This document shows positions 1 to 64,000 of a stretch of DNA of 64,000 bases, piece after piece. The position numbers and the translations under genes were made by a program. The stretch spans positions 288,001 to 352,000 of the forward strand of contig CAWDPO010000017.1 in NCBI GenBank assembly GCA_963804165.1, read 5' to 3'. The notes beneath the pieces were generated by a model. The model did no database searches, was not told the DNA's origin, and saw nothing but the letters and a program-made list of their open reading frames with translations. Within the stretch, counting starts at the first letter, position 1; each line of letters starts with the position of its first letter. This DNA is from an uncultured delta proteobacterium. GTDB taxonomy: Bacteria; Desulfobacterota; Binatia; UBA9968.

Positions 1-19
1 GCGGAGTTTTTTAGAATTC

Positions 20-95
20 CGTCATTCCCGTGAAAATGGAAATCCAGGGTTCTCTTGACTTGCCTGGACTCCCTCCGGCTTCTGCGGCAATGACG
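20..95. repeat. REP-like palindromic element (GTCATTCCCG...GAAATCCA...TGGA...AATGAC)
   Basis: Terminal inverted repeat cgtcatt/aatgacg; related copy at 17518-17591. Confidence 0.6.
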
Positions 96-164
96 ACCTT
101 TCTTTTGGATCCAACCTTTACCGGCGCGTAGATCACGAACCAACGAGTGCAATTGCGAATACCC

Positions 165-944
165 ATGCGACTTGTAATCGCTATTACCATCCTGGTGCAG
201 CTGCACATGGACGCACCGTCTTGGGCGCAGAACAAAGTGCGTCTCAACTGGGGCGCCATCAGCGGCGTGATGAGTCCCATCTGGGTCGCGCAGGAAGAGG
301 GACTGTTCAAGAAACACGGACTCGACATCGAATTGATCCATATCGCTTCCACTTCCAAGGCAATCCAATCGATGGTGTCCGGTGAGATTCAATTTACCAC
401 GGCGGACGCGCTCAACAGCATCCAAGCGGTGGCCGCGGGCGCCGATGTTGTGATGGTTTGTGAGGGCGTCAATCGATTTGTTTTCTCGATCATGGCTCGC
501 GCCGATCTTAAACGAGTCGCGGATCTCAAGGGGAAAAAGATCGGTATTACCCGTCTCGGCTCGTCGACACACACCGCGGTGCTTTACGTCGTCAACAAAG
601 CAGGTCTCGGCGGCAACGATTACACGCTGCTGCAACTCGGCGAGGTGCCGAATATCCTTACCACGATGTTGGCGGCACAGATCGACGCCGGTGCGCTTTC
701 GCCACCGACCAATAGCCGGGCGAAAAAAGCGGGACTGTACGAGCTGGTCAATCTTGGCGTGGACGGGCCCGAGTATCCCTCAACCGTGATCGCGAGCACG
801 CGCGCTTACGTGAAAGCCAATCCGGACATCACACGACGCATGGTCCGGGCAACGGTTCCACCCGCATCGATTCGCACGGTTGAAATCCGGCGGCAGAGTT
901 CAAATTCGCAAATTGTAAAACCTGCGTGCGTTTTCACCGAGTAA
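165..944 (+). pseudogene. ABC transporter substrate-binding protein (NMT1/SsuA type), C-terminally truncated
   Basis: Signal peptide ending AQ, GLFKKHGLDIEL and LKGKKIGITRLGSST motifs. Homology to paralogs (7262, 10402) stops after RRMVRA (~850) and the ORF runs into the convergent gene. Confidence 0.75.
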
Positions 945-2054
945 GTCGGCTTTTTCGGCGGCGGTCAGGGCTTCGGATCCCTTGATCGTTTGCACGCGAT
1001 CCCAATCCATATCGCTGTGGGGGTAATCGCTGGCGTACATGAATCCTTTACTGCCGAGCTGATCGATGATCGAGCGCAGGTTCTCGTCGCCTTCAAAGCC
1101 GCTCAAGATTCTGCCTTCTAGAATATCTTCGCCGGGCTCGTGGACTGTGGCGGCCAACTCGTAGGGCTCTCTTCCCCAGTCGCTCTCTTTGCGGCCGGCG
1201 CGCGGTTCAAGGACATGCTCGATGTGTTTCCCCACCCACCAATTCCAGTAAGGCAGCCAACTGGCGCCGATCTCCAAGAAAGCGCAGCGCAAACGAGGCA
1301 GCGTCTTCAGCAGCCCCGTTTGGACCAGCGACATCATCGCCACCATCATTGAAAACGGCATCGCGGTAACGTGCGTCGAGAAAAAATCGGTGAAGCAGTC
1401 TGCCCAGGGCGTGTAGTGCATGCCGGTGACAGCGTGAAATCCGACGGGAGCGTCGAGGTCGTTCATGGTCTCGAAGAAGGGAACGAACTCCTTGGCGTGA
1501 AGAGGAGTGTTTCCTACCATGCCGGGAATGACGACTCCGTTGAGGCCGAGTTTTTTCACTGCGCGCCGAGCTTCATCGACCGCGGCGGGAGGATCCTGAA
1601 TCGGCACCAGAGCGACTCCGCCCAGGCGTTTCGGGGCTTTGGCGCATTGCTCGGCGATATAATTGTTGTAGGCGCGGCACACGGCGGCGGCCAACTCTTT
1701 GTTTTCGAGATCGAACACCCAAACCAGCGCCGTCGGATAAACGATCTGGAAATCGATTTCCATCCGATCCATGTCCTGCAGGCGGCCCTCGATGTCGTCG
1801 AGAGAATTATCTTTAGCTTTCATCTCCGCATGGCGCGGCGTCTGATAGCGAAAGCCGCCGCCGCCGACGCCTTTGGTAAAAGGCAGACGCGGCACGAGCC
1901 GTCCCTCGACCAGCCAACGTCCGGTATCTCTCGGCTCATCGCGCAGATCGACAATACGGGGACGCGCCGAATAGAATTCTTTTTCCATGTAGCGATCGAA
2001 GAGATCGAAAGGCTCATGTAGGTGTCCGTCCGAATCGATGACTTGCACAGGCAT
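900..2054 (-). CDS. Amidohydrolase family 2 protein (metal-dependent hydrolase/decarboxylase)
   Basis: IDSDGH, LEIG and ASDYPHSD motifs, C-terminal GENARRFY; AGGAGGAG RBS. Confidence 0.9.
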   Translation of the reverse strand: MPVQVIDSDGHLHEPFDLFDRYMEKEFYSARPRIVDLRDEPRDTGRWLVEGRLVPRLPFTKGVGGGGFRYQTPRHAEMKAKDNSLDDIEGRLQDMDRMEIDFQIVYPTALVWVFDLENKELAAAVCRAYNNYIAEQCAKAPKRLGGVALVPIQDPPAAVDEARRAVKKLGLNGVVIPGMVGNTPLHAKEFVPFFETMNDLDAPVGFHAVTGMHYTPWADCFTDFFSTHVTAMPFSMMVAMMSLVQTGLLKTLPRLRCAFLEIGASWLPYWNWWVGKHIEHVLEPRAGRKESDWGREPYELAATVHEPGEDILEGRILSGFEGDENLRSIIDQLGSKGFMYASDYPHSDMDWDRVQTIKGSEALTAAEKADLLGENARRFYNLRI

Positions 2055-2553
2055 CTCCTCCTTTGGTCTACTTCCAGGCCTTAGCGGATGGCACAGTCTT
2101 TTTCAAGATAAGTGCTATTCAATATCTTCCTACGTCTAGCGTTTAATGCTGCCAACCGAGACACCGTGCAAATTTCATCTTGAAGGCAGGACCCAATTGA
2201 ACTAATTTGCGGCGGTTGCCGTCTACTCTGTGGAGAGGAGATGAAGAATGGCACGAAAGCTTGGGTCATAACTGGAGCGGTGATTACGCTGTTGGCACCA
2301 CCGGCGCGTGGATCGAGTCGATGATCAAAGGCGAAACCTAGTCGGTACCATTCCTCCGAATCGATGCCTTGCATAGGCATCTCCTCCTGGAATTGATCTT
2401 CAGTTTGTTCTGGATGGCCTACTGTGTTTTGGGAAATACGTGGAGTCCGGCGCCGGGTCGTTCACGTGTGATCATTGGCACGATTGGATCAGTTGTGTTT
2501 ATCTTCATGGTATACGGTATCAGGATTCCGTCATCTGGCATGTGTTAGAATAA

Positions 2554-3459
2554 ATGACGAGCATGGATCGTATGAGTGACGCTAACTTTTATCAGATTCT
2601 CGGCGTGGGACCGTCTGCGAGCGCCCGAGAAATCAAATCAGCATATAGAAAACTCGTCAAACAATATCACCCGGATCTGTTTCCCGCAGCGGCCGCGAAA
2701 GCGGAAGCGACCGAGAAGTTACGCCAAGTCAACGAGGCCTATGCGGTCCTTGGGAATCCCAAGCGGCGTCGTGATTATGATCAAAGGCTTTTTCAAACGC
2801 CAAAAGAGCGCGTTCGAGCTCCCGCCGCGGCCGAGCGCCGTGAAACGCAGCGTCCTCGCCGTTATGGCAGTGTTCGAAGCAAGACAGAAAAAATCAAAAC
2901 TCTGAAGGAGCGCCTGCACTTTTCGAAAAAGCAGGTGGCATATGCTCTGGTGGCGGCGCTCGTGGTGTTGATCGTTGTGTATGCGAATCGAAGCGTGCCG
3001 AGACTGATCGTCACATATACCTTGGTCGAGAAGGTTGAGGTTTCACCACCGAAGGGACCTCCTCCGTTAGATGAAACCAACCAGGGCTGGGTCACCATAG
3101 GCCAGTACGCTACTGTCGCAGAATGTGCTGGGATGGTGAAAGAGAAAGTCCGAAAGGATGAACAAGAGGGAAGCCGAGCTGCCTTTGGCCAGGCGAACGG
3201 CACCATGGCCATAACGGTCCTTATAAAGACGGAAACAGCGAAGAAGCTGGAGAAATCTTATGCTGCTGACAGTCCGGAGCGATCCGCTGCGAACGAAAGC
3301 CCCTCGCAGCCAGAACAAAGGCTAACCAAAGACGGACCGGAATCTCCCGAGAACGGTATGACTAAACGGGTAAGAAACCTCGAGTGCCGGGCGGTGCAAC
3401 GGGTAGTGCATGAGTCGTGGTTCCAAAAAGCGTGGCGAGGAGTGACGTCGCCGTCTTAA
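2554..3459 (+). CDS. Membrane-anchored DnaJ-domain protein
   Basis: N-terminal J domain (FYQILGV...YRKL...YHPD...NEAYAVL) followed by one TM helix and an unrecognised C-terminal region. Confidence 0.85.
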   Translation: MTSMDRMSDANFYQILGVGPSASAREIKSAYRKLVKQYHPDLFPAAAAKAEATEKLRQVNEAYAVLGNPKRRRDYDQRLFQTPKERVRAPAAAERRETQRPRRYGSVRSKTEKIKTLKERLHFSKKQVAYALVAALVVLIVVYANRSVPRLIVTYTLVEKVEVSPPKGPPPLDETNQGWVTIGQYATVAECAGMVKEKVRKDEQEGSRAAFGQANGTMAITVLIKTETAKKLEKSYAADSPERSAANESPSQPEQRLTKDGPESPENGMTKRVRNLECRAVQRVVHESWFQKAWRGVTSPS

Positions 3460-3567
3460 GGGCAAAAATGGATTTTCCACACTGGAAAATCTACACGGCT
3501 CACACCTGTCGGATTTTCCCGGGACCTCATCGGGCTACATGGATCGTTGCCGCCCGGACGCCCCTGC

Positions 3568-4689
3568 TCATTCCCCAAACCCATACAGCCGCGCGCAGTT
3601 ATCCCAGAGGTATTTCCTTTTCGTTTGATCGCTGAACGGCAGCTTGAGAAAAGTCTCCACCGCATGTGGAAACTTGACGTCGAGGTGCGGGTAGTCGGTC
3701 GAGAAAACGATGTTGTCTTCCAAGCCGAAGTCGGGGATATTCTTCGCGACTATTTCGTCGCACTCCACAGCGCCCCAGCACTGGCGTTGAAAATATTCCA
3801 GCGGCTCTAGTTTCATTTCCGGATGTTCGGCGGCGCCAGTGAGCTCAGCGTACTCGCCCATTCTCCATAAAAGCCAGGGGAGCCAGGCGCAGTTGCCTTC
3901 TAAGAATGCTACTTTCAATTTCGGGAAGCGCTCCATTACGCCGCCGTAGATCATGTCGGCGCAGGCGAACATGTTTGCCATGGGAAACGACAGCGTGTTG
4001 AACATCGCGAAGCTCGGAATGAATTCGGACAGCGCGGGCTGAGGCAAGAAAACTCGACCGGCTTCGTGGAAGCCGACGGGAATATCGAGTTTCTGACATT
4101 CCTCCCACAGCGGATTGTAATAAGGATCGCTCCACATCCTACCGTTGACGTGGTTGGGGCGCATTAGGATGCTCCGAAAACCCAGCTCCTTGACCACGCG
4201 GCGCGTCTCCTCGACTGCCGACGACACGTCATGAGGCGCGACGATGCCGGCGCCGTACATGCGATTGGTCGCAACCTTGCAGAAATCATGCATCCAGTCG
4301 TTGTAGGCTTTGGCGATGGCAGCGGCCAATTCCGGATCGAGCCCGTCGACGGCGAGCACGAACAAGCCGCGGCTCGGATAGAGAATCGCCACGTCGAGAC
4401 CTTCCTTGTCCATGGCGCGCACCTGCGCCACGTTGTCAAAGTCGCGCGCTTCCTCCTCGGGATACTTTTCGTTGAGAATGCGTTCGCGGATCGGTCCCAG
4501 CGCAGGAATAGGTTTCGGCGTCGGCCGCGGCATGATCTTGCCGTCAACTTGGACGCCGAGATCGCGCTTGTGGCGGTTGAGACCGATGGGCGCGCGATCA
4601 AGGAATTTCTCGTCAATATACTTCTGCCACAGATTGCAGGGCTCCATCACGTGCATATCGGAGTCCATCGCTTTGAATCCGTTCTTCAT
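3568..4689 (-). CDS. Amidohydrolase family 2 protein
   Basis: MDSDMH, FLEGN, STDYPHLD and DNCARLY motifs; start placed at ATG 4689 after AAGGAG. Confidence 0.9.
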   Translation of the reverse strand: MKNGFKAMDSDMHVMEPCNLWQKYIDEKFLDRAPIGLNRHKRDLGVQVDGKIMPRPTPKPIPALGPIRERILNEKYPEEEARDFDNVAQVRAMDKEGLDVAILYPSRGLFVLAVDGLDPELAAAIAKAYNDWMHDFCKVATNRMYGAGIVAPHDVSSAVEETRRVVKELGFRSILMRPNHVNGRMWSDPYYNPLWEECQKLDIPVGFHEAGRVFLPQPALSEFIPSFAMFNTLSFPMANMFACADMIYGGVMERFPKLKVAFLEGNCAWLPWLLWRMGEYAELTGAAEHPEMKLEPLEYFQRQCWGAVECDEIVAKNIPDFGLEDNIVFSTDYPHLDVKFPHAVETFLKLPFSDQTKRKYLWDNCARLYGFGE

Positions 4690-4848
4690 TTTGGTCTCCT
4701 TAGACTCGTCAACTGGAAAACGCTTGTCATTCGCATAACAAAGGGTCGGCAAGGTGTCAATTTGGCTGCGGAGGTTATAGCTCCCCGTCGCGTCAAAGAA
4801 CCCTCACTTCGTCAGACTGTGTGGATACTATCTCGGAGCGCTTCGACG

Positions 4849-4945
4849 GCGCTCATGGCGAACGGATAAGTATTCAAGTTCTAATATAACCGCACCGTTC
4901 GTGGTGAGCCAGCCTGCCCTGAGCGAAGTCGAAGGGAACCATCAA
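4849..4945. repeat. REP-like element (CTTCGAC..GCTCA..GCGAACGG / CCGTTCGTGGTGAGC..TCGAA)
   Basis: Inverted arms cgaacgg/ccgttcg; degenerate relatives near 37857-37892 and 54309-54409. Confidence 0.55.
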
Positions 4946-4967
4946 CGGTGTTTTCACACACTCTGCC

Positions 4968-5017
4968 CTTCGAGATGACACATCCCCGACTGTCATTCCG
5001 AGCAAAGCGAGGAATCT
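4968..5017. repeat. REP-like element, TGTCAT(C/T)CTGAGC..GCGAAGGATCT family
   Basis: atgaca/tgtcat arms; shares motif with 10106, 58150, 60535 and 63151. Confidence 0.55.
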
Positions 5018-5026
5018 TTCCGGAAT

Positions 5027-5980
5027 TTACCGACCGGCTTTGTCAACGAATCTGAAATCAAAAACTTGCTCGGGCGAAATCGGCGTCTTGATATCCAAAG
5101 TCCTGCGCGTGAAGTCGAGAACGCCGTTGATCCATGCTTGGCTTGGCCGGCCTTCGTCGGCGAGCACCGTCTTGATGCCAGTCGAACATCGAGTGGCGAA
5201 GGATTCGTCGGGCATGTTTCAATTCTTTGGCGATAATTTGATCGATTCAGCGCGGTTTTGCCGATAGTAGGTGATGCCTCGCAGCGTGCTTTGACGAACG
5301 CCTGAATGTCGCTGGGGTTCTTCTTGATCAGATCGTCGGTGACGCCGAGGCCGCCGATGGGATAATGCGGCAAGTAATCGCCGGAAACGGCAAGTTTGAA
5401 AAAACCTTCCCGGGCGAGCATGAGACTTCGAGGCGGGCTGAAGATCGCCGCGGAGATCTTTCCGGCTTTGAGTCCAAGATAGAGATCTTCCTGTCTGCCG
5501 AGCGCCAAGATCGTCACGTCCTTATCGGGATTCAGCCCATTGCGTTCGAGAATCAAGCGGGTGATATGCTCGAAGGTTCCGCCGCGCGTGGTGATGGCGA
5601 CGAGTTTTCCTTTCAGCTGCTGGAATGAATGGATCTTCGGATCGGAAATCAAGTCGAAAGTCGGTTTAGTGGTGATGATCGGAAACCAATTTAACCGGAA
5701 CTCCGCGCGCTGCTGCGGCCAATATCGATCCTGAAGCGGTCGAGAAGTCGACTGAATTGTCCAGCACCGCGGGGACGCCCAAGGAGCCCGTGACGAGAAT
5801 GATTTCTACTTCCAGTCCTTCCTTTTGATAGAAACCCTTGGCCTGCGCCATTTTCAACGGAAGCGTGACGATATCGACCGTGGGAATGGCGAGGCGGACT
5901 TTTTTCAGCTGAGCGAATGCGGAGGTAGAGCCGATTGAGATGATCAAAGTTGTGAACAATACGATTCTCTTTATTAGCAT
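5027..5980 (-). CDS. ABC transporter substrate-binding protein (NMT1/SsuA type), several frameshifts
   Basis: Signal peptide AFAQ, GFYQKEGLEVE, LKGKLVAIT and QVFDFRFV split over three ORFs (5666-5980, 4993-5652, 5027-5215). Confidence 0.8.
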
Positions 5981-6064
5981 GTGATTGCTTCTAGAAGCGT
6001 CGCTGCTTCACTCATTCTCCACGAGTCTAGTTGCCCGCAGCCTGTTGTGAGGGACTTCAACGCT

Positions 6065-7234
6065 CTACGATTCACTGTTTCCCCACACATCCGCTGCTAC
6101 TTCTTGTACAAGCTCCAACTTGCGCCATTGGTCGTCTTCGGTGATCAAATTGCCAACGATGTTCGAAGAGAAACCGCATTGCGGGCTCACGGCGAGCTGA
6201 TTCAGCGCGATGTAGCGGCTGGCGTGATCGATTTTTCGTTTCAAATCATCCGCCGATTCGAGAGCCGGGACCTTGGTGCTCACTAATCCCAAAACGACAA
6301 TTTTATTCTTCGGCACGAATCGAAGCGGTTCAAAGCCGCCGGCGCGCTCGGTGTCATATTCCAGTAGGAAACGATCATGCTGGAGGCCGTTAAATAGCCG
6401 TTCGGCGATGGCGTCATAGGCCCCTTCGCGGTGCCACATGCTGCGCACGTTGCCGCGGCAGAGATGGATGCCATGGGTGACACCGGTGATGCCGGCGATT
6501 ACGGCATTGTCGGTCCTCACTGAACGCTCCATCTTGGCGATGGGATCAATTCCCGCCGCACGCATTGTTTCGAGGGAGCGTGGGTCAACATAGGCCGTGT
6601 AGCTCGGCGCGTCCATTTGCACGTAAGGACAGCCGGCGTCGGCCAACTCTTGAACTATCTGCCGTTCGACTTTGAGGACGTCGGATAAATATTCCTCTAT
6701 GTCAGCGTACACGCCATGGGAGTTCTGCCGGGCAAAATTTTCGCAGATGCGATCCGTTGCGATCAAAGTAATTTTTACGGGCTTGGTCGTCAATACCGAC
6801 GCGTAGCGCCATTCGGCCAACGGACGATTGTCGGCTAGCCGGACGCGCTCGACGATCGGCCGCCAGTATTGCAGCGCGGGGTCGGTTTTCGCCGAATCCG
6901 GCTGCCAACGTTGCAATGGCTCGCCACCCACGGTGCGACTCTCCTGAAATTGTAACGTGGGCTTTTTCGGGACAAATCCGGAGACGGTTTCGACAAAGCT
7001 ATCCTGAAAGTTTAGACGGCGGAATTCGCCGTCCGTGAGGATCGACAGGCCGTGCGTTTCTTGCTGCGCGATCAGTTCTTCGATCGACTCGTCTTGAATC
7101 TGCCACAACTCCTCATCACCGGCTTCGCCCTTGCCATGCCGCGTATAAAGCTCTTTTAGCTTCTGCGGCCTAAGCAGACTGCCAACTTGGTCGACGCGCA
7201 AGTTGGCCACGGACGTTGGTGATGGGTTCGACAT
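6065..7234 (-). CDS. Cobalamin-independent methionine synthase II-like protein (single-barrel MetE/YxjH family)
   Basis: DQVGSLLRP, TDGEFRR, Zn-ligand motifs HLCRGN, LEYD and SPQCGF. Confidence 0.88.
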   Translation of the reverse strand: MSNPSPTSVANLRVDQVGSLLRPQKLKELYTRHGKGEAGDEELWQIQDESIEELIAQQETHGLSILTDGEFRRLNFQDSFVETVSGFVPKKPTLQFQESRTVGGEPLQRWQPDSAKTDPALQYWRPIVERVRLADNRPLAEWRYASVLTTKPVKITLIATDRICENFARQNSHGVYADIEEYLSDVLKVERQIVQELADAGCPYVQMDAPSYTAYVDPRSLETMRAAGIDPIAKMERSVRTDNAVIAGITGVTHGIHLCRGNVRSMWHREGAYDAIAERLFNGLQHDRFLLEYDTERAGGFEPLRFVPKNKIVVLGLVSTKVPALESADDLKRKIDHASRYIALNQLAVSPQCGFSSNIVGNLITEDDQWRKLELVQEVAADVWGNSES

Positions 7235-7261
7235 CGAATTGGGATTCGGATCTTGTTTAGT

Positions 7262-8260
7262 TCATCTCCACAACTCTGCCAACCAACCCGAGCGCTTGAT
7301 CTCAGCGATATAGCTATTGTCGTAGTAGACGCTCAAGGGTGTGCTGCCTGCGAGCTTCGCGTCGACGAGATTGAATTGCGCCGATTGTTGCACGATCGGT
7401 TGAATCGACCCCGGCGTTACCGTGGGATCTTTGATGAAAACATCGATCGCAAACTTGTGGGTTTGATCCAATATTTCGGCGTCGGTTTGGCGCGTGTATT
7501 TCGCCAGCACCGCTTTCGCGTGTTTCTCGTTGACAAAGATCTGTTTGATTCCTTCCATCGTCGCCTTGATCATACCGACGACGACTTCGCGATTCCTTAC
7601 GGCGTAGGATTTGCGCGCGACCAGGCCTTGAATCAAGAATTCGACGCCGGCTTTTTTGAAATCCTTGGGGCTCACCAGCTCGCGATAACCGTCCTTCATC
7701 AGGCGAAAGGTGAACGGCGCGGAGGTGATGATGCCGTCGACCAAACCTTGCGAAAGGCTCGTGATCGCCTGGGTCGTCGTGCCGGTTTGAACGATGTTGA
7801 TGCCCTGGACGTTGTGCAGTTTTACGATCGCCTGGAGCGTGAAGTGGGGAATCGCTCCCAACCGGCTGATGCCGATTCTTTTGCCAACTAAGTCCGCGGG
7901 TGTTCGGATTTCCGGTTTAACGATTAGAGATTGAATCGCATAAGGCACCGTCGTAGCTACCTGAACGACGTCACCGCCTTGTAAAACGTTGGAAACGAGA
8001 GGAGGCCCGCCGCCTGCGCCGACGCCCGCTTGTCCGCCCAGCATCGCCTGGATGATCACCGGTGACGCACCGACATAAATCATGTCCACGTCGAGGCCGT
8101 ATCTTTCGTAAAAACGGGACTCCTTAGCGACCCACCAGGGCAGGCTGGCAGCGCTGATCGGTGTGAACGGAAAGGAGACCTTAGTTGCGGCATGAGCAGA
8201 CGATGCGATGGCGCCGATCATCAGCGTGGCCAGCAGAAAGTTTTCAATTATTCTCTTCAC
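7262..8260 (-). CDS. ABC transporter substrate-binding protein (NMT1/SsuA type)
   Basis: Signal peptide AHA, FYERYGLDVD, DLVGKRIGISRLG. Confidence 0.88.
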   Translation of the reverse strand: MKRIIENFLLATLMIGAIASSAHAATKVSFPFTPISAASLPWWVAKESRFYERYGLDVDMIYVGASPVIIQAMLGGQAGVGAGGGPPLVSNVLQGGDVVQVATTVPYAIQSLIVKPEIRTPADLVGKRIGISRLGAIPHFTLQAIVKLHNVQGINIVQTGTTTQAITSLSQGLVDGIITSAPFTFRLMKDGYRELVSPKDFKKAGVEFLIQGLVARKSYAVRNREVVVGMIKATMEGIKQIFVNEKHAKAVLAKYTRQTDAEILDQTHKFAIDVFIKDPTVTPGSIQPIVQQSAQFNLVDAKLAGSTPLSVYYDNSYIAEIKRSGWLAELWR

Positions 8261-8338
8261 AAGATTTGCTCTCTCTAAGCGACTTTGGATACCTCGACCA
8301 GTTCAGTTCATGTTAGCGAAACCCATGGCTTGGCGATT

Positions 8339-8374
8339 CCTTCTCCCTTGACGGGGGAAGGCTAGGATAGGGGT
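8339..8374. repeat. REP-like element, CCCTCTCCC...GGGAGAGG family (degenerate)
   Basis: ccttctccc-ttgac-gggggaagg hairpin; relatives at 24242 and 50647. Confidence 0.5.
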
Positions 8375-8385
8375 GCTGCGTGGTC

Positions 8386-10020
8386 TCACGCCGCTCCTCG
8401 CACTTTGTCGATGACCTCAACTGTGTTTCCTGGCATCGCATCGCCGCGCCAGGCGACGTGACCGTCGGGGCGAACGAGTACGAATGGGAGTTCGTATGTT
8501 TCGCGCACTTTCGGTTCGTCGAGCGCGACAACTTCAAACGGCATGCCGACTCCTCGCGCGGCTTCCGTGATCGTGCTCGTGTTCGTGGTTTTGGCCGACA
8601 AGTTCAGTAACGTGAACCCCTTGCCGAACAAGTCCAGCGTCGATCGGCCGTCTTTCAGCCAGACATGGGGCGCGCGCACCCCGGGCCAGGTGGACGGCAC
8701 GTACAGCCCATGATCGAGCTCCGGCGCCGGTGTGCCGTCGGCAACGCAGATCGGTGAGTTCTCGTAGCGATAGCCGAGCTCGATGCCGGCGGAGTCGTGC
8801 TGAAATTCTTTGGCGCGCGTGCGCAGGATCGCGGCGCGGGCCTTTTCGCGGAGCTGTTTGCCTTCTTCGCTATCTTCCTCGATCTGGGCGGAGAAGGGAG
8901 TTTGGTTGTCGTAGCTGGCGCGCATCTCGGCAGCTTCGTTGACATTGATCATGGCGATGGGCTTGCGTTCCGCCGTGTAGCTGTCGATCAAACGCGCGCC
9001 GCCCCAACCTTGCAGCATCGCCGCCAACTTCCAGCCGATATCGATGGCATCGCCGACTCCGGTGTTCATGCCGAAGCCGCCGGTCGGCCAGTTGAGATGG
9101 GCGGCGTCGCCGGCGAGAAAGACACGTCCCTCCTGATATTTCTCGGCGACAACGCAGTGTCCGGTCCACGGGCGGCACATCGAGCAACTCAAATGGAATA
9201 TTTTGGCCCAATGCATGGCGCAGTTTTTCCGGAGCGTTCAAGTCATCGATCTGTTCTTGTTTGACGTTGCGAATGTTTAGACGCCAAAGCTCCTTGCCGT
9301 CCACGGCGGCGATGGAGCCGTTAATATCCGCGTTAATGATTTGGTACATGACGGCCGGGCCATAGCTGATCGATTTGAGAAACGATGAGCGAAACAAAAC
9401 CGCGACATTCATGCCTTGAGAGAAAATGCCTTGATACGGAATGCCGAGCGCGCGCCGGACATTGCTCTTGCCTCCGTCGCAACCAACGAGATAGTCCGCT
9501 GTCGATGGTTTCATCGTTGCCGTTCTTTGCATCGACGATCTTGCAAGTTACTTTTTGCCCGTCATGCTGAAACGATTCCAAAGAATTTGTTGTAACGAAG
9601 TTCAACAGTCGCAAGCGTGTCGACATGCTTGTGCAGCACGGGATCGAAGTATGGCTTTGAAATCCAAAGCCGGCCTTCGGGACTGTAGGGCGAGCGTGAA
9701 TTCGGATCGCCGTTGGCCGGATGGTCGAAGCGCGCGATCTCGTGGCCGGTCATGCGCGTGACAAAAAGATAATTGCGTGGATAGTCGTCGGGATAGCCCG
9801 AGTCGAAGCGCATCCGGTCGGCGATTCCCCAGCGGCGGAGGTGCTCGCAGGTGCGCGTGTTGGCGAGATTGGTCGTCGGAAAATCCACACTGCCGTCGGT
9901 CTGTTCGACGACCAGACACCGGATGTTTCGGTAGGCAAGCTCGATGGCCAATGCCAATCCAACCGGACCGGCGCCGGCGATGAGGACGGCAACATGTGTC
10001 GGGGCAGTTGCTTCAGCCAT
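8386..10020 (-). CDS. FAD-dependent monooxygenase (PheA/TfdB-like aromatic hydroxylase), frameshifted
   Basis: GAGPVG Rossmann motif, LVGCDGG, FLAGDAAH..PTGGFGMNTG and VLVRPDGHVAWR split over three ORFs. Confidence 0.85.
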
Positions 10021-10105
10021 GGCTCATTTCACTGTGATCAACTGCTCTGAATGAAGTTTCTTCGCAAGCGATCGTCTCGTCACCATCTTGAATCTTATTG
10101 TTTTA

Positions 10106-10213
10106 GTCATCCTGAGCTCCAGCGAATGATCTGCTTTTTCCGAACGCCTATAACCTGGCTTGTCCCAAAAGTATAAAAGCAGATCGTTCGTCACTGCGTT
10201 CCTCAGGATGACA
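10106..10213. repeat. REP-like element, GTCATCCTGAG...CTCAGGATGAC family
   Basis: 11-bp perfect terminal inverted repeat gtcatcctgag/ctcaggatgac in the divergent intergenic region. Confidence 0.7.
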
Positions 10214-10401
10214 TTCAAATTGCTGTGCGAGGTAGTAGCGCGTAGCTTCATGCACCTGATTGTAATTGGGCACCTGAATCGCTGCATCCCACGTTGATTC
10301 TCCCCGGCAAGTAAACACGTAGAGAATGTGGCTGTCAATATAAAGAAGCGACGGCTGCTTGACGCCATAATATCGTTGGCATATGGAGAGCGTACGCTGC
10401 A

Positions 10402-11397
10402 ATGAAACTTCCACGAACAATTCTGCATTCGATACTCGTTCAACTGTGTTTTTTCGCGGTCGCTCAATCACAATCCCTGCCTAAGATTCGCATCGGCTAT
10501 CCGTCCATCAGCTCGCGACAGGCGCAGCTATGGGTCGCCAAGGATGAGGGAATATTCCGCAAGCACGGGCTCGACGTCGAGCTCATTTTCTTGCGTGGCG
10601 GACAGGTGGCGATCCAAGCGCTCACGGGCGGCGATCCGCCGATCGTGACGATCGGCAACGTGATTATCGCCAATCTGCAGGGCCATGACATCATTCTCGT
10701 AGGCTCCGTGGAAAATTCCTATGACCAGAGCGTTTTCGCCCGTCCGGGCGGTGGCTCGCGCGTGGAGCATTTGAGGGGTAAGCGCTTCGGCATCAGTGGT
10801 TTTGGATCCGCGACCCACACCGCGGCGCTGATTCTATTCAAGAGATTTAATCTCGAGCCCAACAAAGACGTGTCGTTCGTGCCGACGGGTACCGGGCCGG
10901 AGCGGCTTGCCGCCATGAGCGCCGGAAGAATCGACGCGACTTTCTTCAATCCTTCGGAGGTCCCCAGGCAATGAAAGCGGGTTTGGTGGAAATCATTCAG
11001 ATGGCCGACATCGATTTTGAAGTTCAAGGCAGCGGATTGGCCACGTCGCGAAGCTATATCAAAGCCAATCGAGAAATCGTCAAGTCGGCGCTCAAAGCGT
11101 ACGTCGAAGGAATTTATTACATATTCGCGAACAAGGCGGCGACGCTTAAGAAGCCTGGGCAAGTATATGAGAACCAGCGATCAAGATGTCTTGGACTACT
11201 CCTATCAGCATTATTTGAAGAGAACGCCGAAGAAGCCGTATCCGACAATGAAAGGGATTCAAAATCTCATCGATATGTCGACGCCGCAGATGCCGCAGGC
11301 GAAAAGCGCCAAGCCCGAACAGTTCGTCGATCTCAGCTTTCTCCAAGAGTTGGAAAACGAGGGTTTCTTCGGTGAGATGGAAAAGCGTTACAAATGA
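10402..11397 (+). CDS. ABC transporter substrate-binding protein (NMT1/SsuA type), frameshifted
   Basis: GIFRKHGLDVEL, LRGKRFGISGFGS and QFVDLSFLQELE over three ORFs. Confidence 0.82.
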
Positions 11398-11445
11398 CCG
11401 CGTTTTGAACCGGATTGCCGCAGGCGAAATCAGAAAGGAGCAGTC

Positions 11446-12377
11446 ATGATCATCGACACTCACTTTCACGCGTTTCCCGGAAAATTTCTCGATCTTGTTG
11501 CCTGAAGCCCAGAATGACGTGCGGGGAGTCGGGCTTTCACGCTTTCGACCATCGAGAGTACCTCGATGTTATGGACAAATACGGCATCGACATCGGTGTG
11601 CTTTCGAATACCGGCGGAAGGATCGAGAAAACCGGTCGGGCGCGCGCCCTGGAGCTCTGCAAAATTCTCAACGACGCGTTCGCCGAAGCCCACGCAAAAT
11701 ATCCGCAAGCGCTTCATGGCATTCGCTCGATTGCCGATGGTCGACATGGACGATTGCGTCGGCGAGCTGGAGCGCTGCTACAAGGATCTCAAGATGCATG
11801 GCGTGATGATGCCGACCAACGTCGCCGGCAAATATATCGACGAGCCTGAGTTCGGGCCGTTTTGGGATGCGCTGGCGGCTGGGTGGCAAGCCGTTGTTTC
11901 TCCATCCGGCCAACGCACCGTGCCAGTCCAATTGGGACAAGTACTCGCTGCATCAGAAAATTCTCTGGCCGACGGACAGCACGCTGGCGATTTCCCGAAT
12001 CGTTTATGCCGGTATATTCGATCGCTATCCGAAACTAAAACTAATCGCGTCGCATTTGGGCGGCATGATTCTGCTGTATCTCGATCGGCTCAATTGGCGC
12101 GAGGGCAATCCGGTATGCAAGGAAGAGCCTGAGACGTACTTCAAGAAAATCTATTACGACACCGCCGGGCCGATTCGCGCGGCATTTATAAAGCTTGTCT
12201 GCGATACGGTGGGAGCCGAGCAGATCCTGTTCGGCGCGGATTATCCGCACGGCCGGGGCGGACGGGACGATCAGTTTTATCCGATGACTTTAAAGGAAAT
12301 GGAAGAGCTCGATATCCCTGCAGGCGGATAAAGAGAAGATATATTATTTAAACGCCAAGAAGCTGTTCAAAATCTGA
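11446..12377 (+). CDS. Amidohydrolase family 2 protein (ACMSD-like), several frameshifts
   Basis: AGGAG RBS then MIIDTHFH; FLHP, SHLGG, YYDT and FGADYPH motifs in successive frames; ends NAKKLFKI*. Confidence 0.8.
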
Positions 12378-12396
12378 AAGCGTTCAAATCGTTCAA
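12365..12396. repeat. Solo GTTCAA arm of the GTTCAA/TTGAAC element family
   Basis: gttcaa at 12365, 12382 and 12391 around the stop codon. Confidence 0.5.
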
Positions 12397-12424
12397 AATG
12401 TCCAGGACATTGATCCTCGTATTC

Positions 12425-13714
12425 TCAACGCTCAACGACGGCGAGTGTTTCGACATGAAAAGTCTGTGGAAAAAGGTCGATCGGTTGAACCATCCGAAGC
12501 TTATAGTCATGTGTGGTTAACGCGGCGAGATCGCGCGCCAGGGTCGTTGGGTTGCAGGAGATGTAAAATATTTGTCTTGCGCGCAACGCTGCCAAGTCCG
12601 TTTCGAGTCCTTTGGCGCCAGCGCGGGGCGGATCGAGTACGATCTTGCTAAATTGTTCGCGTTTTCGTTTTAGTTCCGCGACGGCCTTGGGCACGGCGGA
12701 GCAAATCCAGCGAATATTATCAATACCGTGTTTTTGCGCGTTGAGCTTACCGTTGGTGATCGACGACTTGTAACCTTCGACCGCAACAATTTCCTTAGTC
12801 CGCTCTGCGATGGGCAAAGTAAAATTGCCGCCACCGCAGTAAAGTTCGAGCACGCGATCGTCGCTTTGGAAGCCTCCGGCGGCCAACAGCATGTTGAGGA
12901 CACGCCGATTACCCTCCGAGTTCACTTGCGTGAAGACATCCCCATCTAAGGTCAGAGAAAGGTCATCCAGTAAATGGACGTTGATTACCGGTTTGCCCCA
13001 AGCCCGGCGCCAGTCGGCGCCTGCGACAATCACGCCGCGAATTTGTTCGTCTTCGCCTGCCAAGTTCGCACACACCTGCTCGTCGCCTGGCGCGAACGGA
13101 CCGCTCGCGCGCAGGACCGTCACGATTTCTTGGGATTCGTCGCCGGCGACGATCTCGACGTACTCGATCGGTGTCGCGAGTGCGCGGACCCACCGGCGTA
13201 TCGAAACAAGCGTGCCGTTCAGACGATCGTCGGCGATCAGGCAGGAGTCGATTTCTACCAGCTGGTGAGAGGCACTGCCGTAGAAACCAAGCGTTCTGTT
13301 CCCGCCTACCTGTAGACGAATACGCCGGCGATAATGGAACTCGTCATTTGACGGAATGATCGGTCTGAGCTCGAAATCTCCCAGCTTGCCGATGCGCCGC
13401 AGGACGTCGACGACGCTTTGTTGTTTGGCTTTCAATTGCGCGTCGTAGCGCAGGTGTTGCCACGAGCAGCCGCCGCAAGCACCGACGTAGGGGCAAGGTG
13501 GCGTTCTCCGAAGCAGCGAAGGCGTAAGCACACGCATGGCTTCGGCGAGAGCATAGCGCTCTTTCGCTTCAGTGATTCGCACCTCCACCGTGTCGCCGGG
13601 GGCGGTGTGCGGAACCATGATCGCCTTGCCGTCCAGGCGGCCTATGCCATAGGGGCCGTAAGAAAGAGCGTCGATGTCTAGCGTGGCCGTGCTTTTCGCG
13701 TTAGTCTGGGGCAT
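12425..13714 (-). CDS. rlmD: 23S rRNA (uracil-5)-methyltransferase, RlmD/TrmA family
   Basis: TRAM domain, CPY..CGGC Fe-S motif, FTQVN, DPPRAG, YISCNP and DLFPQTFHVE. Confidence 0.92.
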   Translation of the reverse strand: MPQTNAKSTATLDIDALSYGPYGIGRLDGKAIMVPHTAPGDTVEVRITEAKERYALAEAMRVLTPSLLRRTPPCPYVGACGGCSWQHLRYDAQLKAKQQSVVDVLRRIGKLGDFELRPIIPSNDEFHYRRRIRLQVGGNRTLGFYGSASHQLVEIDSCLIADDRLNGTLVSIRRWVRALATPIEYVEIVAGDESQEIVTVLRASGPFAPGDEQVCANLAGEDEQIRGVIVAGADWRRAWGKPVINVHLLDDLSLTLDGDVFTQVNSEGNRRVLNMLLAAGGFQSDDRVLELYCGGGNFTLPIAERTKEIVAVEGYKSSITNGKLNAQKHGIDNIRWICSAVPKAVAELKRKREQFSKIVLDPPRAGAKGLETDLAALRARQIFYISCNPTTLARDLAALTTHDYKLRMVQPIDLFPQTFHVETLAVVER

Positions 13715-13799
13715 TCGAAAAGAGTCTACCAGTGTGCGTAACCCATTTTAACCATCTTTGTGATCTTCCGCCTTCGATCCTATTATCCGGATAACTATT

Positions 13800-14174
13800 A
13801 TGAGCGAACCGCAAGACGATCCGAGATTTCTCAAGGGCATTGAAGAGTTCAATCAGGGACTGTTTTTCGAGTGTCATGAGACACTGGAAGAAATCTGGTT
13901 GGAGGAGCACGGTGAAGATCGCTTGTTCTACCAAGGGATTATTCAGATAGCAGCGGGTTACTTCAAATTAGAACAGGGGGTGCCGGCCGGAGCGCTCAAG
14001 CTCTGGCGCACCGGCTTGGATAAGATCGCGCCTTATGCGCCAGTACATTTCGGCGTCAGTGTAGAATCTCTGATGCAAGCCGTCAGCGCCGACTTGAAAC
14101 AGTTAGAAACCAGCCAGCAAAGCGACGTCGCCAATGTCGCTCTCAATCCACCGACGATAAATTTTATTTGCTAA
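13800..14174 (+). CDS. DUF309 family protein
   Basis: GIEEFNQG.FFECHETLEEIW...YQGIIQ signature. Confidence 0.88.
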   Translation: MSEPQDDPRFLKGIEEFNQGLFFECHETLEEIWLEEHGEDRLFYQGIIQIAAGYFKLEQGVPAGALKLWRTGLDKIAPYAPVHFGVSVESLMQAVSADLKQLETSQQSDVANVALNPPTINFIC

Positions 14175-14186
14175 TGATCTTGCCGC

Positions 14187-14861
14187 ATGATCCGCTGCAT
14201 CGACGTTCGCAAAGTCTATCGGCAAGGCGAAAGTGAAATCACCGCGCTGGCGGGTATTTCGCTGGATATACCCAAAGGTTCATTTGCCGTGATCATGGGG
14301 CCGAGCGGCTCTGGCAAGAGCACGCTCTTGCACCTGATCGGCGGCTTGGATCGACCGACCAGCGGAGATCTTTTGGTCGACGGCAGACTGATCGGCCAGA
14401 TGGCGGACGATCAGGTGACGCTGTTTCGACGCAAAAAGATTGGCATCGTGTTTCAATTTTTTAATCTGCTGCCGACCCTGAGCGCCGCGGAAAACGTGGC
14501 GCTGCCGCTCGTGCTCGACGGCCGATCCAAAGCCGAGGCAGATCATCAGGCGGAAACTCTTTTGACCAAGATAGGCTTAGAAAAACGGCAACACCATCTG
14601 CCGGAGGAACTTTCGGGTGGCGAGATCCAGCGAGTCGCCGTGGCGCGGGCGCTGGCGTTTAGTCCGCCGATTCTTCTCGCCGACGAGCCGACAGGCAATC
14701 TGGATTCGAAAAATGGCGAAGCGATCTTAGCGCTGCTCAAACGGATCAACCAAGAAGACGGTTGCACGGTGGTCATGGTGACGCACAGCCCCGAGGCTGC
14801 GCGCTACGGCGACCGGACGATTTTTCTGCGTGACGGTCGAGTGGCAACCGAGACTTCCTGA
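14187..14861 (+). CDS. ABC transporter ATP-binding protein (LolD/MacB type)
   Basis: GPSGSGKST, LSGGEIQRV, LADEPTGNLD and VTH motifs. Confidence 0.93.
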   Translation: MIRCIDVRKVYRQGESEITALAGISLDIPKGSFAVIMGPSGSGKSTLLHLIGGLDRPTSGDLLVDGRLIGQMADDQVTLFRRKKIGIVFQFFNLLPTLSAAENVALPLVLDGRSKAEADHQAETLLTKIGLEKRQHHLPEELSGGEIQRVAVARALAFSPPILLADEPTGNLDSKNGEAILALLKRINQEDGCTVVMVTHSPEAARYGDRTIFLRDGRVATETS

Positions 14862-17443
14862 TGTTGCGTTTATTGACTGCTGTATCCTGGCGTCACGCGA
14901 AGCGCCACCGGCTGCGTACCGCGCTAACGTTTTTTGGTATCGCCCTCGGTGTCGCCGTCGTCGTGGCAATCGCGGTCGTCAATCGCTCATTGACGACTTC
15001 GTTTCAATCCACCATCGATCAGATCGCCGGCAAAGCGGTGTTGCAGGTCGCCAACGGCGAGAGCGGCGTCTCCGAGTCTTTGTTTCCGTTAATTCGTGAC
15101 ACGATCGGCGTCGGCGATGCTGCGGCGGCGGTAGAGGGTTTCTTGCCCGTCGCGGGTGTGCCGGGTGAGCGGCTGTACGTCTACGGTGTCGATTTACTGA
15201 CCGATTTTGCTATTCGCGACCATCAATTCTCCGGAATGCAGTTTGGCTTCGATCAGGCGCTCGATTTTATCGCGCAACCGGACTCGATCGCGCTGACGGA
15301 ATCTTTCTCGCGTCGGCTGAAACTGCCTTTGGGCGCCAGCGTGACTTTGCTGACCAGTCACGGCAAGCGTGAATTCACGGTGCGTGGGTTGCTCAAGGAG
15401 CAGGGAACCGCCAAAGTTTTCGGCGGCAGCTTCGCGCTGATGGATCTGCCGGTGGCGCAGAAAACTTTCGGCAAAGAAGGCAAGCTCGATGTCGTCGATC
15501 TAACGGTTGTAGAGGGTGAAAAGATCGAAGCCGTCCAGCAACGGCTGCGCGAACGGCTAAAGGGTGCGGCTGAAGTGGAGCGGCCCGGAAAGCGCGGCGA
15601 GCAGATCGAGCTTCTGTTGACGTCGTTTCGCGTCGGGCTGTTCTTTGTCAGTTTGATCGCGCTATTCGTCGGTTTTTTTCTGATCTACAACACGGTGTCA
15701 GTCTCCGTGATTCAGCGCAGAAAGGAAATCGGCGTGTTGCGCTGTCTCGGTATGAGGCGGAGCGAGCTGCTCCGCTTGATCATGGCCGAGGCCCTGTTGT
15801 TGGCGCTCGCGGGTTCAGTTGCCGGCGCGGGCCTGGGTTGGCTGCTCGCGCGGGCTGCGTTAGTCGCCGTCGGCCAAACGGTTGGCAATTTATTTTCGTT
15901 GATCGATCTCGTGGGCGGCAACTTCACGATGCGCGAATTGGCGCTTGCGCTCGGCAGCGGCGTTGCGGTGGCTTTGCTCGCCGCGCTGCACCCGGCGTGG
16001 GAAGCGATGCGCGTAAGCCCCCTGGAAAACGCCCGGCAAGCAGCGTGGCGACCGGTAGGCAGGCAAACAACTTCTTGGGCGAACCGTCTTGGCCTTTGTT
16101 GCATGGCGCTATGTCCCATGCTTTTGGCGATTGCGCCTTCGGTCGACGGCTCGGTCGAACGATTCAGTGTCGGCGTCATCGGCATGCTGGTCTTCCTTCT
16201 CGGCTTGGCAGCCTTTTGTCCGGCAATGATCAGCCTCGTCGTGGGTTGGTTTTGGCAGTCTAAAGCGCGCGTGCCTGGGTTCGACGGGATTGAAGCGCGC
16301 TTGGCTTCGGACAGTTTGCGCCGTAATCCGTTTCGCTCCGGCATCACCATTGCCACCATGGTGATTAGTCTCGCAGCGATTTTTACTATCGCCGCCTTCG
16401 TCAACAGTGTCCGCGGGTCATTGCTCGCCTGGGTCGATCAAATGGTGACGGCGGATTTGATCGTCAGCTCGGGCGCCCGGACGGCGGGACCGCGAAATGT
16501 TCCGTTGAGGGAGGATTTACTGCCCGAGCTCAGAAAAATTCCGGGAATAAAAATAATCGATCTTTATCGCTTGATCCGTTCCACTTACCAGGGCAAGCCG
16601 ATTCTGATCGAATCATTTTCCGCGCGGGATTCCGCGAGCGTGCGTAATTTACCGATGGTGGCCGGCGATGGCGTACAGGCATTGCGCGAGATGGCCGCAG
16701 GGAAGGGGATCATCATCAGTGAAAGCTTTCACAGCAAATTCGCCAAACGCATGAACGACACCGTCGAGTTGATCACGCCGTCGGGGTTGATCGCTTTCAA
16801 AGTCATCGGCGTGTACATCGACTATTCATCGGACTCGGGCAGCGTATTACTCGATCGCGCGCTGTACAAGAAATATTGGAAAGACGAGCTCCTCGATGCG
16901 TTCGATCTGTGGTTGGAGCCGGGCGCGGATCAGCAATCGATCATCCAGACAATTAAGGAACGATACGGCGAGCCGTATCAGCTGTTTATCAGCACGCACC
17001 GCGAGCTCAAAGAATCCGTGGTTCGAATCATGGAACAATCTTTCGTGGTTAACTATGCCGTCGAAATCGTCGCCGTGGTCGTCGCCATCTTCAGCGTCAT
17101 CAACACGCTGCTGGCGTCGATTCTCGACCGCACCAGAGAGATCGGCGTCTTGCGCGCGATCGGCGCGACCCAGGCGCAAGTGCGGCGCATTGTCGTTCTG
17201 GAAGCGGGGTGGATGGGATTGATCGGTGGCGTGCTGGGCTTATTCGGCGGTAGCGTGATGGCGTATCACCACGTGGTTTACAACACCAAGGAGCTCACGG
17301 GGTGGACGTTTCAGTTTTATTATCCCTACGGTGTGGCGGTGTTGACGATCGTCGCCGCCGTGAGCTTATGTTTGATCGCCGGCTACGGTCCGGCGAAACA
17401 GGCGGCGTCAACGCCGATCGTGACGGCGATCGGTTATGAATAA
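14861..17443 (+). CDS. FtsX-like/MacB-family ABC exporter permease (duplicated domain)
   Basis: Two R..EIGVLR..G motifs, two periplasmic domains, multiple TM helices; coupled to the ATPase by TGATG overlap. Confidence 0.9.
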   Translation: MLRLLTAVSWRHAKRHRLRTALTFFGIALGVAVVVAIAVVNRSLTTSFQSTIDQIAGKAVLQVANGESGVSESLFPLIRDTIGVGDAAAAVEGFLPVAGVPGERLYVYGVDLLTDFAIRDHQFSGMQFGFDQALDFIAQPDSIALTESFSRRLKLPLGASVTLLTSHGKREFTVRGLLKEQGTAKVFGGSFALMDLPVAQKTFGKEGKLDVVDLTVVEGEKIEAVQQRLRERLKGAAEVERPGKRGEQIELLLTSFRVGLFFVSLIALFVGFFLIYNTVSVSVIQRRKEIGVLRCLGMRRSELLRLIMAEALLLALAGSVAGAGLGWLLARAALVAVGQTVGNLFSLIDLVGGNFTMRELALALGSGVAVALLAALHPAWEAMRVSPLENARQAAWRPVGRQTTSWANRLGLCCMALCPMLLAIAPSVDGSVERFSVGVIGMLVFLLGLAAFCPAMISLVVGWFWQSKARVPGFDGIEARLASDSLRRNPFRSGITIATMVISLAAIFTIAAFVNSVRGSLLAWVDQMVTADLIVSSGARTAGPRNVPLREDLLPELRKIPGIKIIDLYRLIRSTYQGKPILIESFSARDSASVRNLPMVAGDGVQALREMAAGKGIIISESFHSKFAKRMNDTVELITPSGLIAFKVIGVYIDYSSDSGSVLLDRALYKKYWKDELLDAFDLWLEPGADQQSIIQTIKERYGEPYQLFISTHRELKESVVRIMEQSFVVNYAVEIVAVVVAIFSVINTLLASILDRTREIGVLRAIGATQAQVRRIVVLEAGWMGLIGGVLGLFGGSVMAYHHVVYNTKELTGWTFQFYYPYGVAVLTIVAAVSLCLIAGYGPAKQAASTPIVTAIGYE

Positions 17444-17517
17444 AAAATAAGTTTTAATCTCGTTGGACCGGCCGCCAGCTTACTGCGAAATGGTGAGCGC
17501 TCGTGCCGTCTGAGTCC

Positions 17518-17591
17518 GTCATTCCCACATGCTTTTAGCGGGAATCCATGCGAACCTCTACTCGACCCCGATAAAAACATTCGGGGGTGAC
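17518..17591. repeat. REP-like palindromic element (GTCATTCCC...GGGAATCCA family)
   Basis: Similar to 20-95; lies between convergent genes. Confidence 0.55.
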
Positions 17592-17676
17592 AACTTTTGG
17601 GAAAAATTCTATAGGGGTCTGTCGCTGCCGCGCAGGTTGCTGTGCGGCAAGTCTATTTTCTTATATAAGTTTCAAA

Positions 17677-18249
17677 CTACGAGGTCGGCACTTCGGTGAA
17701 ACTGACGAAGCGCGCGCGGCGGTTTTTTACGCGGCATTCTTCGGTAAGGTCGAAGCAGGCGGGAGCTTCTTTGCCGTAGCTGATCGTGACAAGGCGTTCG
17801 GTGGCCACCCCTTGGCTCACGAGAAATTCTTTGGCGACTTGAGCCCGTTTCGCGCCGAGCGCGAGATTGTATTCAGCCGAGCCGACGTCGTCGCAGTGGC
17901 CCTCGACTTCGACCCGCGCTTTAGGGTTTGTCTTTAACCACTCTGCGTTCTTTTGTAGAACCTGCTGGGCCTCGGGATCCAATTCAACGCTGTCGAATTG
18001 ATAATAGACGTCCTTCAGCGCCGCGCCCGGCGGGGTTACGGCAGCAACGCCACGGCTAATCGCTTCCATGGCGGACGGAGAGCGCGCTGAAACCGTATTC
18101 GCCGGGTTACCGAAGGAGTCCGGAGGGTTGAAAAGCTTCGGCGTTGGCGCACCTGACATCGAACAACCGGCGGAGACTGAAATAACGAGAAGTAATCGAA
18201 CGATGCGAAGTTTTCCGAGAAAGTTCCATGGACAGCGCAAATTGGTCAT
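17677..18249 (-). CDS. pal: Peptidoglycan-associated lipoprotein (OmpA-like domain)
   Basis: Lipobox SAGC, EGHCD..GS.EYNLALG..RA, ISYGKE and NRRA; exact start uncertain. Confidence 0.85.
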   Translation of the reverse strand: MTNLRCPWNFLGKLRIVRLLLVISVSAGCSMSGAPTPKLFNPPDSFGNPANTVSARSPSAMEAISRGVAAVTPPGAALKDVYYQFDSVELDPEAQQVLQKNAEWLKTNPKARVEVEGHCDDVGSAEYNLALGAKRAQVAKEFLVSQGVATERLVTISYGKEAPACFDLTEECRVKNRRARFVSFTEVPTS

Positions 18250-18341
18250 CCTTGGGTGGAAGTCGAAAGCTGCGATATCCTCGCGATTTGTGGCCGAATT
18301 GTCAAGTTTTTTTTGCGGTTCAAGAAAGTTCCAGCGACCGC

Positions 18342-18815
18342 CTATGCCAGCTTCAAGGCGGGATTGGGCTTGCGATTTCGCAGATAGGACAACAAAGTAC
18401 CGCAGATACCGCCTGTCGCGTCGATCATCACGTCGGTCACGCTCGCGCTTCGATTCGGGACGAACGATTGATGGAATTCGTCACTGGCCGCGTACAGAAT
18501 CGTCAAAAAAACGCTGAGCAAAAGCGTTCGGATGATCGGTTTGTCCGCCATTTCGTTTCGCAACGCGCGCATGAGCAGCAGCGCAAAGACTAAGTACTCA
18601 CCGAAATGGCCGAGCTTTCGAATAAGGCCGTGGATTCGCTGCACCTCGGTGAGCGGCAGCCAGGGAAAAAATTCGCGTAACAGCGCTTGGACAAATCCGC
18701 CGGTCTGGGAGCCGGAGAATATCTCGGTAGAAAAAACAAAGATCAGTGCCGCCCAAAGGACAACTGGAGCCCAATTCCAAAGGAAGATCGAGATGGGGGA
18801 GCGACTCGGGAGCAT
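18342..18815 (-). CDS. VanZ family membrane protein
   Basis: RKLGHFGEY and YAASDEFHQSFVPNR..S..DV..D motifs. Confidence 0.9.
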   Translation of the reverse strand: MLPSRSPISIFLWNWAPVVLWAALIFVFSTEIFSGSQTGGFVQALLREFFPWLPLTEVQRIHGLIRKLGHFGEYLVFALLLMRALRNEMADKPIIRTLLLSVFLTILYAASDEFHQSFVPNRSASVTDVMIDATGGICGTLLSYLRNRKPNPALKLA

Positions 18816-18953
18816 GCGTTGTTTCGAAGCTCCTGTGAGAGTAGCGGTCCGCCCCCGGCGATGTCAACGCGACGGCGTTTCGCGCTTCTATTTGCGCAGC
18901 GATCGTGTATAAAATCGTACAGGGCCTAGCCGTTCCGAGAGAGGAAAACCTCG

Positions 18954-19958
18954 ATGAAGCACAAGATCACGTTGATTCCGGGAGACGGCATCGGACCGGA
19001 AGTCACCAAACCAACTCTGGACATCATCAAAGCGGCGGGCGTCAAGGTGGATTGGGAGAACTATCTAGCGGGCGCCGAAGCGCTGAAGAAGCACCACACG
19101 ACGATCCCCCAACAACTCATGGACTCCTTCGACAGAAATCTTGTTGCCCTCAAAGGTCCAGTGACCACGCCAGTGGGCGAGGGCTTCACGAGCGTCAACG
19201 TCGCGCTGCGCCAGAGCTTCAATCTCTATGCGAACCTACGGCCGATCAAAAATTTGCCCGGCGTGAAGGCGCGCTATCAGGGCGTCGACCTGATCGTGGT
19301 TCGAGAAAACACTGAAGGTCTTTATTCGGGCATCGAACATGAGGTCGTGCCGGGAGTGATGGAGAGCCTCAAGATCATCACCGAGAAAGCTTCGACCAAG
19401 ATCGCGAAATTCGCTTTCGGTTATGCCAAAAAGTACCGGCGCAAGAAAGTCACCGCGGTGCACAAGGCTAACATCATGAAGCTCACCGACGGTCTTTTCT
19501 TGGACTGCGCAAGAAATGTTGCGAAGCAGTACAAGGGCATCGGTTTCAGTGACATTATTGTCGACAATGCATGTATGCAGCTGGTCCTGAACCCTCTCCA
19601 ATTCGATATTTTGCTGCTGGAAAACCTCTACGGTGATATCGTGTCGGACCTTACGGCGGGTTTGGTCGGAGGTCTCGGCGTGGTTGCCGGCGCCAATCTC
19701 GGCGATGCCCACGCACTCTTTGAGCCGGTGCACGGCAGCGCGCCGGATATCAAGGGCAAAAATATCGCCAACCCGACCGCGATGATTCAGGCGGCGATCA
19801 TGATGCTGCGCCATATTTCCGAAAGGGCGGCGGCCAATCGGATCTCTCTGGCCTTGGAGCGTGTTCTCATGCGGGGAGAAGTCCTGACCGCCGACCTCGG
19901 CGGCACCGCGTCGACGAAAAAATTCGCCGACGCCATCATTCGGGAAATCGAGAAGTAA
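18954..19958 (+). CDS. icd: NAD-dependent isocitrate dehydrogenase (isocitrate/isopropylmalate dehydrogenase family)
   Basis: IPGDGIGPEV, SVNVALRQ, RENTEG, VHKANIMK, NLYGDIVSD and FEPVHGSAPDI. Confidence 0.85.
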   Translation: MKHKITLIPGDGIGPEVTKPTLDIIKAAGVKVDWENYLAGAEALKKHHTTIPQQLMDSFDRNLVALKGPVTTPVGEGFTSVNVALRQSFNLYANLRPIKNLPGVKARYQGVDLIVVRENTEGLYSGIEHEVVPGVMESLKIITEKASTKIAKFAFGYAKKYRRKKVTAVHKANIMKLTDGLFLDCARNVAKQYKGIGFSDIIVDNACMQLVLNPLQFDILLLENLYGDIVSDLTAGLVGGLGVVAGANLGDAHALFEPVHGSAPDIKGKNIANPTAMIQAAIMMLRHISERAAANRISLALERVLMRGEVLTADLGGTASTKKFADAIIREIEK

Positions 19959-20010
19959 ACGAGGCAGCGAAGGTCAACGTATTCGCTTCGTTAGAATCAT
20001 CCCATTAGTC

Positions 20011-20053
20011 CAATACTCCGACACTCCAATCGGACTGGAGTACTGGAGTATTG
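20011..20053. repeat. Octamer-period inverted repeat (CAATACTCC/GGAGTATTG); possible bidirectional terminator
   Basis: caatactccgacactccaat-cgga-ctggagtactggagtattg between convergent icd and M24 genes. Confidence 0.6.
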
Positions 20054-20073
20054 ATTTTAAAAGTTGGGTGGAA

Positions 20074-21228
20074 TTATCCGTTACACGTCACCCACTGGCG
20101 CGGATACGCGTTCAAGGACTCGCAGCCGTGCTTCTTCACAACCAGGGTTTCGCCAAATTGCAGGCCCATCTTTTCGTCGTAGGTCATGAGATTCGGCTGG
20201 ATGACGATCACCATGTTTTCGCGGAAAACCATTTCCCGGGAATCATGCCGTTTGCGCGTCTTGGTCTGAAAGATGGGAGGATATTGGTTGACGCCGTGAA
20301 CCAGATCATCGTACGTGCTGTAGCCGCGCCGGTGGATAACTTCCGCGGCCTCTTCAGCTTCGGTGGTGGTCGCGCCGTCTTTGATGACCTTGGATAAAAT
20401 TTCAAAGCCCTCCATCGCTGCGTCGTGCATCTTTTGCCATTCCGGTGTCGGGCCTTCGCCGATCGAAAAAGTGCGGTGAATCTGTCCGCTGTAGCCCGAG
20501 TAAGCGCCGCTTATTTCGCTGATCAATGCATCGCCTTTTTCAAGCTTGCGTCCGGAATGAAATTGCGAAGGCACGGGAAAGTCCGGCTCGCGCATCGGCA
20601 TGCTGCTCATGAAATGAATGCCGGCGTAGCCGCCGGCTTTGAGATAGACCGACTCGATGATCGCCGGGATTTCATCCTCGCGCATGCCAGCTTTGAGCCC
20701 CTCCGCCAGCGCCTGGATCGATTGGTCGGTGAGCTTCGAAGCGATGCGAATGCGCTCGATTTCCTCCGAGCTTCTGACCGTCCGCATCGTGCGCAGCTTG
20801 CCGCCAAGATCGACGAACGAAGCCGAAGGACAGGTCTCGCGCAACTTGTTATAGATCTGATAAGAAATCGATCCGACTAAACCGATCTTTTTCGATTCCA
20901 AACTGCGCTCGCCGAATAGATCGATGACGCTGTGGGTCGTGTTCGCCCCGGCCCAGCGCACATCCTTGATCCACGACATGACCCGCGCCATCGGATAATG
21001 ATTAAACAACTGCATCAGAATGACCGGGTCTTTACCGGCTTGCATGAGCAGATAAGCTTCCCGGCTGCTCGGCCAGTCACTCAGCCAGTAGATGTCCGAC
21101 GCGTAGCGCCCGCTGCCGTAGAAGAGCATGGCTTCGACGCCTTCCTGTTCCATCAAACTATAAACCGCTTGATGCCGTCGCTGGATTTCCGCGTCGGAAA
21201 AAGTGGGATAATCAGATCGTCGTCGCAT
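20074..21228 (-). CDS. M24 peptidase/creatinase-fold protein
   Basis: Creatinase N-domain, RTVRSSEEIE, pita-bread C-domain with divergent metal ligands. Confidence 0.8.
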   Translation of the reverse strand: MRRRSDYPTFSDAEIQRRHQAVYSLMEQEGVEAMLFYGSGRYASDIYWLSDWPSSREAYLLMQAGKDPVILMQLFNHYPMARVMSWIKDVRWAGANTTHSVIDLFGERSLESKKIGLVGSISYQIYNKLRETCPSASFVDLGGKLRTMRTVRSSEEIERIRIASKLTDQSIQALAEGLKAGMREDEIPAIIESVYLKAGGYAGIHFMSSMPMREPDFPVPSQFHSGRKLEKGDALISEISGAYSGYSGQIHRTFSIGEGPTPEWQKMHDAAMEGFEILSKVIKDGATTTEAEEAAEVIHRRGYSTYDDLVHGVNQYPPIFQTKTRKRHDSREMVFRENMVIVIQPNLMTYDEKMGLQFGETLVVKKHGCESLNAYPRQWVTCNG

Positions 21229-21429
21229 TGAGAAATTCCTCCGGATATCTGACGCCCTCAGAACTGGAATGCGAGCCGAGCGGGACGTTCAGTTCGATTG
21301 TTTTTCTGTATCATCGACGCCGACGCTGAGGCAACCGGAAGATCGAATTTATTCAACGGACCGGCTCGCCCTGGACATTTTTTTTGCTGCGTGCGACTCT
21401 TCACTTACTAAAAAAGCAGGAGGATTCTC

Positions 21430-22257
21430 ATGACGGCATCGTTCTACATCCGTGGATCGTTTATTGCGTTTTGTTTTTCAATGGTGCTTGCCAGCGTCCA
21501 TGCAGAGGCGCAGCCCGCGAAGGGCGATTACCAACCCCAGGTCGGCCAGGACGGAAAAGATGTCATCTGGGTGCCGACACCGCAGGCGCTGGTCGATAAG
21601 ATGCTCGATATGGGCAAGGTGACGTCGAAAGATTATGTGATCGATCTCGGCTCCGGCGACGGCCGCACGGTGATTACCGCGGCCAAGCGCGGCGCCAAGG
21701 CGATGGGCATCGAATATAATCCCGACATGGTCGAGTTGTCGAAGCGTAATGCCGCCAAAGAAGGCGTCAGTGACAAAGCCAGCTTTGCCAAAGCCGACCT
21801 CTTCGAGAGCGATTTTTCTCAGGCGACGGTCATCACGATGTTCCTGCTGCCCGATATCAATTTGAAACTTCGGCCGAAGATTCTAGACCTCAAACCCGGC
21901 ACTCGGATCGTCTCGAACTCGTTCACCATGGGCGATTGGTCTGCTGATGATACCGTGAACGTCAAAGATAGCTGCGCTTCATATTGCACGGCGTACCTTT
22001 GGATCGTGCCGGCGAAGGTGGAGGGAGTGTGGCGGCTTAACGACGGCGAGCTCACCCTCAAGCAAACCTATCAAATGATTTCCGGATCGCTAAAGCGCGG
22101 TAACAACACCGTGCAGATCGCCAACGGCAAACTCAATGGCGATCAGATCACGTTCAACGCCGGCGGCACGCTCTACGTGGGACGGACAACCGTCAATGGC
22201 ATGGAAGGGACGATAAGTTCGGGCGGCGATTGGAAAGCGACGCGCGCCGGGCGCTAA
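21430..22257 (+). CDS. Class I SAM-dependent methyltransferase with predicted signal peptide
   Basis: DVIWVPTP, IDLGSGDGR and LKPGTRIVS motifs; N-terminal h-region ending AEAQ. Confidence 0.88.
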   Translation: MTASFYIRGSFIAFCFSMVLASVHAEAQPAKGDYQPQVGQDGKDVIWVPTPQALVDKMLDMGKVTSKDYVIDLGSGDGRTVITAAKRGAKAMGIEYNPDMVELSKRNAAKEGVSDKASFAKADLFESDFSQATVITMFLLPDINLKLRPKILDLKPGTRIVSNSFTMGDWSADDTVNVKDSCASYCTAYLWIVPAKVEGVWRLNDGELTLKQTYQMISGSLKRGNNTVQIANGKLNGDQITFNAGGTLYVGRTTVNGMEGTISSGGDWKATRAGR

Positions 22258-22288
22258 CGAAAAAAATGTTTGGGCCGTACCGGCGGCC

Positions 22289-23137
22289 ATGGAATCACGA
22301 AAGGTTTTGATGACGGTGATGTCGCGCCGAGGATTGCTCGTCCTGGCGCTCTTTTCGCTCATTTTTAATTTATCTACCGAAGACCAGGCATCGCCCGGCG
22401 AATACGTGCCGAAATCCGGTCAAGCCGGCAAGGATGTCGTGTGGGTGCCTAACCCGTCAGCCATGGTCGAGAAGCTTCTCGACATGGCGACGGTAACTCC
22501 GCAAGACTACGTCATCGATCTGGGCTCGGGCGACGGCCGTAACGTGATCGCCGCGGCCAAGCGCGGGGCTCGTGCCCACGGCATCGAGTATGATGGCGAC
22601 TTGGTCGAGCTCTCCAAGCGCAACGCCGCGAAGGAAGGAGTCGGCGACAAGGCGACCTTTGAGAAGCGCGATATCTTCGAAAGCGACTTCTCAAAAGCCA
22701 CCGTGATCGTGCTCTTTCTTACACCCGAGTTGAATATCCGGCTGCGGCCCAAGCTCCTCGACCTCAAACCTGGAACCCGAATCGTCGCGAACACCTTCGC
22801 CATCGGCGACTGGAACGCCGACCAAACGTCGGTCGCCGCGACGAATTGCGAGCGTTGGTGCACGGCCCGGCTGTGGATCGTGCCCGCAAGAGTAACGGGA
22901 ACTTGGAAATTCGCGGATGGCGAACTGAAACTGAAACAAGTCTACCAGACGTTTACAGGGATACTGAAGGCTGTGAATGGATCTGCGCCGGTCGCCGGAC
23001 GGATGCGCGGCGAAGAGATCTTTTTCAGCAGCAAGGACAGCCAATTCACCGGGCGTGTAGCTGGCGACATGATCGAAGGCGTCGCCAGGACCGCTGGCGC
23101 CGACCGTAAGTTTCGCGCCAACCGCGTCGGCAATTAG
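22289..23137 (+). CDS. Class I SAM-dependent methyltransferase, tandem paralog
   Basis: DVVWVPNP, IDLGSGDGR and LKPGTRIVA motifs; hydrophobic N-terminus. Confidence 0.88.
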   Translation: MESRKVLMTVMSRRGLLVLALFSLIFNLSTEDQASPGEYVPKSGQAGKDVVWVPNPSAMVEKLLDMATVTPQDYVIDLGSGDGRNVIAAAKRGARAHGIEYDGDLVELSKRNAAKEGVGDKATFEKRDIFESDFSKATVIVLFLTPELNIRLRPKLLDLKPGTRIVANTFAIGDWNADQTSVAATNCERWCTARLWIVPARVTGTWKFADGELKLKQVYQTFTGILKAVNGSAPVAGRMRGEEIFFSSKDSQFTGRVAGDMIEGVARTAGADRKFRANRVGN

Positions 23138-23200
23138 ACGGCACGGTTAAACAATGAAGGGTCACGCTTGTTCCGCGTCGCCTTCTTGCTTGGTACCGCT

Positions 23201-24202
23201 TTACGACTTGATCCTTAGCAATCGTTTGGCGTTGCCTTCGAGCATCAGCAGCTTGTCCGCTTCGGAAATATCGAGCTGCTCGACTTTTTTTGCCGCGCCC
23301 CAATCGCCTAGATCGTAGGGGTAATCCGTGCCGACCATGATGTGGTCCACGCCGCCCAGGCCGATCAGATATTTGATCGTGTCGAGGCGATAGATCATGT
23401 CGTCGTAATAAATATTTTTCAGATACGCACTCGGCGCCATTTTCGCCTTGGCCGCGCGCGCGCCGGCGCGGACTTCCCAGCCGCGGTCAAAGCGGCCGAG
23501 GTGGTAGGGGAAAAATCCGCCGCCATGAAGAATGCAAAGCTTCAAGTTGGGAAAGCGATCGAACACTCCGCTGTAGGTCATGTAGCCGAAGCAAAGCGCG
23601 CTGTCGGCGGGATTGCCGCAGATTAATTTCAGCCCGTAAGGATTCATTTTATCGGCGCCGGCGACGTCTTCCGGATGCATGACGACCATGACGTCGAGCT
23701 CTTGCGCCTTGGCCCAAAAGGGATCGAAATCGTCGGTGCCGTAATAGTTGCCGTTGACGTTGGTGCCGATGTAGCCGCCGCGGAAATTCAAGTCGCGTAC
23801 GGCGCGCTCCAAGACTCGCGCGGCGCGCGCCGGGTCCTGCAGTGGCACGGAGGCCATGCCGACGAAGCGGTCGGGATAACGCTTGACTAACTCGGCGATG
23901 CCTTCGTTGTAAACATTACACCAGTTTTCGCCTTGCTCGCCGGTCAGCCGGTAGCCGAGCGTCGCCGTGTGCGCTTCCAGCGCCGCCATGGCCAGCTTCG
24001 AGTCCGCCATCATCTTGAGCCGTTCATCGACCGCGGGTAGTTCGGGATGCAGTACAAAAGGCGGACCACCGGCAAAGGAAAGCGATTTGTGACCGTCTTT
24101 CTCTGCCAGCTCGACGCCTAGATGTTTGCCGCTCTTCTTGGCTTCCTCCAAAAGGCTGTTGGGCACGTAATGATGGTGAACATCGATGGCACAGGTATTC
24201 AT
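23201..24202 (-). CDS. Amidohydrolase family 2 (aminocarboxymuconate-semialdehyde decarboxylase-like)
   Basis: IDVHHH, MHP, HGGG..PY..GR and GTDYPYD motifs. Confidence 0.88.
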   Translation of the reverse strand: MNTCAIDVHHHYVPNSLLEEAKKSGKHLGVELAEKDGHKSLSFAGGPPFVLHPELPAVDERLKMMADSKLAMAALEAHTATLGYRLTGEQGENWCNVYNEGIAELVKRYPDRFVGMASVPLQDPARAARVLERAVRDLNFRGGYIGTNVNGNYYGTDDFDPFWAKAQELDVMVVMHPEDVAGADKMNPYGLKLICGNPADSALCFGYMTYSGVFDRFPNLKLCILHGGGFFPYHLGRFDRGWEVRAGARAAKAKMAPSAYLKNIYYDDMIYRLDTIKYLIGLGGVDHIMVGTDYPYDLGDWGAAKKVEQLDISEADKLLMLEGNAKRLLRIKS

Positions 24203-24241
24203 CTGGATACTTCCTTCGCGATGGAATTCAGTTTGCTCGCG

Positions 24242-24289
24242 CCCTCACCCTTCCCTCTCCCAGTGGGAGAGGGTGAGAGTGAGGGGGGG
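24242..24289. repeat. REP-like element CCCTCACCC..CCCTCTCCC-AGT-GGGAGAGGG..GTGAGGG
   Basis: Nested perfect hairpin. Confidence 0.7.
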
Positions 24290-24331
24290 AAAATGAAAAT
24301 TGAGATAAGAGCGAGGTGAGTCGCGACTCGA

Positions 24332-25999
24332 TCAATGGGTTATGCACAAATGCTGGCGGCGTACTTTACCGGGGAAGACCTCGTTGCATTGACCCTCCTC
24401 GACGACCGTCGCGCCATTGACGATGACGGCTTTCATTCCGGGCGGATGACGCCTGACTTCCTGAGCGTCGACCGTGGCCGGCAGCTTCTGGCTTACCAGG
24501 TCATCGATCTTGTCGGCATCAAATACCGTCACGTCGGCCGGCATTCCTTCTTTGAGCACGCCGCGGTTGAGGCGCAATTTCTTGGCCGGGAATCCGGTCA
24601 GCTTATGCACCGCTTCCTCGAGGCTGAACAGATTCTTTTCGCGGCGCCAGTAGCCGAGGATTTTCGTCGGCGCGCCATGCCAGAAGAAGCGATCGAGATG
24701 CGCGCCAACGTCGGTGCCGATGAGGCTGGTGTCGGATTTGATCATTTCCGCCAGCAGCTCGGGATGGGCGTTGGCGAGGCCGTGGTAACAGATCCGCGAG
24801 CTGAGATTATCTTCGAGCCAGGTATCGAAGAACGCGTCCACCGGAGCTTTTTCCGTGAGACGCGCGATCTCTTCGACGTTCTTCAACTCCAACTTCTTTA
24901 ATTCAGGTTTATCGAGATGCTCGAACACGACGCGGTCCCAGCCATGCCATTCAGGAAATTCCAACTTGCCTTCGCACGCGATGCGCTCTTGCTCGATCTT
25001 TCTGCGGATCTCCTTGTCCTGGAGCTTGCTGCGCACGTCGCTTGAGTTTTTGATCGCCTCCCACGTCGGCAGGCCGTTAAACAAGAAGCAATCATCGAAG
25101 TCAAAGCGCCGGATATGCTGGTAGGGGATGACGACGCCGTACAAATCCTGGCCGCGTTTCTGCGCTTCTTCCATGTACTGGATCGACTTCGTCCCCGCGG
25201 CCTTCGCGCCGGGTCGGACGCGGAACTCATTGCCGATCTGCAGGCCATGAATTTTCGTGAGCATCTCCGGCACGCCGGATTCCGGCTGGAGAATCATCTG
25301 AAAACCGTTGAATTGGAAACAGCCGTTGTATTCGTCGGTAACGTTGGCGAGCTCGATGATTTCATCATGCTCGGCGAACGTGCTCGGCGTGCCGGCGTGA
25401 ATCGCCGGTCCACCACGCGGGCTCGTGGAAAAGCCAATGGCGCCTAGTTCCATGCCCTCGCGCACCATTTTTTTCATGGTATCGAGCTCTTCAGGATTGG
25501 CGGCGCGCTGATAGGCGGCCTCGCCCATTACGGTCAAGCGCACGGGAGAGTGGGGCATGAGAGGGAGCACGTTAATGGCGACCTTGCCTTCGAGGTAATT
25601 CAAATATTCGCCGAAGGTATTCCAGCGCCAGTCTTTGTCGTCGACATATTTGTCGAGCACGCGGCGCAGATACTGCACCAGCACCTGGCGCGGCTCGGGC
25701 TTCGGTGGCACCGGCGCGCAGGACGCGCCGCAGTCGCCGATGACGATGCTGGTCACGCCGTAATTCACCACTGGATTGCCGTTCGGATATTGCACCACGA
25801 AGGCGTCCATGTGCGTATGCGAATCGATGAAGCCGGGGGCTACCACATGCCCTTTGGCGTCGATCTCTTTCTTGCCCGTTCCCACGTCTTTGCCGATAGC
25901 GGTAATCTTATCGCCGTCGATCGCGACGTCAGCCGCGAATCCGGGGCTGCCGGTGCCGTCGACGACCGTTCCATTCTTGATCACTACATCGTGAGCCAT
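24332..25999 (-). CDS. N-acyl-D-amino-acid deacylase family amidohydrolase
   Basis: VIKNGTVVDGTG, PGFIDSHTHMD, GDCG and G..KEG.PADV.VFD motifs. Confidence 0.88.
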   Translation of the reverse strand: MAHDVVIKNGTVVDGTGSPGFAADVAIDGDKITAIGKDVGTGKKEIDAKGHVVAPGFIDSHTHMDAFVVQYPNGNPVVNYGVTSIVIGDCGASCAPVPPKPEPRQVLVQYLRRVLDKYVDDKDWRWNTFGEYLNYLEGKVAINVLPLMPHSPVRLTVMGEAAYQRAANPEELDTMKKMVREGMELGAIGFSTSPRGGPAIHAGTPSTFAEHDEIIELANVTDEYNGCFQFNGFQMILQPESGVPEMLTKIHGLQIGNEFRVRPGAKAAGTKSIQYMEEAQKRGQDLYGVVIPYQHIRRFDFDDCFLFNGLPTWEAIKNSSDVRSKLQDKEIRRKIEQERIACEGKLEFPEWHGWDRVVFEHLDKPELKKLELKNVEEIARLTEKAPVDAFFDTWLEDNLSSRICYHGLANAHPELLAEMIKSDTSLIGTDVGAHLDRFFWHGAPTKILGYWRREKNLFSLEEAVHKLTGFPAKKLRLNRGVLKEGMPADVTVFDADKIDDLVSQKLPATVDAQEVRRHPPGMKAVIVNGATVVEEGQCNEVFPGKVRRQHLCITH

Positions 26000-26079
26000 A
26001 ATTGGATCTCCTCCCTGTGGTCGGTCAATTTAAATTCTTATCCCACCGAAGGTGACTGGCTGTCAACTGCTCGGAAGCG

Positions 26080-26266
26080 GTTTTGGGTTGCGGATTTCGT
26101 GCTTCGAGTTTGTTGAAATCAGAACGGTGGAGGTTAATGCGTGGTTTCAGTCGAAGAAATGATTCGATTGCAGAGTAATCCGTAAGATGACGCGTCGCTG
26201 CGCCAGACTACCGCGGAGTAATGGATCTCGCGGCAAACCCGGGATGCAAGACCGGAAACTCGAAAC
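26080..26266. repeat. Degenerate heptamer-period inverted repeat (GTTTCGA/TCGAAAC family) downstream of tctA
   Basis: Arms 26080-26111 (gttttgg gttgcgg atttcgt gcttcga gttt) and 26235-26266 (aaacccg..aaactcg aaac). Confidence 0.45.
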
Positions 26267-26279
26267 CGCGCTTCGCGCG

Positions 26280-27779
26280 CTACACGGCGTCTTCCGGGCG
26301 CTCGTATTTGGCTTTGCCCATGCGCTCTTTGATCGTTGGATAGGCGACTGTGAAGATGGTCACCGCAATGAGCCCTATGACCGTCGGGAACATAAGCCAT
26401 TTGGCGCCGTAGGCGGCGGTGGAAATCCACAGATAATTTTCCGCGATCTTGCCGAGGGTAAGCCCCAGTATCAAAGGGGGCCGCGGCCAGCCGAACTTGA
26501 CCATGCAAAAACCTATAAAGCCGAACAGCAGCGTGGTGATGATGTCGTTAAGATCGTTATTCGCGGTAAATGAGCCGATGAAGACCAGAAACATCAAGAA
26601 GGGGATAAGCAAGGTACCGCGGATAAAGGTCAAGGCCGCGAGATGATTCAAAATCAAAAAGCATAGGGCGGCAACGATAAGGTTGGCGATGATCAACACC
26701 CAAACCATCGAAAACGTCACGTCGAGTCGCGACTTGAGCATTTCGGGACCGGGATTGAGGCCGACGATCAGCATCGCGCCCAGCAGCAATGCCATAGCGC
26801 CGCTGCCGGGAATACCGAAGGCGAGGGTTGGAATCAAGTCGCCGCCGCGGGTCGAATTGTTGGCGCAAGCGGGACCGAGCAACCCTTCGATTGCTCCTTT
26901 GCCGGCGCGAGATTTGTCTTTGAGTCCTTGCACGGCGTGGGCATAAGAAATCCATTGCGCCACATTGGCCCCGAGGACGGGCAGGACGCCGAAATAGACG
27001 CCGATCATGGCACAGCGAAAGACCAACCAGAAGTGGCGAAAGGTGTCTTTGATCCCCTCCATCACTCCGGTTATTTTGTCCGGTTTGTGGCTTGCGATGC
27101 TGGTGCCGCGAACCGACAAATCGACGATTTCGGGTATCGCGAACAGACCGACGACCACGGGGATGAGGTCGAGGCGATCCCACAGGTAAAGCGAGCCGAA
27201 AGTATAACGGAGAGACCCGGTTTGAGGATCGACGCCTATGGCGGCCAACATTAAACCGAGACCGCCGGCCAAAAGGCCCTTGATCAAGGACGCGCCGGCG
27301 AGCGTGCCGATAAAAGTTATGCCCATGATCGCTATGACAAACAGCTCCGGCGATCCGAAGAGGAGTACAAGCGGACGCATAATCGGTATCGATAGGGCCA
27401 ATGATAGAGCGCCGATGACCGAGCCTAAGACAGAGGCCGTGATCGCGGCGCCTAACGCGCGGCCGGCTTCGCCATTTTTCGTCATGGGATAGCCATCGAG
27501 TATCAAGGCGGCTGAGGACCCCTCCCCGGGGATCCCAAAAAGTATCGAGGTTAAATCGCCGGTTGTACTGGTGACGGCGAGCATGCCAAGGAGAAACGCA
27601 AACGCGGAAACCGGGTCTTTGATGTTATAAGAGAACGGCAACATCAGCGCCAAGGTCGAGAGGCCGCCGATGCCGGGAAGGAGGCCGACCCAAAAGCCGA
27701 TGGCGATGCCGAGGAGCATGTATCCGAAGGCTGGCCACGCCAGTACTTTCCAAAATCCTATGATAAAAGCTTCTAACAT
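26280..27779 (-). CDS. tctA: Tripartite tricarboxylate transporter large permease TctA
   Basis: G..PG.G, SIL.GIPG, DGYPM..G.AG.AL, IPTLAFGIPG and GL.PGP motifs; multiple TM helices. Confidence 0.93.
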   Translation of the reverse strand: MLEAFIIGFWKVLAWPAFGYMLLGIAIGFWVGLLPGIGGLSTLALMLPFSYNIKDPVSAFAFLLGMLAVTSTTGDLTSILFGIPGEGSSAALILDGYPMTKNGEAGRALGAAITASVLGSVIGALSLALSIPIMRPLVLLFGSPELFVIAIMGITFIGTLAGASLIKGLLAGGLGLMLAAIGVDPQTGSLRYTFGSLYLWDRLDLIPVVVGLFAIPEIVDLSVRGTSIASHKPDKITGVMEGIKDTFRHFWLVFRCAMIGVYFGVLPVLGANVAQWISYAHAVQGLKDKSRAGKGAIEGLLGPACANNSTRGGDLIPTLAFGIPGSGAMALLLGAMLIVGLNPGPEMLKSRLDVTFSMVWVLIIANLIVAALCFLILNHLAALTFIRGTLLIPFLMFLVFIGSFTANNDLNDIITTLLFGFIGFCMVKFGWPRPPLILGLTLGKIAENYLWISTAAYGAKWLMFPTVIGLIAVTIFTVAYPTIKERMGKAKYERPEDAV

Positions 27780-27894
27780 TGGATGCTCCTACCGCCTGTG
27801 AATTTAGCGGCTCATGCTCATTATCGCATCTTGCGTTGAGGGTCAACTGAATTAACCGGTAAATTTGCATTTCTACCGGTTTCTTTTGAGCCAG

Positions 27895-28989
27895 TCACTG
27901 ACTCAAGATTCTTTTCAGGGCGGCGCTAATATCGGGTGGTTGGTTGACGACTTCCTTCGCTAACGCTGCCAACTCCTCACCGTTGACCGGCCGCGGTTCC
28001 CAGCCTTTTTTTGCAACATCTTCCTGGAACTCGGGATCGGAAAATATCTTCCAATAGGCTTCGCGCAGCAGTTTGACCCGCTCGGGCGGTAGTCCCGGCG
28101 TGGCCACGATAGGCATCGAGCCAAAACCCCACAAGCCCAAGTAAGTGTTCACCAAGCGGCGCTTGGCGTCGGCGATTTTGTATTGGTCCATCAGTTCGAA
28201 GATGGTTGGCACATCGGGGATTTTCGGATGGCGCTGCTTCTCAGTGTGCAGCCAGATGCGCACAAAGCCTTTCTTATGCCAGGAGATGAATGGTTCGCGG
28301 GCAAAAAAACCGTCGATGGTGATGGCGCGGCAGTTTACCTCGCCCCTTTCCATCGCCAAGTCTTGATCGGCGCCACCCGGATAGCCGCTGATCACTTTAA
28401 ATTTCATGCCCAAGGATTCTTCGAGCAGCCGGGGAATGTCATAACCGGTGCTGCCCACGCCAGTCGCCGAACAGCGCGGCGGATCGTTGGACTGGCGCAA
28501 CTGATCCAAGCTTTTTTGCGGCGCGTCGCTGCGCATGAAGAGCAGATGGCCGGCGCGATAAGGTGTGCCGATCCAGGAATATTTGGGCCAGTCGAATTGC
28601 ACTTCCTTGCGCCCGGTCAACTGCGCCATGATGAGCGCGCCGCCAAAGGAGCCCAGGCTAAGTCCATCCGGTTTGGTCATGTTGTAAACGTGATTGGCGG
28701 CGATCATCGAGCCGGCCCCGGGCATGTTTTGAATGATGAAGTTGGGATTGCCCGGAAGATACTTGCCCATGAAGCGCCCGTAGGTGCGCGCGTATTGGTC
28801 ATGGTTATCGCCCGGTTGGTAGCCGACGATGACGCGGATGGTTTTACCTTGGTAGAAAGGCGTCTGGGCAGACGCCCGTTCAATGTTCAAGGGGTTCAAA
28901 AGTTCAAGGACGGAAAGACCGAGAAGTCCGAACAGCTTGAACGTTGGAACCCATGGACTCGTGAACATATTGTTAAGCCGGTATGTCAC
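27895..28989 (-). CDS. tctC: TctC/Bug-family substrate-binding protein (array gene 15, carries palindromic leader)
   Basis: FYQGK, QNMPGAG, KPDGL, YPGG and DVPT motifs. Confidence 0.9.
   Translation of the reverse strand: MTYRLNNMFTSPWVPTFKLFGLLGLSVLELLNPLNIERASAQTPFYQGKTIRVIVGYQPGDNHDQYARTYGRFMGKYLPGNPNFIIQNMPGAGSMIAANHVYNMTKPDGLSLGSFGGALIMAQLTGRKEVQFDWPKYSWIGTPYRAGHLLFMRSDAPQKSLDQLRQSNDPPRCSATGVGSTGYDIPRLLEESLGMKFKVISGYPGGADQDLAMERGEVNCRAITIDGFFAREPFISWHKKGFVRIWLHTEKQRHPKIPDVPTIFELMDQYKIADAKRRLVNTYLGLWGFGSMPIVATPGLPPERVKLLREAYWKIFSDPEFQEDVAKKGWEPRPVNGEELAALAKEVVNQPPDISAALKRILSQ
28878..28966. repeat. 89-bp GTTCAA/TTGAAC palindromic leader element (TTGAAC-side arm degenerate)
   Basis: 4x gttcaa, 29-nt spacer, then ttgaac/tggaac/tggact/gtgaac. 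Confidence 0.8.
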
Positions 28990-29010
28990 GGGGCCTCCCC
29001 TTTAACTGGA

Positions 29011-30099
29011 TCACTTTGCCAGCAACTTTTTCAACGACTCCGTGATTTCCGGCGGTTGATTGACGACGTCCCTTGCGAGCGTCTGCAACTCTTCGCCACC
29101 GATGAACTCGACTTCCCATTTGCGCTTCTTCAACTCTTCTTGAAACTCCGGATCCTTGAACATCTTGGCAAACGCATCGCGCAGAATTTGCGTTCGATCC
29201 GCCGGCGTGCCGGGGGTCGCTACGATCGGTCGGGAGCCGAATCCCCAGATGCCGAGATAGGTATTGACCAAGCGCCGCTTGGAATCGGACACTTTGTATT
29301 GGTCCATCAATTCGAAGACCGTCGGCACGTCGGGCAGCTTGGGATGGCGCTGGCGTTCCGTTTGCAGCCACACTCGAACGAAGTTTTTCTTCACCCAGGT
29401 TGGGAAGGGCTCTCGTTGGAAAAATGATTCGATGATAAACGCACGGCAATGAACCTCGCCGCGCTCCAAAGCGAGATCTTGATCGGCGCCGCCGGGGTAG
29501 CCGCTGATGACGCGGAACTTGAAACCCAACGCTTCTTCGAGCAGCTTCGGCAAATCGTAACCAGTGCTGCCGACGCCGGTTGCCGAACATTTCGGCGGAT
29601 CGTTGGTTTGGCGCAGATCTTCAAAAGTTTTGTACGGCGCGTCGGTGCGCATGTATAAAAGATGGCCGCCGCGGTCGGGAGTCATGATCCAGGCATATTT
29701 CGGCCAGTCGAACTGGACTTCCTTGCGCCCCGTCAACTGCGCCATGAACAGCGCTCCGCCGATGGAGCCTAGCGTCAAGCCGTCCGGCTTGGTCAAGTTG
29801 AAGACGTGGTTGGCGGCGATCATCGAGCCGGCGCCAGGCATGTTTTGCACGACGAAATCGGGATTGCCGGGAATATGCTTGCCGAGAAAGCGTATGTAGG
29901 TTCGCGCCCACAAATCATGACTGTCGCCGGGCTGGTAGCCGACGACGATGCGAATGGTCTTGCCCTGATAGAAATTTGCTTGCGCAAAGGCTTGTTCAAG
30001 GTTCAAAGGGTTCAACAGTTCAACGACGAACAAAAGAAACAGGCTTAATCCGTTGAACGTTTGAACGTTTGAACGGTTGAACCAATGCGTTGAAATCAT
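29011..30099 (-). CDS. tctC: TctC/Bug-family substrate-binding protein (array gene 14, palindromic leader)
   Basis: Same motifs; start ATG 30099 after GGTGAGG. Confidence 0.9.
   Translation of the reverse strand: MISTHWFNRSNVQTFNGLSLFLLFVVELLNPLNLEQAFAQANFYQGKTIRIVVGYQPGDSHDLWARTYIRFLGKHIPGNPDFVVQNMPGAGSMIAANHVFNLTKPDGLTLGSIGGALFMAQLTGRKEVQFDWPKYAWIMTPDRGGHLLYMRTDAPYKTFEDLRQTNDPPKCSATGVGSTGYDLPKLLEEALGFKFRVISGYPGGADQDLALERGEVHCRAFIIESFFQREPFPTWVKKNFVRVWLQTERQRHPKLPDVPTVFELMDQYKVSDSKRRLVNTYLGIWGFGSRPIVATPGTPADRTQILRDAFAKMFKDPEFQEELKKRKWEVEFIGGEELQTLARDVVNQPPEITESLKKLLAK
29994..30082. repeat. 89-bp GTTCAA/TTGAAC palindromic leader element
   Basis: 4x gttcaa, 29 nt, 4x ttgaac. Confidence 0.92.
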
Positions 30100-30119
30100 A
30101 CTACGCCTCACCTTCAAAA

Positions 30120-31202
30120 CTATTTCGCCAACAATTTTTTTAGCCACTCGACCACTTCCGGCGGTTGATCGATGACTTCCTTCGCAAGCGCCTGGAGGTC
30201 TTCGCCGCTGGTCGGCCGGATCTCCCAGCCGCTTTTTTTCGCTTCGGCAAGGAAGTCGGGATCCTTCATAGTCTTGGCAAAGGCATCGCGCAGGATCCTT
30301 ACACGATCCGCGGGGATGCCCGGAGTCGCCAGGATCGGCCAGGCACCAAAGCCGCCGACACCCAGATAGACAAGCATTTGGCGGCGCTTGATCTCCGGCG
30401 TTTTGTATTGGTCCATCAATTCGAAAAGTGTCGGGACCTCGGGAATCCTGGGATTACGCTGCCGCGAGGTTTGCAGCATGATGCGGACGAAGCCGGTCTT
30501 GTGCCAAGTGACAAAGGGTTCGCGGGCGAAAAACGCCGCAATGGTAATAGCGCGGCATAGCGCCTCGCCTCTTTCGATCGCCAGATCCATTTCGGCGCCG
30601 CCGGGGTAACCGGTGATCAGGCGGAATTTCAAGCCGACCATCTCTTCAAGCAACTTGGGCACGTCGTGGCCGCTGGTGCCGACGCCGGTGGCGCTGCAGC
30701 GCGGCGGCTCTTTGGCGCTGCGGATGTCGTCGAGCGTCTTATAGGGGGAGTCCGAGCGCATGAATAACAAATGGCCGTTGCGCTCCGGCGCGCCGATAAA
30801 GTTAAACTTCGTCCAATCGAATTTGGCTTCTTTGCTGCCGACGAGCTGCGCATAGTAAAGGGCGGGAGAGGGGGAGCCTAGGGTCAAGCCGTCGGGCTTG
30901 GCGACGTTGTACACGTGATTGGCCGCGATCATGCCGCCCGCGCCCGGCATATTCTGCACCAAGATCGCCGGATTGCCGGGAATGTGTTTACCCATACTGC
31001 GCGAATAGGCGCGCGCGAAGAGATCGTGAGTGTCGCCGGGCAAGTTGCCGACGATAATGCGCACGGTCTTGCCCTGGTAGAAATTCGCTTGCGCGAATGC
31101 CCGTTCAACGTTCAAAGGGTTCAATAGTTCAACGACGGAGAAAATCAAGAGTCCGACAACCTTGAACGCTTGAACCTTTGAACTTTTGAACGAGTTCGTC
31201 AT
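30120..31202 (-). CDS. tctC: TctC/Bug-family substrate-binding protein (array gene 13, palindromic leader)
   Basis: Bug motifs; leader FKSSKVQAFKV...ELLNPLNVE-RAFAQ. Confidence 0.9.
   Translation of the reverse strand: MTNSFKSSKVQAFKVVGLLIFSVVELLNPLNVERAFAQANFYQGKTVRIIVGNLPGDTHDLFARAYSRSMGKHIPGNPAILVQNMPGAGGMIAANHVYNVAKPDGLTLGSPSPALYYAQLVGSKEAKFDWTKFNFIGAPERNGHLLFMRSDSPYKTLDDIRSAKEPPRCSATGVGTSGHDVPKLLEEMVGLKFRLITGYPGGAEMDLAIERGEALCRAITIAAFFAREPFVTWHKTGFVRIMLQTSRQRNPRIPEVPTLFELMDQYKTPEIKRRQMLVYLGVGGFGAWPILATPGIPADRVRILRDAFAKTMKDPDFLAEAKKSGWEIRPTSGEDLQALAKEVIDQPPEVVEWLKKLLAK
31103..31191. repeat. 89-bp GTTCAA/TTGAAC palindromic leader element
   Basis: 4x gttcaa, 29 nt, 4x ttgaac. Confidence 0.92.
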
Positions 31203-31223
31203 TTGACCCTTCCGCCGCGGCCG

Positions 31224-32321
31224 TTACATACCCAACACCTTTTTCATCCGTTCGACAACCTCAGGCGGTGTAGCCATGGCTTCTTTGACCAACGTTTCGA
31301 TTTCATCCCAATGCGATGGATAGATCTCGAGCTTGCGCCGTTCCGCCTCCGCCAAAAACGCCGGGTCGCCAACTGACTTGTCGAACGCGTCGCGCAGGAT
31401 CTTTAGCCGGTCGGCCGGCACTCCCGGCGGCGCAATGATTGGCCGTCCCAAATCGCTGGCAATCAAGATAACTTTGGCGAGGCTTCGCACCGGATCGGGC
31501 GTTTTGTAGCGGTCCATAATCTCATAGATCGTCGGCACATCTTTGAGGCGCGCGTCGCGCTTGCTGCCGGTTTGATAAAGCACGCGCACGAAGTTTTTCT
31601 TGCGCCAGGAGAAAAAAGGCTCGCGGGAATGAAAGGTAGTTATGGTGAATGATCGGCAGACCACCTCGCCCCTTTCAACCGCGAGCTCGATATCCTGTCC
31701 GGCTTGATAGCCGGCGACGATGTCGAATTTGGCGCCAATGGCTTCTTCCAGGAGCTTGGGAATGTAATAGCCCGTCGAGGCAATGCCGCTGGCGCCGCAT
31801 TTTGGCGGATGAGTTGCGGCGCGCACGTCGTCGATGGTTTTGTAGGGTGCGTCTGCGCGCATGTACATCATATGGTTCGAACTCACCGGACTCCCAAACT
31901 TATTCTAGTCATACTTGACCTCCGGTCGTTTCACGAGTTGGTCCAAGTAAAGCGCGGGATAGATCGCTCCAAGGGTCAAGCCGTCAGGCTTGGCAATGGT
32001 GTAGACCTGGTTTGCGGCAACCAGTGAGGCGGCGCCGGCGACATTCTGAATGATGATGTTGGGATTCCCGGGAATGTATTTCGGCAGAAACTCCGCGAGC
32101 AAGCGCGGGTAGAGGTCGTAAACGTCTCCAGGCTTTGTGCCGACGATGAAGGAAATCGTTTTGCCTTGGTAGAAATTCGCTTGCGCGAATGCCAGTTCAA
32201 GGTTCAAAGGGTTCAAAAGTTCAACGCCGGAAAGGATCAACAGTCCGAGAACTTTGAACGCTTGAACCGTTGAACTTTTGAACCGGGAGTGGAGGGAGAC
32301 GACTGAGCCATAATTCACCAT
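31224..32321 (-). pseudogene. tctC: TctC/Bug-family gene (array gene 12) with in-frame TAG and adjacent 3-codon deletion
   Basis: ORFs 31905-32321 and 31224-31886 are in the same frame: EVKYD*NKF---GSP versus paralog EAKYDWGKFLWIGSP. Confidence 0.85.
32195..32283. repeat. 89-bp GTTCAA/TTGAAC palindromic leader element
   Basis: 4x gttcaa, 29 nt, 4x ttgaac. Confidence 0.92.
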
Positions 32322-32378
32322 ACACCTCCCGTTTTTGACAATCTGCTCGTCGAGCGTGATCGCGGTTTTGGGGCGGAA

Positions 32379-33458
32379 TTAATTCCCGAGCACCCACTTC
32401 ATCCGTTCGATCACTTCCTTCGGTTGAACGATGACCTCTTGCGCGAGGGATTCTAGTTCGGCACCGGTAAGCGGATCCACATCCCAACCGCGCTTCGCAG
32501 TTTCAGCGAGGAGTTCGGGATCTTTTAGCGTCTTTGAATAGGCCTCGCGGAGAATTTTGGTTTGCTCGGCCGACAAACGCGGCGGAGCGGTGATCGGCCG
32601 GCCTAGGGTCGCCGCGGTCAAGATCACTTTGGCAAGTCGTTTGCCGCTATCCGGAGTTTTGTATTGCTGCATCAGCTCATTGAGCGTGGGTACATCCTTC
32701 AAACGCTCGTCGCGCTTCGCGCCCGATTGCACGACAGGGCGAATGAAACCCGATTTGTGCCAGCGCTTGTAGGGCTCGCGGCCGAAGTAGGTCGCGATCA
32801 ACGGCGACCAGCAGACTACTTCGTTGCGCTCCACAGCCAAGTCGATTTCCGAGCCGCCTTGATAGCCGCTGACGACGGTCGTCTTGACCCCCAACGTGTC
32901 GTCCAGGAGCCGCGGAAAATAAAGACCGCTGTTGCCGGTTCCCGTGTTGCCGCATTTCGGCGGTTCCTTGGCATTGCGCAAATCTTCGATGGTTTTGAAA
33001 GGCGAATCGGCGCGAATGAAATGCACGATGTCATTCTTTTCCGGTGAGCCGATCCATGTGAACTTTCCCCAATCGAACTTCACTTCCGGACGCGCGACCA
33101 GTTGGTCGAAGTAAAGCGCCGGGTTGAAGGAACCGAGAGTCAGTCCATCGGGTTTGGCGACGCCGTAGATGTAGTTTGCAGCGACGGCACCGCCCGCCCC
33201 CGGCATATTCTGCACGACTACCGTCGGATTGCCGGGAATATGTTTGCCGATATGCTGCGCCATCAGGCGCGCCCACAAATCGTACCCGCCGCCCGCCGCG
33301 GTACCGACAATCACCCTAACGGTTTTGCCTTGGTAGACATTCGCTTGCGCGAATGCCGGTTCAAGGTTCAAAGGGTTCAAAAGTTCAAAGGCCAGAGCGA
33401 ATACGAATCCGAGAACCTTGAACGGTTGAACCTTTGAACTTTTGAACGGCCTTGGCAT
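32379..33458 (-). CDS. tctC: TctC/Bug-family substrate-binding protein (array gene 11, palindromic leader)
   Basis: GGGYDLWAR, QNMPGAGG and KPDGLTLG motifs. Confidence 0.9.
   Translation of the reverse strand: MPRPFKSSKVQPFKVLGFVFALAFELLNPLNLEPAFAQANVYQGKTVRVIVGTAAGGGYDLWARLMAQHIGKHIPGNPTVVVQNMPGAGGAVAANYIYGVAKPDGLTLGSFNPALYFDQLVARPEVKFDWGKFTWIGSPEKNDIVHFIRADSPFKTIEDLRNAKEPPKCGNTGTGNSGLYFPRLLDDTLGVKTTVVSGYQGGSEIDLAVERNEVVCWSPLIATYFGREPYKRWHKSGFIRPVVQSGAKRDERLKDVPTLNELMQQYKTPDSGKRLAKVILTAATLGRPITAPPRLSAEQTKILREAYSKTLKDPELLAETAKRGWDVDPLTGAELESLAQEVIVQPKEVIERMKWVLGN
33359..33447. repeat. 89-bp GTTCAA/TTGAAC palindromic leader element
   Basis: 4x gttcaa, 29 nt, 4x ttgaac. Confidence 0.92.
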
Positions 33459-33461
33459 TTA

Positions 33462-34547
33462 TCATTCCCGCCCGAGCACCCACTTCATACGCTCGATGAT
33501 TTCTTTGGGCTGGGTCATGACCTCTTTCGACAGGGCTTGCAGTTCTTCGCCTTTGGTTGGATTGACTTCCCATCCCTGTTTGGCCGCGTCAGCGAGCAAT
33601 TCCGGGTCGGCGATGGCTTTGGCATAGGCGTCGCGGAGAATTTTGACGCGGTCAGCGGGTGTGCCCGGCGGAGCGCCGATTGGCCGGCCGAGGGTGGCGG
33701 CCGTCAGAATCACTTTTGCGAGACGCTGGCCCGCCTCGGCAGTCTTGTATTGCTGCATGAGCTCGTTAAGCGTTGGAGTGTCCTTCAGACGCGCATCGCG
33801 CTTGGCGCCGGTTTGTATCAGGACGCGTACATAGCCGGACTTATGCCAGCGTCTGTAGGGCTCGCGGCCAAAATAAGTCGCGAGCAGAGGCGACCAGCAG
33901 TAGACTTCGCCGCGCTCGATGGCCAATTCGATATCGGGGGCGCCGGGGTAGCCGCTGACGATTTGAGTTTTGATGCCGAGAGTTTCTTCGAGCAGCCGGG
34001 GAATATAGTGGCCGGTGGAGCCGGTGCCGGTGCTGCCGCATTTGGCCGGCTCCTTGGCGTTGCGCAGATCTTCGACGGTTTTGAAAGGCGTGTCGGCGCG
34101 CATGTAGTAGACGACGTCGTTTTTTTCCGGCGATCCGATCCAGTTAAATTTGGCCCAATCGAATTTCACTTCGGATCTGCCGACAAGTTGGTCGAAATAA
34201 AGTGCGGGGTTGACGGCACCGAGGGTCAAACCGTCGGGTTTGGCGACGCTATAGACATAGTTGGCGCCAATGATGTTGCCGGCGCCAGGCATGTTCTGCA
34301 CCACAATCGACGGGTTTCCTGGGATATGTTTGACGATGTGACGCGCCGTGAGCCGCGCCCAGAGATCGTAGCCGCCGCCTGTGGTCGAAGCGACGACCAT
34401 CGTGATGGTTTTGCCTTGGTAGAAGGGCGTCTGGGCAGACGCCCGTTCAACGTTCAAGGGGTTCAAAAGTTCAAGGGCCAGAACGGAGAAGAGTCCGAGA
34501 ACCTTGAACCCTTGAACTTTTGAACTCTTGAACTGAGTTTTCATCAT
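33462..34547 (-). CDS. tctC: TctC/Bug-family substrate-binding protein (array gene 10, palindromic leader)
   Basis: Bug motifs; ATG abuts the upstream TGA. Confidence 0.9.
   Translation of the reverse strand: MMKTQFKSSKVQGFKVLGLFSVLALELLNPLNVERASAQTPFYQGKTITMVVASTTGGGYDLWARLTARHIVKHIPGNPSIVVQNMPGAGNIIGANYVYSVAKPDGLTLGAVNPALYFDQLVGRSEVKFDWAKFNWIGSPEKNDVVYYMRADTPFKTVEDLRNAKEPAKCGSTGTGSTGHYIPRLLEETLGIKTQIVSGYPGAPDIELAIERGEVYCWSPLLATYFGREPYRRWHKSGYVRVLIQTGAKRDARLKDTPTLNELMQQYKTAEAGQRLAKVILTAATLGRPIGAPPGTPADRVKILRDAYAKAIADPELLADAAKQGWEVNPTKGEELQALSKEVMTQPKEIIERMKWVLGRE
34445..34533. repeat. 89-bp GTTCAA/TTGAAC palindromic leader element
   Basis: 4x gttcaa, 29 nt, 4x ttgaac. Confidence 0.92.
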
Positions 34548-35627
34548 TCAATTCCCCAGCACCCACTTCATCCGTTCGATGACTTCTTTCGGCTGGACCA
34601 TGACTTCCTTCGATAACTGCTCCATTTCTTCGCCACTGAGGGGTTCGATATCCCAACGTTGTCTTTTCGTTTCAGCGACGAGGTCAGGGTCTTTCAGAGT
34701 TTTGAGATAGGCTTCTCGGAGCAGTTTGAGCCGGTCAGGTGGAATGCCCGGAGTTGCGGCGATCGGGCGCCCAAGTGTGGCCGCGATCAAGATGACCCGC
34801 GTGAGGCGCTTACCGGCTTCCGGAGTCTTATATTGATCCATGAGCTCGTAGATCGTCGGCACGTCGGCTAAACGCGCATCGCGTTTACGGTTGGTCTGGA
34901 GCAGCACGCGGATAAAACCTTTTTTTTGCCAGGAAATGTAAGGCTCCCGCCCGAAGAAAGTAGCGACCAACGGTGACCAGCAATGGACCTCGCCGCGCTC
35001 GACGGCCAGGTCGACTTCCGAACCGCCAGCGTAACCGCTGACGATGGTATGTTTCGTGCCCAAAACTTCGTCGAGTAAGCGTGGAATGTAAAATCCGGTT
35101 GTGCCGGTTCCAGAACTGCCGCAGCGCGGCGGCTCTTTGGCCTTGCGGATATCGTCGATGCTTCGATAGGGCAAATCGGCACGCATGTAATGGATGATGT
35201 CGTTCTGTTCCGGCGATCCGATCCAGCCGATCTTGGCGAAATCGAATTTAACTTCCGGCCGGCCGACCAATTGATCGAAATAAATCGCCGGGAGGAGCGC
35301 GCCGAGAGTGAGCCCGTCCGGTTTAGCGACGTTGTAAAGATAATTAGTAGCGACGATGGACGCGGCGCCGGGCATGTTTTGCACCTGGATCGTCGGATTC
35401 CCGGGAATGTATTTGCCGTAGTAGCGGGCCAAGACCCGCGCCCAGAGATCGTAACCGCCGCCGGTGGACGAGCCGATAACGATTCGAATGGTCTTGCCTT
35501 GGTAGAAGGGCGTCTGGGCAGACGCACGTTCAAGGTTCAAGGGGTTCAAAAGTTCAAAGGTCAGAACGGAGACGAGTCCGAAAACCTTGAACGCTTGAAC
35601 CTTTGAACCTTTGAACGCCATTACCAT
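34548..35627 (-). CDS. tctC: TctC/Bug-family substrate-binding protein (array gene 9, palindromic leader)
   Basis: Bug motifs. Confidence 0.9.
   Translation of the reverse strand: MVMAFKGSKVQAFKVFGLVSVLTFELLNPLNLERASAQTPFYQGKTIRIVIGSSTGGGYDLWARVLARYYGKYIPGNPTIQVQNMPGAASIVATNYLYNVAKPDGLTLGALLPAIYFDQLVGRPEVKFDFAKIGWIGSPEQNDIIHYMRADLPYRSIDDIRKAKEPPRCGSSGTGTTGFYIPRLLDEVLGTKHTIVSGYAGGSEVDLAVERGEVHCWSPLVATFFGREPYISWQKKGFIRVLLQTNRKRDARLADVPTIYELMDQYKTPEAGKRLTRVILIAATLGRPIAATPGIPPDRLKLLREAYLKTLKDPDLVAETKRQRWDIEPLSGEEMEQLSKEVMVQPKEVIERMKWVLGN
35528..35616. repeat. 89-bp GTTCAA/TTGAAC palindromic leader element
   Basis: 4x gttcaa, 29 nt, 4x ttgaac. Confidence 0.92.
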
Positions 35628-35655
35628 TTACTAGTTCGTCTGCAGCGGTACGCTG

Positions 35656-36687
35656 TTACATGCCGATCAGTTTCTTCACGCGTTCGACGACGTCGGGAGG
35701 AGCGGTCATGACTTCCTTCGCTAAAGCATCGAGCTCCTCACCCGTGGCCGGATCGATGTCGAGGCGGCGTTTTTCCGCTTCCGCTAAAAGAGCGGGATCG
35801 TTGATCGTCTTGTTGAAAGCGTCACGGATGATTTTGACCCGGTCGGCCGGTACTCCGGGAGGGAATACCAGCGGGCGGCCGAACTCATCCGCTGCGACGA
35901 CGACTTTCGTCAAGCGCCGGACGTTTTCCGGGGTCTTGTACTTGTCCATCAATTCATTGAACAGCGGCACGTCCTTGAGCCGTGGATCGCGCTTGCTTCC
36001 GGTCTGATAGAGCACGCGCACGAAATTTTTCTTGCGCCAGGTGATGAACGGCTCGCGGGCGAAGTAGGCGTTGATCGTAAAGGCCCGGCACTGAACTTCG
36101 CCGCGCTCGACGGCGAGGTCGATATCCGACCCGGCGACATAACCTGAGACAATTTCGAACTTGGTGCCAATGGCATCTTCCAAGAGTTTCGGCATGTAAT
36201 AGGCGGACGATGTTACGCCCGTTGCACCGCACTTTGGCGGCGTCGATGCGCTGCGAACATCTTCAATGGTTTTGTAAGGCGTATCGGCGCGCATATACAT
36301 GTGACTGTTGGAGCTCACGGTGCTGCCGATCCAGATGAACTTGCTCCAGTCGAATTTGGCTTCGGGGCGTTTGGCGAGCTGCTCGAAGTAAAGCGCGGGG
36401 TAGATCGCGCCCAAGGTTAGCCCGTCAGGTTTGGCGATATTGTAAACCTGATTGGTGCCGATCAACCCCGCCGCGCCGGCGACGTTTTGAATGATGATGT
36501 TTGGATTGCCGGGAATATGTTTCGGCATAAACTCCGCCACCAGACGAGGGTAGAGATCGTAAACGTCACCCGGCTTGGCGGCCGCTATGATCGTGATCGT
36601 CTTGCCTTGATAAAAGGGTGTCTGCGCCGACACATTCGGGGCCCACACGAACGACAACAACAAAAATGTGATGATTCTTCGATTCAT
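35656..36687 (-). CDS. tctC: TctC/Bug-family substrate-binding protein (array gene 8, ordinary short signal peptide)
   Basis: Bug motifs; AGGAG RBS. Confidence 0.9.
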   Translation of the reverse strand: MNRRIITFLLLSFVWAPNVSAQTPFYQGKTITIIAAAKPGDVYDLYPRLVAEFMPKHIPGNPNIIIQNVAGAAGLIGTNQVYNIAKPDGLTLGAIYPALYFEQLAKRPEAKFDWSKFIWIGSTVSSNSHMYMRADTPYKTIEDVRSASTPPKCGATGVTSSAYYMPKLLEDAIGTKFEIVSGYVAGSDIDLAVERGEVQCRAFTINAYFAREPFITWRKKNFVRVLYQTGSKRDPRLKDVPLFNELMDKYKTPENVRRLTKVVVAADEFGRPLVFPPGVPADRVKIIRDAFNKTINDPALLAEAEKRRLDIDPATGEELDALAKEVMTAPPDVVERVKKLIGM

Positions 36688-36713
36688 AGGCTCTCCTTGT
36701 GAGAATACTCGAG

Positions 36714-37742
36714 TTACGTCCCCAATAGTTTTTTCATTCGTTCCACGACGTCCGGCGGTTGCGCTATGATTTCTTTTCCCAAAGCTTCCAGTTCTTCGCC
36801 GGAAACCGGATCCAATTCCAGCTTTTTCTTTTTGGCATCCTCAAGGAGCTCCGGATCGTTGACCGTCTTCATGAAGGCATCACGGAGAATCTTCACCCGG
36901 TCCGCCGGAATGCCGGGCGTGGCGACGATGGGACGACCGATTTCGTTGGCGGCTAGTATCACCGCCGCCAAGCGCTTCCCTGAATCGGGAGTTTTGTGTT
37001 GGTCCATGAGCTCGGGAAGTGTTGGAACGTCGGGCAAGAGAGCGTCCCGCTTTTTGCCGGTTTGAATGATGACCCGCACAAATCCTTTTTTGCGCCAGGT
37101 ATGAAAAGGCTCGCGGGCGAAAAAAGCGGCGATGGTGAATGCGCGGCATTGCACTTCGCCGCGCTCGACCGCAAGATCGACATCCGTGCCGGAGTTGTAA
37201 CCGGTGACGACGTTGAACTTCGCGCCGATCGTTTCCTCTAGGAGTTTGGGCAGGTAGTACGCCGACGATGCGGTGCCTTCGGCGCCGCACTTGGGCGGGA
37301 CGGAGGCTTTACGAATGTCTTCGATGGTTTTGTACGGTGTATCGCTGCGCATGTAGAGCAGATGATGCGATACGGTTGTGTTGCCGATCCAGGTAAACTT
37401 TTGCCAATCGAACTTGACCTCTTTTCGGCCGACCAGTTGATCGAAGTAGAGCGCAGGTTGGATCGAGCCGATGGTGAGGCCGTCTGGTTTGGCGACCTCG
37501 TAGATGTAGTTGGCCGCAACCATTGAGGCAACGCCGGGCATGTTTTGTACGATGATGTTGGGCGCACCAGGAATATGTTTGGGGATGAACTGGGCAACCA
37601 TGCGCGCGTAGAGATCGTACACGCTGCCGGCCGGCGTGCCCGCTACCAGCCGGATGGTTTTGCCCTGATAGAAGGGCGCTTGGGCTTGAACGAAAATAGG
37701 CGAGAGAACGACGAGGAGTAATGCTGAGATGCTTGGAAGCAT
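36714..37742 (-). CDS. tctC: TctC/Bug-family substrate-binding protein (array gene 7, ordinary signal peptide)
   Basis: Bug motifs; start MLPSIS at 37742 after AGAGG. Confidence 0.9.
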   Translation of the reverse strand: MLPSISALLLVVLSPIFVQAQAPFYQGKTIRLVAGTPAGSVYDLYARMVAQFIPKHIPGAPNIIVQNMPGVASMVAANYIYEVAKPDGLTIGSIQPALYFDQLVGRKEVKFDWQKFTWIGNTTVSHHLLYMRSDTPYKTIEDIRKASVPPKCGAEGTASSAYYLPKLLEETIGAKFNVVTGYNSGTDVDLAVERGEVQCRAFTIAAFFAREPFHTWRKKGFVRVIIQTGKKRDALLPDVPTLPELMDQHKTPDSGKRLAAVILAANEIGRPIVATPGIPADRVKILRDAFMKTVNDPELLEDAKKKKLELDPVSGEELEALGKEIIAQPPDVVERMKKLLGT

Positions 37743-37955
37743 GAATGCCTCTTTATTTGGAACGCTACAGTTCCGGATAATCGGTTTGAATTGCGAATCT
37801 AAAAGGTCCAGCTGATTCCGTCGATAGAGTTCGTCAGTAGTTTTCCCGAAGCAATTCCGTTCGTCCCTTCGAGAAGACCTCAGCACGAATGGAGAAGATC
37901 AAAAAAGGATTGATCACTTTTCCATTCGTGTCGAGTGTCTCGCGGCATCAATTCG

Positions 37956-38981
37956 TCAGTCACCCAACAGCTTGCGCATGCGCGCGACAACGTCGGGCGG
38001 CGTAGCCATGACGTCTTTGGCCAAGGAGGCCATCTCATCCCACTGGGTCGGATCGATTTCGAGCCGGCGTTTTTCTGCCTCCGCCAAGAAGGCTCCTTCG
38101 GTGACTGTCTTGTCGAACGCATCGCGCAAAATCTTCACCCGGTCCAGCGGCACGCCCGGAGCAAAAACCAGCGGACGTCCGAAGTCGCCTGAAGCGAGAA
38201 TGACTTTGGCGAGGCTGCGTCCGGCATCACCGACTTTGTACCTGTCCATCGCCTCGTAAATTGTCGGAGATTCCTTAAGACGCGGATCGCGCTTGGTGCC
38301 GGTTTGGATGAGAACGTTGACAAAATTTTTCTTGCGCCAGGAAATGAAAGGCTCGCGGGCGTGGTACGCGGTAATCGTGAACGCGCGGCATTGCAACTCA
38401 CCGCGCTCGACGGCCAGATCGATATCCTGGCCCGACACGTAGCCCGACACGATATCGAACTTGGTGCCGAGGACTTCCTCCATGAGCTTCGGCATGTAGT
38501 ATCCGGTGGAGGCGACGCCGGTGGCGCCGCACTTGGGCGCGGTGTTGGCCTTGCGCACGTCGTCGACGGATTTGTAGGGCGTGTCGGCGCGCATATACAA
38601 GAGATGATTCGATTTGACCGGGCTACCGATCCAGAGAAACTTGCCCCAGTCGTATTTCGCTTCCGGTTTTTTGATCAATTGATCGAAATAAAGCGCCGGA
38701 TAAATCGCGCCGATCGTCAAGCCGTCCGGTTTCGTGACATTGTAGACGTGGTTGGCGGCGATCAACGAAGCAGCCCCGGGCATATTTTGCACGATGATGT
38801 TGGGATTGCCCGGTATGTGCTTGGTCATGTACTCCGCAAGCAGCCGCGGATAGAGATCGTAGACATCGCCGGCTTTGGTGCCGACGACGATGCTGATGGT
38901 CTTGCCCTGATAGAAGGGCGTCTGCGCCAGTAGAGCCGAGCTCCACCCGAGAGTGAGCACGAGGACGAGAATCAGAATCAT
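37956..38981 (-). CDS. tctC: TctC/Bug-family substrate-binding protein (array gene 6, ordinary signal peptide)
   Basis: Bug motifs; start MILILV after AAGGAG. Confidence 0.9.
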   Translation of the reverse strand: MILILVLVLTLGWSSALLAQTPFYQGKTISIVVGTKAGDVYDLYPRLLAEYMTKHIPGNPNIIVQNMPGAASLIAANHVYNVTKPDGLTIGAIYPALYFDQLIKKPEAKYDWGKFLWIGSPVKSNHLLYMRADTPYKSVDDVRKANTAPKCGATGVASTGYYMPKLMEEVLGTKFDIVSGYVSGQDIDLAVERGELQCRAFTITAYHAREPFISWRKKNFVNVLIQTGTKRDPRLKESPTIYEAMDRYKVGDAGRSLAKVILASGDFGRPLVFAPGVPLDRVKILRDAFDKTVTEGAFLAEAEKRRLEIDPTQWDEMASLAKDVMATPPDVVARMRKLLGD

Positions 38982-39067
38982 AGTGTTTCTCCTTCCCGCC
39001 GGAATTTGGGCCGAAGCATATCCCTCAAGGCTGCTTGTGCGCAACCTTGAGGGGTGCCGACTGGTTG

Positions 39068-40102
39068 CTATTTTCCGCTCAACAATTTCTCCATACGCTG
39101 CACGACGTCCGGGGTTGACGCCATGACTTCTTTCGACAACGCCTCGATCTCCGCGCCGCTCGCCGGATCCATTTCGAGCCGGCGCTTTTCGGCGGTTGCC
39201 AAAAGCGCAGGATCGCTGACTGACTTGTCGAAGGCGTCGCGCAAAATCTTCATGCGGTCCGCAGGCACGCCTGGAGGGGTGACCAGAGGACGACCAAATT
39301 CGCCGGCAGACAAAACGACTTTCGCTAGGCTCCTTCCGGCGGCGCTGGTTTTGTATTTGTCCATCAACTCATAAATCGTCGGCGCGTCCTTGAGGCGCGC
39401 GTCGCGCTTGGCGCCGCTCTGCATCAGCGTGTTGACGAAACCGCGCTTGCGCCACGAGATGAAGGGTTCGCGGGCAAAATAAGCAGTGATCGTAAAGGCG
39501 CGGCAAACTACCTCGCCGCGCTCGACGGCGAGGTCGACGTCCTGGCCGGATTGATAACCTAAAACGATATCGAACTTCGTGCCGAGAGTTTCTTCCATGA
39601 GCTTCGGCAGATAGTAGCCGGTCGAAGTGATGCCGTTGGAGCCGCATTTCGGCGCTGCCGACGCATTCTTAATGTCGTCCATCGACTTATAAGGTGCATC
39701 CGAGCGCATGTACAAAAGATGATTCGACGTCACCGGGTTGCCGACCCAACCGAATTTCGGCCAATCGAACTTAACCTCGGGTTTTTTCGTGAGCTGCTCG
39801 AAATAGAGCGCCGGGTAAATCGCGCCGATCGTCAGGCCATCCGGCTTGGCGACAGTGTAAACTTGATTGGCCGCGATCATCGACGCGGCGCCGGGCACAT
39901 TCTGGATGATGATGTTCGGATTTCCGGGTATGTACTTCGGCATGAACTCGGCGAGCATGCGGGGATACAGGTCGTAAGCGTCGCCGGCCTTGGTGCCGAC
40001 GATAATCGTAATCGTTTTTCCTTGATAGAACGGGGTCTGGGCGTCGACATGACTGATCCCAAACAACGTCGTTAATAATAGGGCAACGAGCAAACGTAGC
40101 AT
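39068..40102 (-). CDS. tctC: TctC/Bug-family substrate-binding protein (array gene 5, ordinary signal peptide)
   Basis: Bug motifs. Confidence 0.9.
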   Translation of the reverse strand: MLRLLVALLLTTLFGISHVDAQTPFYQGKTITIIVGTKAGDAYDLYPRMLAEFMPKYIPGNPNIIIQNVPGAASMIAANQVYTVAKPDGLTIGAIYPALYFEQLTKKPEVKFDWPKFGWVGNPVTSNHLLYMRSDAPYKSMDDIKNASAAPKCGSNGITSTGYYLPKLMEETLGTKFDIVLGYQSGQDVDLAVERGEVVCRAFTITAYFAREPFISWRKRGFVNTLMQSGAKRDARLKDAPTIYELMDKYKTSAAGRSLAKVVLSAGEFGRPLVTPPGVPADRMKILRDAFDKSVSDPALLATAEKRRLEMDPASGAEIEALSKEVMASTPDVVQRMEKLLSGK

Positions 40103-40168
40103 TTAGTTCCTAACCTCCTCGGATAATTTTTTCCGCACGAACCTTACCATTTAAAAAGCTACTTTCAA

Positions 40169-41203
40169 CTAATTGCTGAGGATTTTTTTAACCCGGGCCA
40201 GGACATCCGGGGGCTGTTGCAAAATCTGCTGAGCAAGCTTTTCCAAACTCGCGCCGCTGGTCGGATCGACGTCCATTTTCTGTTTTTGCGTCTCGGCGAG
40301 CAGCTCAGGATCTTTCATGGCCTGATCGAACGCCTGACGCAGCATATTGACCCGGTCAGCCGGAATACCCGGCGTGCCAATGATCGGCCGTCCAAAGGAC
40401 TCGGCGGCGAGAATGACCTGGGCAACGCGGCGGCTGCTTTCCGGCACTTTTTCTTTCTCGAAGATCTCCGCGATCGTCGGCACGTCCGGGATTCTTTCGT
40501 CGCGTTTGGCACCGGTATAGAGGAGAACACGCACGAAGTTCTTCTTTTGCCAACTCAAGAACGGCTCGCGTCCAAAGTACGGCGACGCGGTCATGCCTCT
40601 GCACATGACTTCACCTTTTTCGACGGCGATGTCGATCTCGGATCCGCCCGGATAGCCGAGAACGGTGTTGATTTTCAAAGGCGGCAACGTGTCTTCAAGC
40701 ATGCGCGCGAGGATGAAATCGGTGCTCACGGTGCCGGTGGAGCCGCATTTGGGCGGCTCTTTGGCATTTTTGATATCGGCGATGGATTTGTACGGGCTAT
40801 CGGCGCGCATATAAAGAATCATCGGCTCACTCACCGGAGAGCCGATCCAGGCAAACTTGCGCAGGTCGAATTTCACTTCCGCACGGCCGACGATCTGGTC
40901 GAGATAAAGTCCACTGCTGGGAAAACCGATGGTCAGGCCGTCGGGCTTGGCCACGCTGTAGACGTAATTGGCCGCAACCACCGAGCCCGCGCCCGGCATA
41001 TTCTGCACGATGAAAGTGGGGTTACCCGGAATATATTTCGGCATGTAGCGCGCGAGCAGGCGCGCCCAGCGATCGTAAAAACCGCCGGTGGTAAAACCGA
41101 CGACCACTCGGATCTGCTTCTCTTGATAAAATGGCGTGGCTTGGGCGTGAAGCTGCGAAACCCAGGCAAAGACTAGACTTAGCGCTAAAATTGCAACTGT
41201 CAT
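40169..41203 (-). CDS. tctC: TctC/Bug-family substrate-binding protein (array gene 4, ordinary signal peptide)
   Basis: GGFYDRWAR subfamily; start MTVAIL after AAGGGAG. Confidence 0.9.
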   Translation of the reverse strand: MTVAILALSLVFAWVSQLHAQATPFYQEKQIRVVVGFTTGGFYDRWARLLARYMPKYIPGNPTFIVQNMPGAGSVVAANYVYSVAKPDGLTIGFPSSGLYLDQIVGRAEVKFDLRKFAWIGSPVSEPMILYMRADSPYKSIADIKNAKEPPKCGSTGTVSTDFILARMLEDTLPPLKINTVLGYPGGSEIDIAVEKGEVMCRGMTASPYFGREPFLSWQKKNFVRVLLYTGAKRDERIPDVPTIAEIFEKEKVPESSRRVAQVILAAESFGRPIIGTPGIPADRVNMLRQAFDQAMKDPELLAETQKQKMDVDPTSGASLEKLAQQILQQPPDVLARVKKILSN

Positions 41204-41261
41204 GTGTCTCCCTTTTGTTCGCACCACCTTCGGATCGCGGTGCCGAGGATTTTGCACGTGC

Positions 41262-42350
41262 TTATTCAAGAAGTTTTTTGACGCGTTTGAGGACGGCCGG
41301 GGGTTGATTCATAACTCTTTTCGCCAATGCCTGCAGCTGTTCGCCGGTGACCAGCTCGATGTCCATGCGCGCTTTCTTGGCCTCGGCCAAAAGCTCGAGA
41401 TTATTCATAGCTTTGACGTAGGCCTCGCGGAGTATATTCACCCGGTCCGCCGGCGTGCCCGGCGCCACGATCATGGGCCGGCCGAAGTCGCCGCCGCGCA
41501 AAATGACATCAGCGACCCGACGGCTCTCATCCGCAGTATTTTCCTTATCAAAAATCTCGTAAATCGTCGGCACCTCTCCGACGCGCGCATCGCGCTTCTC
41601 CGAGGTTTGCAGGATATGTTGATCGAAACCTTTCTTGTGCCAGGTATCGAAAGGCTCGCGGCCGAAGTGGGGGGCAATGGTCATGCCGCGGCACTGAACT
41701 TCGCCCTTTTCCACGGCGATATCGATTTCACTGCCGCCGGCGTATCCCAAGATCGTGTTGATCTTGATGCCCAGCGTGTCCTCGAGCACTCGCGCGATCA
41801 AGTAGTCGGCGCCGGCCGTACCGGTGGCGCCGCACTTGGGCGGCTCGGGCAGTTTCCTCATGTCCTGGACGGATTTGAACGGAGCATCGGCGCGCGCGTA
41901 GAGGATGATATCGCTTTTCTCCGGCGAGCCGATGAAGTAGCCCTTGGTGATATCGAAGCGGACTTCTTTGCGCCCGGCGATTTGATCGAGATAGACGCCG
42001 TAGTTGGGCATGACGAGGGTAAGTCCGTCGGGTTTGGCGACGCCGAAAACATGGTTCATCGCGATCATCGATCCCGCGCCCGCCATGTTCTGGACGATGA
42101 AGTTAGGATTTCCCGGAATGTAAAGAGGCATAAAGCGGCCGAGCAGGCGCGCCCAGCGATCATAAAAGCCGCCCGGAGTGAGACCGACGATGATGCGGAG
42201 GGTCTTGCCTTGGTAAAAATTCGCCTGCGCGAATGTTTGTTCAACGTTGAAAGGGTTCAAGAGTTCAAGGACAGAGAAGACTAAGACTCCGAACACCTTG
42301 AACATTTGAACTTTTGAATCTTTGAATCGATTTTTCGAGAAATTGTTCAT
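41262..42350 (-). CDS. tctC: TctC/Bug-family substrate-binding protein (array gene 3, palindromic leader)
   Basis: GGFYDRWAR subfamily; GAGGT RBS. Confidence 0.9.
   Translation of the reverse strand: MNNFSKNRFKDSKVQMFKVFGVLVFSVLELLNPFNVEQTFAQANFYQGKTLRIIVGLTPGGFYDRWARLLGRFMPLYIPGNPNFIVQNMAGAGSMIAMNHVFGVAKPDGLTLVMPNYGVYLDQIAGRKEVRFDITKGYFIGSPEKSDIILYARADAPFKSVQDMRKLPEPPKCGATGTAGADYLIARVLEDTLGIKINTILGYAGGSEIDIAVEKGEVQCRGMTIAPHFGREPFDTWHKKGFDQHILQTSEKRDARVGEVPTIYEIFDKENTADESRRVADVILRGGDFGRPMIVAPGTPADRVNILREAYVKAMNNLELLAEAKKARMDIELVTGEQLQALAKRVMNQPPAVLKRVKKLLE
42239..42327. repeat. 89-bp GTTCAA/TTGAAC palindromic leader element (three units with single mismatches)
   Basis: gttcaa/gttgaa/gttcaa/gttcaa, 29 nt, ttgaac/ttgaac/ttgaat/ttgaat. 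Confidence 0.88.
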
Positions 42351-42358
42351 AACTTACC

Positions 42359-43450
42359 TCACTCCACCAAGACTTTTTTCACCCGCTCGACGACATCGCG
42401 CGGCTGATTCATCAGCTCTTTCATTAACCCTTGGAGTTCTTCGCCCGGGGTATGTTCCATGTCCATTTGACCCTTTTTTGCTTCTTCAATCAGGCCCGGG
42501 TCGCGCATCGCCTTGGCGTAGGCATCGCGCAACAACTTGACTCGATCCGGTGGGTTTCCGGGTCCGGCGACCATCGGCCGGCCAAATTCCCCGCTCGCCA
42601 TAATAATCCGCGCCACGCCGCGCATCACTTCGGGAGATTTGTATTGATCCATCAGCTCGAACAGCGTCGGCGCATCGCCCATGCGCGGATCACGCTTGGG
42701 TCCGCCTTGAAGAATATGGCGGTCGAAGCCTTTCTTGTGCCAACTGTCGAACGGCTCCCGGCCAAAATGCGGCGGGATGTCCATGCCGCGGCAAATGATC
42801 TCGCCGCGCTCGACGGCGACATCGATTTCAGAGCCGCCTTGATATCCGCTCACGGTGTTGAGTTTCGCCTTGAAAGCCTCGTCCATGATTTTGGCGAGCA
42901 AGTAACCGGTGCTCGCGGTGCCCGTCGAGCCGCACTTCGGCGGTTCTTTCGCTTGAATAATATCGCTGACGTTCTTGAACGGACTATCGGCGCGAAAATA
43001 AAGCATGGTCGGCGCTTTTTCCTGGGTGCCGATAAATTCAAATTTGCGCATGTCGAACTTGACTTCCCTGCGCCCGACGATTTGATCTAAATAGAGACTG
43101 TTGATCGGCACGAGCAGCGTCAGCCCATCTGCCTTAGCCAGATTGTAGACGTAGTTGGCGGCGATCACCGAGCTGGCGCCGGGCATATTTTGCACGACGA
43201 AATTGGGATTGCCGGGAATGTGTTTCGGCATGTAGCGCGACAGCAAGCGCGCCCAACGGTCGTAAAAGCCGCCGGGGGTGAAGCCGACGATGATGCGAAC
43301 GGTCTTGCCTTGGTAAAAATTCGCTTGCGCGAATGTTTGTTCAACGTTCAAAGGGTTCAAGAGTTCAAGGACAGAGAAAATTAGGACTCCGACAACCTTG
43401 AACGTTTGAACTTTTGAACCTTTGAACCGATTTTTCGAGAGATTGTTCAT
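42359..43450 (-). CDS. tctC: TctC/Bug-family substrate-binding protein (array gene 2, palindromic leader)
   Basis: GGFYDRWAR subfamily; GAGGT RBS. Confidence 0.9.
   Translation of the reverse strand: MNNLSKNRFKGSKVQTFKVVGVLIFSVLELLNPLNVEQTFAQANFYQGKTVRIIVGFTPGGFYDRWARLLSRYMPKHIPGNPNFVVQNMPGASSVIAANYVYNLAKADGLTLLVPINSLYLDQIVGRREVKFDMRKFEFIGTQEKAPTMLYFRADSPFKNVSDIIQAKEPPKCGSTGTASTGYLLAKIMDEAFKAKLNTVSGYQGGSEIDVAVERGEIICRGMDIPPHFGREPFDSWHKKGFDRHILQGGPKRDPRMGDAPTLFELMDQYKSPEVMRGVARIIMASGEFGRPMVAGPGNPPDRVKLLRDAYAKAMRDPGLIEEAKKGQMDMEHTPGEELQGLMKELMNQPRDVVERVKKVLVE
43339..43427. repeat. 89-bp GTTCAA/TTGAAC palindromic leader element
   Basis: 4x gttcaa, 29 nt, 4x ttgaac. Confidence 0.92.
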
Positions 43451-43458
43451 GACTTACC

Positions 43459-44526
43459 TCAGTCGGCAAGAATTTTTTTGACGAGATCGACGACCTCGCG
43501 CGGCTGGTTCAAAAGCCCTTTCATCTGCGCTTGGAGCTCTTCGCCGGGGGTGTGGACCAGGTCCATCTGGCCTTTTTTCGCCTCGTCGATCAAGCCTGGG
43601 TCGCGCATCGCTTTCCCGTAGGCATCGCGCAGCGCTTTGATTCGATCCGGCGGCACTCCCGGCCCAGCCATCATCGGACGGCCAAACTCGCCGCTGGCTA
43701 GCACGATACGGGTAAGATCGCGCATGACCGCGGGTGATTTGTACTGGTCCAATAATTCGAAAAGCGTTGGGACCTCCGCCAGGCGCGGATCACGCTTCGG
43801 TCCGCCTTGGAAAATATGCCGGTCAAAGCCTTTTTTATGCCAGCCGTCGAAGGGCTCGCGGCCAAAGTGCGGCGGCACATCCATCTCGCGGCATACCAGT
43901 TCGCCGCGCTCGACGGCGAGGTCGATCTCGCTGCCGCCCGGGTATCCGGTCACGCTGATGGTCTTTGCATTGAATGCCTCGATCAAAAGCTTCGAGACGA
44001 TATACGCGGTACTCGCGGTGCCCGTGGAACCGCATTTCGGCGGCTCTTTCGCCTGAATGATATCGCCGAGAGACTTGATCGGACTGTCGGCGCGAAAATA
44101 CATCATGGTCGGCGTCTTTTCCTGACTGCCGATATACTCAAACTTGCGCATGTCGTACTTCACTTCGCGCCGGCCGACGATCTGATCGAGGTGCAAGCTG
44201 TTGATGGGCATGAGCAGCGTCAGGCCGTCACTCTTGGCGACGTTGTAAACGTAGTTGGTGGCAACGACCGAGCTCGCGCCGGGCATGTTCTGGACGACGA
44301 AACTGGGATTGCCCGGAACATATTGCGGAATGTAACGGGAAAGCAGCCGAGCCCAGCGATCGTAAAAGCCGCCGGGCGTGGTGCCGACGATGATACGCAC
44401 CGTCTTGCCGCTGTAAAACGGCTCGACCTGAGCATGACCGCTTCGGCTAAGGCTGAGCGCGATTACTACGCAAGCGACTGCGAATCCGAGAGAGCCGCTT
44501 AACCTTGCGAGGTTTCGTGCCTTCAT
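43459..44526 (-). CDS. tctC: TctC/Bug-family substrate-binding protein (array gene 1, no palindromic leader)
   Basis: Start MKARNL at 44526 after AGGAGG; Bug motifs. Confidence 0.9.
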   Translation of the reverse strand: MKARNLARLSGSLGFAVACVVIALSLSRSGHAQVEPFYSGKTVRIIVGTTPGGFYDRWARLLSRYIPQYVPGNPSFVVQNMPGASSVVATNYVYNVAKSDGLTLLMPINSLHLDQIVGRREVKYDMRKFEYIGSQEKTPTMMYFRADSPIKSLGDIIQAKEPPKCGSTGTASTAYIVSKLLIEAFNAKTISVTGYPGGSEIDLAVERGELVCREMDVPPHFGREPFDGWHKKGFDRHIFQGGPKRDPRLAEVPTLFELLDQYKSPAVMRDLTRIVLASGEFGRPMMAGPGVPPDRIKALRDAYGKAMRDPGLIDEAKKGQMDLVHTPGEELQAQMKGLLNQPREVVDLVKKILAD

Positions 44527-44659
44527 CGCAGGCCCCTCCTTGAGACCGATTGTCAGACTACGGGTTCGACAGTCTAGATCCTTTCCCGCAGACGAATGGG
44601 CGATTCGGCCGAGATACTGGGCAGTGGCTAATTTTTGCGGTGGGCCGAAAGGAAACGAA

Positions 44660-45190
44660 CTATGCGCCCAAACCAAGCCACGTAATGATCAATCCTTCCG
44701 GGAACGGTAGGGTCAGCAACTTGACAAATAGACCATAAAAAAAGAGCCACGCGATGACGGTCAGCGTGATCGATAAGACCCACGGCTCGCCGCCCTGGAA
44801 CCTGAAGTAGGCGAACATCATTAGTGGGATTGCGATGGGAAAGCCCAACAGCCAAATCGAAAAAAAGAAACCTAACAGCCATGAAAACATGATGATTGCT
44901 CTTTTCTTGGCGGTTACCGGGTCAACGTCCTTGGTAAACTGAAAATCCATCGGAGTTGGAGGAGCTCCGTCGTCCGACTGTTTGGCCTTGACGCCTTTCA
45001 AGTCCAGGATGACTTGAATCCCTGCGAAAATCACCATCGGAATACCGATGACCCAGGGATAGAGTCGCGCCTGGGGACGCCATTCGTAAGCCATATAAAC
45101 AAACACGCAAAAAAATATGAAAGCACAAAAGCTAAATATAGCCGCGGGTCTGATCTTCAACGCAAACTCCTTCCGAAATAATTCTGACAA
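44660..45190 (-). CDS. tctB: Tripartite tricarboxylate transporter small subunit TctB
   Basis: About four TM helices, ARLYP, LLGF and F..LL.LPFPEG signature; operon context. Confidence 0.85.
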   Translation of the reverse strand: MSELFRKEFALKIRPAAIFSFCAFIFFCVFVYMAYEWRPQARLYPWVIGIPMVIFAGIQVILDLKGVKAKQSDDGAPPTPMDFQFTKDVDPVTAKKRAIIMFSWLLGFFFSIWLLGFPIAIPLMMFAYFRFQGGEPWVLSITLTVIAWLFFYGLFVKLLTLPFPEGLIITWLGLGA

Positions 45191-45466
45191 TGTGAAACGG
45201 CCAAGCCCTTTGGCGCAGCGGAATCTAACAGAGTTCTCGACCTTCGTCCATCGCTGCTGGTCATCGTAAACGCATTAAAATTACGCGGCCTATCCCTGCT
45301 ACAATCCCGACTTGCGCCTCTCGCTTAGCACAGAGACGAGCGATGGGTCAATGACCGGTTGCTCTTTCGTTGACGACGCGAGGTATGATAAATGGACTTG
45401 AATTACCCGTGAAATATTGACCCGCGATCGACGAGTTGCATCGCGCACAAAAGGAACTACTCGACC

Positions 45467-46663
45467 ATGGAGTTTCGCCTTTCCCCGGAAGAAGAAAATC
45501 TCCGCAAGTCCGTCCAGGAATTTGTCCGTGATGAGCTTATTCCCTTGGAGCCGGAATTTGCCAATGCTCCGGACATTTTTGAAGGCAGCCGCTGGAAAAG
45601 CCGGGTCAAATCGAGTCAGGATCCCGAAATCCAGCGCTATGTCGGGATCATGGAAGGACTCGAGAAAAACGCCGAAGCCAAAGGACTGTGGCATCTCGAC
45701 GTGTCGAAGGCGTACGGCGGCATGGAGGTGAGCAACGTCGCGCTGATCGCTGTCACCGAGGAGCTCGAGAAAAGCTCGATTCCCTTCGAACTCGGCAATC
45801 ATGTCTCGAATATCCTTTATAGCTGCAAAGGCGATCAAATCGACAAATATTTATGGCCGTGCATTCGCGGCGAGAAGACGTCGGCCTTCGGTTTGAGCGA
45901 GCCCGCCTCCGGGGCGGACCCGTCGATGATGCAAACCACGGCGACGCCCGACGGCGATTATTTCATGATTAACGGCACGAAGATGTTTCCGACATTCGCC
46001 GATGTCGCCGACTTCGTGCAGCTCTTCGCGCGCCTGCCGGGAACCACAGGACGCGAGGGCGTCACCTGTTTTCTGATCGATACCGGCACGCCGGGCTACC
46101 GAGTAGTGCGCAGTATCGCGACGATCGGCGGCACGGAGCCTTGCGAGCTAGTGTTCGAAGATTGCCGGGTTCACAAATCGCAGGTATTGGGCGAAGCCGG
46201 CAACGGCTGGGCGCTTAACCAAGCCTGGCTTGGAGCGAGACGATTTCAGGTCGGCATCCGCGCCCACGGCAAGTCTCAGCGCGTGCTGCGCGTCGTGCGT
46301 GAATTGTTACGGCATGAGCCGAAAGACGCCGATCAATATGCCGCTAGAGTCGGCTACTTTCTCGGCGAGATCGAGGCGCTGCGGACGCTGACCTATCTCG
46401 GCGCGTGGAAGGCCGATCAAAAAATGGATGTCCGCTCCGAAGCGGCTAATGTGAAACTTTTTGCCACGGAGCTCTTGCATCGGGTCACGGACTTCGCCCT
46501 CGAAGTCGCCGGACCGCCGGGTCTGCGCAAGAACCACGTGCTCGCGCAAACGTTTCGTCATGCGCGGGCGACGAGAATCGTCGAAGGCCCGTCGGAAATC
46601 CAACGACATATCATCCAGCGCGCGTTGTTTCGCGAAGGGATCGCTTCATTGGAATTGCTGTAG
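45467..46663 (+). CDS. Acyl-CoA dehydrogenase
   Basis: FGLSEPASGAD, INGTKMF and RIVEGPSEIQR motifs. Confidence 0.92.
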   Translation: MEFRLSPEEENLRKSVQEFVRDELIPLEPEFANAPDIFEGSRWKSRVKSSQDPEIQRYVGIMEGLEKNAEAKGLWHLDVSKAYGGMEVSNVALIAVTEELEKSSIPFELGNHVSNILYSCKGDQIDKYLWPCIRGEKTSAFGLSEPASGADPSMMQTTATPDGDYFMINGTKMFPTFADVADFVQLFARLPGTTGREGVTCFLIDTGTPGYRVVRSIATIGGTEPCELVFEDCRVHKSQVLGEAGNGWALNQAWLGARRFQVGIRAHGKSQRVLRVVRELLRHEPKDADQYAARVGYFLGEIEALRTLTYLGAWKADQKMDVRSEAANVKLFATELLHRVTDFALEVAGPPGLRKNHVLAQTFRHARATRIVEGPSEIQRHIIQRALFREGIASLELL

Positions 46664-46687
46664 GGACGCAGCATGCTGCGCCCCTAC
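46660..46687. repeat. GTAG-type REP palindrome overlapping the stop codon
   Basis: gtagggacgcagcatgctgcgcccctac; one mismatch to the 47848 copy. Confidence 0.85.
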
Positions 46688-46723
46688 AAAAAAGGGTCGA
46701 TGGCGAATCGTTAGCGATAATTT

Positions 46724-47845
46724 ATGGATCTCAAACTCACAGAAGAAGAAAAGCTGATTAAGGACACGGCGGCGAGGTTCGTGGACACGGAGTTGATCGC
46801 GCGGGAAGGAGCCTACTTGAAACAGCCCGCGCCGTTTTTGCCGCCGGGCGCACCGGCAAAGCGTGAGCTCAGTCCTGATCTACGCGACGAACTGACCGCG
46901 CGGGCGAAGCAGATCGGTCTCTGGACGCTGGAGCTGCCGGAAGTTTTTGGCGGCACATCGATGAGCGCCGTCGCTCGGGTGTTGATTCATCGCGAGTTCG
47001 GTCGCTCCGTGTTGCCGTTTCGACCGATAACGATTCCTGGATTCATGTTCGAAACCAGCTACGGTGAAGGCCTCGCCCAGGGCACGGTTTCCATGGCGCT
47101 GGGTTTTGAAGAAGCGCATAAGACCGGCGAACTGAGCCGGCTGCAAGTGCTTTACCGCCAGGAGCCCGACGGCTCGATCTTGCGCGATTCGTCAATCTAT
47201 ATTGCCAATTCCCACGTCGATCTGTTCCTGTTTCCCGCGCGGGAGCAGGGGACGCAGCGCTTGGGACTTTTTGTCATTGAACGCGACATGCCTGGGATTA
47301 CCCTTACGGATCAAGTCGACTTGACCACGGATGCGGCGGTGTCGCGGCTGGTGCTCGCGCACTGTAAAATTCCCAACGAGCAACTCCTCGGATACGAATA
47401 CGAGGCGGGGGAGATCATTGCCGGCGAACAATTGAGCATTGCCGCGCGTGCATTGGGCATCGCGACACGCTGCCTGGCGAGCTCCATTGAGCACGCGCGC
47501 AACCGCGTCACGTTCGGCCGCCGGCTGGCCGAGCGCCAGGCCATCCAATGGATGCTCGCGGACTTGTCGATCGAGATCAGAACATGCACTTGGCTCACGC
47601 TCGAAGCCGCATGGCGCTGTGATCAGGAACTGACTTATTTCGAAGAAGCCGCGTTGGCGAAAAAACGCGCGGCAAAGATGGCTTTTCAAGCCGCCGATAC
47701 CGCGATCCAGATCCACGGCGGGTATGGCGTGTGCAGAGATTTACCGTTCGAAGGCTTTTATCGCGAGGCGCGCCTCATGCGCTTGTTGTACGGGCGGGAA
47801 GAAGAGTTGGATCGAGCGGCGGGAGAGAAATTTTTGAGGCAATAG
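46724..47845 (+). CDS. Acyl-CoA dehydrogenase-like protein (degenerate N-terminal half; possible partner subunit)
   Basis: R.TFGRRLAERQAIQW.LAD and AIQIHGGYG present; lacks SEP/GSD and EG.SEIQ motifs. Confidence 0.85.
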   Translation: MDLKLTEEEKLIKDTAARFVDTELIAREGAYLKQPAPFLPPGAPAKRELSPDLRDELTARAKQIGLWTLELPEVFGGTSMSAVARVLIHREFGRSVLPFRPITIPGFMFETSYGEGLAQGTVSMALGFEEAHKTGELSRLQVLYRQEPDGSILRDSSIYIANSHVDLFLFPAREQGTQRLGLFVIERDMPGITLTDQVDLTTDAAVSRLVLAHCKIPNEQLLGYEYEAGEIIAGEQLSIAARALGIATRCLASSIEHARNRVTFGRRLAERQAIQWMLADLSIEIRTCTWLTLEAAWRCDQELTYFEEAALAKKRAAKMAFQAADTAIQIHGGYGVCRDLPFEGFYREARLMRLLYGREEELDRAAGEKFLRQ

Positions 47846-47847
47846 GT

Positions 47848-47875
47848 GTAGGGGCGCAGCATGCTGCGCCCCTAC
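47848..47875. repeat. GTAG-type REP, perfect 28-bp palindrome
   Basis: GTAGGGGCGCAGCA|TGCTGCGCCCCTAC. Confidence 0.88.
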
Positions 47876-47921
47876 AACGACAATTTGTCGCCTATTGCTT
47901 GCGACTGAAAGGGGGGCTGCA

Positions 47922-49073
47922 ATGCGCAGGAAAAAAGTTTGTTTCGTGGGTTACGGTTCGACGGAATATTCGCGAAAGTCCGAAGCGTCGGCGCTTTCTT
48001 ACTATGCTGATGCAATCCGCGACGCGCTCAGGCAGACGGGGCTCGACAAAAAAGAAATTCGCGGATTCTCGATTACCACACAAGCGAGTCCCGATTACTC
48101 GCCGCACGTGGCGGAGCAGTTGGGTTTGGAAGTCGATTGGGTATTGAACGGCGACTACGGCGGCGCCGGCGGCGTGATGAGCGTCAGACGAGCGGCGGAC
48201 GCGATCGAATGCGGTCACCTCGATTTGGCGGTCCTAGTCGGCGGCAATTCCTTCGATCGCAGCACGCCGACGCAACGCCAGCTGGAGTATCAGCGCGGCA
48301 ACTTCGTCGACGTCTTTGGCTACGGCGGGCCGAATTCGCTGATGGCGCTGATTCAAAGACTGCACATGGCGCAGTATGAAACGACCCTCGAGCAGATCGG
48401 CAAGATCGCCATTGCCCAACGCTTCAACGCCATCAATAATCCACAAGCGCTGTTTCGTGAGCCGATGTCGATGGATGATTACCTCAACTCGCGGATGATT
48501 TCCGATCCGATTCGCCTGTTCGATTGCGTGATGCCGTGCTCCGGCGCGGAGTGCGTGCTTCTGGCCTCGGAAGAGAAGGCAAAGAAGATTACCGACAAGC
48601 TGGTGTATTTGGTGACGGACGCCGAGATCTCGCACTATCAGGTGGCGAACATGCTGCCCGACAAAACGACCTTCGGCCAGAAAGTCGTCGGCGAAAGAAT
48701 TTTCTCGGAGGTCAAGCGCGAAGACATCGATTTGCTGGAAATCTACGACGACTACCCGATCGCGGTGATGATTCAGATCGAGGACTTAGGCTTTTGCAAA
48801 AAAGGCGACGGCGGCAAATTTGTCGACGCCCATGATCTCACCTACAAAGGCGATTTTCCCGTGAACACGGGCGGCGGCGAATTGTCCGTCGGCCAAGCTG
48901 GACTTGCCGGAGGATTTCTCCATATCGTCGAGGCCCTGCGGCAGCTCCGCGGTGAAGCGGAAGGACATCAAGTGCGAAAAGCCGAGCGCGCTTTGGTCAC
49001 CGGGATCGGTTGGCTCAACTACGGGCGCAATCTCGGCACGACCGCCGCGCTGGTCATGGAAAGGAGAAAATGA
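47922..49073 (+). CDS. SCP-x/Ltp-type thiolase-family protein
   Basis: A.NNPQA, DYLNSRMISDP..LFDC, EIYDDY, VNTGGGELS and EA.RQLRG..HQV motifs. Confidence 0.88.
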   Translation: MRRKKVCFVGYGSTEYSRKSEASALSYYADAIRDALRQTGLDKKEIRGFSITTQASPDYSPHVAEQLGLEVDWVLNGDYGGAGGVMSVRRAADAIECGHLDLAVLVGGNSFDRSTPTQRQLEYQRGNFVDVFGYGGPNSLMALIQRLHMAQYETTLEQIGKIAIAQRFNAINNPQALFREPMSMDDYLNSRMISDPIRLFDCVMPCSGAECVLLASEEKAKKITDKLVYLVTDAEISHYQVANMLPDKTTFGQKVVGERIFSEVKREDIDLLEIYDDYPIAVMIQIEDLGFCKKGDGGKFVDAHDLTYKGDFPVNTGGGELSVGQAGLAGGFLHIVEALRQLRGEAEGHQVRKAERALVTGIGWLNYGRNLGTTAALVMERRK

Positions 49074-49489
49074 TGGCCGAAGCAAGAGCACCGCAAAAAA
49101 GTTTGCCCAAGGTAAACAAAGTCGATCAACCGTTTTGGGAGGGCGCGGCCGGCGGGAAATTCTTGCTGCAGAAATGCAAAAGCTGCGGCAAAGTGCAATT
49201 CTTTCCGCGCGTCGCCTGCGTCGACTGTTTCGGCGAGCTCGATTGGATCGAGTCCAAAGGCACCGGCAAGGTTCACACCTTTACTCTGGTCCGCGTTCCG
49301 CGCAATCCGGCATTCAAAGACGAAACGCCGATTTACTATATCAATGTGATTTTGGACGAAGGCGTGATCATGGAGAGCAGGTTGGTGGGGGACAGCAGAG
49401 AAAAAGTAAAGATGGGCGACCGCGTCAAAGTGGTTTTTCAAGAGACGCACGATCCGGGGATCAAACTGCCGTGCTTCGAGTTGGCCTAA
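49070..49489 (+). CDS. DUF35 Zn-ribbon/OB-fold protein
   Basis: PFWEG, CKSC...FPR..CVDC, G.V.TFT; overlaps the thiolase stop (ATGA). Confidence 0.9.
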   Translation: MMAEARAPQKSLPKVNKVDQPFWEGAAGGKFLLQKCKSCGKVQFFPRVACVDCFGELDWIESKGTGKVHTFTLVRVPRNPAFKDETPIYYINVILDEGVIMESRLVGDSREKVKMGDRVKVVFQETHDPGIKLPCFELA

Positions 49490-49492
49490 GAC

Positions 49493-49601
49493 ATTTTGGA
49501 TTTGAGATTTTGGATTGAAGACAGGAGAATACGATGATGTCAATGCGCGCAATGAATTTCTTGTCCGATAATCCAAAATCTAAAATCCAAAATCCAAAAT
49601 C
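49493..49601. repeat. Heptamer-period inverted repeat (GATTTTG)n ... (CAAAATC)n
   Basis: Left arm ttttggatttgagattttggattg; right arm aatccaaaatctaaaatccaaaatccaaaatc lies inside the downstream reading frame. Confidence 0.8.
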
Positions 49602-50594
49602 AAGTTCGCTAGTTGTGGCGACCGTCATTGCATTCTTGCGTGAGCTGTTTGATCGGCTTCAAACGCCTTCGCCCAAGCCAAACCTCTCCGCGAGATTAAG
49701 GTTGGCTACCCATTGGGCGGTTCGTCCAGTTATTTCTGGGTTGCGTACCGCTCGGGTTCATTCGAAAAGCACGGCTTGAAGCTCGAACCGATTTACATCA
49801 GGGGCGGGCTTATGGGAATCCAAGCGGCTCTTTCCGGCGACCTGCCTTTGCAGTTGCAAGGGGCGTCTACGGTGGTGGCCGCGTGGGCGCAGGGCGCCAA
49901 GGAGTTTCAATTTATCGGCGCAGTCGGCAATCGGCTGGACTACATTCTGGCGGCGCATCCTTCGATCAAGAGACCCGAGGATCTCAAGGGGAAGCGAATC
50001 GGAGTCAGCCAACTCGGTTCGAGCACGGATTTCATCGCCCGGGTGGCCGTTCGACGGCTTGGGCTCAATCCCGAGAAGGACGTGCAGATCGTCGGCATTG
50101 GCGGCCAGGGAGACCGTTGGACCGCACTCACGGCCGGACAGGTTCAAGCCAGCGTGTTTCAATCTCCGTTCACCTTAAAGGCGCGCAAAGCGGGTTACCC
50201 TACGTTTATCGATTTTTCCAAGGAGGATTTCGAGTACACGGTTGCTGGACCGGTGACTATGCGCTCCTTCATCCGGACCGACAGAGACACTGTCATGAAC
50301 TTCATGCGCGGGTTGGCCGACGGCATGGATTTCTATCGCGACGAGAAAAATAAAGACCGCGTGCTGAAATTTCTAGGTGAATATTACCGTTCCAACAACA
50401 CCGAAGAATTGGATGAAACCCGCCGGACTTACACTCAGGTGACACCGGGATTGCCCTTGATTTCAGTCAAAGCACTGGAGAACGTGATCGCCAACGATAA
50501 GAATCTCAGCGGGATGAAATTGAATGCCAGTGAGTTGTTGGACTTATCTTTCCTTGAACAGTTGGCGCAGGAAAGAAAGGCGAAGGGACGCTAA
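49534..50594 (+). CDS. ABC transporter substrate-binding protein (NMT1/SsuA type); frameshift(s) in signal peptide
   Basis: AGGAG RBS and ATG 49534; mature frame NAFAQAKPLREIKVGYP..., FEKHGL and LKGKRIGVSQLGSSTD. Confidence 0.82.
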
Positions 50595-50605
50595 TAAATT
50601 AACTC

Positions 50606-50783
50606 GGTCAAACCGTTCAAAAAGTTCAAGCCGTTCAAATCGTTCACCCCTCACCTTCCTTTCGACGCGGCCGGACCTTTCTCTCCCCCGCGACGCGGGG
50701 GAGATTCAAAGAGAGGGCTTGAACCCTTCGCAGCTCTCAGGGCAGGCTCCGCGAAGCGATTGAACAGCTTGAACGTCTGGAAC
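50606..50783. repeat. Free GTTCAA/TTGAAC element (9-bp period) with a nested CCCTC...GAGGG REP
   Basis: gttcaa at 50615/50624/50633, gttcac 50642; ttgaac at 50719/50760/50769, tggaac 50778; internal tctccccc-gcgacgc-gggggaga hairpin. Confidence 0.8.
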
Positions 50784-50810
50784 TTAGGGGCCAAGAAAGA
50801 GGTAGGAGCA

Positions 50811-51605
50811 ATGGATTACCAGACAATTCTGTTCGACGTGCGTGATCAGATCGCTTTTGTCACCTTCAACCGGCCGGAGTCGATGAACGCCGTGAACCGG
50901 CAGATGGCAAAGGATCTGGTCGAAGCGTGCCGGCAGATCGAAGACGACAGCGCGATTCGCATCGCGATTTTTACCGGCGCAGGCGAAAAAGCTTTTTCCG
51001 CCGGCATGGATCTGAAAGAGCGATCGGAAACGGCGTCCTCGCCGATCGAGCGGCGCGCGCAGAAACTGTCGGCGACGATCCATACCCAGAGTCGCGCTGT
51101 GGCGGCGATCACCAAACCGACGATCGCCTCGATCCGCGGTTACTGTGTCGGCGGCGGGTTGGAATTCGCCCTGGCATGCGACATGCGCGTCGCCGCCGAA
51201 GACGCCAAGTTGGGACTTGCCGAGGTAAAGCGCGGCTTGATTCCCGGAGCCGGGGGCACGCAAAGATTGTCGCGCACGGTGGGCGTAGCGAAAGCGTTGG
51301 AGATTTGCCTCACCGGCGACAACGTCAGCGGCAGCGAAGCGCTGCGTTTGGGATTGGCTAACATCGTCGTGCCGGCCAACGACGTCATGAAAGCAGCGGA
51401 GGATTTGGCCAACCGCATTCTCAAGGGCGCGCCGATGTCGGTGCTGTTCATTAAAGAAGCGATCAAAAAAGGTATCGAGCTGTCGCTGGACGAGGGCTTT
51501 CGCCTTGAGTCCGATCTATCGGCGTTGATTGGCACCACGGAAGACAGCAAGGAAGGACCGCGCGCCTTCGCGGAAAAACGCGCGCCGGTGTGGAAGGGGA
51601 AGTAA
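50811..51605 (+). CDS. Enoyl-CoA hydratase/isomerase family protein
   Basis: NRPESMNA, AFSAGMDL, GGGLE.ALACD and EVKRGLIPGAGGTQRL motifs. Confidence 0.92.
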   Translation: MDYQTILFDVRDQIAFVTFNRPESMNAVNRQMAKDLVEACRQIEDDSAIRIAIFTGAGEKAFSAGMDLKERSETASSPIERRAQKLSATIHTQSRAVAAITKPTIASIRGYCVGGGLEFALACDMRVAAEDAKLGLAEVKRGLIPGAGGTQRLSRTVGVAKALEICLTGDNVSGSEALRLGLANIVVPANDVMKAAEDLANRILKGAPMSVLFIKEAIKKGIELSLDEGFRLESDLSALIGTTEDSKEGPRAFAEKRAPVWKGK

Positions 51606-51607
51606 GA

Positions 51608-51716
51608 ATTTTAGATTGCCGATTTTGGATTTTGGATTGGGGAGATGAAAATCCAGCAATAAGACACTCGCGTATACTCTCCGACAATCCAAAATCGAAA
51701 ATCTAAAATCCCAAAT
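51608..51716. repeat. Heptamer-period inverted repeat (GATTTTG)n ... (CAAAATC)n, intergenic
   Basis: attttagattgccgattttggattttggattg ... caatccaaaatcgaaaatctaaaatcccaaat. Confidence 0.8.
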
Positions 51717-51726
51717 GGAGTACGCA

Positions 51727-52545
51727 ATGGCGGACGAAAAAGTTTTATACGAAGTCAAAGATAAGATTGCTTGGATCACACTGAATCGGCCGGAATCGTT
51801 GAACGCGGTCAATCGGGACATGGTGAAATCGATTGTCGGTTACTGCCGCGAGGCGAATGAGGATCGCAGCGTTCAGGTCGTAATTTTTAAAGCCAACGGC
51901 GAGCGAGCGTTTTCGGTCGGCGGTGATATTAAGGATCGCGTGCGCGCAAGCGAGGCGGCCGCGACGGTGGAACCGGAGTCGCCGCTGGTGCTGCGCCAAG
52001 CGCGTTCCTCGGCGATTCCCGGCACGCCGGCGCCGGCGATCGCGGCGATTGACAAAATCACCATGGCGTTGCTGCACGGCTACACGGTGGGCACGGGGTT
52101 GTTGATGAGTCTCGCCTGCGATATTCGCATCGCCGCGGAAGGAGCGCGGCTCGGCGTCAGCGAAGTGCGTCTGGGTTTCATGGCGGGCTCCGGCGGCACC
52201 CAGCGCATGGCGCGGCTGATCGGCATTCCGAAAGCGTTGGAAATCTGTCTTTCCGGAGAGCTTTATGACTCCGCGGAATGTCACCGCATCGGCTTGGTGA
52301 ATCAAGTGGTGCCCTACGATCAGCTGATTCCCGCCGGTGAAAAGATGGCTGCGTCGTTCTTGAAGGGCGCGCCGCTGGCGCTGCGCTATATAAAGGAAGC
52401 GATTTACAAAGGCAGCGACATGACGCTGGAGCAGGGACTACGTTATGAGTCCGATCTGCAGAGCATGGTGATGCAGACCGAGGACGCCAAGGAAGGGCCG
52501 AAGGCGTTTGTCGAGAAGCGGCCGGCGGCGTGGAAGGGGAAATAA
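51727..52545 (+). CDS. Enoyl-CoA hydratase/isomerase family protein
   Basis: NRPESLNA, AFSVGGDI, SLACDIRIA and GGTQR motifs; the first catalytic Glu position reads GTGLL. Confidence 0.9.
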   Translation: MADEKVLYEVKDKIAWITLNRPESLNAVNRDMVKSIVGYCREANEDRSVQVVIFKANGERAFSVGGDIKDRVRASEAAATVEPESPLVLRQARSSAIPGTPAPAIAAIDKITMALLHGYTVGTGLLMSLACDIRIAAEGARLGVSEVRLGFMAGSGGTQRMARLIGIPKALEICLSGELYDSAECHRIGLVNQVVPYDQLIPAGEKMAASFLKGAPLALRYIKEAIYKGSDMTLEQGLRYESDLQSMVMQTEDAKEGPKAFVEKRPAAWKGK

Positions 52546-52549
52546 GATA

Positions 52550-52653
52550 GTTCAAGGTTCAAGGGTTCAAGGTTCAAAGTCAGAGTGCCACGGTTGACAT
52601 TGCCATCGGATCGGGTTTCCGACCTTGAACTTTGAACGCTTGAACCTTTGAAC
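52550..52653. repeat. Free-standing GTTCAA/TTGAAC element (4+4 units, 47-nt spacer)
   Basis: gttcaa at 52550/52557/52565/52572; ttgaac at 52625/52632/52640/52648. Confidence 0.9.
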
Positions 52654-52717
52654 ATTCTGCGAATGCGCAAAGGGTTTGGTTTGCGGCCGTAAACCCAATA
52701 GTCAGGTAGAAGTAACC

Positions 52718-54256
52718 ATGGGCACAAGTATCCCAATGCTGATGGGCGACGGATTGCGTCGCAATGCGTGGAAGTATCCGCTCAAAGTTGCCGCGAAAGA
52801 CCGGTCCGGGCAAATCACCTACGGCGAGCTCAACGCGCGCGTGAATCGGCTGGCACACGGGCTGCTTTCGCTCGGGGTGCGCAAGGGCGACGCGGTGGCG
52901 TTGTCGGTGGGGAATCGGATCGAGCATTTGGAAATCATTTTCGCCATCGCCAAGATCGGCGCACTCGCGATTCCTCTCGATGTTAAATGGAAGGCGCTGG
53001 AGCTCGCATCGGTGGTTTCGGCGTTCGAGCCGCGATTCATCATTCTTCAGGAAAACTGCGCCGATGAATTCGCCAAGGCAAAAGAACTCAAGGATCTGGG
53101 TTTTCTCAAACCGGTGTCGCTGTCGTCCGACCGAAGTTATGGCGGGCTTCTCGTCGGCCAGAGTCCGGAGGAGCCCGACGTCAATGTGAGCGAAGACGAT
53201 CCGTTTGCCGTTATGCTCACGTCAGGAACCACAGGATTTCCCAAAGGCTGTCTGACGACACAGCGGACATTTGTTTTTCACTGTATCAATAACGCGATCG
53301 AAAAGGGCTTGGGCGCGCATGATACCGCGATTCTCTCGTCGCCGATCTACTTCAACGCCGGCCGCTCGTTCACGATCGGGATTATCTACTTCGGCGGCAC
53401 GATGATCTTGCACGAACGTTTCGACGCCGAGGAGGTTTTACGGACCGTCGAGCGCGAAAAAGTAACCTACATCGGCGCGGTGCCGACGATGTGCGAGCGC
53501 ATGCTACATGTCTTGGAATCCAAGAAATACGACACGAGCACACTGCGCTGTCTCGCGATTACCGGCGGCAAGGTTCATCCGGCGGTGCTCGAGCGCTTGA
53601 AGAAAGAAATTACGCCGAACATTTACCGCACCTACGCTTCGACGGATTCGGGGCAGATGGCGATTTCGAAGCCCGGCGATATGGACGCAAAGCCGAATTC
53701 CGCGGGTCGGCCGGTCTGGTGTGTAGATCTGCGGATTGTCGACGACGCCAACCATTCCATGAAAGTCGGTGAAGTCGGCGAGATCATCTGTCAGAGTCCG
53801 CTCGCAACCCACGGCTATTACAAGAACGCCGAAGCAACCAACGCTTCGTTCCGGGACGGCTGGTTTTACACAGGCGACCTCGGCTATTTCGATGAAGACG
53901 GTTACCTCTTCGTCGCCGGCCGCAAGAAAGACATGGTAAAGAGCGGCGGCATCAGCGTTTACCCGTTGGAGATCGAAAGTGTCATCTACAGCCACCCGGC
54001 GATCCTGGAGGCCGCCGTCATCGGTGTACCCGATCCGCAGTGGGGCGAGGCTGTGAAAGCGGTAGTGGTTATCAAACCGGACGCGAATCTTGAAGCGAAA
54101 GACCTGCTCGGCTTCTGCAAGGAGCGGCTGTCGGCGTACAAAGTGCCCAAGTCGGTTGAGTTTCGTTCCTCGCTACCGCACACGGAAGTCGGTAAGGTCA
54201 ATAAAGTTAAATTGAAGGAAATGATTCTAGCAGGAAGCGAAAGCTTGAAAAGCTGA
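52718..54256 (+). CDS. AMP-dependent acyl-CoA synthetase
   Basis: TSGTTGFPKG, GWFYTGDLG, GRKKDMVKSGG and YKVPK motifs. Confidence 0.93.
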   Translation: MGTSIPMLMGDGLRRNAWKYPLKVAAKDRSGQITYGELNARVNRLAHGLLSLGVRKGDAVALSVGNRIEHLEIIFAIAKIGALAIPLDVKWKALELASVVSAFEPRFIILQENCADEFAKAKELKDLGFLKPVSLSSDRSYGGLLVGQSPEEPDVNVSEDDPFAVMLTSGTTGFPKGCLTTQRTFVFHCINNAIEKGLGAHDTAILSSPIYFNAGRSFTIGIIYFGGTMILHERFDAEEVLRTVEREKVTYIGAVPTMCERMLHVLESKKYDTSTLRCLAITGGKVHPAVLERLKKEITPNIYRTYASTDSGQMAISKPGDMDAKPNSAGRPVWCVDLRIVDDANHSMKVGEVGEIICQSPLATHGYYKNAEATNASFRDGWFYTGDLGYFDEDGYLFVAGRKKDMVKSGGISVYPLEIESVIYSHPAILEAAVIGVPDPQWGEAVKAVVVIKPDANLEAKDLLGFCKERLSAYKVPKSVEFRSSLPHTEVGKVNKVKLKEMILAGSESLKS

Positions 54257-54463
54257 TCGCGAGAGCTTGGGGAGATTTTTCGTCGGGCGAGACTGTGTGA
54301 AAACACGTTCATGGTTGGATTGGGCTCACTGCGAACGGTGTGGTTTAACGGAAAAATGAGTATTTATCCGTTCGCCCGGAGCAGCAAAAGGGTGCGAAGC
54401 GTTGAACGGACCATTGGCGGCTGTAGGAATATTAGATCATCGCAACTGAAAGGAGACCTGATC

Positions 54464-55546
54464 ATGAAGTTTCTAGGCGGAGCTTGGTTATTCCTTTTTT
54501 CCGGATTGGTTTTGCTTGTTGCTCCTGCTTTCGCGGCGGAAAAGGCATTTTACCAAGGAAAGACTATAACTTTCCTGATTAACTTTTCCGCCGGCGGCCC
54601 GACTGATATCGAAGGCAGAATCGTGGCGCGCCATCTCGCCCGGCATATTCCCGGAAATCCGACGATCGTGGTGCAAAATATGTCCGGTGCGGGCGGAGTC
54701 ACGGGCATTAATTTTCTCGGCGAGAAGGCTAAGCAAGACGCTCTCACGCTGGGCTATTTTACCGGGCCCTACAATCACCACATGATGAAAAGTTCGACGT
54801 TGAGGATCGATCTGATGAAGGTGCCGTTCATCGCTGCGGTGGGGAGCGTGACGGTCTGCTACATACGGTCCGATGTTCCGCCGGGGATCAAGAAACCCAC
54901 GGACATCGCCAAAGCGGAGCGTTTCAGAGCCGGCGGCTTGTCATTCGACAGCAACAAGGACCTGCGTTTCCGGCTTGCCTTCGACATCCTTGGACTCAAG
55001 TACGATTACGTGACCGGTTACAACAGCAGCAACGACGCGCGGCTGGCTGTGCAGCGCAACGAGATTCAATACCATGATGAAAACATTCCGGGATACCGCG
55101 GCGTCGTCGAGCCGCAACTGGTGAAGACCGGCATTGTCACGCCGCTCTACTATCACGATGTCGTCAAACCCGATGGGACCATGGGAAAGAGCCCGGACTA
55201 CCCCGAGCTCAATTCATTTACCGAGGTGTACATGCAAATTCACGGCAACGCGCCGACCGGGATCAAATACGAAGTGCTCAAAGCGGCGAATATGGCCAGC
55301 CAGAATCTCAGCCGCGTGGCTTTGTTGCCGCCGAATTCTCCCAAAGAAGCGGTCGTTGCAGTGCGGCAGGCTTTTGCTTCGCTTTCCAAGGACGAAGAAT
55401 TCCTCGCGGAAGGTAAGAAGGTCATGCGCTTCCAGCCGCGCTTTGAGGTCGGCGAAGATGGCGAGAGACTCCGGGAAAGGGTGCTGAAGGCGCCCCCGGA
55501 GGTTGTCGATTTCGTGCGGCAATTTATCGAGCAGGCGAGGAAATAA
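54464..55546 (+). CDS. tctC: TctC/Bug-family substrate-binding protein (divergent, outside the array)
   Basis: FYQGK, FSAGGPTD and QNMSGAGG motifs; AAGGAG RBS. Confidence 0.85.
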   Translation: MKFLGGAWLFLFSGLVLLVAPAFAAEKAFYQGKTITFLINFSAGGPTDIEGRIVARHLARHIPGNPTIVVQNMSGAGGVTGINFLGEKAKQDALTLGYFTGPYNHHMMKSSTLRIDLMKVPFIAAVGSVTVCYIRSDVPPGIKKPTDIAKAERFRAGGLSFDSNKDLRFRLAFDILGLKYDYVTGYNSSNDARLAVQRNEIQYHDENIPGYRGVVEPQLVKTGIVTPLYYHDVVKPDGTMGKSPDYPELNSFTEVYMQIHGNAPTGIKYEVLKAANMASQNLSRVALLPPNSPKEAVVAVRQAFASLSKDEEFLAEGKKVMRFQPRFEVGEDGERLRERVLKAPPEVVDFVRQFIEQARK

Positions 55547-55595
55547 TTGGCTTGCAGGAATTCATCAAGCATGAACGAAAGGTGATACATCACGG

Positions 55596-56465
55596 ATGAA
55601 TCTAGAACCGAGACGACGATACTTTGATCATGATGGATTGCGATTGCATTATTGGGAGTGGGGCGATGCCAGTGCGGAGACGTACATTTTCGTTCACGGC
55701 GTGCGCGACCAGGGACGGAGCTGGGATCATTTTCTCGACGCATTGCTCAAGCGCGGCGTGCCGATCCAGCACGCCGTCGCCATCGACCTTCGAGGCCACG
55801 GCGACAGCGACTGGCCGGGCACCAGCCGCGGTTATCAGCACGAGGATTTTCTCTCCGACCTGGCCGGATTGCTCAAACATCTCGACAAGGAACCGATAAC
55901 TCTCATCGGTCACTCGCTCGGCGGCAGCATGTGTCTGCTCTACGCCGCGGCGTTTCCAGAAAAAGTGCAGCGCATGGTGCTGCTCGAATCGCTCGGCCCG
56001 TTCGCGCGCGCCGACGACGAGGTGCCGAACATTATCGCTGAGAGATTGAAAGGTCGCGACTACGTCGAGATTCCCTTTCCCCATGAAACGCTGGAGTCCG
56101 CTGCCAAGTCGCTGCAAAAAACCTTTCCACTGATTCCCGACGCCGCGGCGCTGCACATGGCGTGCCACGGCACGAGCTTCAAAGGCGGACGATACCGCTG
56201 GAAGCACGATCCGATCCTGCGCTACCGCACGACGACCGCGATGTCGGAAGGACAGATCGAAGCGTTTATCCGACGGTTGAAATGTCCGATCCTGTTTGTC
56301 TACGGCACTGAGAGCGATTTCATGAAATCCGTGCGCGGCCACCGCGCGCAACTTTTTCCCAACGCCAAGATCGTTCCAGTCGAAGGCGCCGGCCATCACA
56401 TTCCGCATGAGAAGCCGGAGGAATTGGCGGAGATCGTCGTGCCGTTCTTAATCAGCGGGGAATAG
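55596..56465 (+). CDS. Alpha/beta hydrolase
   Basis: HG, DLRGHGDS, GHSLGG nucleophile elbow and AGHH motifs. Confidence 0.92.
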   Translation: MNLEPRRRYFDHDGLRLHYWEWGDASAETYIFVHGVRDQGRSWDHFLDALLKRGVPIQHAVAIDLRGHGDSDWPGTSRGYQHEDFLSDLAGLLKHLDKEPITLIGHSLGGSMCLLYAAAFPEKVQRMVLLESLGPFARADDEVPNIIAERLKGRDYVEIPFPHETLESAAKSLQKTFPLIPDAAALHMACHGTSFKGGRYRWKHDPILRYRTTTAMSEGQIEAFIRRLKCPILFVYGTESDFMKSVRGHRAQLFPNAKIVPVEGAGHHIPHEKPEELAEIVVPFLISGE

Positions 56466-56468
56466 CTC

Positions 56469-56586
56469 GTTCCAGACGTTCCAATCGTTCCAGCGGTTCC
56501 AGTCGTCTCGGAAGAATACATTGCTTATGTTATCTTCACGTCTTGTCCACGAGTGGAACGTTTGGAACCATTGGAACGACTGGAAC
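56469..56586. repeat. Free GTTCCA/TGGAAC variant element (4+4 units, 9-bp period, 52-nt spacer)
   Basis: gttcca at 56469/56478/56487/56496; tggaac at 56554/56563/56572/56581. Confidence 0.88.
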
Positions 56587-56609
56587 CACCAGTAACGAGC
56601 GAGGTGACT

Positions 56610-57062
56610 ATGTATCTGTCAGCGCAGAAAATTGCCGCAATGGAAGGCGTGCGTAGAGTCCACAATCTGAATCCGGCGGCGATTCGGATAGACAAGTCCC
56701 TCGGTGACGAAGTTGGCTTAACAAACATCGGTATTCATCTAATCACGATCGCGCCGGGGGATAAATCGACGGAATTTCATTCGCATAAGTACGAAGAAGA
56801 AGCGATTTACGTGTTGTCGGGTCATGGGACCGAAGTCATGGGCGATACGAGCCAAAAGATCGGGCCGGGAGATTTCATCGGCTTTCCCGCGGGCGGCGTC
56901 GCGCATGAGACGATCAACGACGGTTCAGAGCCGTTGGTTTGTCTCGTGATCGGACAGCGACTGGCACAGGATGTCGTCGACTATCCGCGCAAGGGCAAGC
57001 GGCTCTACCGCAACAGCGGGCAGCGGGATTTGGTTGACGTCGCCAATGTGGCAAAGCGCTAA
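56610..57062 (+). CDS. Cupin domain protein
   Basis: H.H..EEE..YVLSG, GDFIGFPAG..AH...N and DVVDYP motifs; GAGGTG RBS. Confidence 0.9.
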   Translation: MYLSAQKIAAMEGVRRVHNLNPAAIRIDKSLGDEVGLTNIGIHLITIAPGDKSTEFHSHKYEEEAIYVLSGHGTEVMGDTSQKIGPGDFIGFPAGGVAHETINDGSEPLVCLVIGQRLAQDVVDYPRKGKRLYRNSGQRDLVDVANVAKR

Positions 57063-57099
57063 GTGTGCTTGCTCACGTTTCCCAAGAGAGGCTTAAGCC

Positions 57100-58065
57100 G
57101 TGCTGATCAACTGCGTCGCGTACCGTGACGGAAAAAAACTGGCTGATATTCCGGTCAGCCAGATTCATCTGTTCGTTAACGAGCCCGGCTGCTTCGTCTG
57201 GGTAGCCATTAAGGATCCTGATCCCGGGGAACTCGAAGCGATGCAGAAGGAATTCGGTCTGCACGACCTCGCCGTCGAGGACGCGCAGCACGGCCATCAG
57301 CGGCCGAAAATCGACGAGTACGGCCAGTCGCTTTTCATCGTCCTGCATATGATTGAAAGCAGCGGCGAGGAATTGAACGTCGGCGAAGTCTGCATCTTTG
57401 TCGACAGCAATTACGTTCTCTCGGTCCGGCACCGATCGCAACAAGGATTTGTCGACGTGCGCAAGCGATGTGAACAGGAGCCTGAACTGTTGCGTCACGG
57501 CTCGGCTTATGTGCTGTACGCGTTGATGGACGCGGTGGTGGACCGCTATTTTCCCGTGCTCGATGCCATCGAGACGGAGTTGGAACAGGTCGAGGATCGC
57601 ATTTTTGCCAAGCAAACCGAACGGGCGAGCATCGAAGCGCTCTATTGCATCAAGCAAAAGCTCATGACGCTGAAGCATGCGACCGAGCCGCTGCTCGAAG
57701 CGATGGGCAGGCTGCACGGTGGGCGGGTGCCGCAGCTCTGCGCCGGTCTGCAGGATTACTTTCGGGATGTTTCGGATCATCTGGTCCGATTGAGTCAGTC
57801 CATCGAGAGCCTGCGCGAAATGGTGACGACGGCGGTTTCGGCCAGCTTGTCGTTGATTACTTTGCAAGAAAATGAAGTGACCAAGCGTCTCGCGGCGTAT
57901 GCCGCGCTGGTGGCCGTGCCGACTTTGATCGCCGGCATCTACGGCATGAATTTGAGCACATGCCGGAAATCCAGTGGCAGCATGGCTACCCGGTATGCAC
58001 TTATCTCCATGGTCGTCATCGATCTTTTTCTCTTCTATCGCTTTCGCAAAGCGAAGTGGCTGTAA
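57100..58065 (+). CDS. corA: Magnesium/cobalt transporter CorA (compensating frameshifts after GMN)
   Basis: FGLH.LAVEDA, QRPK, DYFRDV.DH, PTLIAGIYGMN and FRKAKWL motifs. Confidence 0.9.
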   Translation: MLINCVAYRDGKKLADIPVSQIHLFVNEPGCFVWVAIKDPDPGELEAMQKEFGLHDLAVEDAQHGHQRPKIDEYGQSLFIVLHMIESSGEELNVGEVCIFVDSNYVLSVRHRSQQGFVDVRKRCEQEPELLRHGSAYVLYALMDAVVDRYFPVLDAIETELEQVEDRIFAKQTERASIEALYCIKQKLMTLKHATEPLLEAMGRLHGGRVPQLCAGLQDYFRDVSDHLVRLSQSIESLREMVTTAVSASLSLITLQENEVTKRLAAYAALVAVPTLIAGIYGMNLSTCRKSSGSMATRYALISMVVIDLFLFYRFRKAKWL

Positions 58066-58149
58066 GGTTCAGTTTCAGAGGTTCAGTATGCGATTGTGCG
58101 GCATTCCTTCGGAAAATCTCCCCTTCCTTTCTCTGACGCCGTGCCGCGA

Positions 58150-58252
58150 TGTCATCCTGAGGCCCTTCGATGTTCTCAGGATAAACTCCGCCGAAGGATC
58201 TCGGCTTTGTAAGTCGGGCATGCGAGATTCTTCGCTGACGCTCAGAATGACA
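58150..58252. repeat. REP-like element TGTCATCCTGAG...CGAAGGATCTC...GAGATTCTTCG...CTCAGAATGACA
   Basis: Nested inverted repeats; family shared with 4968, 10106, 60535 and 63151. Confidence 0.75.
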
Positions 58253-58414
58253 TCGAAGCGACTTTCTTCCCTGCGATACGATCTTATTTTCAAAAAGGGC
58301 TAGTGCCTCGCGGAGACTCTCGATCATACGCAGACATTAGTTTTTCGTCCCATTGCGTTTGATGACTCACCTCAAGTTCTGATAGGGAACACGATAGATA
58401 TGGGGAGGACGGTT

Positions 58415-59233
58415 ATGGCTGAACTGACGACGGTTCTACAAAAGATCGATGAAGCGAGCGGGGTCGCTTGGTTGACGTTCAACCGGCCGGAGAAAAAAAA
58501 CGCCATGAGCCAGAAGTTCATGGCGGAATTGATCGCTGCGTTGAAAGAATTGGCCGAGAACGACAAGATCAAGTGCGTCGTGACGACCGGCTCGGGCGAC
58601 TCGTATTCCTCGGGGCTCGATCTTTATGATCTGCGCGAGTCGTGGAAGCGCAAACGAAATTGGGAACACGCCGGCACGACGTACGAGATCGTCAGGCTGC
58701 TGCGCAACATGCCGCAGGTTACGGTGGCGGCCGTGCGCGGCTGGTGTCTCGGCGGCGGTTTGGCGCTGATCAACGGTCACGATCTGTGCATCGCGGCGGA
58801 GTCGGCAAAGTTCGGCATGCCGGAGGTGATCCGCGGCAGTTACGGCGCGGTGGCGACTTCGACGCTGTTCCACAGCGGTATTCCGATCAAGAAGGCCTTT
58901 TATATTCAACTGACGGGGCGCAATCTCACCGCAGCGCAGGCCGAGCGGATCGGACTCGTCTCCGAGGTCGTGCCGGACGATCAGTTGGTGGAGAACGTCG
59001 AACAGCTGGCCAAAGAACTGGGCAGCCGCAACGCCGTGACCTTGGAGAGCGCGAAGATCGCCGCCTACATGCAGAAGGATATGGATTTTCAGATGGCGCT
59101 CAAGACGGATGACCTGGTGTCGCACCGCATGCGTTACTACACCAATCCGCTGAACGACGTGGAAGGTTATCTCCATTCGCAAAAGGGCGGCGGCACGACT
59201 GGGTATGTCAAGCCGGAGGATCGGAAGAAATAG
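58415..59233 (+). CDS. Enoyl-CoA hydratase-family protein, hydroxycinnamoyl-CoA hydratase-lyase-like
   Basis: NRPEKKNAMS, GLDL, GWCLGGG and FGMPE motifs; GGAGG RBS. Confidence 0.8.
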   Translation: MAELTTVLQKIDEASGVAWLTFNRPEKKNAMSQKFMAELIAALKELAENDKIKCVVTTGSGDSYSSGLDLYDLRESWKRKRNWEHAGTTYEIVRLLRNMPQVTVAAVRGWCLGGGLALINGHDLCIAAESAKFGMPEVIRGSYGAVATSTLFHSGIPIKKAFYIQLTGRNLTAAQAERIGLVSEVVPDDQLVENVEQLAKELGSRNAVTLESAKIAAYMQKDMDFQMALKTDDLVSHRMRYYTNPLNDVEGYLHSQKGGGTTGYVKPEDRKK

Positions 59234-59237
59234 ATTT

Positions 59238-59266
59238 GTTCAAGGGTTCAAGGTTCAAAAGTTCAA
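59238..59266. repeat. Solo 4x GTTCAA arm
   Basis: gttcaa at 59238/59246/59253/59261, 4 nt after the stop codon. Confidence 0.8.
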
Positions 59267-59332
59267 GGGTTGTCGGAAGCAACGGTGGCTTACCATTGAG
59301 TCAGCCCTGGGCTCTCGACATTGGAGGATTGT

Positions 59333-60463
59333 ATGTCTTTGCACACGCCTTTATGCGATCTGCTCGGCATTCAGGTGCCGATCATTCAAGCCGGCATGGG
59401 CTGGGACAAAGAAGGTTTGACGACCCCGCCGGCGTTGGTCGCCGCGGTGTCGAATGCCGGTGGCTTGGGTTGCATCGGCGGCAGCTCGATACGACCCGAA
59501 GTCATCCGCGAACGTATCCGCGCGGTTCGGCAGCTGACGGACAAGCCCTTCGGCGTCGATATCACGTTGCCGAAAATGGAAGATGTGAGAATTCCCGACC
59601 CAGACGAAGTGCACAAAGAGATCCAGGAAAAATTTCCCAAGCACGCCAAGTTCAACGATGAGTTGATTCCTAAACTCGGCTTAACGCCGCAGCCGCCGGA
59701 CCGAAAGAGCTGGGTCAAGACGCCGGCAGCAACACGCGAGCAGCTCAGAGTGATTCTCGAAGAGAACGTGCCGATCTTAATCATCGGTCTGGGCGATACC
59801 GCCGAAGTCGTTCCCCTAGCGCATGAGCGCGGCATCAAAGTCATGGCGCTTGCCGGCGCGGTCAAGCATGCGCTCAGTCATGCGCGCAAAGGCGCCGATG
59901 TAATTATCGCCCAGGGCTATGAGGCGGGCGGCCACACCGGAACCATCGGCAACTTTCCCTTGATTCCGCAGATCGTCGACGCTGTGAGACCGAAGCCCGT
60001 GGTCGCCGCCGGTGGCATTTCCGATGGCCGTGGCGTGGCGGCGGCACTGGCCTTAGGTGCCGTCGGTGTCTGGTGCGGTACGACATTCCTGGTGACGCGA
60101 GAAGGCGGTATCAATCCGATTTATAAAAAGCAGATTCTCAATGGCAGCTCGGAAGACTTTGTTCGTACGGCCTACACCAGTGGCCATTTCGCGCGCCACT
60201 ATCGCAGCGATGTCATCAAGGCCTGGATGAGCTCAGGGCTTGAGGCGATGCCGACGCCCTACCAGGGTAACGCGATGGACGAAGTGCGGCGCGCGGCCGA
60301 AGCGGCGGATCGTGTCGATCTTTTGCACGTCCCTGGCGGACAGGTTGCTGGAATGTTGAGCGAAGAGCGGAACAACGTCCCCGCCAGGGAGATCGTCGAA
60401 CGCATGGTTACAGAGGCGGCGCAGATCTTGAACGATATGCGCAGCCGATACGTGGGAGCGTAA
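59333..60463 (+). CDS. Nitronate monooxygenase / FabK-like flavoprotein
   Basis: PIIQAGM, AAVSNAGGLG, QGYEAGGH and VAAGGI.DGRG motifs. Confidence 0.9.
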   Translation: MSLHTPLCDLLGIQVPIIQAGMGWDKEGLTTPPALVAAVSNAGGLGCIGGSSIRPEVIRERIRAVRQLTDKPFGVDITLPKMEDVRIPDPDEVHKEIQEKFPKHAKFNDELIPKLGLTPQPPDRKSWVKTPAATREQLRVILEENVPILIIGLGDTAEVVPLAHERGIKVMALAGAVKHALSHARKGADVIIAQGYEAGGHTGTIGNFPLIPQIVDAVRPKPVVAAGGISDGRGVAAALALGAVGVWCGTTFLVTREGGINPIYKKQILNGSSEDFVRTAYTSGHFARHYRSDVIKAWMSSGLEAMPTPYQGNAMDEVRRAAEAADRVDLLHVPGGQVAGMLSEERNNVPAREIVERMVTEAAQILNDMRSRYVGA

Positions 60464-60534
60464 GGGACGCAGTCGCACTAGGAAATTCCCCCTTTGCCAA
60501 GCAGGCTTTATCGCAATGGGAGAAAATCCCATGG

Positions 60535-60617
60535 TGTCATGCTGAGCGGCGCGAAGCATCTCGCATTTTCAGCTACCGACGAAGACGAGATCCTTCGGCG
60601 ATCGCCTCAGGAAGACA
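60535..60617. repeat. REP-like element, TGTCAT.CTGAG family
   Basis: tgtcatgctgagc..cgaagcatctc ... gagatccttcg..ctcaggaagaca. Confidence 0.7.
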
Positions 60618-60738
60618 TTTTGACGAAATTTCCAAATCGGGACTATCCCGCCAGTGCAAAGAATTAACCCTCGTTGAAAAGATGGGCGAGGGGAGATTTT
60701 CGACGAGAATCATCAACGATGGATTATAAGGAAGAACT

Positions 60739-63118
60739 ATGAGCGAGCCATTTCTCAAAGGATATCGAGCACTGGATCTCACCGGTTTGAGCGGCCAATT
60801 GTGCGGCCGCATTCTCGCCGACTTGGGTATGGAAGTGATCAAGATCGAACCGCCGGGCGGCGATCCGGTGCGCAACTTGGCGCCGTTCATTACTTCTGCA
60901 AATGGCGCCAAACTCAGCACGACGTTCGCGCATCTGAATGCCGGCAAAGCCAGCAAAGTTTTAGATCTCGATAAGGAAGCTGATCGCGCGACATTGCGCA
61001 AACTCGTTGAAACTGCCGATGTCGTGCTGGAAAGTTTTCAACCGGGTGAGTTGGCGGCGAAGGGCCTCGATTACAGCAACTTGGCGCAGATTAATCCCGG
61101 CATCGTCATGGCGTCGATCACGGGCTTCGGTCAGACGGGTCCGAAGAAAAATTTGGCGTGCAATGATCTCGTCGCGCTGGCGGAGAGCGGGTTTCTTTAC
61201 ATCTCCGGCGATCCGTCGCTGCCGCCGGTGCGGCCGCCGGAAACTCAGGCGTATTATTTTGGCAGTCTGTTCGCCACGGCCGGCGTGCTCGCCGCGCTTT
61301 ACCGGCGCGAGCGCACCGGGCAGGGCGATCACGTCGACGCGTCGATGCAGGAAGCGCTGGCGACGCAGGAGCATATCATTCGTCTCTGGGCCAACGAGCA
61401 ACAGATCGCCAAGCGCGCCGGCAGCCAGCACGGTTCAGTGGCGCCGGCGAAAATTTTTCCCTGCAAGGACGGGTACGTTTATCTTTACGTGACGCGCCAG
61501 CATTGGAAGTTATTCTTATCCGTTTGGAAGGATCATCCCGCCACGTTCGACACGCCGGATTGGCTCAACAATCTTTATCGCCGCGCTCACGCGGACGAGC
61601 TCAATCCCGCGGTGGAGGCTTTTCTCGGCAAATTTACCAGGGCCGAGATCACCGAGTTCCTGCAGACGAAGGGTATTCCCTGCGTGCCGGTGAACACGCC
61701 GATGGGGTTTGCCAATGACGAGCAAGTGCAAAGCCGCGGCTTCATGGCGCCCGTGGAGCATGCCGGTTTCGGCAGCACCAAACAGCCGGCGATGCCGTTC
61801 GTGATCGACGGCGCTCGGCCCGCCGTTGGGAGCGTGCCGGTGCTGGATAGTTGGCGCGACAGCGGCGAGAAGCGCAACGCGCCGCGCGAAATCGAATTCA
61901 GGCGCAAACAGCGGCACGGCTCCGCTCAACGGCATGCGCATCGTCAGCTTCGATCACGTGCTTGCCGGGCCTTACGGCACGACGATCTTGGCCGAGCTCG
62001 GCGCCGATGTGATCAAAGTCGAATCGAGCAAGGGCGGCATGGATCCGTTTCGCTTTTTCGGCACCGGCGAAGATCCCAATCTTTCGCCGCGCTTTCTCGA
62101 GTTCAACCGTAACAAGCGCTCTTTTACAGTCAACCTCAAACATCCCAAGGGACAAGGAGTGCTGCACGACTTGGTCGCTAAATCCGACGCCGTGTTGGAC
62201 AACTACAGCGTCGATGTCGTGGAGCGGATTGGCTTGGCTTATGATCAGCTATGCCGAGTGAAGCCGGACATCGTCAACCTGCGTATGCCCGGTCTCGGCA
62301 CCACCGGACCCAAACGCCACTTCTCGACCGTCGGCGTGAATATCACCTCGTTCACCGGGCTCACTTACATGTGGAATCATCCGGGCGTAACCAACCCGCC
62401 GATCGGTTCGCAGACGGTGTTTCCGGATTATGTCTCCGGCGTATTGTGCGCGATCATTATTATTTCCGGCGTGCTGCATCGCGACCGGCAGAAAAAGGGC
62501 GCGTTCATCGATCTGGCGCAATCTGAAGCGACGGCGTTCATGATCGGCGCAAATCTCATGGAAGCGGCGTCGAGCGGAATAAATCCCGAGCCGATCGGCA
62601 ATGTTTCGGTGTCCGTGGCGCCGCATGGTTGTTATCCATGCAAAGGTGAGGACCGCTGGTGCGTGATTGCCGCGGAGAACGAACAGCAATGGGCGGCGTT
62701 GGCAAAAATCTTGGGCACCGGCGTGGCGGGAAATCCACGCTTCACGACCAATGCGGAGCGGCTGCAAAATCGCGACGCTTTGGACAGCATTATCGAGCAA
62801 TGGACGAAGAACAAAGACGCCTTCGCGATGCGCGAGCAACTGCAAGAAGCCGGTATCCCTTGCGGCGTCGTGCAGACCGGCGAAGATTTAGTCAACGATC
62901 CGCAATTGCAAGCACGCGGCTTCATCGTCGCCGTCGACAATGCGCGACTGGGCAAAGTGGTGTTGCCGAATTTTCCTCTGCAATTTACCAACGCCAAACT
63001 GACTCGGCGATGGGAATTCCCGGTGCTCGGGAGAGATACCGAAACGGTATTGCACGACGTGGTCGGCTACGACAGCGAGAGAATTGCGGCGCTCAAGCAA
63101 GAGGGTGCGTTGGAATAG
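60739..63118 (+). CDS. Family III (CaiB/BaiF) CoA-transferase, two fused domains, frameshift near 61890
   Basis: Two LA.LG..VIK.E and N..K.S repeats; ORFs 60739-62112 and 61826-63118 overlap at the linker with no start for domain 2. Confidence 0.85.
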
Positions 63119-63150
63119 GTTTGAGACAACGAGTTCGGCCGATTAAGGCC

Positions 63151-63217
63151 GAGATTCTTCGGCTCCGTCTCAGAATGAAATTCATGGGTTGTCATCCTGA
63201 ACGAAGTGAAGGATCTC
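63151..63217. repeat. REP-like element, TGTCATCCTGA family
   Basis: gagattcttc...ctcagaatga / tgtcatcctgaacgaagtgaaggatctc. Confidence 0.7.
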
Positions 63218-63255
63218 GCTTTCGCGGAATTGTCCGAAATAGTAAGGAAACGGTG

Positions 63256-64000
63256 ATGCGGTCACTACTGTTGGCTCTGATATCGGTTTGTTTCGTCGCC
63301 TCATTTGTATCCGCGCAGACCAAGTCGGTCGCCGATCTCGCCAACTATCGCGGCGCGGACCGAGAAGAGGTGCTCAAGGCGGGGGCGAAAAGAGAAAGCA
63401 AGATGGTGTGGTACACGAGCCTCACGGCGCACCGCGACATCGCCAATGTCTTCGAGGCGAAATATTCGGGCATCAAAGTTGAAACCTATCGCGCCGGGCC
63501 CAACGATTTAACGCGTCGCCTAATCACCGAAGCTCAGTCCAAGCGTAACATCGCCGACTTGATCGAGACCACGCCGGCGACGCTGATGATGATGCGCGAG
63601 AACAAGCTGTTGTCGCCGTATTTTTCGCCTCATTTGGCGCAGTTCCCCGACGATGCGAAAGAGGAAGCCGACAGAGGGCGAGTGTTCTGGACGACAGACC
63701 GCGAATCGATCGTCGGCTTGGGTTACAACCGAAATTTGATCCGCGCCGCCGACGTGCCGAAAAATTTTACCGAGTTAGCCAAGCCGGAATACAAAGGCAA
63801 AGTCGCCGTCAGCGGCGACACCACGGGAGTGCGATTCATCGGTGCGATGATCAAAGCCAAAGGCGAAGAGTACATCAAGCAACTGCGCGCGCTGGACATC
63901 CAGATGCACATGATTTCCGGCGGCGCAATGCATGAGTTGATGGCGGCCGGCGAGATGCCGATGTCGATTTCAATATTCCGAAACCATGTGCTGGCAGGGA
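63256..64000 (+). CDS. Extracellular solute-binding protein (Fe3+/AfuA-like family), runs off the window
   Basis: My translation: MRSLLLALISVCFVASFVSAQ...GAKRESKMVWYTS...FEAKYSGIKVE...GYNRNLI...L.KPEYKGK; absent from the ORF track because it has no stop in the window. Confidence 0.82.
   Translation, partial: MRSLLLALISVCFVASFVSAQTKSVADLANYRGADREEVLKAGAKRESKMVWYTSLTAHRDIANVFEAKYSGIKVETYRAGPNDLTRRLITEAQSKRNIADLIETTPATLMMMRENKLLSPYFSPHLAQFPDDAKEEADRGRVFWTTDRESIVGLGYNRNLIRAADVPKNFTELAKPEYKGKVAVSGDTTGVRFIGAMIKAKGEEYIKQLRALDIQMHMISGGAMHELMAAGEMPMSISIFRNHVLAG

What the first reader, a model, noticed from the sequence alone, without database searches (positions are those of the whole stretch)
28878..43427. 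An 89-bp palindromic DNA element encodes the signal peptide of 9 tandem tctC genes
Seen: nine copies (28878, 29994, 31103, 32195, 33359, 34445, 35528, 42239, 43339) have identical geometry: a 30-bp arm of 4x GTTCAA (periods 7/9/8), a 29-nt spacer, and a 30-bp arm of 4x TTGAAC (8/8/8). Each begins 11-38 nt into a tctC reading frame. In the coding sense the 5' arm gives the basic n-region (FKSSKVQAFK), the spacer gives the hydrophobic core (e.g. VLGLFSVLAL), and the 3' arm gives ELLNPLN(V/L)E just before an A-x-A-Q (or T-F-A-Q) cleavage site. The hexamers are conserved although they fall in all three codon phases, while the bases between them and the spacer vary. This points to constraint on DNA or RNA structure, not only on protein. 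Established precedent: Rickettsia palindromic elements insert in frame in genes, but I know of no description of a repeat forming a whole signal peptide. Inference: a mobile or regulatory palindrome was exapted as a dual-function leader (export signal plus mRNA hairpin or protein-binding site).
Basis: partly seen in the sequence, partly recalled or inferred. Interest (0 to 1): 0.92.

Follow-up and report, generated by a model that had tools for sequence, protein, structure and literature searches.

The report
Palindromic repeat translated as signal peptide
In a soil bacterium, a small palindromic DNA repeat that is normally scattered between genes sits inside the start of nine neighbouring transporter-receptor genes, where it appears to be translated as their export signal.

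Summary
Fifteen tandem TctC/Bug binding-protein genes lie on the minus strand (27895-44676). Nine start with an 89-nt GTTCAA/TTGAAC palindrome; six have ordinary signal peptides. The element is the leader-specific form of a dispersed, mostly intergenic repeat family: 233 arms at 192 loci in this genome, found in 41 of 90 genomes of the family.

Translation is supported by a start codon 11-38 nt upstream, frame-preserving spacers (23, 29 or 32 nt), T-rich second codon positions in the spacer, an arm spacing that avoids in-frame TGA, and the lack of any other signal peptide. Export itself is not shown.

The arms are constrained as nucleotides. Between orthologs, synonymous divergence is 0.16 in the arms against 0.47 in the mature domain. 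Leaders do not follow the gene tree or orthology. In other genera the leader arms change together with that genome's own dispersed repeat.

No compensatory changes occur in the main stem, so sequence is conserved, not only pairing. Any RNA or DNA role of the hairpin is inferred. No transposase link was found, and four targeted literature searches found no description.

The parts
28854..28966 (-). Leader module of g01: 89-nt palindrome (28878-28966) plus second hairpin on the cleavage-site codons. The 5' arm (coding sense) is decayed.
29970..30082 (-). Leader module of g02: palindrome 29994-30082 plus a weak second hairpin.
31079..31191 (-). Leader module of g03: palindrome 31103-31191 plus second hairpin (AFAQAN type).
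32171..32283 (-). Leader module of g04 (pseudogene): palindrome 32195-32283 plus second hairpin.
33335..33447 (-). Leader module of g05: palindrome 33359-33447 plus second hairpin.
34421..34533 (-). Leader module of g06: palindrome 34445-34533 plus second hairpin (RASAQTP type).
35504..35616 (-). Leader module of g07: palindrome 35528-35616 plus second hairpin.
42215..42327 (-). Leader module of g13: palindrome 42239-42327 (three variant hexamers) plus second hairpin.
43315..43427 (-). Leader module of g14: palindrome 43339-43427 plus second hairpin.
27895..28989 (-). g01, TctC/Bug binding protein, element-bearing; GTG start after GGGGAGG.
29011..30147 (-). g02, TctC, element-bearing. This is the longest ORF; the likely start is the ATG at 30099 after GGTGAGG.
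30120..31202 (-). g03, TctC (PF03401), element-bearing.
31224..32321 (-). g04, TctC, element-bearing, with an in-frame TAG at 31905-31907 and a 3-codon gap: probable pseudogene.
32379..33458 (-). g05, TctC, element-bearing.
33462..34547 (-). g06, TctC, element-bearing.
34548..35627 (-). g07, TctC, element-bearing.
35656..36687 (-). g08, TctC (PF03401) with an ordinary signal peptide; no element.
36714..37886 (-). g09, TctC with an ordinary signal peptide (longest ORF; likely start near 37742).
37956..39044 (-). g10, TctC with an ordinary signal peptide (longest ORF; likely start near 38981).
39068..40102 (-). g11, TctC with an ordinary signal peptide.
40169..41269 (-). g12, TctC with an ordinary signal peptide (longest ORF; likely start near 41203).
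41262..42350 (-). g13, TctC, element-bearing.
42359..43450 (-). g14, TctC (PF03401), element-bearing; sister of the element-free g15.
43459..44676 (-). g15, TctC with an ordinary signal peptide (longest ORF; likely start near 44526).
26280..27779 (-). TctA membrane subunit (PF01970), downstream of the array.
52550..52653 (.). Intergenic palindromic copy of the same family (4+4 hexamers, 47-nt spacer), 5 nt after the stop of an enoyl-CoA hydratase gene.
50615..50775 (.). Intergenic period-9 variant: three GTTCAA, a long spacer, then TTGAAC units.
59238..59266 (+). Single intergenic arm (4 hexamers) between a stop codon and the next start.
12365..12396 (+). Loose single arm (3 hexamers).

Best explanation
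The unit is about 113 nt long. It has a long imperfect hairpin: four GTTCAA units, a 29-nt T-rich loop and four TTGAAC units. A short GC-rich hairpin follows. It is the leader-specific form of a lineage-specific, REP-like dispersed repeat of this group (source names for the closest homologs read 'Candidatus Bin...', taken as Candidatus Binatia).

The family normally sits in intergenic DNA, typically just after stop codons. In this compact tandem TctC array, the 3' flank of each gene is also the 5' end of the next gene. There the element is read through in one frame:
- the first arm gives a lysine-rich n-region;
- the loop gives a 10-residue hydrophobic core;
- the second arm gives ELLNPLNxE;
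- the small hairpin gives the AxA|Q signal-peptidase site.

It therefore most likely serves as a Sec-type signal peptide for nine of the fifteen paralogs.

Two constraints act on the same bases. Reading frame and hydrophobicity act at the protein level. Hexamer identity acts at the nucleotide level, as in the dispersed family. The leader behaves as a cassette: it does not follow the phylogeny of the gene behind it.

Shown: membership of the repeat family, the nucleotide-level constraint, the coding signatures, the distribution, and the decoupling from gene phylogeny. Inferred: actual export, and any function of the hairpin. My preferred inferred role is an mRNA hairpin at cistron junctions that shields or delimits the upstream message, as REP elements do.
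For: Family membership
- 233 arms of at least 3 exact hexamers lie at 192 loci.
- An nhmmer profile of the nine leaders finds 88 further loci on 26 contigs at E<=1e-3; 55 of them cover both arms.
- Spacers of non-leader copies share the GGTCAGA...TCCGA motif with the leader spacers.
- 168 of 233 arms lie outside crude gene calls, against 13.7% of random positions.
- In co-directional gaps the median distance to the upstream stop is 10 nt. 28 arms lie between convergent genes and 14 between divergent genes.

Translation
- 6 of 9 copies have a GAGG/GGAG-type site before the start; the other 3 starts abut the upstream stop.
- Among 51 leaders with at least 2 exact hexamers per arm, the spacer is 29 nt in 33, 32 nt in 9 and 23 nt in 1. 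All three lengths keep one frame.
- In the spacer, second-codon-position identity is 0.76, against 0.46 and 0.53 at positions 1 and 3.
- The 8/9/7 spacing of the TTGAAC arm keeps every hexamer out of the TGA phase. It occurs only in leader copies. 7 of 10 other short-period (7-8 nt) palindromes have no open frame.
- The best 10-residue hydrophobicity is 2.76, against 2.73 in 98 ordinary TctC leaders, with 3-4 K/R before the core.
- The other roughly 105 TctC loci of the genome all show ordinary signal peptides at this place.
- The mature domains are under strong purifying selection (pN/pS 0.08, 13 ortholog pairs).

Nucleotide constraint
- Third-position identity in the arms is 0.86.
- Between orthologs, arm pS is 0.158 against 0.465, and arm pN/pS is 0.78.
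- The hairpin MFE is -31 to -59 kcal/mol (z -3.0 to -8.7).
- It is more stable than synonymous recodings, with z between -2.2 and -4.5 in 7 of 9 copies.
- The second hairpin occurs in at least four self-complementary sequence versions that code different residues. It is stronger than at the same place in 99 element-free TctC genes (mean -10.0 against -4.6 kcal/mol; z -2.7 against -0.16).

Cassette behaviour
- The mature-domain tree needs at least 4 gains or losses of the element.
- In the variable leader parts, orthologs in different genomes are 0.566 identical. Non-orthologs are 0.563. Paralogs within one genome are 0.625.

Conservation
- In 10 other genomes of the genus, 29 of 32 orthologs (>=85% identity) of element-bearing genes have both arms and 3 have the 3' arm only. 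12 of 12 orthologs of element-free genes have none.
- All 87 database proteins found with the leader alone are TctC: 84 by Pfam and 3 frameshifted or chimeric.

Co-variation with the dispersed family
- Genera g26 and g20 have diverged leaders.
- Their genomes carry 18-28 dispersed AAGGG-N3 arrays each, against 0 in this genome.
- 15 of 15 such arrays checked in G112 are not at TctC starts.
- Those genera lack the GTTCAA palindrome (0 of 6 genomes).
Against: - Export was not tested and no signal-peptide predictor was available.
- The hydrophobic core is only 10 residues, bounded by K and E. It ends 16 residues before the FYQGK motif, against a median of 10 in ordinary paralogs (5 of 98 are at 16 or more). 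The c-region holds two acidic residues.
- 0 of 23 predicted stem pairs show a compensatory change in 37 sequences from 12 genomes. There is thus no covariation evidence for a structural role of the main hairpin.
- A stable hairpin 11-38 nt after a start codon should hinder translation (inference).
- Some leaders have lost the 5' arm yet remain open with a hydrophobic core: g01 here, and 5 of 49 relatives' genes with only the 3' arm. The palindrome is therefore not indispensable.
- The second hairpin beats synonymous recodings only modestly (z +0.6 to -3.1).
- A simple terminator scan does not flag the second hairpins.
- The loci in relatives were chosen through the pattern search, which biases them towards element-bearing clusters.
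- Gene calls used for 'intergenic' are crude longest-ORF calls.
Confidence: 0.62

Rival explanations
1. Tolerated selfish passenger. The repeat has no RNA or DNA function of its own. It sits in the signal-peptide region because that region tolerates almost any sequence that is basic and then hydrophobic. The arms stay uniform through gene conversion with paralogous or dispersed copies, or through repeated overwriting, not through selection.
For: - Hexamers are invariant with 0 compensatory changes.
- Leaders are decoupled from orthology and slightly more alike within a genome (0.625 against 0.566).
- Second-hairpin types are enriched by genome (6 of 10 of one type in G014).
- Arms also sit in frame in unrelated proteins.
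- Leaders survive loss of the 5' arm.
Against: - The element state of each paralog is stable across 10 species: 29 of 32 and 12 of 12.
- The leader subtype is found only on TctC (87 of 87), although about 105 other TctC genes and many other secreted proteins were available.
- The family persists in 9 of 23 genera.
- At least four different second-hairpin sequences all stay self-complementary.
Confidence: 0.25
2. Not translated. The true starts lie downstream, or the nine genes are dead. The element would be an ordinary intergenic REP-like hairpin that gene callers read through.
For: - In-frame TTG codons exist inside the second arm.
- One of the nine genes is a pseudogene.
- The family is otherwise mostly intergenic.
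- The c-region is atypical.
Against: - There is no signal peptide downstream of the element, and these are periplasmic receptors (PF03401).
- Mature-domain pN/pS is 0.08.
- Spacer lengths keep the frame in 43 of 51 leaders.
- The leader-specific 8/9/7 spacing avoids TGA.
- The spacer shows a T bias at codon position 2.
- A start codon with a ribosome-binding site lies just upstream.
Confidence: 0.08
3. Operator array. The GTTCAA/TTGAAC hexamers are DNA binding sites for a regulator that controls each TctC gene.
For: Sequence rather than pairing is conserved. The hexamers are direct repeats arranged in inverted arms.
Against: - The family is spread over 192 loci next to unrelated genes, mostly after stop codons, with fewer in divergent promoter gaps (14 against 28 in convergent gaps).
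- Periods of 7-9 bp do not keep one helical face (inference).
- No sigma-70-like promoter is called at the elements.
Confidence: 0.05

Closest known systems
REP / BIME (REPIN) elements of enterobacteria and pseudomonads (recalled knowledge)
   Same: Short imperfect palindromes with many copies per genome. They have lineage-specific sequence, are mostly extragenic and often lie just after stop codons. The recalled role is a 3' hairpin that stabilises the upstream message inside operons.
   Different: The arms are arrays of 3-5 hexamers at 7-9 nt periods, not a single stem. About half of the loci are single arms. None of the 18 Y1-transposase genes is consistently flanked by them. One subtype lies inside coding sequence and is apparently translated.
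Rickettsia palindromic elements (RPE; recalled, Ogata et al. 2000)
   Same: A palindromic repeat family whose copies sit in frame inside protein-coding genes and are translated. This genome also has in-frame single arms in a molybdopterin oxidoreductase and an asparaginase-like protein.
   Different: As recalled, RPEs insert into internal loops of many unrelated proteins. Here one subtype forms the N-terminal export signal of one protein family. It is kept across species and genera and is exchanged among paralogs. A search for papers holding both 'Rickettsia palindromic element' and 'signal peptide' found none.
Sec-type (SPase I) signal peptides
   Same: A basic n-region, a hydrophobic core as hydrophobic as in the paralogs, and an AxA site homologous to that of the element-free paralogs.
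   Different: The core is fixed at 10 residues. The c-region is about 13 residues with two glutamates, and the whole leader is about 40 residues. Its sequence is dictated by a DNA repeat.
Conserved leader cassettes of paralogous surface-protein families homogenised by gene conversion (recalled, general)
   Same: The leader does not follow the phylogeny of the mature part.
   Different: Here the conserved part is a palindrome shared with intergenic repeats, and synonymous sites are the conserved ones.

Membership tests
TctC / Bug periplasmic binding proteins (PF03401) | Match to the Pfam TctC model above its cut-off | tested here: met
   Scores of 71.5, 42.7 and 55.9 bits against a cut-off of 27 for g03, g08 and g14. 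All 15 genes align along their length. TctA is adjacent.
Sec-type signal peptide | Positively charged n-region, hydrophobic h-region of about 7-15 residues, and small residues at -3 and -1 | tested here: met
   The n-region has a median of 3 K/R (1 in g01, 3-4 in the other eight) and a median of 0 D/E. The core is 10 residues (17 in g02) with mean Kyte-Doolittle hydrophobicity 2.76. An AxA|Q site follows.
Sec-type signal peptide | Short polar c-region (about 3-7 residues) and experimentally shown export and cleavage | tested here: not met
   The c-region is about 13 residues with two E. The core ends 16 residues before FYQGK, against a median of 10 in ordinary paralogs. Export and cleavage cannot be tested with these tools, and no SignalP was on hand.
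REP / BIME-like dispersed palindromes | Many copies, imperfect palindrome, predominantly extragenic | tested here: met
   192 loci and 233 arms, of which 168 of 233 lie outside crude genes against 13.7% expected. 55 further loci match both arms.
REP / BIME-like dispersed palindromes | Associated RAYT (Y1 transposase) gene flanked by the repeats | tested here: not met
   The genome has 18 PF01797 matches. Only 3 have any arm within 3 kb and none is flanked on both sides.
MITE | Terminal inverted repeats matching a transposon, and target-site duplication | tested here: inconclusive
   No consistent direct repeat is visible at the flanks of the 22 palindromic copies listed. No parent transposon was sought beyond Y1 transposases.
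Rickettsia-type in-frame palindromic elements | Palindromic repeat family with copies inserted in frame in coding genes | tested here: met
   Nine leaders lie in frame. An arm lies in frame between the two MoCoBD domains of an oxidoreductase in all 10 loci compared (G000 plus 9 orthologs). Homology to RPEs was not tested; this is resemblance only.
Intrinsic terminator (second hairpin) | GC-rich stem followed directly by a U-run | tested here: not met
   The scan (which needs at least 5 T in 8) flags none of the nine second hairpins on the coding strand. The region holds 26 sites against 25.0 expected.
Any Rfam family | Covariance-model match at the gathering score | tested here: not met
   Only two sub-threshold chance matches in 27500-53000.
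Structured RNA under selection for pairing | Compensatory base changes in stems | tested here: not met
   Main hairpin: 23 pairs, 0 with changes on both sides, in 37 sequences. The second hairpin has at least four alternative self-complementary versions, which is suggestive. It was not scored with a formal covariation test.

The most novel reading that the evidence does not exclude
GTTCAA-array hairpins are cis-elements read by an unknown lineage-specific factor that binds RNA or single-stranded DNA and acts at gene ends genome-wide. In the TctC arrays the same element has been domesticated as an exchangeable signal-peptide cassette. Export signal and message-level control would then be written in the same ~113 nt. 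The leader arms are forced to co-evolve with the genome's repeat family: GTTCAA in this genus, AAGGG-N3 in others.
Probability: 0.3. Interest if true: 0.9.

Novelty: new variant of a known kind. Interest (0 to 1): 0.78.

Why it matters
This would be a clear natural case of one stretch of DNA under two readings at once. It is a member of a dispersed palindromic repeat family and also the export signal of a protein family, and it has been kept over many species.

It shows how a signal peptide can be born from, or replaced by, non-coding repeat DNA and then move among paralogs as a cassette. It also gives a handle on what REP-like repeats do. Intergenic and coding copies can be compared within one genome, and leader arms and dispersed repeats change together between genera.

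Practically, it warns annotators that repeat-derived N-termini in this group (Candidatus Binatia, by the truncated source names of the closest homologs) are probably real. It also offers ready-made constructs (leader plus or minus synonymous recoding) for testing RNA-structure effects on translation and secretion.

Tried and rejected
Tried without result, or considered and set aside:
- RNA evidence: the look-up of sequencing runs listed no holder on record as RNA. The best holders are soil and rhizosphere DNA runs with shares of 0.25 or less. I did not run read laying, because contigs cannot show transcript ends.
- A first test for arms lying upstream of gene starts was uninformative: 38 of 153 in sense, 39 of 153 in antisense, 747 of 3000 at random positions. 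It was replaced by crude gene calls, which show no strong orientation bias towards starts.
- RAYT association was not found.
- Rfam gave nothing.
- The terminator and promoter scan was at chance level.
- The first pattern for the diverged repeat (AAGGG-N4) was mis-specified and found almost nothing. It was corrected to N3.
- One search failed on a bug of my own and was rerun.

Rejected reading: recent duplication plus protein constraint explains the hexamers. This was rejected.

Literature. Seven searches found no description of such a leader or repeat. For those I saw listings and abstract starts only. I read passages of PMC3119063, which proved irrelevant. Supplementary files were not consulted. 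References to REP, RPE and mal-operon work are recalled, not read.

Claims that touch genomes flagged unpublished:
- G005 is counted in the tallies.
- G093 is counted. Its locus L003 was read and held only ordinary leaders.
- G076 and G079 are counted.
No conclusion rests on them alone.

Full report
**What is there**

The window is contig C17:288001-352000 of a 7.5-Mb, 56% G+C assembly. Source names for the closest homologs are cut off at 'Candidatus Bin...' (one reads 'Candidatus Binatia bacter...'), taken here as Candidatus Binatia metagenome-assembled genomes. Between 27895 and 44676 the minus strand carries fifteen head-to-tail genes for TctC/Bug periplasmic binding proteins. This is shown by PF03401 matches, by ORFs and translations, and by repeat families of 14-15 copies spaced about 1.1 kb apart. 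A TctA membrane subunit follows the array. Amidohydrolase, acyl-CoA dehydrogenase, thiolase and enoyl-CoA hydratase genes surround it.

Nine genes start with the reported 89-nt palindrome: g01-g07, g13 and g14, numbered from the low coordinate. Six genes (g08-g12, g15) have ordinary signal peptides. All fifteen converge on a homologous AxA|Q site followed by FYQGK. g04 has an in-frame TAG at 31905-31907 and a 3-codon gap, so it is probably a pseudogene.

**The observation**

All nine copies are at the stated places.
- Seven have all eight hexamers exact, a 29-nt spacer, and + strand periods of 7/9/8 and 8/8/8.
- The copies at 28878 and 42239 are partly decayed.
- The strict two-arm pattern occurs 8 times in the window, against 0.00 expected.
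- In the genome it occurs 9 times, against 0 for a reversed control.
- The nine fold into long imperfect hairpins of -31 to -59 kcal/mol, with z of -3.0 to -8.7 against shuffles.
- Directly 3' in coding sense lies a second, short hairpin on the cleavage-site codons.

**It belongs to a dispersed repeat family**

- The genome holds 233 arms of at least three exact hexamers at 192 loci. Of these, 153 are single arms and 22 are GTTCAA-then-TTGAAC palindromes with spacers of 21 to about 290 nt.
- A profile of the nine leaders scores them 104-126 bits. It then finds 88 other loci on 26 contigs at E<=1e-3, with a best score of 47.6 bits; 55 of these cover both arms.
- The window itself has intergenic copies at 52550-52653, 50615-50775, 59238-59266 and 12365-12396.
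- Non-leader spacers share the GGTCAGA...TCCGA motif with leader spacers. The whole element is therefore homologous, not only the arms.
- With crude longest-ORF gene calls, 168 of 233 arms are intergenic, against 13.7% of random positions.
- Single intergenic arms show no strong bias towards gene starts. They lie a median of 10 nt after the upstream stop in co-directional gaps. They are twice as common between convergent genes as between divergent genes (28 against 14). This is the niche of REP-type elements.
- In the TctC array the element begins 15-96 nt after the stop of the upstream gene (coordinates). That is the same niche, except that the next gene's start codon lies in between.

No Rfam family matches. 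The 18 Y1-transposase genes are not flanked by arms.

**Evidence that it is translated**

- Each element has a start codon 11-38 nt upstream. Six of nine have a GAGG/GGAG-type site. The other three starts abut the preceding stop.
- Among 51 leaders from 11 genomes with at least two exact hexamers per arm, the spacer is 29 nt in 33, 32 nt in 9 and 23 nt in 1, all in one frame.
- Of the remaining 8, the values 37, 40 and 49 fit a mutated inner hexamer (inference). The values 30 and 33 shift the frame of the first arm, which stays open and basic in every frame.
- In intergenic copies the spacer length is unconstrained.
- Within the spacer, pairwise identity is 0.76 at codon position 2 but 0.46 and 0.53 at positions 1 and 3. 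That is the signature of hydrophobic codons.
- TTGAAC gives TGA in one phase. The 8/9/7 spacing of that arm puts the four hexamers in the other two phases only. This spacing is found in all leader copies and in no other palindrome of the genome. Seven of ten other short-period palindromes have no open frame at all.
- The leaders have a basic n-region (1 K/R in g01, 3-4 in the other eight) with a median of no acidic residues. Their 10-residue core is as hydrophobic as in 98 ordinary TctC leaders of the same genome (2.76 against 2.73).
- The genome has about 114 TctC loci. All others show ordinary signal peptides at this position, and the nine have no alternative.
- The mature domains are under strong purifying selection (pN/pS 0.08 over 13 ortholog pairs).

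Against this, the core ends 16 residues before FYQGK (median 10 in the paralogs). The c-region holds two glutamates. No predictor or experiment was available.

**Evidence for a nucleotide-level constraint**

- Among the nine paralogs, third-position identity is 0.86 in both arms. It is 0.53, 0.54 and 0.52 in the spacer, the second hairpin and the mature start.
- Between orthologs of different species, synonymous divergence is 0.158 in the arms against 0.465 in the mature domain. Non-synonymous divergence is higher in the arms (0.123 against 0.036). Arm pN/pS is therefore 0.78. The arms are conserved as bases whatever the codon position.
- The main hairpin is more stable than 500 synonymous recodings with genome codon usage in 7 of 9 copies, with z between -2.2 and -4.5. 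g01 and g13, the decayed copies, are not.
- The second hairpin exists in at least four different self-complementary versions. They code RASAQTP, AFAQAN, PAAAQTPP and ASAQQTP, so residues before and after the cleavage site change together.
- That hairpin is stronger than the same position in 99 element-free TctC genes (mean -10.0 against -4.6 kcal/mol; z -2.7 against -0.16).
- Against a purely structural role, 23 predicted pairs of the main stem show no compensatory change in 37 sequences from 12 genomes. The hexamers are simply invariant. Sequence identity is kept, not only pairing.

**The leader behaves as a cassette**

- On a maximum-likelihood tree of the mature domains, the element-bearing genes need at least four gains or losses. 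g14 is sister to the element-free g15, and g04 sits among g08, g10 and g11.
- The state of each paralog is nevertheless stable between species. In fetched clusters of 10 other genomes of the genus there were 71 TctC starts. Of the orthologs (>=85% identity) of element-bearing genes, 29 of 32 have both arms and 3 have only the 3' arm. 12 of 12 orthologs of element-free genes have none. These loci were chosen through pattern hits, which biases them towards element-bearing clusters.
- In the variable leader parts, orthologs in different genomes are no more alike than non-orthologs (0.566 against 0.563). Paralogs in one genome are slightly more alike (0.625). Second-hairpin types are enriched by genome.
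- This points to exchange of 5' ends by recombination or gene conversion.

**Distribution**

- Searching with the 42-residue leader alone found 87 proteins. 84 carry PF03401, and the other three are frameshifted or chimeric TctC starts.
- At least 26 of the 120 best full-length homologs carry the leader by a strict motif.
- The two-arm DNA pattern occurs in 41 of 90 genomes of the family and 9 of 23 genera. It occurs in 0 of 16 genomes of two other families of the order. The reversed control gives 0 everywhere.

**Co-variation with the dispersed family**

- In genera g26 and g20 the TctC leaders are diverged palindromes built on AAGGG / CCCTT units at period 8, for example peptides with RVEGIKG...LIPLSL.
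- Those genomes carry 18-28 dispersed AAGGG-N3 arrays each. This genome has none. 15 of 15 arrays examined in G112 are not at TctC starts.
- Those genera lack the GTTCAA palindrome (0 of 6 genomes).
- Leader arms thus track whichever repeat the genome propagates. A signal peptide function alone would not require this.

**Most likely mechanism**

- Shown: a REP-like family member sits at the junctions of a compact tandem array. It is kept in frame, and its arms are held as nucleotide sequence.
- Inferred at about 70%: it is translated and works as a Sec signal peptide with an unusually long c-region.
- Inferred at about 35%: as RNA, the hairpins act at cistron junctions like REPs, protecting or delimiting the upstream message.
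- The main alternative is that the repeat is a tolerated passenger, homogenised by conversion. An operator-array reading, and a reading in which the element is not translated, fit the data poorly (see rivals).

**Novelty**

Searches of the paper library found no description of this repeat or of a repeat-encoded signal peptide (passages of one irrelevant paper). I saw listings only, and no supplementary files. Comparisons with REP/BIME and Rickettsia palindromic elements rest on recalled knowledge. I class the finding as a new variant of a known kind: in-frame palindromic repeats.

**Limits**

- No SignalP run, no expression data and only crude gene calls.
- The genome is 81% complete.
- Tallies include genomes flagged unpublished (G005, G093, G076, G079).

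Noticed in passing
window 31905-31907 (minus strand), gene g04 31224-32321: An in-frame TAG sits where paralogs have Trp, and there is a 3-codon gap. This element-bearing TctC gene is probably a pseudogene.
   Followed up: partly
G000:C30:36185-36214 (locus L059/L062): A single repeat arm lies in frame (peptide FKGSNVQKFN) between the two molybdopterin-binding domains of a 652-aa oxidoreductase subunit. The same variable segment is present in all 10 loci aligned (G000 itself plus 9 orthologs from other genomes). In six further genomes the match is split at this point.
   Followed up: partly
G000:C38:66400-66427 (locus L060): A single arm lies in frame in the linker between the N- and C-terminal domains of an asparaginase-like protein.
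   Followed up: no
window 50615-50641; also G000 C30:43339-43437, C3:44774-44884 and C11:85251-85330: A second subfamily has arms with a strict 9-nt period (GTTCAA plus 3 nt). These stay open in several frames.
   Followed up: no
G000 contigs C12 (about 8-47 kb), C34 (about 114-152 kb) and C2 (about 213-263 kb): These are hot spots with many arms. On C34 there are repeated units of arm plus ATTCGGAGGGG-like ribosome-binding sequence plus a short repeated ORF. This suggests a larger repeated unit or gene family that uses the arm as its 5' flank.
   Followed up: no
G000 whole genome: The 7.5-Mb genome has about 114 TctC-like loci. It also has 18 Y1-transposase (PF01797) matches, many in open frames of about 320 aa.
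   Followed up: partly
locus L046 (G014:C3), TctC starts at 9678 and 10798: In the G014 genes whose best matches are g06 (87.5% identity) and g05 (77.2% identity, below the 85% orthology threshold used here), the 5' arm is replaced by an ordinary basic start. The 3' arm (ELLNPLNLE) and the second hairpin persist. The palindrome can therefore decay while the leader survives.
   Followed up: partly
window 36618-36633 (minus strand), gene g08: An element-free paralog also has a small hairpin on its cleavage-site codons, flagged by the terminator scan. 22 of 99 element-free TctC genes reach -7 kcal/mol at this place.
   Followed up: no
G000:C35:210757-211686 (locus L061) and C10:25896, C10:32942: Other TctC genes with ordinary signal peptides have repeat arms in the 5' untranslated stretch just upstream of their starts. 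This is a possible intermediate state for capture of the element into the reading frame.
   Followed up: no

What the first reader, a model, noticed from the sequence alone, without database searches (positions are those of the whole stretch)
50606..59266. Free-standing relatives of the leader element sit just after stop codons
Seen: non-coding versions occur at 52550-52653 (4+4 units, 47-nt spacer; antisense it reads SKVQAFKV and LNLEPLNLE, like the tctC leaders), 56469-56586 (GTTCCA/TGGAAC variant with matching changes in both arms, 4+4), 50606-50783 (9-bp period), and as solo arms at 59238, 12382 and weakly 58067. Each begins about 1-11 nt after an upstream stop codon. Several leader-bearing tctC ATGs likewise abut the previous stop (0, 3, 8 and 8 nt). 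Inference: an intergenic element that follows stop codons was captured in frame when a translationally coupled start was used, fixing the spacer at 29 nt. The compensatory A-to-C change in all eight units at 56469 suggests pairing matters.
Basis: partly seen in the sequence, partly recalled or inferred. Interest (0 to 1): 0.78.

Follow-up and report, generated by a model that had tools for sequence, protein, structure and literature searches.

The report
Four-hexamer repeat modules behind stop codons
The hairpins and half-hairpins are real copies of a genome-wide repeat made of four GTTCAA-like units that sits just after stop codons. It is a little-studied but already described kind of bacterial intergenic element whose function is still unknown.

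Summary
Hairpins at 52550-52653, 56469-56586 and 50606-50783 and the solo arm at 59238 are real; 12382 and 58067 are weak. They belong to a family of 337 arms in this 7.5 Mb Candidatus Binatia genome. The module is a conserved hexamer, GTTCMA, plus 1-3 free bases, usually repeated four times. It lies on the coding strand, and 81 of 180 sense arms start within 12 nt of a stop (35.7 expected). It stands alone or is followed by an inverted module, 46 times in that order and 4 times in the reverse. GGAGT, GATTTY and AGGCR modules follow the same rules. Hexamers are conserved while spacers and loops drift at the neutral rate. Spacers are not complementary, and A/C unit variants are never compensated. 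The "compensatory change" is therefore a GTTCCA subfamily, not evidence that pairing matters. Related species carry different unit families at the same site. The tctC leaders are one in-frame capture, then tandem duplication: 63 of 72 paralogs have ordinary leaders. The same architecture was described in Geobacter metallireducens, Xanthomonas, Nostoc and cyanobacterial STRRs, with function unknown. My best guess, at 0.4, is cis-sites read unit by unit by a lineage-specific factor just behind the terminating ribosome.

The parts
52550..52577 (+). 5' module of the hairpin: four GTTCAA units with spacers of 1, 2 and 1 nt. It starts 4 nt after the TAA of the enoyl-CoA hydratase-like gene 51715-52545.
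52578..52624 (+). 47-nt loop with the inner motif AGTCAGAG...TTTCCGACC. Loop length is conserved in orthologs L010, L018 and L021, while the sequence is only 57% identical.
52625..52653 (+). 3' inverted module: four TTGAAC units.
56469..56586 (+). GTTCCA-subfamily hairpin with a 9-nt period and 4+4 units. The arms are 56469-56501 and 56554-56586, with a 52-nt loop. It starts 3 nt after the TAG at 56463-56465. Orthologous hairpins occur in L009, L011 and L037.
50606..50783 (+). Composite element. It has a 9-nt-period GTTCAA arm (50606-50647, first perfect unit at 50615), a nested GC-rich hairpin CTCCCCCGCGACGCGGGGGAG (50683-50703) and an inverted arm (50760-50783). The first degenerate unit lies 11 nt after the TAA at 50592-50594. 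It belongs to a multi-copy subfamily that shares the GC-rich core.
59238..59266 (+). Solo module of four GTTCAA units, 4 nt after the TAG at 59231-59233. There is no inverted partner, and the RNA is unstructured.
58066..58086 (+). Weak, degenerate solo arm (GGTTCAG / GTTTCAG units) directly after the TAA at 58063-58065.
51606..51714 (+). Hairpin of the same architecture but another unit family (ATTTTGG ... CCAAAAT). It lies between the two enoyl-CoA hydratase-like genes, directly after the TAA at 51603-51605.
   Evidence: -32.5 kcal/mol, z -4.75
12366..12397 (+). Doubtful copy: two adjacent GTTCAA units plus one upstream, about 50 nt after the nearest long ORF's stop.
28878..43427 (-). Span holding the in-frame leader copies at the 5' ends of eight tandem tctC-like genes: 28878-28966, 29994-30082, 31103-31191, 32195-32283, 33359-33447, 34445-34533, 35528-35616 and 43339-43427. 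A ninth, decayed copy lies just upstream of the mature coding start near 42221. The first module encodes the Lys-rich n-region, the 29-nt loop the hydrophobic core, and the second module ELLNPLNLE before an AxA cleavage-type motif.

Best explanation
What it is (high confidence): the free-standing copies belong to a repeat family built from a fixed module.
- The module is a conserved hexamer (GTTCMA) plus 1-3 unconstrained bases, repeated four times, sometimes three.
- It lies on the coding strand 0-12 nt behind a stop codon.
- It stands alone, or it is followed 14-130 nt later by an inverted module, so that the transcript can fold into a long interrupted hairpin.
- Other hexamer families (TGGAGT, GGATTT, AGGCR and, in relatives, GGTTTCG, GAGGC) follow the same rules and can replace one another at the same intergenic site.

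How it most likely works (inferred, about 0.4): the hexamers themselves are what is kept, not arm-to-arm pairing. They are kept only in lineages where the family is abundant. I therefore read the modules as cis-sites read unit by unit by a family-specific trans-acting factor on single-stranded nucleic acid. The most probable substrate is the mRNA just where the terminating ribosome releases it. There the module would set the fate of the upstream message or ribosome, through stalling, 3'-end protection or processing, as reported for E. coli REP elements within 15 nt of a stop. The inverted module would then compete with or mask the first by pairing.

The tctC leaders are one such element read through in frame and turned into a signal peptide, then multiplied by tandem gene duplication.
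For: Shown:
1. Polarity and anchoring to stops. 81 of 180 sense arms lie within 12 nt of the stop, against 35.7 expected; 3 of 101 antisense arms do. The bias holds in all intergenic length bins, for example 16 of 76 against 2.5 expected for regions over 200 nt. It does not depend on whether the next gene is co-directional or convergent: 60:21, against a background of 4885:1852.
2. Fixed module size. Arms have 3 units in 108 cases, 4 in 216, 5 in 11 and 6 in 2. Larger clusters are strings of 3-5-unit modules joined by linkers.
3. Order of arms. Forward-then-reverse pairs number 46, reverse-then-forward 4. For GGAGT the counts are 13 and 0. In viral contigs they are 13 and 0.
4. Hexamer-level constraint.
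- Among the 12 GTTCAA-type sequences at one orthologous site (the window and 11 relatives; L028 was not), about 82 of 96 expected units are perfect. Four-fold sites of the flanking gene are only 41-64% identical.
- In the four loci with full 4+4 hairpins, spacers are 63% identical and loops 57%. Hexamer identity in that subset is fixed by how it was selected.
- Across seven tctC leader paralogs, spacers are 60% identical, loops 58% and four-fold sites 47%. Amino-acid identity is 47-72%. Yet 62 of 64 hexamers in eight paralogs are intact.
5. Pairing is not what is conserved. Facing spacers are complementary at random level, 48 of 157. All 13 A/C variants in mixed hairpins are uncompensated.
6. 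Variable spacing of 7, 8 and 9 nt within single arms fits a single-strand reader better than a cooperative reader of double-stranded DNA.
7. Dependence on something in trans. In orthologous leaders, hexamer integrity tracks the genome-wide abundance of the family (Spearman 0.90, n=13, not corrected for kinship). It is 8 of 8 in G018, G012 and G004, and 0-1 of 8 in G008, G013, G016 and G006.

[quoted passage not shown] Heptamer repeats in Xanthomonas and Nostoc show the same four-unit preference, lie near stops on the coding strand, and are mostly transcribed (PMC4692102, sections 15-16).
Against: - There are no RNA data at all. No RNA run was listed for this stretch, so transcription through the modules is assumed from position.
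- No candidate factor was identified.
- Several unrelated hexamer families would need several factors, or one unusual one.
- A single-strand reader does not by itself explain why an inverted module so often follows.
- Several features suit mobile DNA better. A whole intergenic element is replaced between genomes whose flanks are 92-100% identical. The family label shows almost no phylogenetic signal (17 changes, against 18-19 in the shuffles printed). Copy numbers range from 7 to 392 within a genus. The distribution across the phylum is patchy, and copies occur in viral contigs.
- The G·U over A·C bias expected for pairing in the sense RNA is weak (12 against 5, not significant).
- Closeness to stops could partly reflect deletion bias in compact intergenic regions.
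- Gene positions rest on my own crude caller.
- The abundance-integrity correlation is not corrected for shared ancestry.
Confidence: 0.4

Rival explanations
1. Non-autonomous mobile DNA, like REPINs or MITEs. The two inverted modules would be the ends recognised by a transposase encoded elsewhere, and solo arms would be decayed halves. The elements would insert preferentially just behind stop codons or into older copies, and would have no role for the host.
For: - Families are discrete and dispersed, with copy numbers of 7-392 within one genus. The families vary independently: G007 has 7 GTTCAA and 104 GGAGT hits, while G004 has 293 and 18.
- The distribution across the phylum is patchy: 35 of 200 other genomes. 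Copies occur in viral contigs of GC 0.25-0.67.
- One family cleanly replaces another at the same site, and some copies are mosaic or nested (L037, L039, L013).
- A single GTTCCA unit recurs at position 2 or 3 of one arm in most of the mixed hairpins, which suggests common descent from master copies.
- One subfamily has a conserved GC-rich core.
- Copies occur inside genes (tctC leaders; an arm inside a Y1-transposase-like pseudogene at G000 C2:249416-249449).
- Doublets and singlets, as in REPINs (abstracts only).
- Hexamers decay where the family is rare, as reported for REPINs without their transposase (recalled).
Against: - The 18 Y1-transposase matches in the genome carry their own low-copy flanking motifs, not these modules.
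- The one Y1 gene next to ten TTGAAC units loses them in its orthologs.
- 5 of 18 genus genomes that have the modules show no Y1_Tnp match at E<=1e-8. Their completeness is 60-93%.
- No long-range pair brackets a transposase alone.
- No target-site duplication or conserved sequence lies between the stop and the first unit.
- Loops are unique in 196 of 284 copies, while the hexamers stay perfect.
- At orthologous sites, loop and spacers have drifted to neutral levels and the hexamers have not. In-place decay would not give that pattern.
Confidence: 0.25
2. Arrays of binding sites on double-stranded DNA for a nucleoid-associated protein or global regulator. This was proposed (IHF/HU) for the paired tandem-repeat sites of Geobacter metallireducens. 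The arrays could, for example, block polymerase or organise the chromosome at gene ends.
For: - The hexamers are conserved in sequence with free spacers.
- Module size is fixed at four.
- Paired sites lie on opposite strands at variable distance, exactly as described for Geobacter (passages of PMC2700814).
- Conservation depends on lineage.
Against: - The period varies between 7, 8 and 9 bp within single arms, which turns neighbouring sites around the helix and does not favour cooperative binding.
- A DNA site has no way to sense a stop codon, yet the strand bias relative to the upstream gene and the 0-12 nt anchoring are strict.
- Divergent intergenic regions, where promoters lie, are under-used: 23 of 247 intergenic elements.
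Confidence: 0.15
3. A purely structural RNA hairpin, acting as a 3'-end stabiliser, an RNase III site, an unconventional terminator or a translational-coupling device. Solo arms would be decayed remnants.
For: - The folds are very stable: z -7.45, -8.60 and -4.75.
- The architecture is kept while the sequence family changes at the same site.
- In many orthologs the 3' arm ends 0-20 nt before the next start, with no room for a Shine-Dalgarno sequence, and one relative (L036) has only 3 nt between stop and start.
- Cyanobacterial STRR hairpins have been suggested to stabilise transcripts or couple translation (passages of PMC2670836).
Against: - Solo arms outnumber strict hairpins 245 to 46, are unstructured, and are the ones anchored to stops.
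- Spacers are not complementary, and unit variants are uncompensated.
- There is no U-tract.
- Co-directional and convergent contexts are used in background proportions.
Confidence: 0.12
4. Simple-sequence repeats made by replication slippage, tolerated only in non-coding DNA near gene ends and without function.
For: - The units are short and tandem, and unit indels separate close relatives (L033 against L040).
- Heptamer repeats are known to be over-represented in some bacteria (PMC4692102 introduction).
Against: - A sharp ceiling at four units, rather than a broad length distribution.
- Spacers differ within an arm, so there has been no recent slippage.
- The same families are dispersed genome-wide, with strand polarity and matched inverted partners.
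Confidence: 0.05

Closest known systems
Paired tandem-repeat 'putative global regulator binding sites' (Gmet_I classes 1-3) and four-heptamer elements (Gmet_H4) of Geobacter metallireducens (Aklujkar et al. 2009, PMC2700814; passages and supplement legends read, supplementary alignments not seen)
   Same: - Each site has 3-5 tandem units of 7-9 nt, and four octamers in class 1.
- Sites mostly come in pairs on opposite strands at variable distance.
- There are several unit families in one genome, and they are specific to a species.
- They lie between genes of ordinary metabolism, and a different element occupies the same spot in a sister species.
- Function is unknown.
   Different: - The units differ: GTTGCTYN, TCTCCGTS, MTYCTGA and GGACCGG there, against GTTCMA, GGAGT and GATTTY here.
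- No position relative to stop codons, strand polarity or unit-level conservation appeared in the passages I read.
- The authors proposed IHF/HU binding to DNA.
- They found insertion sequences at a fixed distance from sites, which I did not test here.
G-rich heptamer repeats GGGAATC (Xanthomonas) and GGGGA(C/T)T (Nostoc) (Rehm et al. 2015, PMC4692102; abstract, passages and sections 15-16 read)
   Same: [quoted passage not shown]
- Mostly intergenic and between co-oriented genes.
[quoted passage not shown]
- Some occur as inverted pairs.
- The majority are transcribed.
- Extensive variation between close relatives at conserved sites.
- Function unknown.
   Different: - Those units carry G-tracts, and the four-unit preference was explained by G-quadruplex formation.
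- GTTCMA, GGAGT and GATTTY have no G-tracts of three, so the same four-unit rule here cannot come from quadruplexes.
- Periods here are 7-9 nt with free spacers.
Cyanobacterial short tandemly repeated repetitive (STRR) sequences, for example the hairpin between hupS and hupL (passages of PMC2670836; the original 1990 description is recalled, not read)
   Same: Heptamer units in tandem that form intergenic hairpins between co-transcribed genes, with a suggested role in transcript stability or translational coupling.
   Different: A different phylum and different units. The passages I read gave no statistics on stop-codon anchoring and no evidence for unit-level selection.
TAACTGA direct repeats of marine Beggiatoaceae, cyanobacteria and Bacteroidetes (MacGregor 2015, PMC4679880; abstract and passages read)
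   Same: - Sets of 2-6 heptamers that are strongly oriented relative to the neighbouring gene.
- A patchy distribution across phyla.
- A proposed single-strand RNA-binding reader (S1, Csp or Csr families).
   Different: Those repeats sit just upstream of start codons, almost never as inverted pairs (1 of 170 sets), and carry stop codons in all frames.
REP elements and REPIN doublets with RAYT transposases (abstracts; passages of PMC12306157)
   Same: - Inverted doublets that form hairpins, plus singlets.
- Hundreds of intergenic copies in lineage-specific families.
- Many copies within 15 nt of a stop codon, where E. coli REPs stall ribosomes.
   Different: - REP arms are not built of tandem units.
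- A cognate Y1 transposase flanked by the repeats defines the system, and none was found here.

Membership tests
Tandem 7-9-nt unit modules of bacterial intergenic regions (Geobacter Gmet_I/H4 type, STRR/long-SSR type) | 3-5 tandem copies of a 7-9-nt unit | tested here: met
   Periods are 7 nt (330), 8 nt (189) and 9 nt (393). Units per arm are 3 (108), 4 (216), 5 (11) and 6 (2).
Tandem 7-9-nt unit modules of bacterial intergenic regions (Geobacter Gmet_I/H4 type, STRR/long-SSR type) | Sites paired on opposite strands at variable distance | tested here: met
   46 pairs with loops of 14-129 nt. 245 arms have no strict partner.
Tandem 7-9-nt unit modules of bacterial intergenic regions (Geobacter Gmet_I/H4 type, STRR/long-SSR type) | Several unit families per genome, specific to a lineage | tested here: met
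   The GTTCMA, GGAGT, GATTTY and AGGCR families follow the same rules. They are found in 17-18 of 18 genus genomes and in 2 of 12 other genomes of the order.
G-quadruplex-forming heptamer repeats (Xanthomonas/Nostoc) | Preference for four units, near the stop on the coding strand | tested here: met
G-quadruplex-forming heptamer repeats (Xanthomonas/Nostoc) | A G-tract of at least 3 in each unit, so that four units can form a quadruplex | tested here: not met
   The units GTTCAA(G), GTTCCA, TGGAGT and GGATTT seen have no GGG run as a rule.
REPIN-RAYT system | Inverted doublets forming a hairpin, plus singlets | tested here: met
REPIN-RAYT system | A single-copy Y1 (RAYT) gene flanked by its own repeats | tested here: not met
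   The genome has 18 Y1_Tnp matches. The 13 intact genes examined carry other, low-copy motifs in their flanks. The one gene with TTGAAC units downstream loses them in its orthologs.
REPIN-RAYT system | The transposase is present wherever the repeat family thrives | tested here: not met
   G017 (165 GTTCAA hits), G013, G016, G001 and G010 have no Y1_Tnp match at E<=1e-8. Outgroups G023 and G019 have 29 and 4 matches but 0 and 1 GTTCAA hits. The genomes are incomplete, so absence is not proven.
MITE | Target-site duplication flanking terminal inverted repeats | tested here: inconclusive
   The 82 stop-to-module gaps share no motif, and I saw no direct repeats in the copies read. No clean pair of empty and filled sites was available.
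Intrinsic (rho-independent) terminator | GC-rich stem followed by a U-tract | tested here: not met
   None of the 15 terminator-like sites in 50000-60000 coincides with an element. The stems are long and interrupted, with no T run.
Any Rfam family | A score at or above the family's gathering threshold | tested here: not met
   The only matches are two microRNA-family hits of 29.4 and 24.4 bits, against thresholds of 100 and 95.

The most novel reading that the evidence does not exclude
The modules would be interchangeable 'tags' placed at the point where the ribosome leaves the message. Each hexamer family would be read, four units at a time, by its own lineage-specific factor, and tag and reader would rise and decay together. 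On this reading, the 35-year-old puzzle of tandem-heptamer repeats would have one answer that does not depend on G-quadruplexes. That puzzle covers cyanobacterial STRRs, the Geobacter paired sites and the Xanthomonas/Nostoc four-unit repeats. The answer would be a post-termination code acting on hundreds of ordinary genes. The code would also be copied by phages, and here it has been exapted once into a signal peptide.
Probability: 0.2. Interest if true: 0.85.

Novelty: new member of a known kind. Interest (0 to 1): 0.58.

Why it matters
Repeats of this build have been noted in several phyla since 1990. They consist of a few tandem 7-9-nt units, often four, often in inverted pairs, and close to gene ends. 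Their function has never been settled.

This genus offers an unusually clean data set:
- hundreds of copies in several unit families;
- dozens of related genomes;
- orthologous sites that carry different families.

The analysis adds four points that could make the question testable:
1. The four-unit rule and the anchoring to stop codons hold for units that cannot form G-quadruplexes. This weakens the main published rationale.
2. Selection acts on the hexamers, not on pairing, spacers or loops.
3. Hexamer integrity tracks the abundance of the family in each genome. This predicts a trans-acting partner that gene-content comparison could find.
4. One element was read through in frame and became a working signal peptide in a nine-gene tandem array. 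This is a tidy example of repeat DNA turned into protein.

If the elements prove to be plain selfish DNA, the finding is a well-documented but ordinary repeat family.

Tried and rejected
- Rfam: nothing near threshold.
- Intrinsic terminators and sigma-70 promoters in 50000-60000: none at the elements.
- RAYT/Y1 transposase link. I tested it with flanks, motif counts, orthologs of the one suggestive gene and a presence/absence survey. It is not supported.
- Search for an autonomous copy, as forward arm ... gene ... reverse arm. Six long-range pairs were found, and none brackets a transposase alone.
- 'Gene cassette flanked by modules' idea. Among consecutive arms 600-3000 nt apart, forward-reverse pairs number 2, reverse-forward 20, forward-forward 25 and reverse-reverse 17. 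This is what stop-anchoring alone predicts, so it adds no support.
- Sense-strand G·U bias in spacers: 12 against 5, not significant.
- Shine-Dalgarno-like content, Rho loading sites, RNase E consensus, CsrA GGA motifs and likeness of GTTCAANNC to the tRNA T-loop. I considered these from memory against the unit sequences. None fits all families, and none was tested.
- Stop-codon identity. Of 82 module-followed genes, 39 end in TAA, 25 in TAG and 18 in TGA, against a background of 30%, 27% and 43% (p 2e-4). These genes also have higher coding scores. Both results may partly reflect false genes in my own gene calls, so I do not use them as evidence.
- RNA evidence: no RNA holder was listed, and only three soil DNA runs held small shares of the stretch.
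- Literature. Searching 'Binatia' + repeat + intergenic found no paper. Searching 'GTTCAAG' + repeat returned 4,007 papers, and none of the 12 listed was relevant. I therefore know of no report of this family in Binatia, within that library only.
The Geobacter alignments (Additional files 6-9 of PMC2700814) and the Rehm et al. supplements might show stop-codon positions or unit conservation that I could not see.
- I did not use protein structure, complex, atlas or large protein-database tools, because no protein question was decisive.
- The run_python cap (40 scripts) was reached.

Full report
**The observation**

The window is G000:C17:288001-352000 of a 7.5 Mb, 46-contig genome with 55.8% G+C. 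Public records with orthologous loci are titled Candidatus Binatia or 'Deltaproteobacteria' MAGs.

The reported elements are present at the stated places:
- a 4+4-unit GTTCAA/TTGAAC hairpin at 52550-52653, with a 47-nt loop;
- a 4+4-unit GTTCCA/TGGAAC hairpin at 56469-56586, with a 52-nt loop;
- a 9-nt-period composite at 50606-50783 with a nested GC-rich hairpin;
- a four-unit solo arm at 59238-59266.

The one at 12382 has only two adjacent units and lies about 50 nt from the nearest long ORF's stop.

The three-unit pattern occurs 42 times in the window and never in 100 shuffles. As RNA, the two main hairpins fold at -53.8 and -58.9 kcal/mol (z -7.45 and -8.60), while the solo arm is unstructured (z -0.14). 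Nothing in Rfam comes near threshold, and none of the hairpins has a T-tract.

**Genome-wide anatomy**

The genome holds 337 arms of three or more GTTCMA units. Forty-six adjacent pairs stand in the order forward arm, loop, reverse arm; only four stand in the opposite order; 245 arms have no strict partner.

Arms have three units in 108 cases, four in 216, five in 11 and six in 2. The period is 7, 8 or 9 nt. Bigger clusters are strings of 3-5-unit modules joined by linkers.

I made my own ORF-based gene calls: 6,780 genes covering 78% of the genome, which is crude. On those calls, nearly all copies are intergenic.

Position relative to stops:
- Eighty-one of 180 sense-oriented arms or hairpins start within 12 nt of the upstream stop. 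Random placement in the same intergenic region predicts 35.7, and the maximum of 2000 simulations was 51.
- Only 3 of 101 antisense arms do so, against 9.9 expected.
- The excess holds in every intergenic length class.
- The distances form a plateau from about 3 to 12 nt, with few at 0-2.
- The next gene is co-directional or convergent in background proportions (60:21, against 4885:1852). The anchor is therefore the upstream gene's end, not the downstream gene's start.

**Other unit families obey the same rules**

TRF finds 572 intergenic arrays of period 6-10, and 203 of them start within 15 nt of a stop.
- GGAGT arms: 85 in all, with 13 forward-reverse pairs, none reverse-forward, and never more than four units. 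Within 12 nt of a stop lie 18 of 43 sense arms, against 1 of 39 antisense.
- GATTTY arms: 6 of 9 sense, against 1 of 11 antisense.
- AGGCR arms: 6 of 10 sense.

The hairpin at 51606-51714 in the window is of the ATTTTGG type.

**What is conserved**

Pairing is not what is kept.
- In the 46 hairpins, the bases between units that face each other are complementary in 48 of 157 positions. Random pairs of spacers give 0.32-0.38.
- The A/C difference between GTTCAA and GTTCCA is never compensated in hairpins that mix the two (13 of 13). Most of the mixed hairpins carry one GTTCCA unit at position 2 or 3 of a single arm.
- Four hairpins are pure GTTCCA. The hairpin at 56469 therefore belongs to a subfamily.
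- Its orthologs in L009 and L037 carry uncompensated GTTCAA units.

The hexamers themselves are strongly kept.
- At the site behind the gene 51715-52545, the 12 GTTCAA-type sequences compared (the window and 11 relatives; L028 was not included) keep about 82 of 96 expected units perfect. Four-fold degenerate sites of the flanking gene are 41-64% identical.
- In the four loci with full hairpins, the loop has the same length (47 nt) but is 57% identical, and spacers are 63% identical. Hexamer identity in that subset is fixed by the way I selected it.
- The eight tctC-like paralogs in the window are 47-72% identical in protein and 47% at four-fold sites. Yet 62 of 64 leader hexamers are intact, with spacers 60% and loops 58% identical in the seven that parse.

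**Turnover**

At that same orthologous site, 35 sequences (the window and 34 loci) fall into these classes:

| Class | Number |
|---|---|
| GTTCAA-type hairpins | 13 |
| ATTTTGG-type | 10 |
| GGTTTCG-type | 5 |
| other single types (GAGGC, GAGACA, GTCTRG) | 3 |
| none | 4 |

One of the four without an element has only 3 nt between stop and start. Two other sites show the same mixture.

On a tree of the flanking gene, the family label changes at least 17 times, against 18-19 in the shuffles printed. Sister sequences often differ.

L018 and L039 are 92-100% identical per 60-nt window on both sides. Between the last three codons of the upstream gene and 2 nt before the next ATG, they carry unrelated elements of nearly equal length. 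Either elements are replaced often, or old alternative alleles are shuffled by recombination. I cannot tell which.

**Distribution**
- GTTCAA triplets occur in 18 of 18 genomes of the genus, at 7-293 hits (G000 has 392). They occur once each in 2 of 12 genomes of other families of the order.
- GGAGT triplets occur in 18 of 18 and GATTTY triplets in 17 of 18.
- The families vary independently. G007 has 7 GTTCAA and 104 GGAGT hits, while G004 has 293 and 18.
- These tallies include the unpublished genome G005.
- Across the phylum, the 7-8-nt-period pattern is patchy: 35 of 200 other genomes, and 24 of 144 genera counting G000's own.
- It also occurs in viral contigs. There are 44 arrays in 34 of the 117 loci fetched, with 13 forward-reverse pairs and none reverse-forward. 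One contig has three near-identical copies between a stop and the next ribosome-binding site.

**The leaders**

The eight leader copies are read in frame.
- The first module gives a lysine-rich stretch (FKSSKVQAFKV).
- The 29-nt loop gives the hydrophobic core.
- The second module gives ELLNPLNLE, before an AxA-type motif and the mature protein.

Of 72 paralogs of this binding-protein family in the genome, 63 have ordinary signal peptides. The nine with the element (seven full, two partial) form one tandem cluster in the window. Leaders and free-standing copies share the inner GTCRGA...TCCGAC motif.

It also explains the fixed 29-nt spacer by common descent plus coding constraint.

In relatives the same leader is intact in some genomes and decayed in others, where the signal peptide is kept:
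- intact at 8 of 8 hexamers in G018, G012 and G004;
- decayed to 0-1 of 8 in G008, G013, G016 and G006.

Integrity tracks the genome-wide count of the family (Spearman 0.90, n=13, uncorrected for kinship).

**Mechanism**

Shown:
- sense polarity and anchoring to stops;
- a fixed four-unit module;
- constraint on hexamers but not on pairing, spacers or loops;
- dependence of that constraint on the lineage.

Inferred: a family-specific factor reads the units. It probably acts on single-stranded nucleic acid, because the spacing is flexible. It probably acts on the mRNA behind the terminating ribosome, because only translation marks a stop codon and the distances match a ribosome's reach. [quoted passage not shown]

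I put this at about 0.4. The main rival, at 0.25, is selfish mobile DNA, which fits the turnover, the patchiness and the viral copies. But no transposase link was found. The genome's 18 Y1-transposase matches (Y1_Tnp plus a DnaA-like helix-turn-helix) have their own flanking motifs. The one suggestive neighbour fails in its orthologs. Five genus genomes with many modules show no Y1 match. In-place decay also would not leave hexamers perfect beside neutral loops.

Binding arrays on double-stranded DNA (0.15), a purely structural hairpin (0.12) and slippage (0.05) fit less well, for the reasons given under the rivals.

**What is known**

The architecture is not new.
- Aklujkar et al. (PMC2700814; passages) listed paired sites on opposite strands in Geobacter metallireducens. 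Each has three to five tandem 7-9-nt units. They also listed 49 four-heptamer elements and proposed unidentified global regulators.
- Rehm et al. (PMC4692102) found a four-unit preference and closeness to stops on the coding strand for G-rich heptamers in Xanthomonas and Nostoc. They explained the four units by quadruplex formation.
- Cyanobacterial STRR hairpins (PMC2670836) and TAACTGA repeats (PMC4679880) are further relatives in kind.

This case is a new member in a new lineage. It adds that the four-unit rule holds without G-tracts, that selection is on the hexamers, that conservation depends on the lineage, and that one copy became a signal peptide.

Noticed in passing
window 51606-51714: A hairpin of the same build but with ATTTTGG/CCAAAAT units fills the gap between two enoyl-CoA hydratase-like genes. 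The next gene's Shine-Dalgarno-like GGAG follows the 3' arm directly.
   Followed up: partly
window 50683-50703, and G000 C3:89657, C10:20847, C11:83802, C16:60296: A GC-rich inner hairpin (CTCCCCCGCGACGCGGGGGAG with CCTCC-rich flanks) is nested between 9-nt-period GTTCAA arms in several copies. It also occurs in relatives (L008, L012, L023, L032), giving a larger composite repeat of about 150 nt.
   Followed up: partly
G000 C1:180008-180955, C34:158439-159386, C6:99647-100597, C46:405838-406809 and others (loci L054-L063): At least 13 diverged paralogs of a roughly 315-aa protein combine an IS200-like Y1 transposase domain with a DnaA-like helix-turn-helix. Each is bracketed by a GGGTCAGRC-type inverted repeat and preceded by its own short tandem repeats. 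One paralog is present in three copies that are 95-98% identical.
   Followed up: partly
G000 C2:249416-249449: A four-unit GTTCAA arm sits inside a Y1-transposase-like pseudogene, where about 190 nt of the gene are missing relative to the copy at C2:241998-242555. That copy itself has decayed unit-like sequence at the same place.
   Followed up: partly
G000 C12:9345-9637 and 10875-11243; C34:122540-122697; C46:85410-85543: Intergenic stretches of 100-300 nt carry up to 21 units in one orientation. They are built of several 3-5-unit modules of different subfamilies, joined by recurring linkers such as a small GCCGTTAAACAGG..CGGC hairpin.
   Followed up: no
G000 C2:252-263 kb, C34:114-132 kb, C12:23-32 kb: In 23 loci, a solo arm is followed by a conserved near-palindrome (CGTTTCGGGAATTCTCGAAACG-like, containing TTGACA in some copies). 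It may be a shared promoter or operator of paralogous genes.
   Followed up: no
whole genome G000, and window 28-44 kb: The tctC-like binding-protein family is greatly expanded. There are 72 paralogs with aligned N-termini in this genome and 2-64 matches in other genomes of the genus.
   Followed up: partly
locus L155 (viral contig), three sites: Three near-identical intergenic copies read stop, ATAAAACC, four GTTCAA units, TTGAAC-like units, Shine-Dalgarno sequence, ATG. The contig has 49% G+C, far from the 56% of this genome.
   Followed up: partly
locus L036, at the site orthologous to window 52545: Only 3 nt separate the stop from the next start, where other species carry a hairpin of about 100 nt. 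The downstream reading frame looks shifted in this record.
   Followed up: no
genome-wide: Genes followed by a module end in TAA more often (39 of 82) and in TGA less often (18 of 82) than the background (30% and 43%). This may reflect highly expressed genes or errors in my gene calls.
   Followed up: partly
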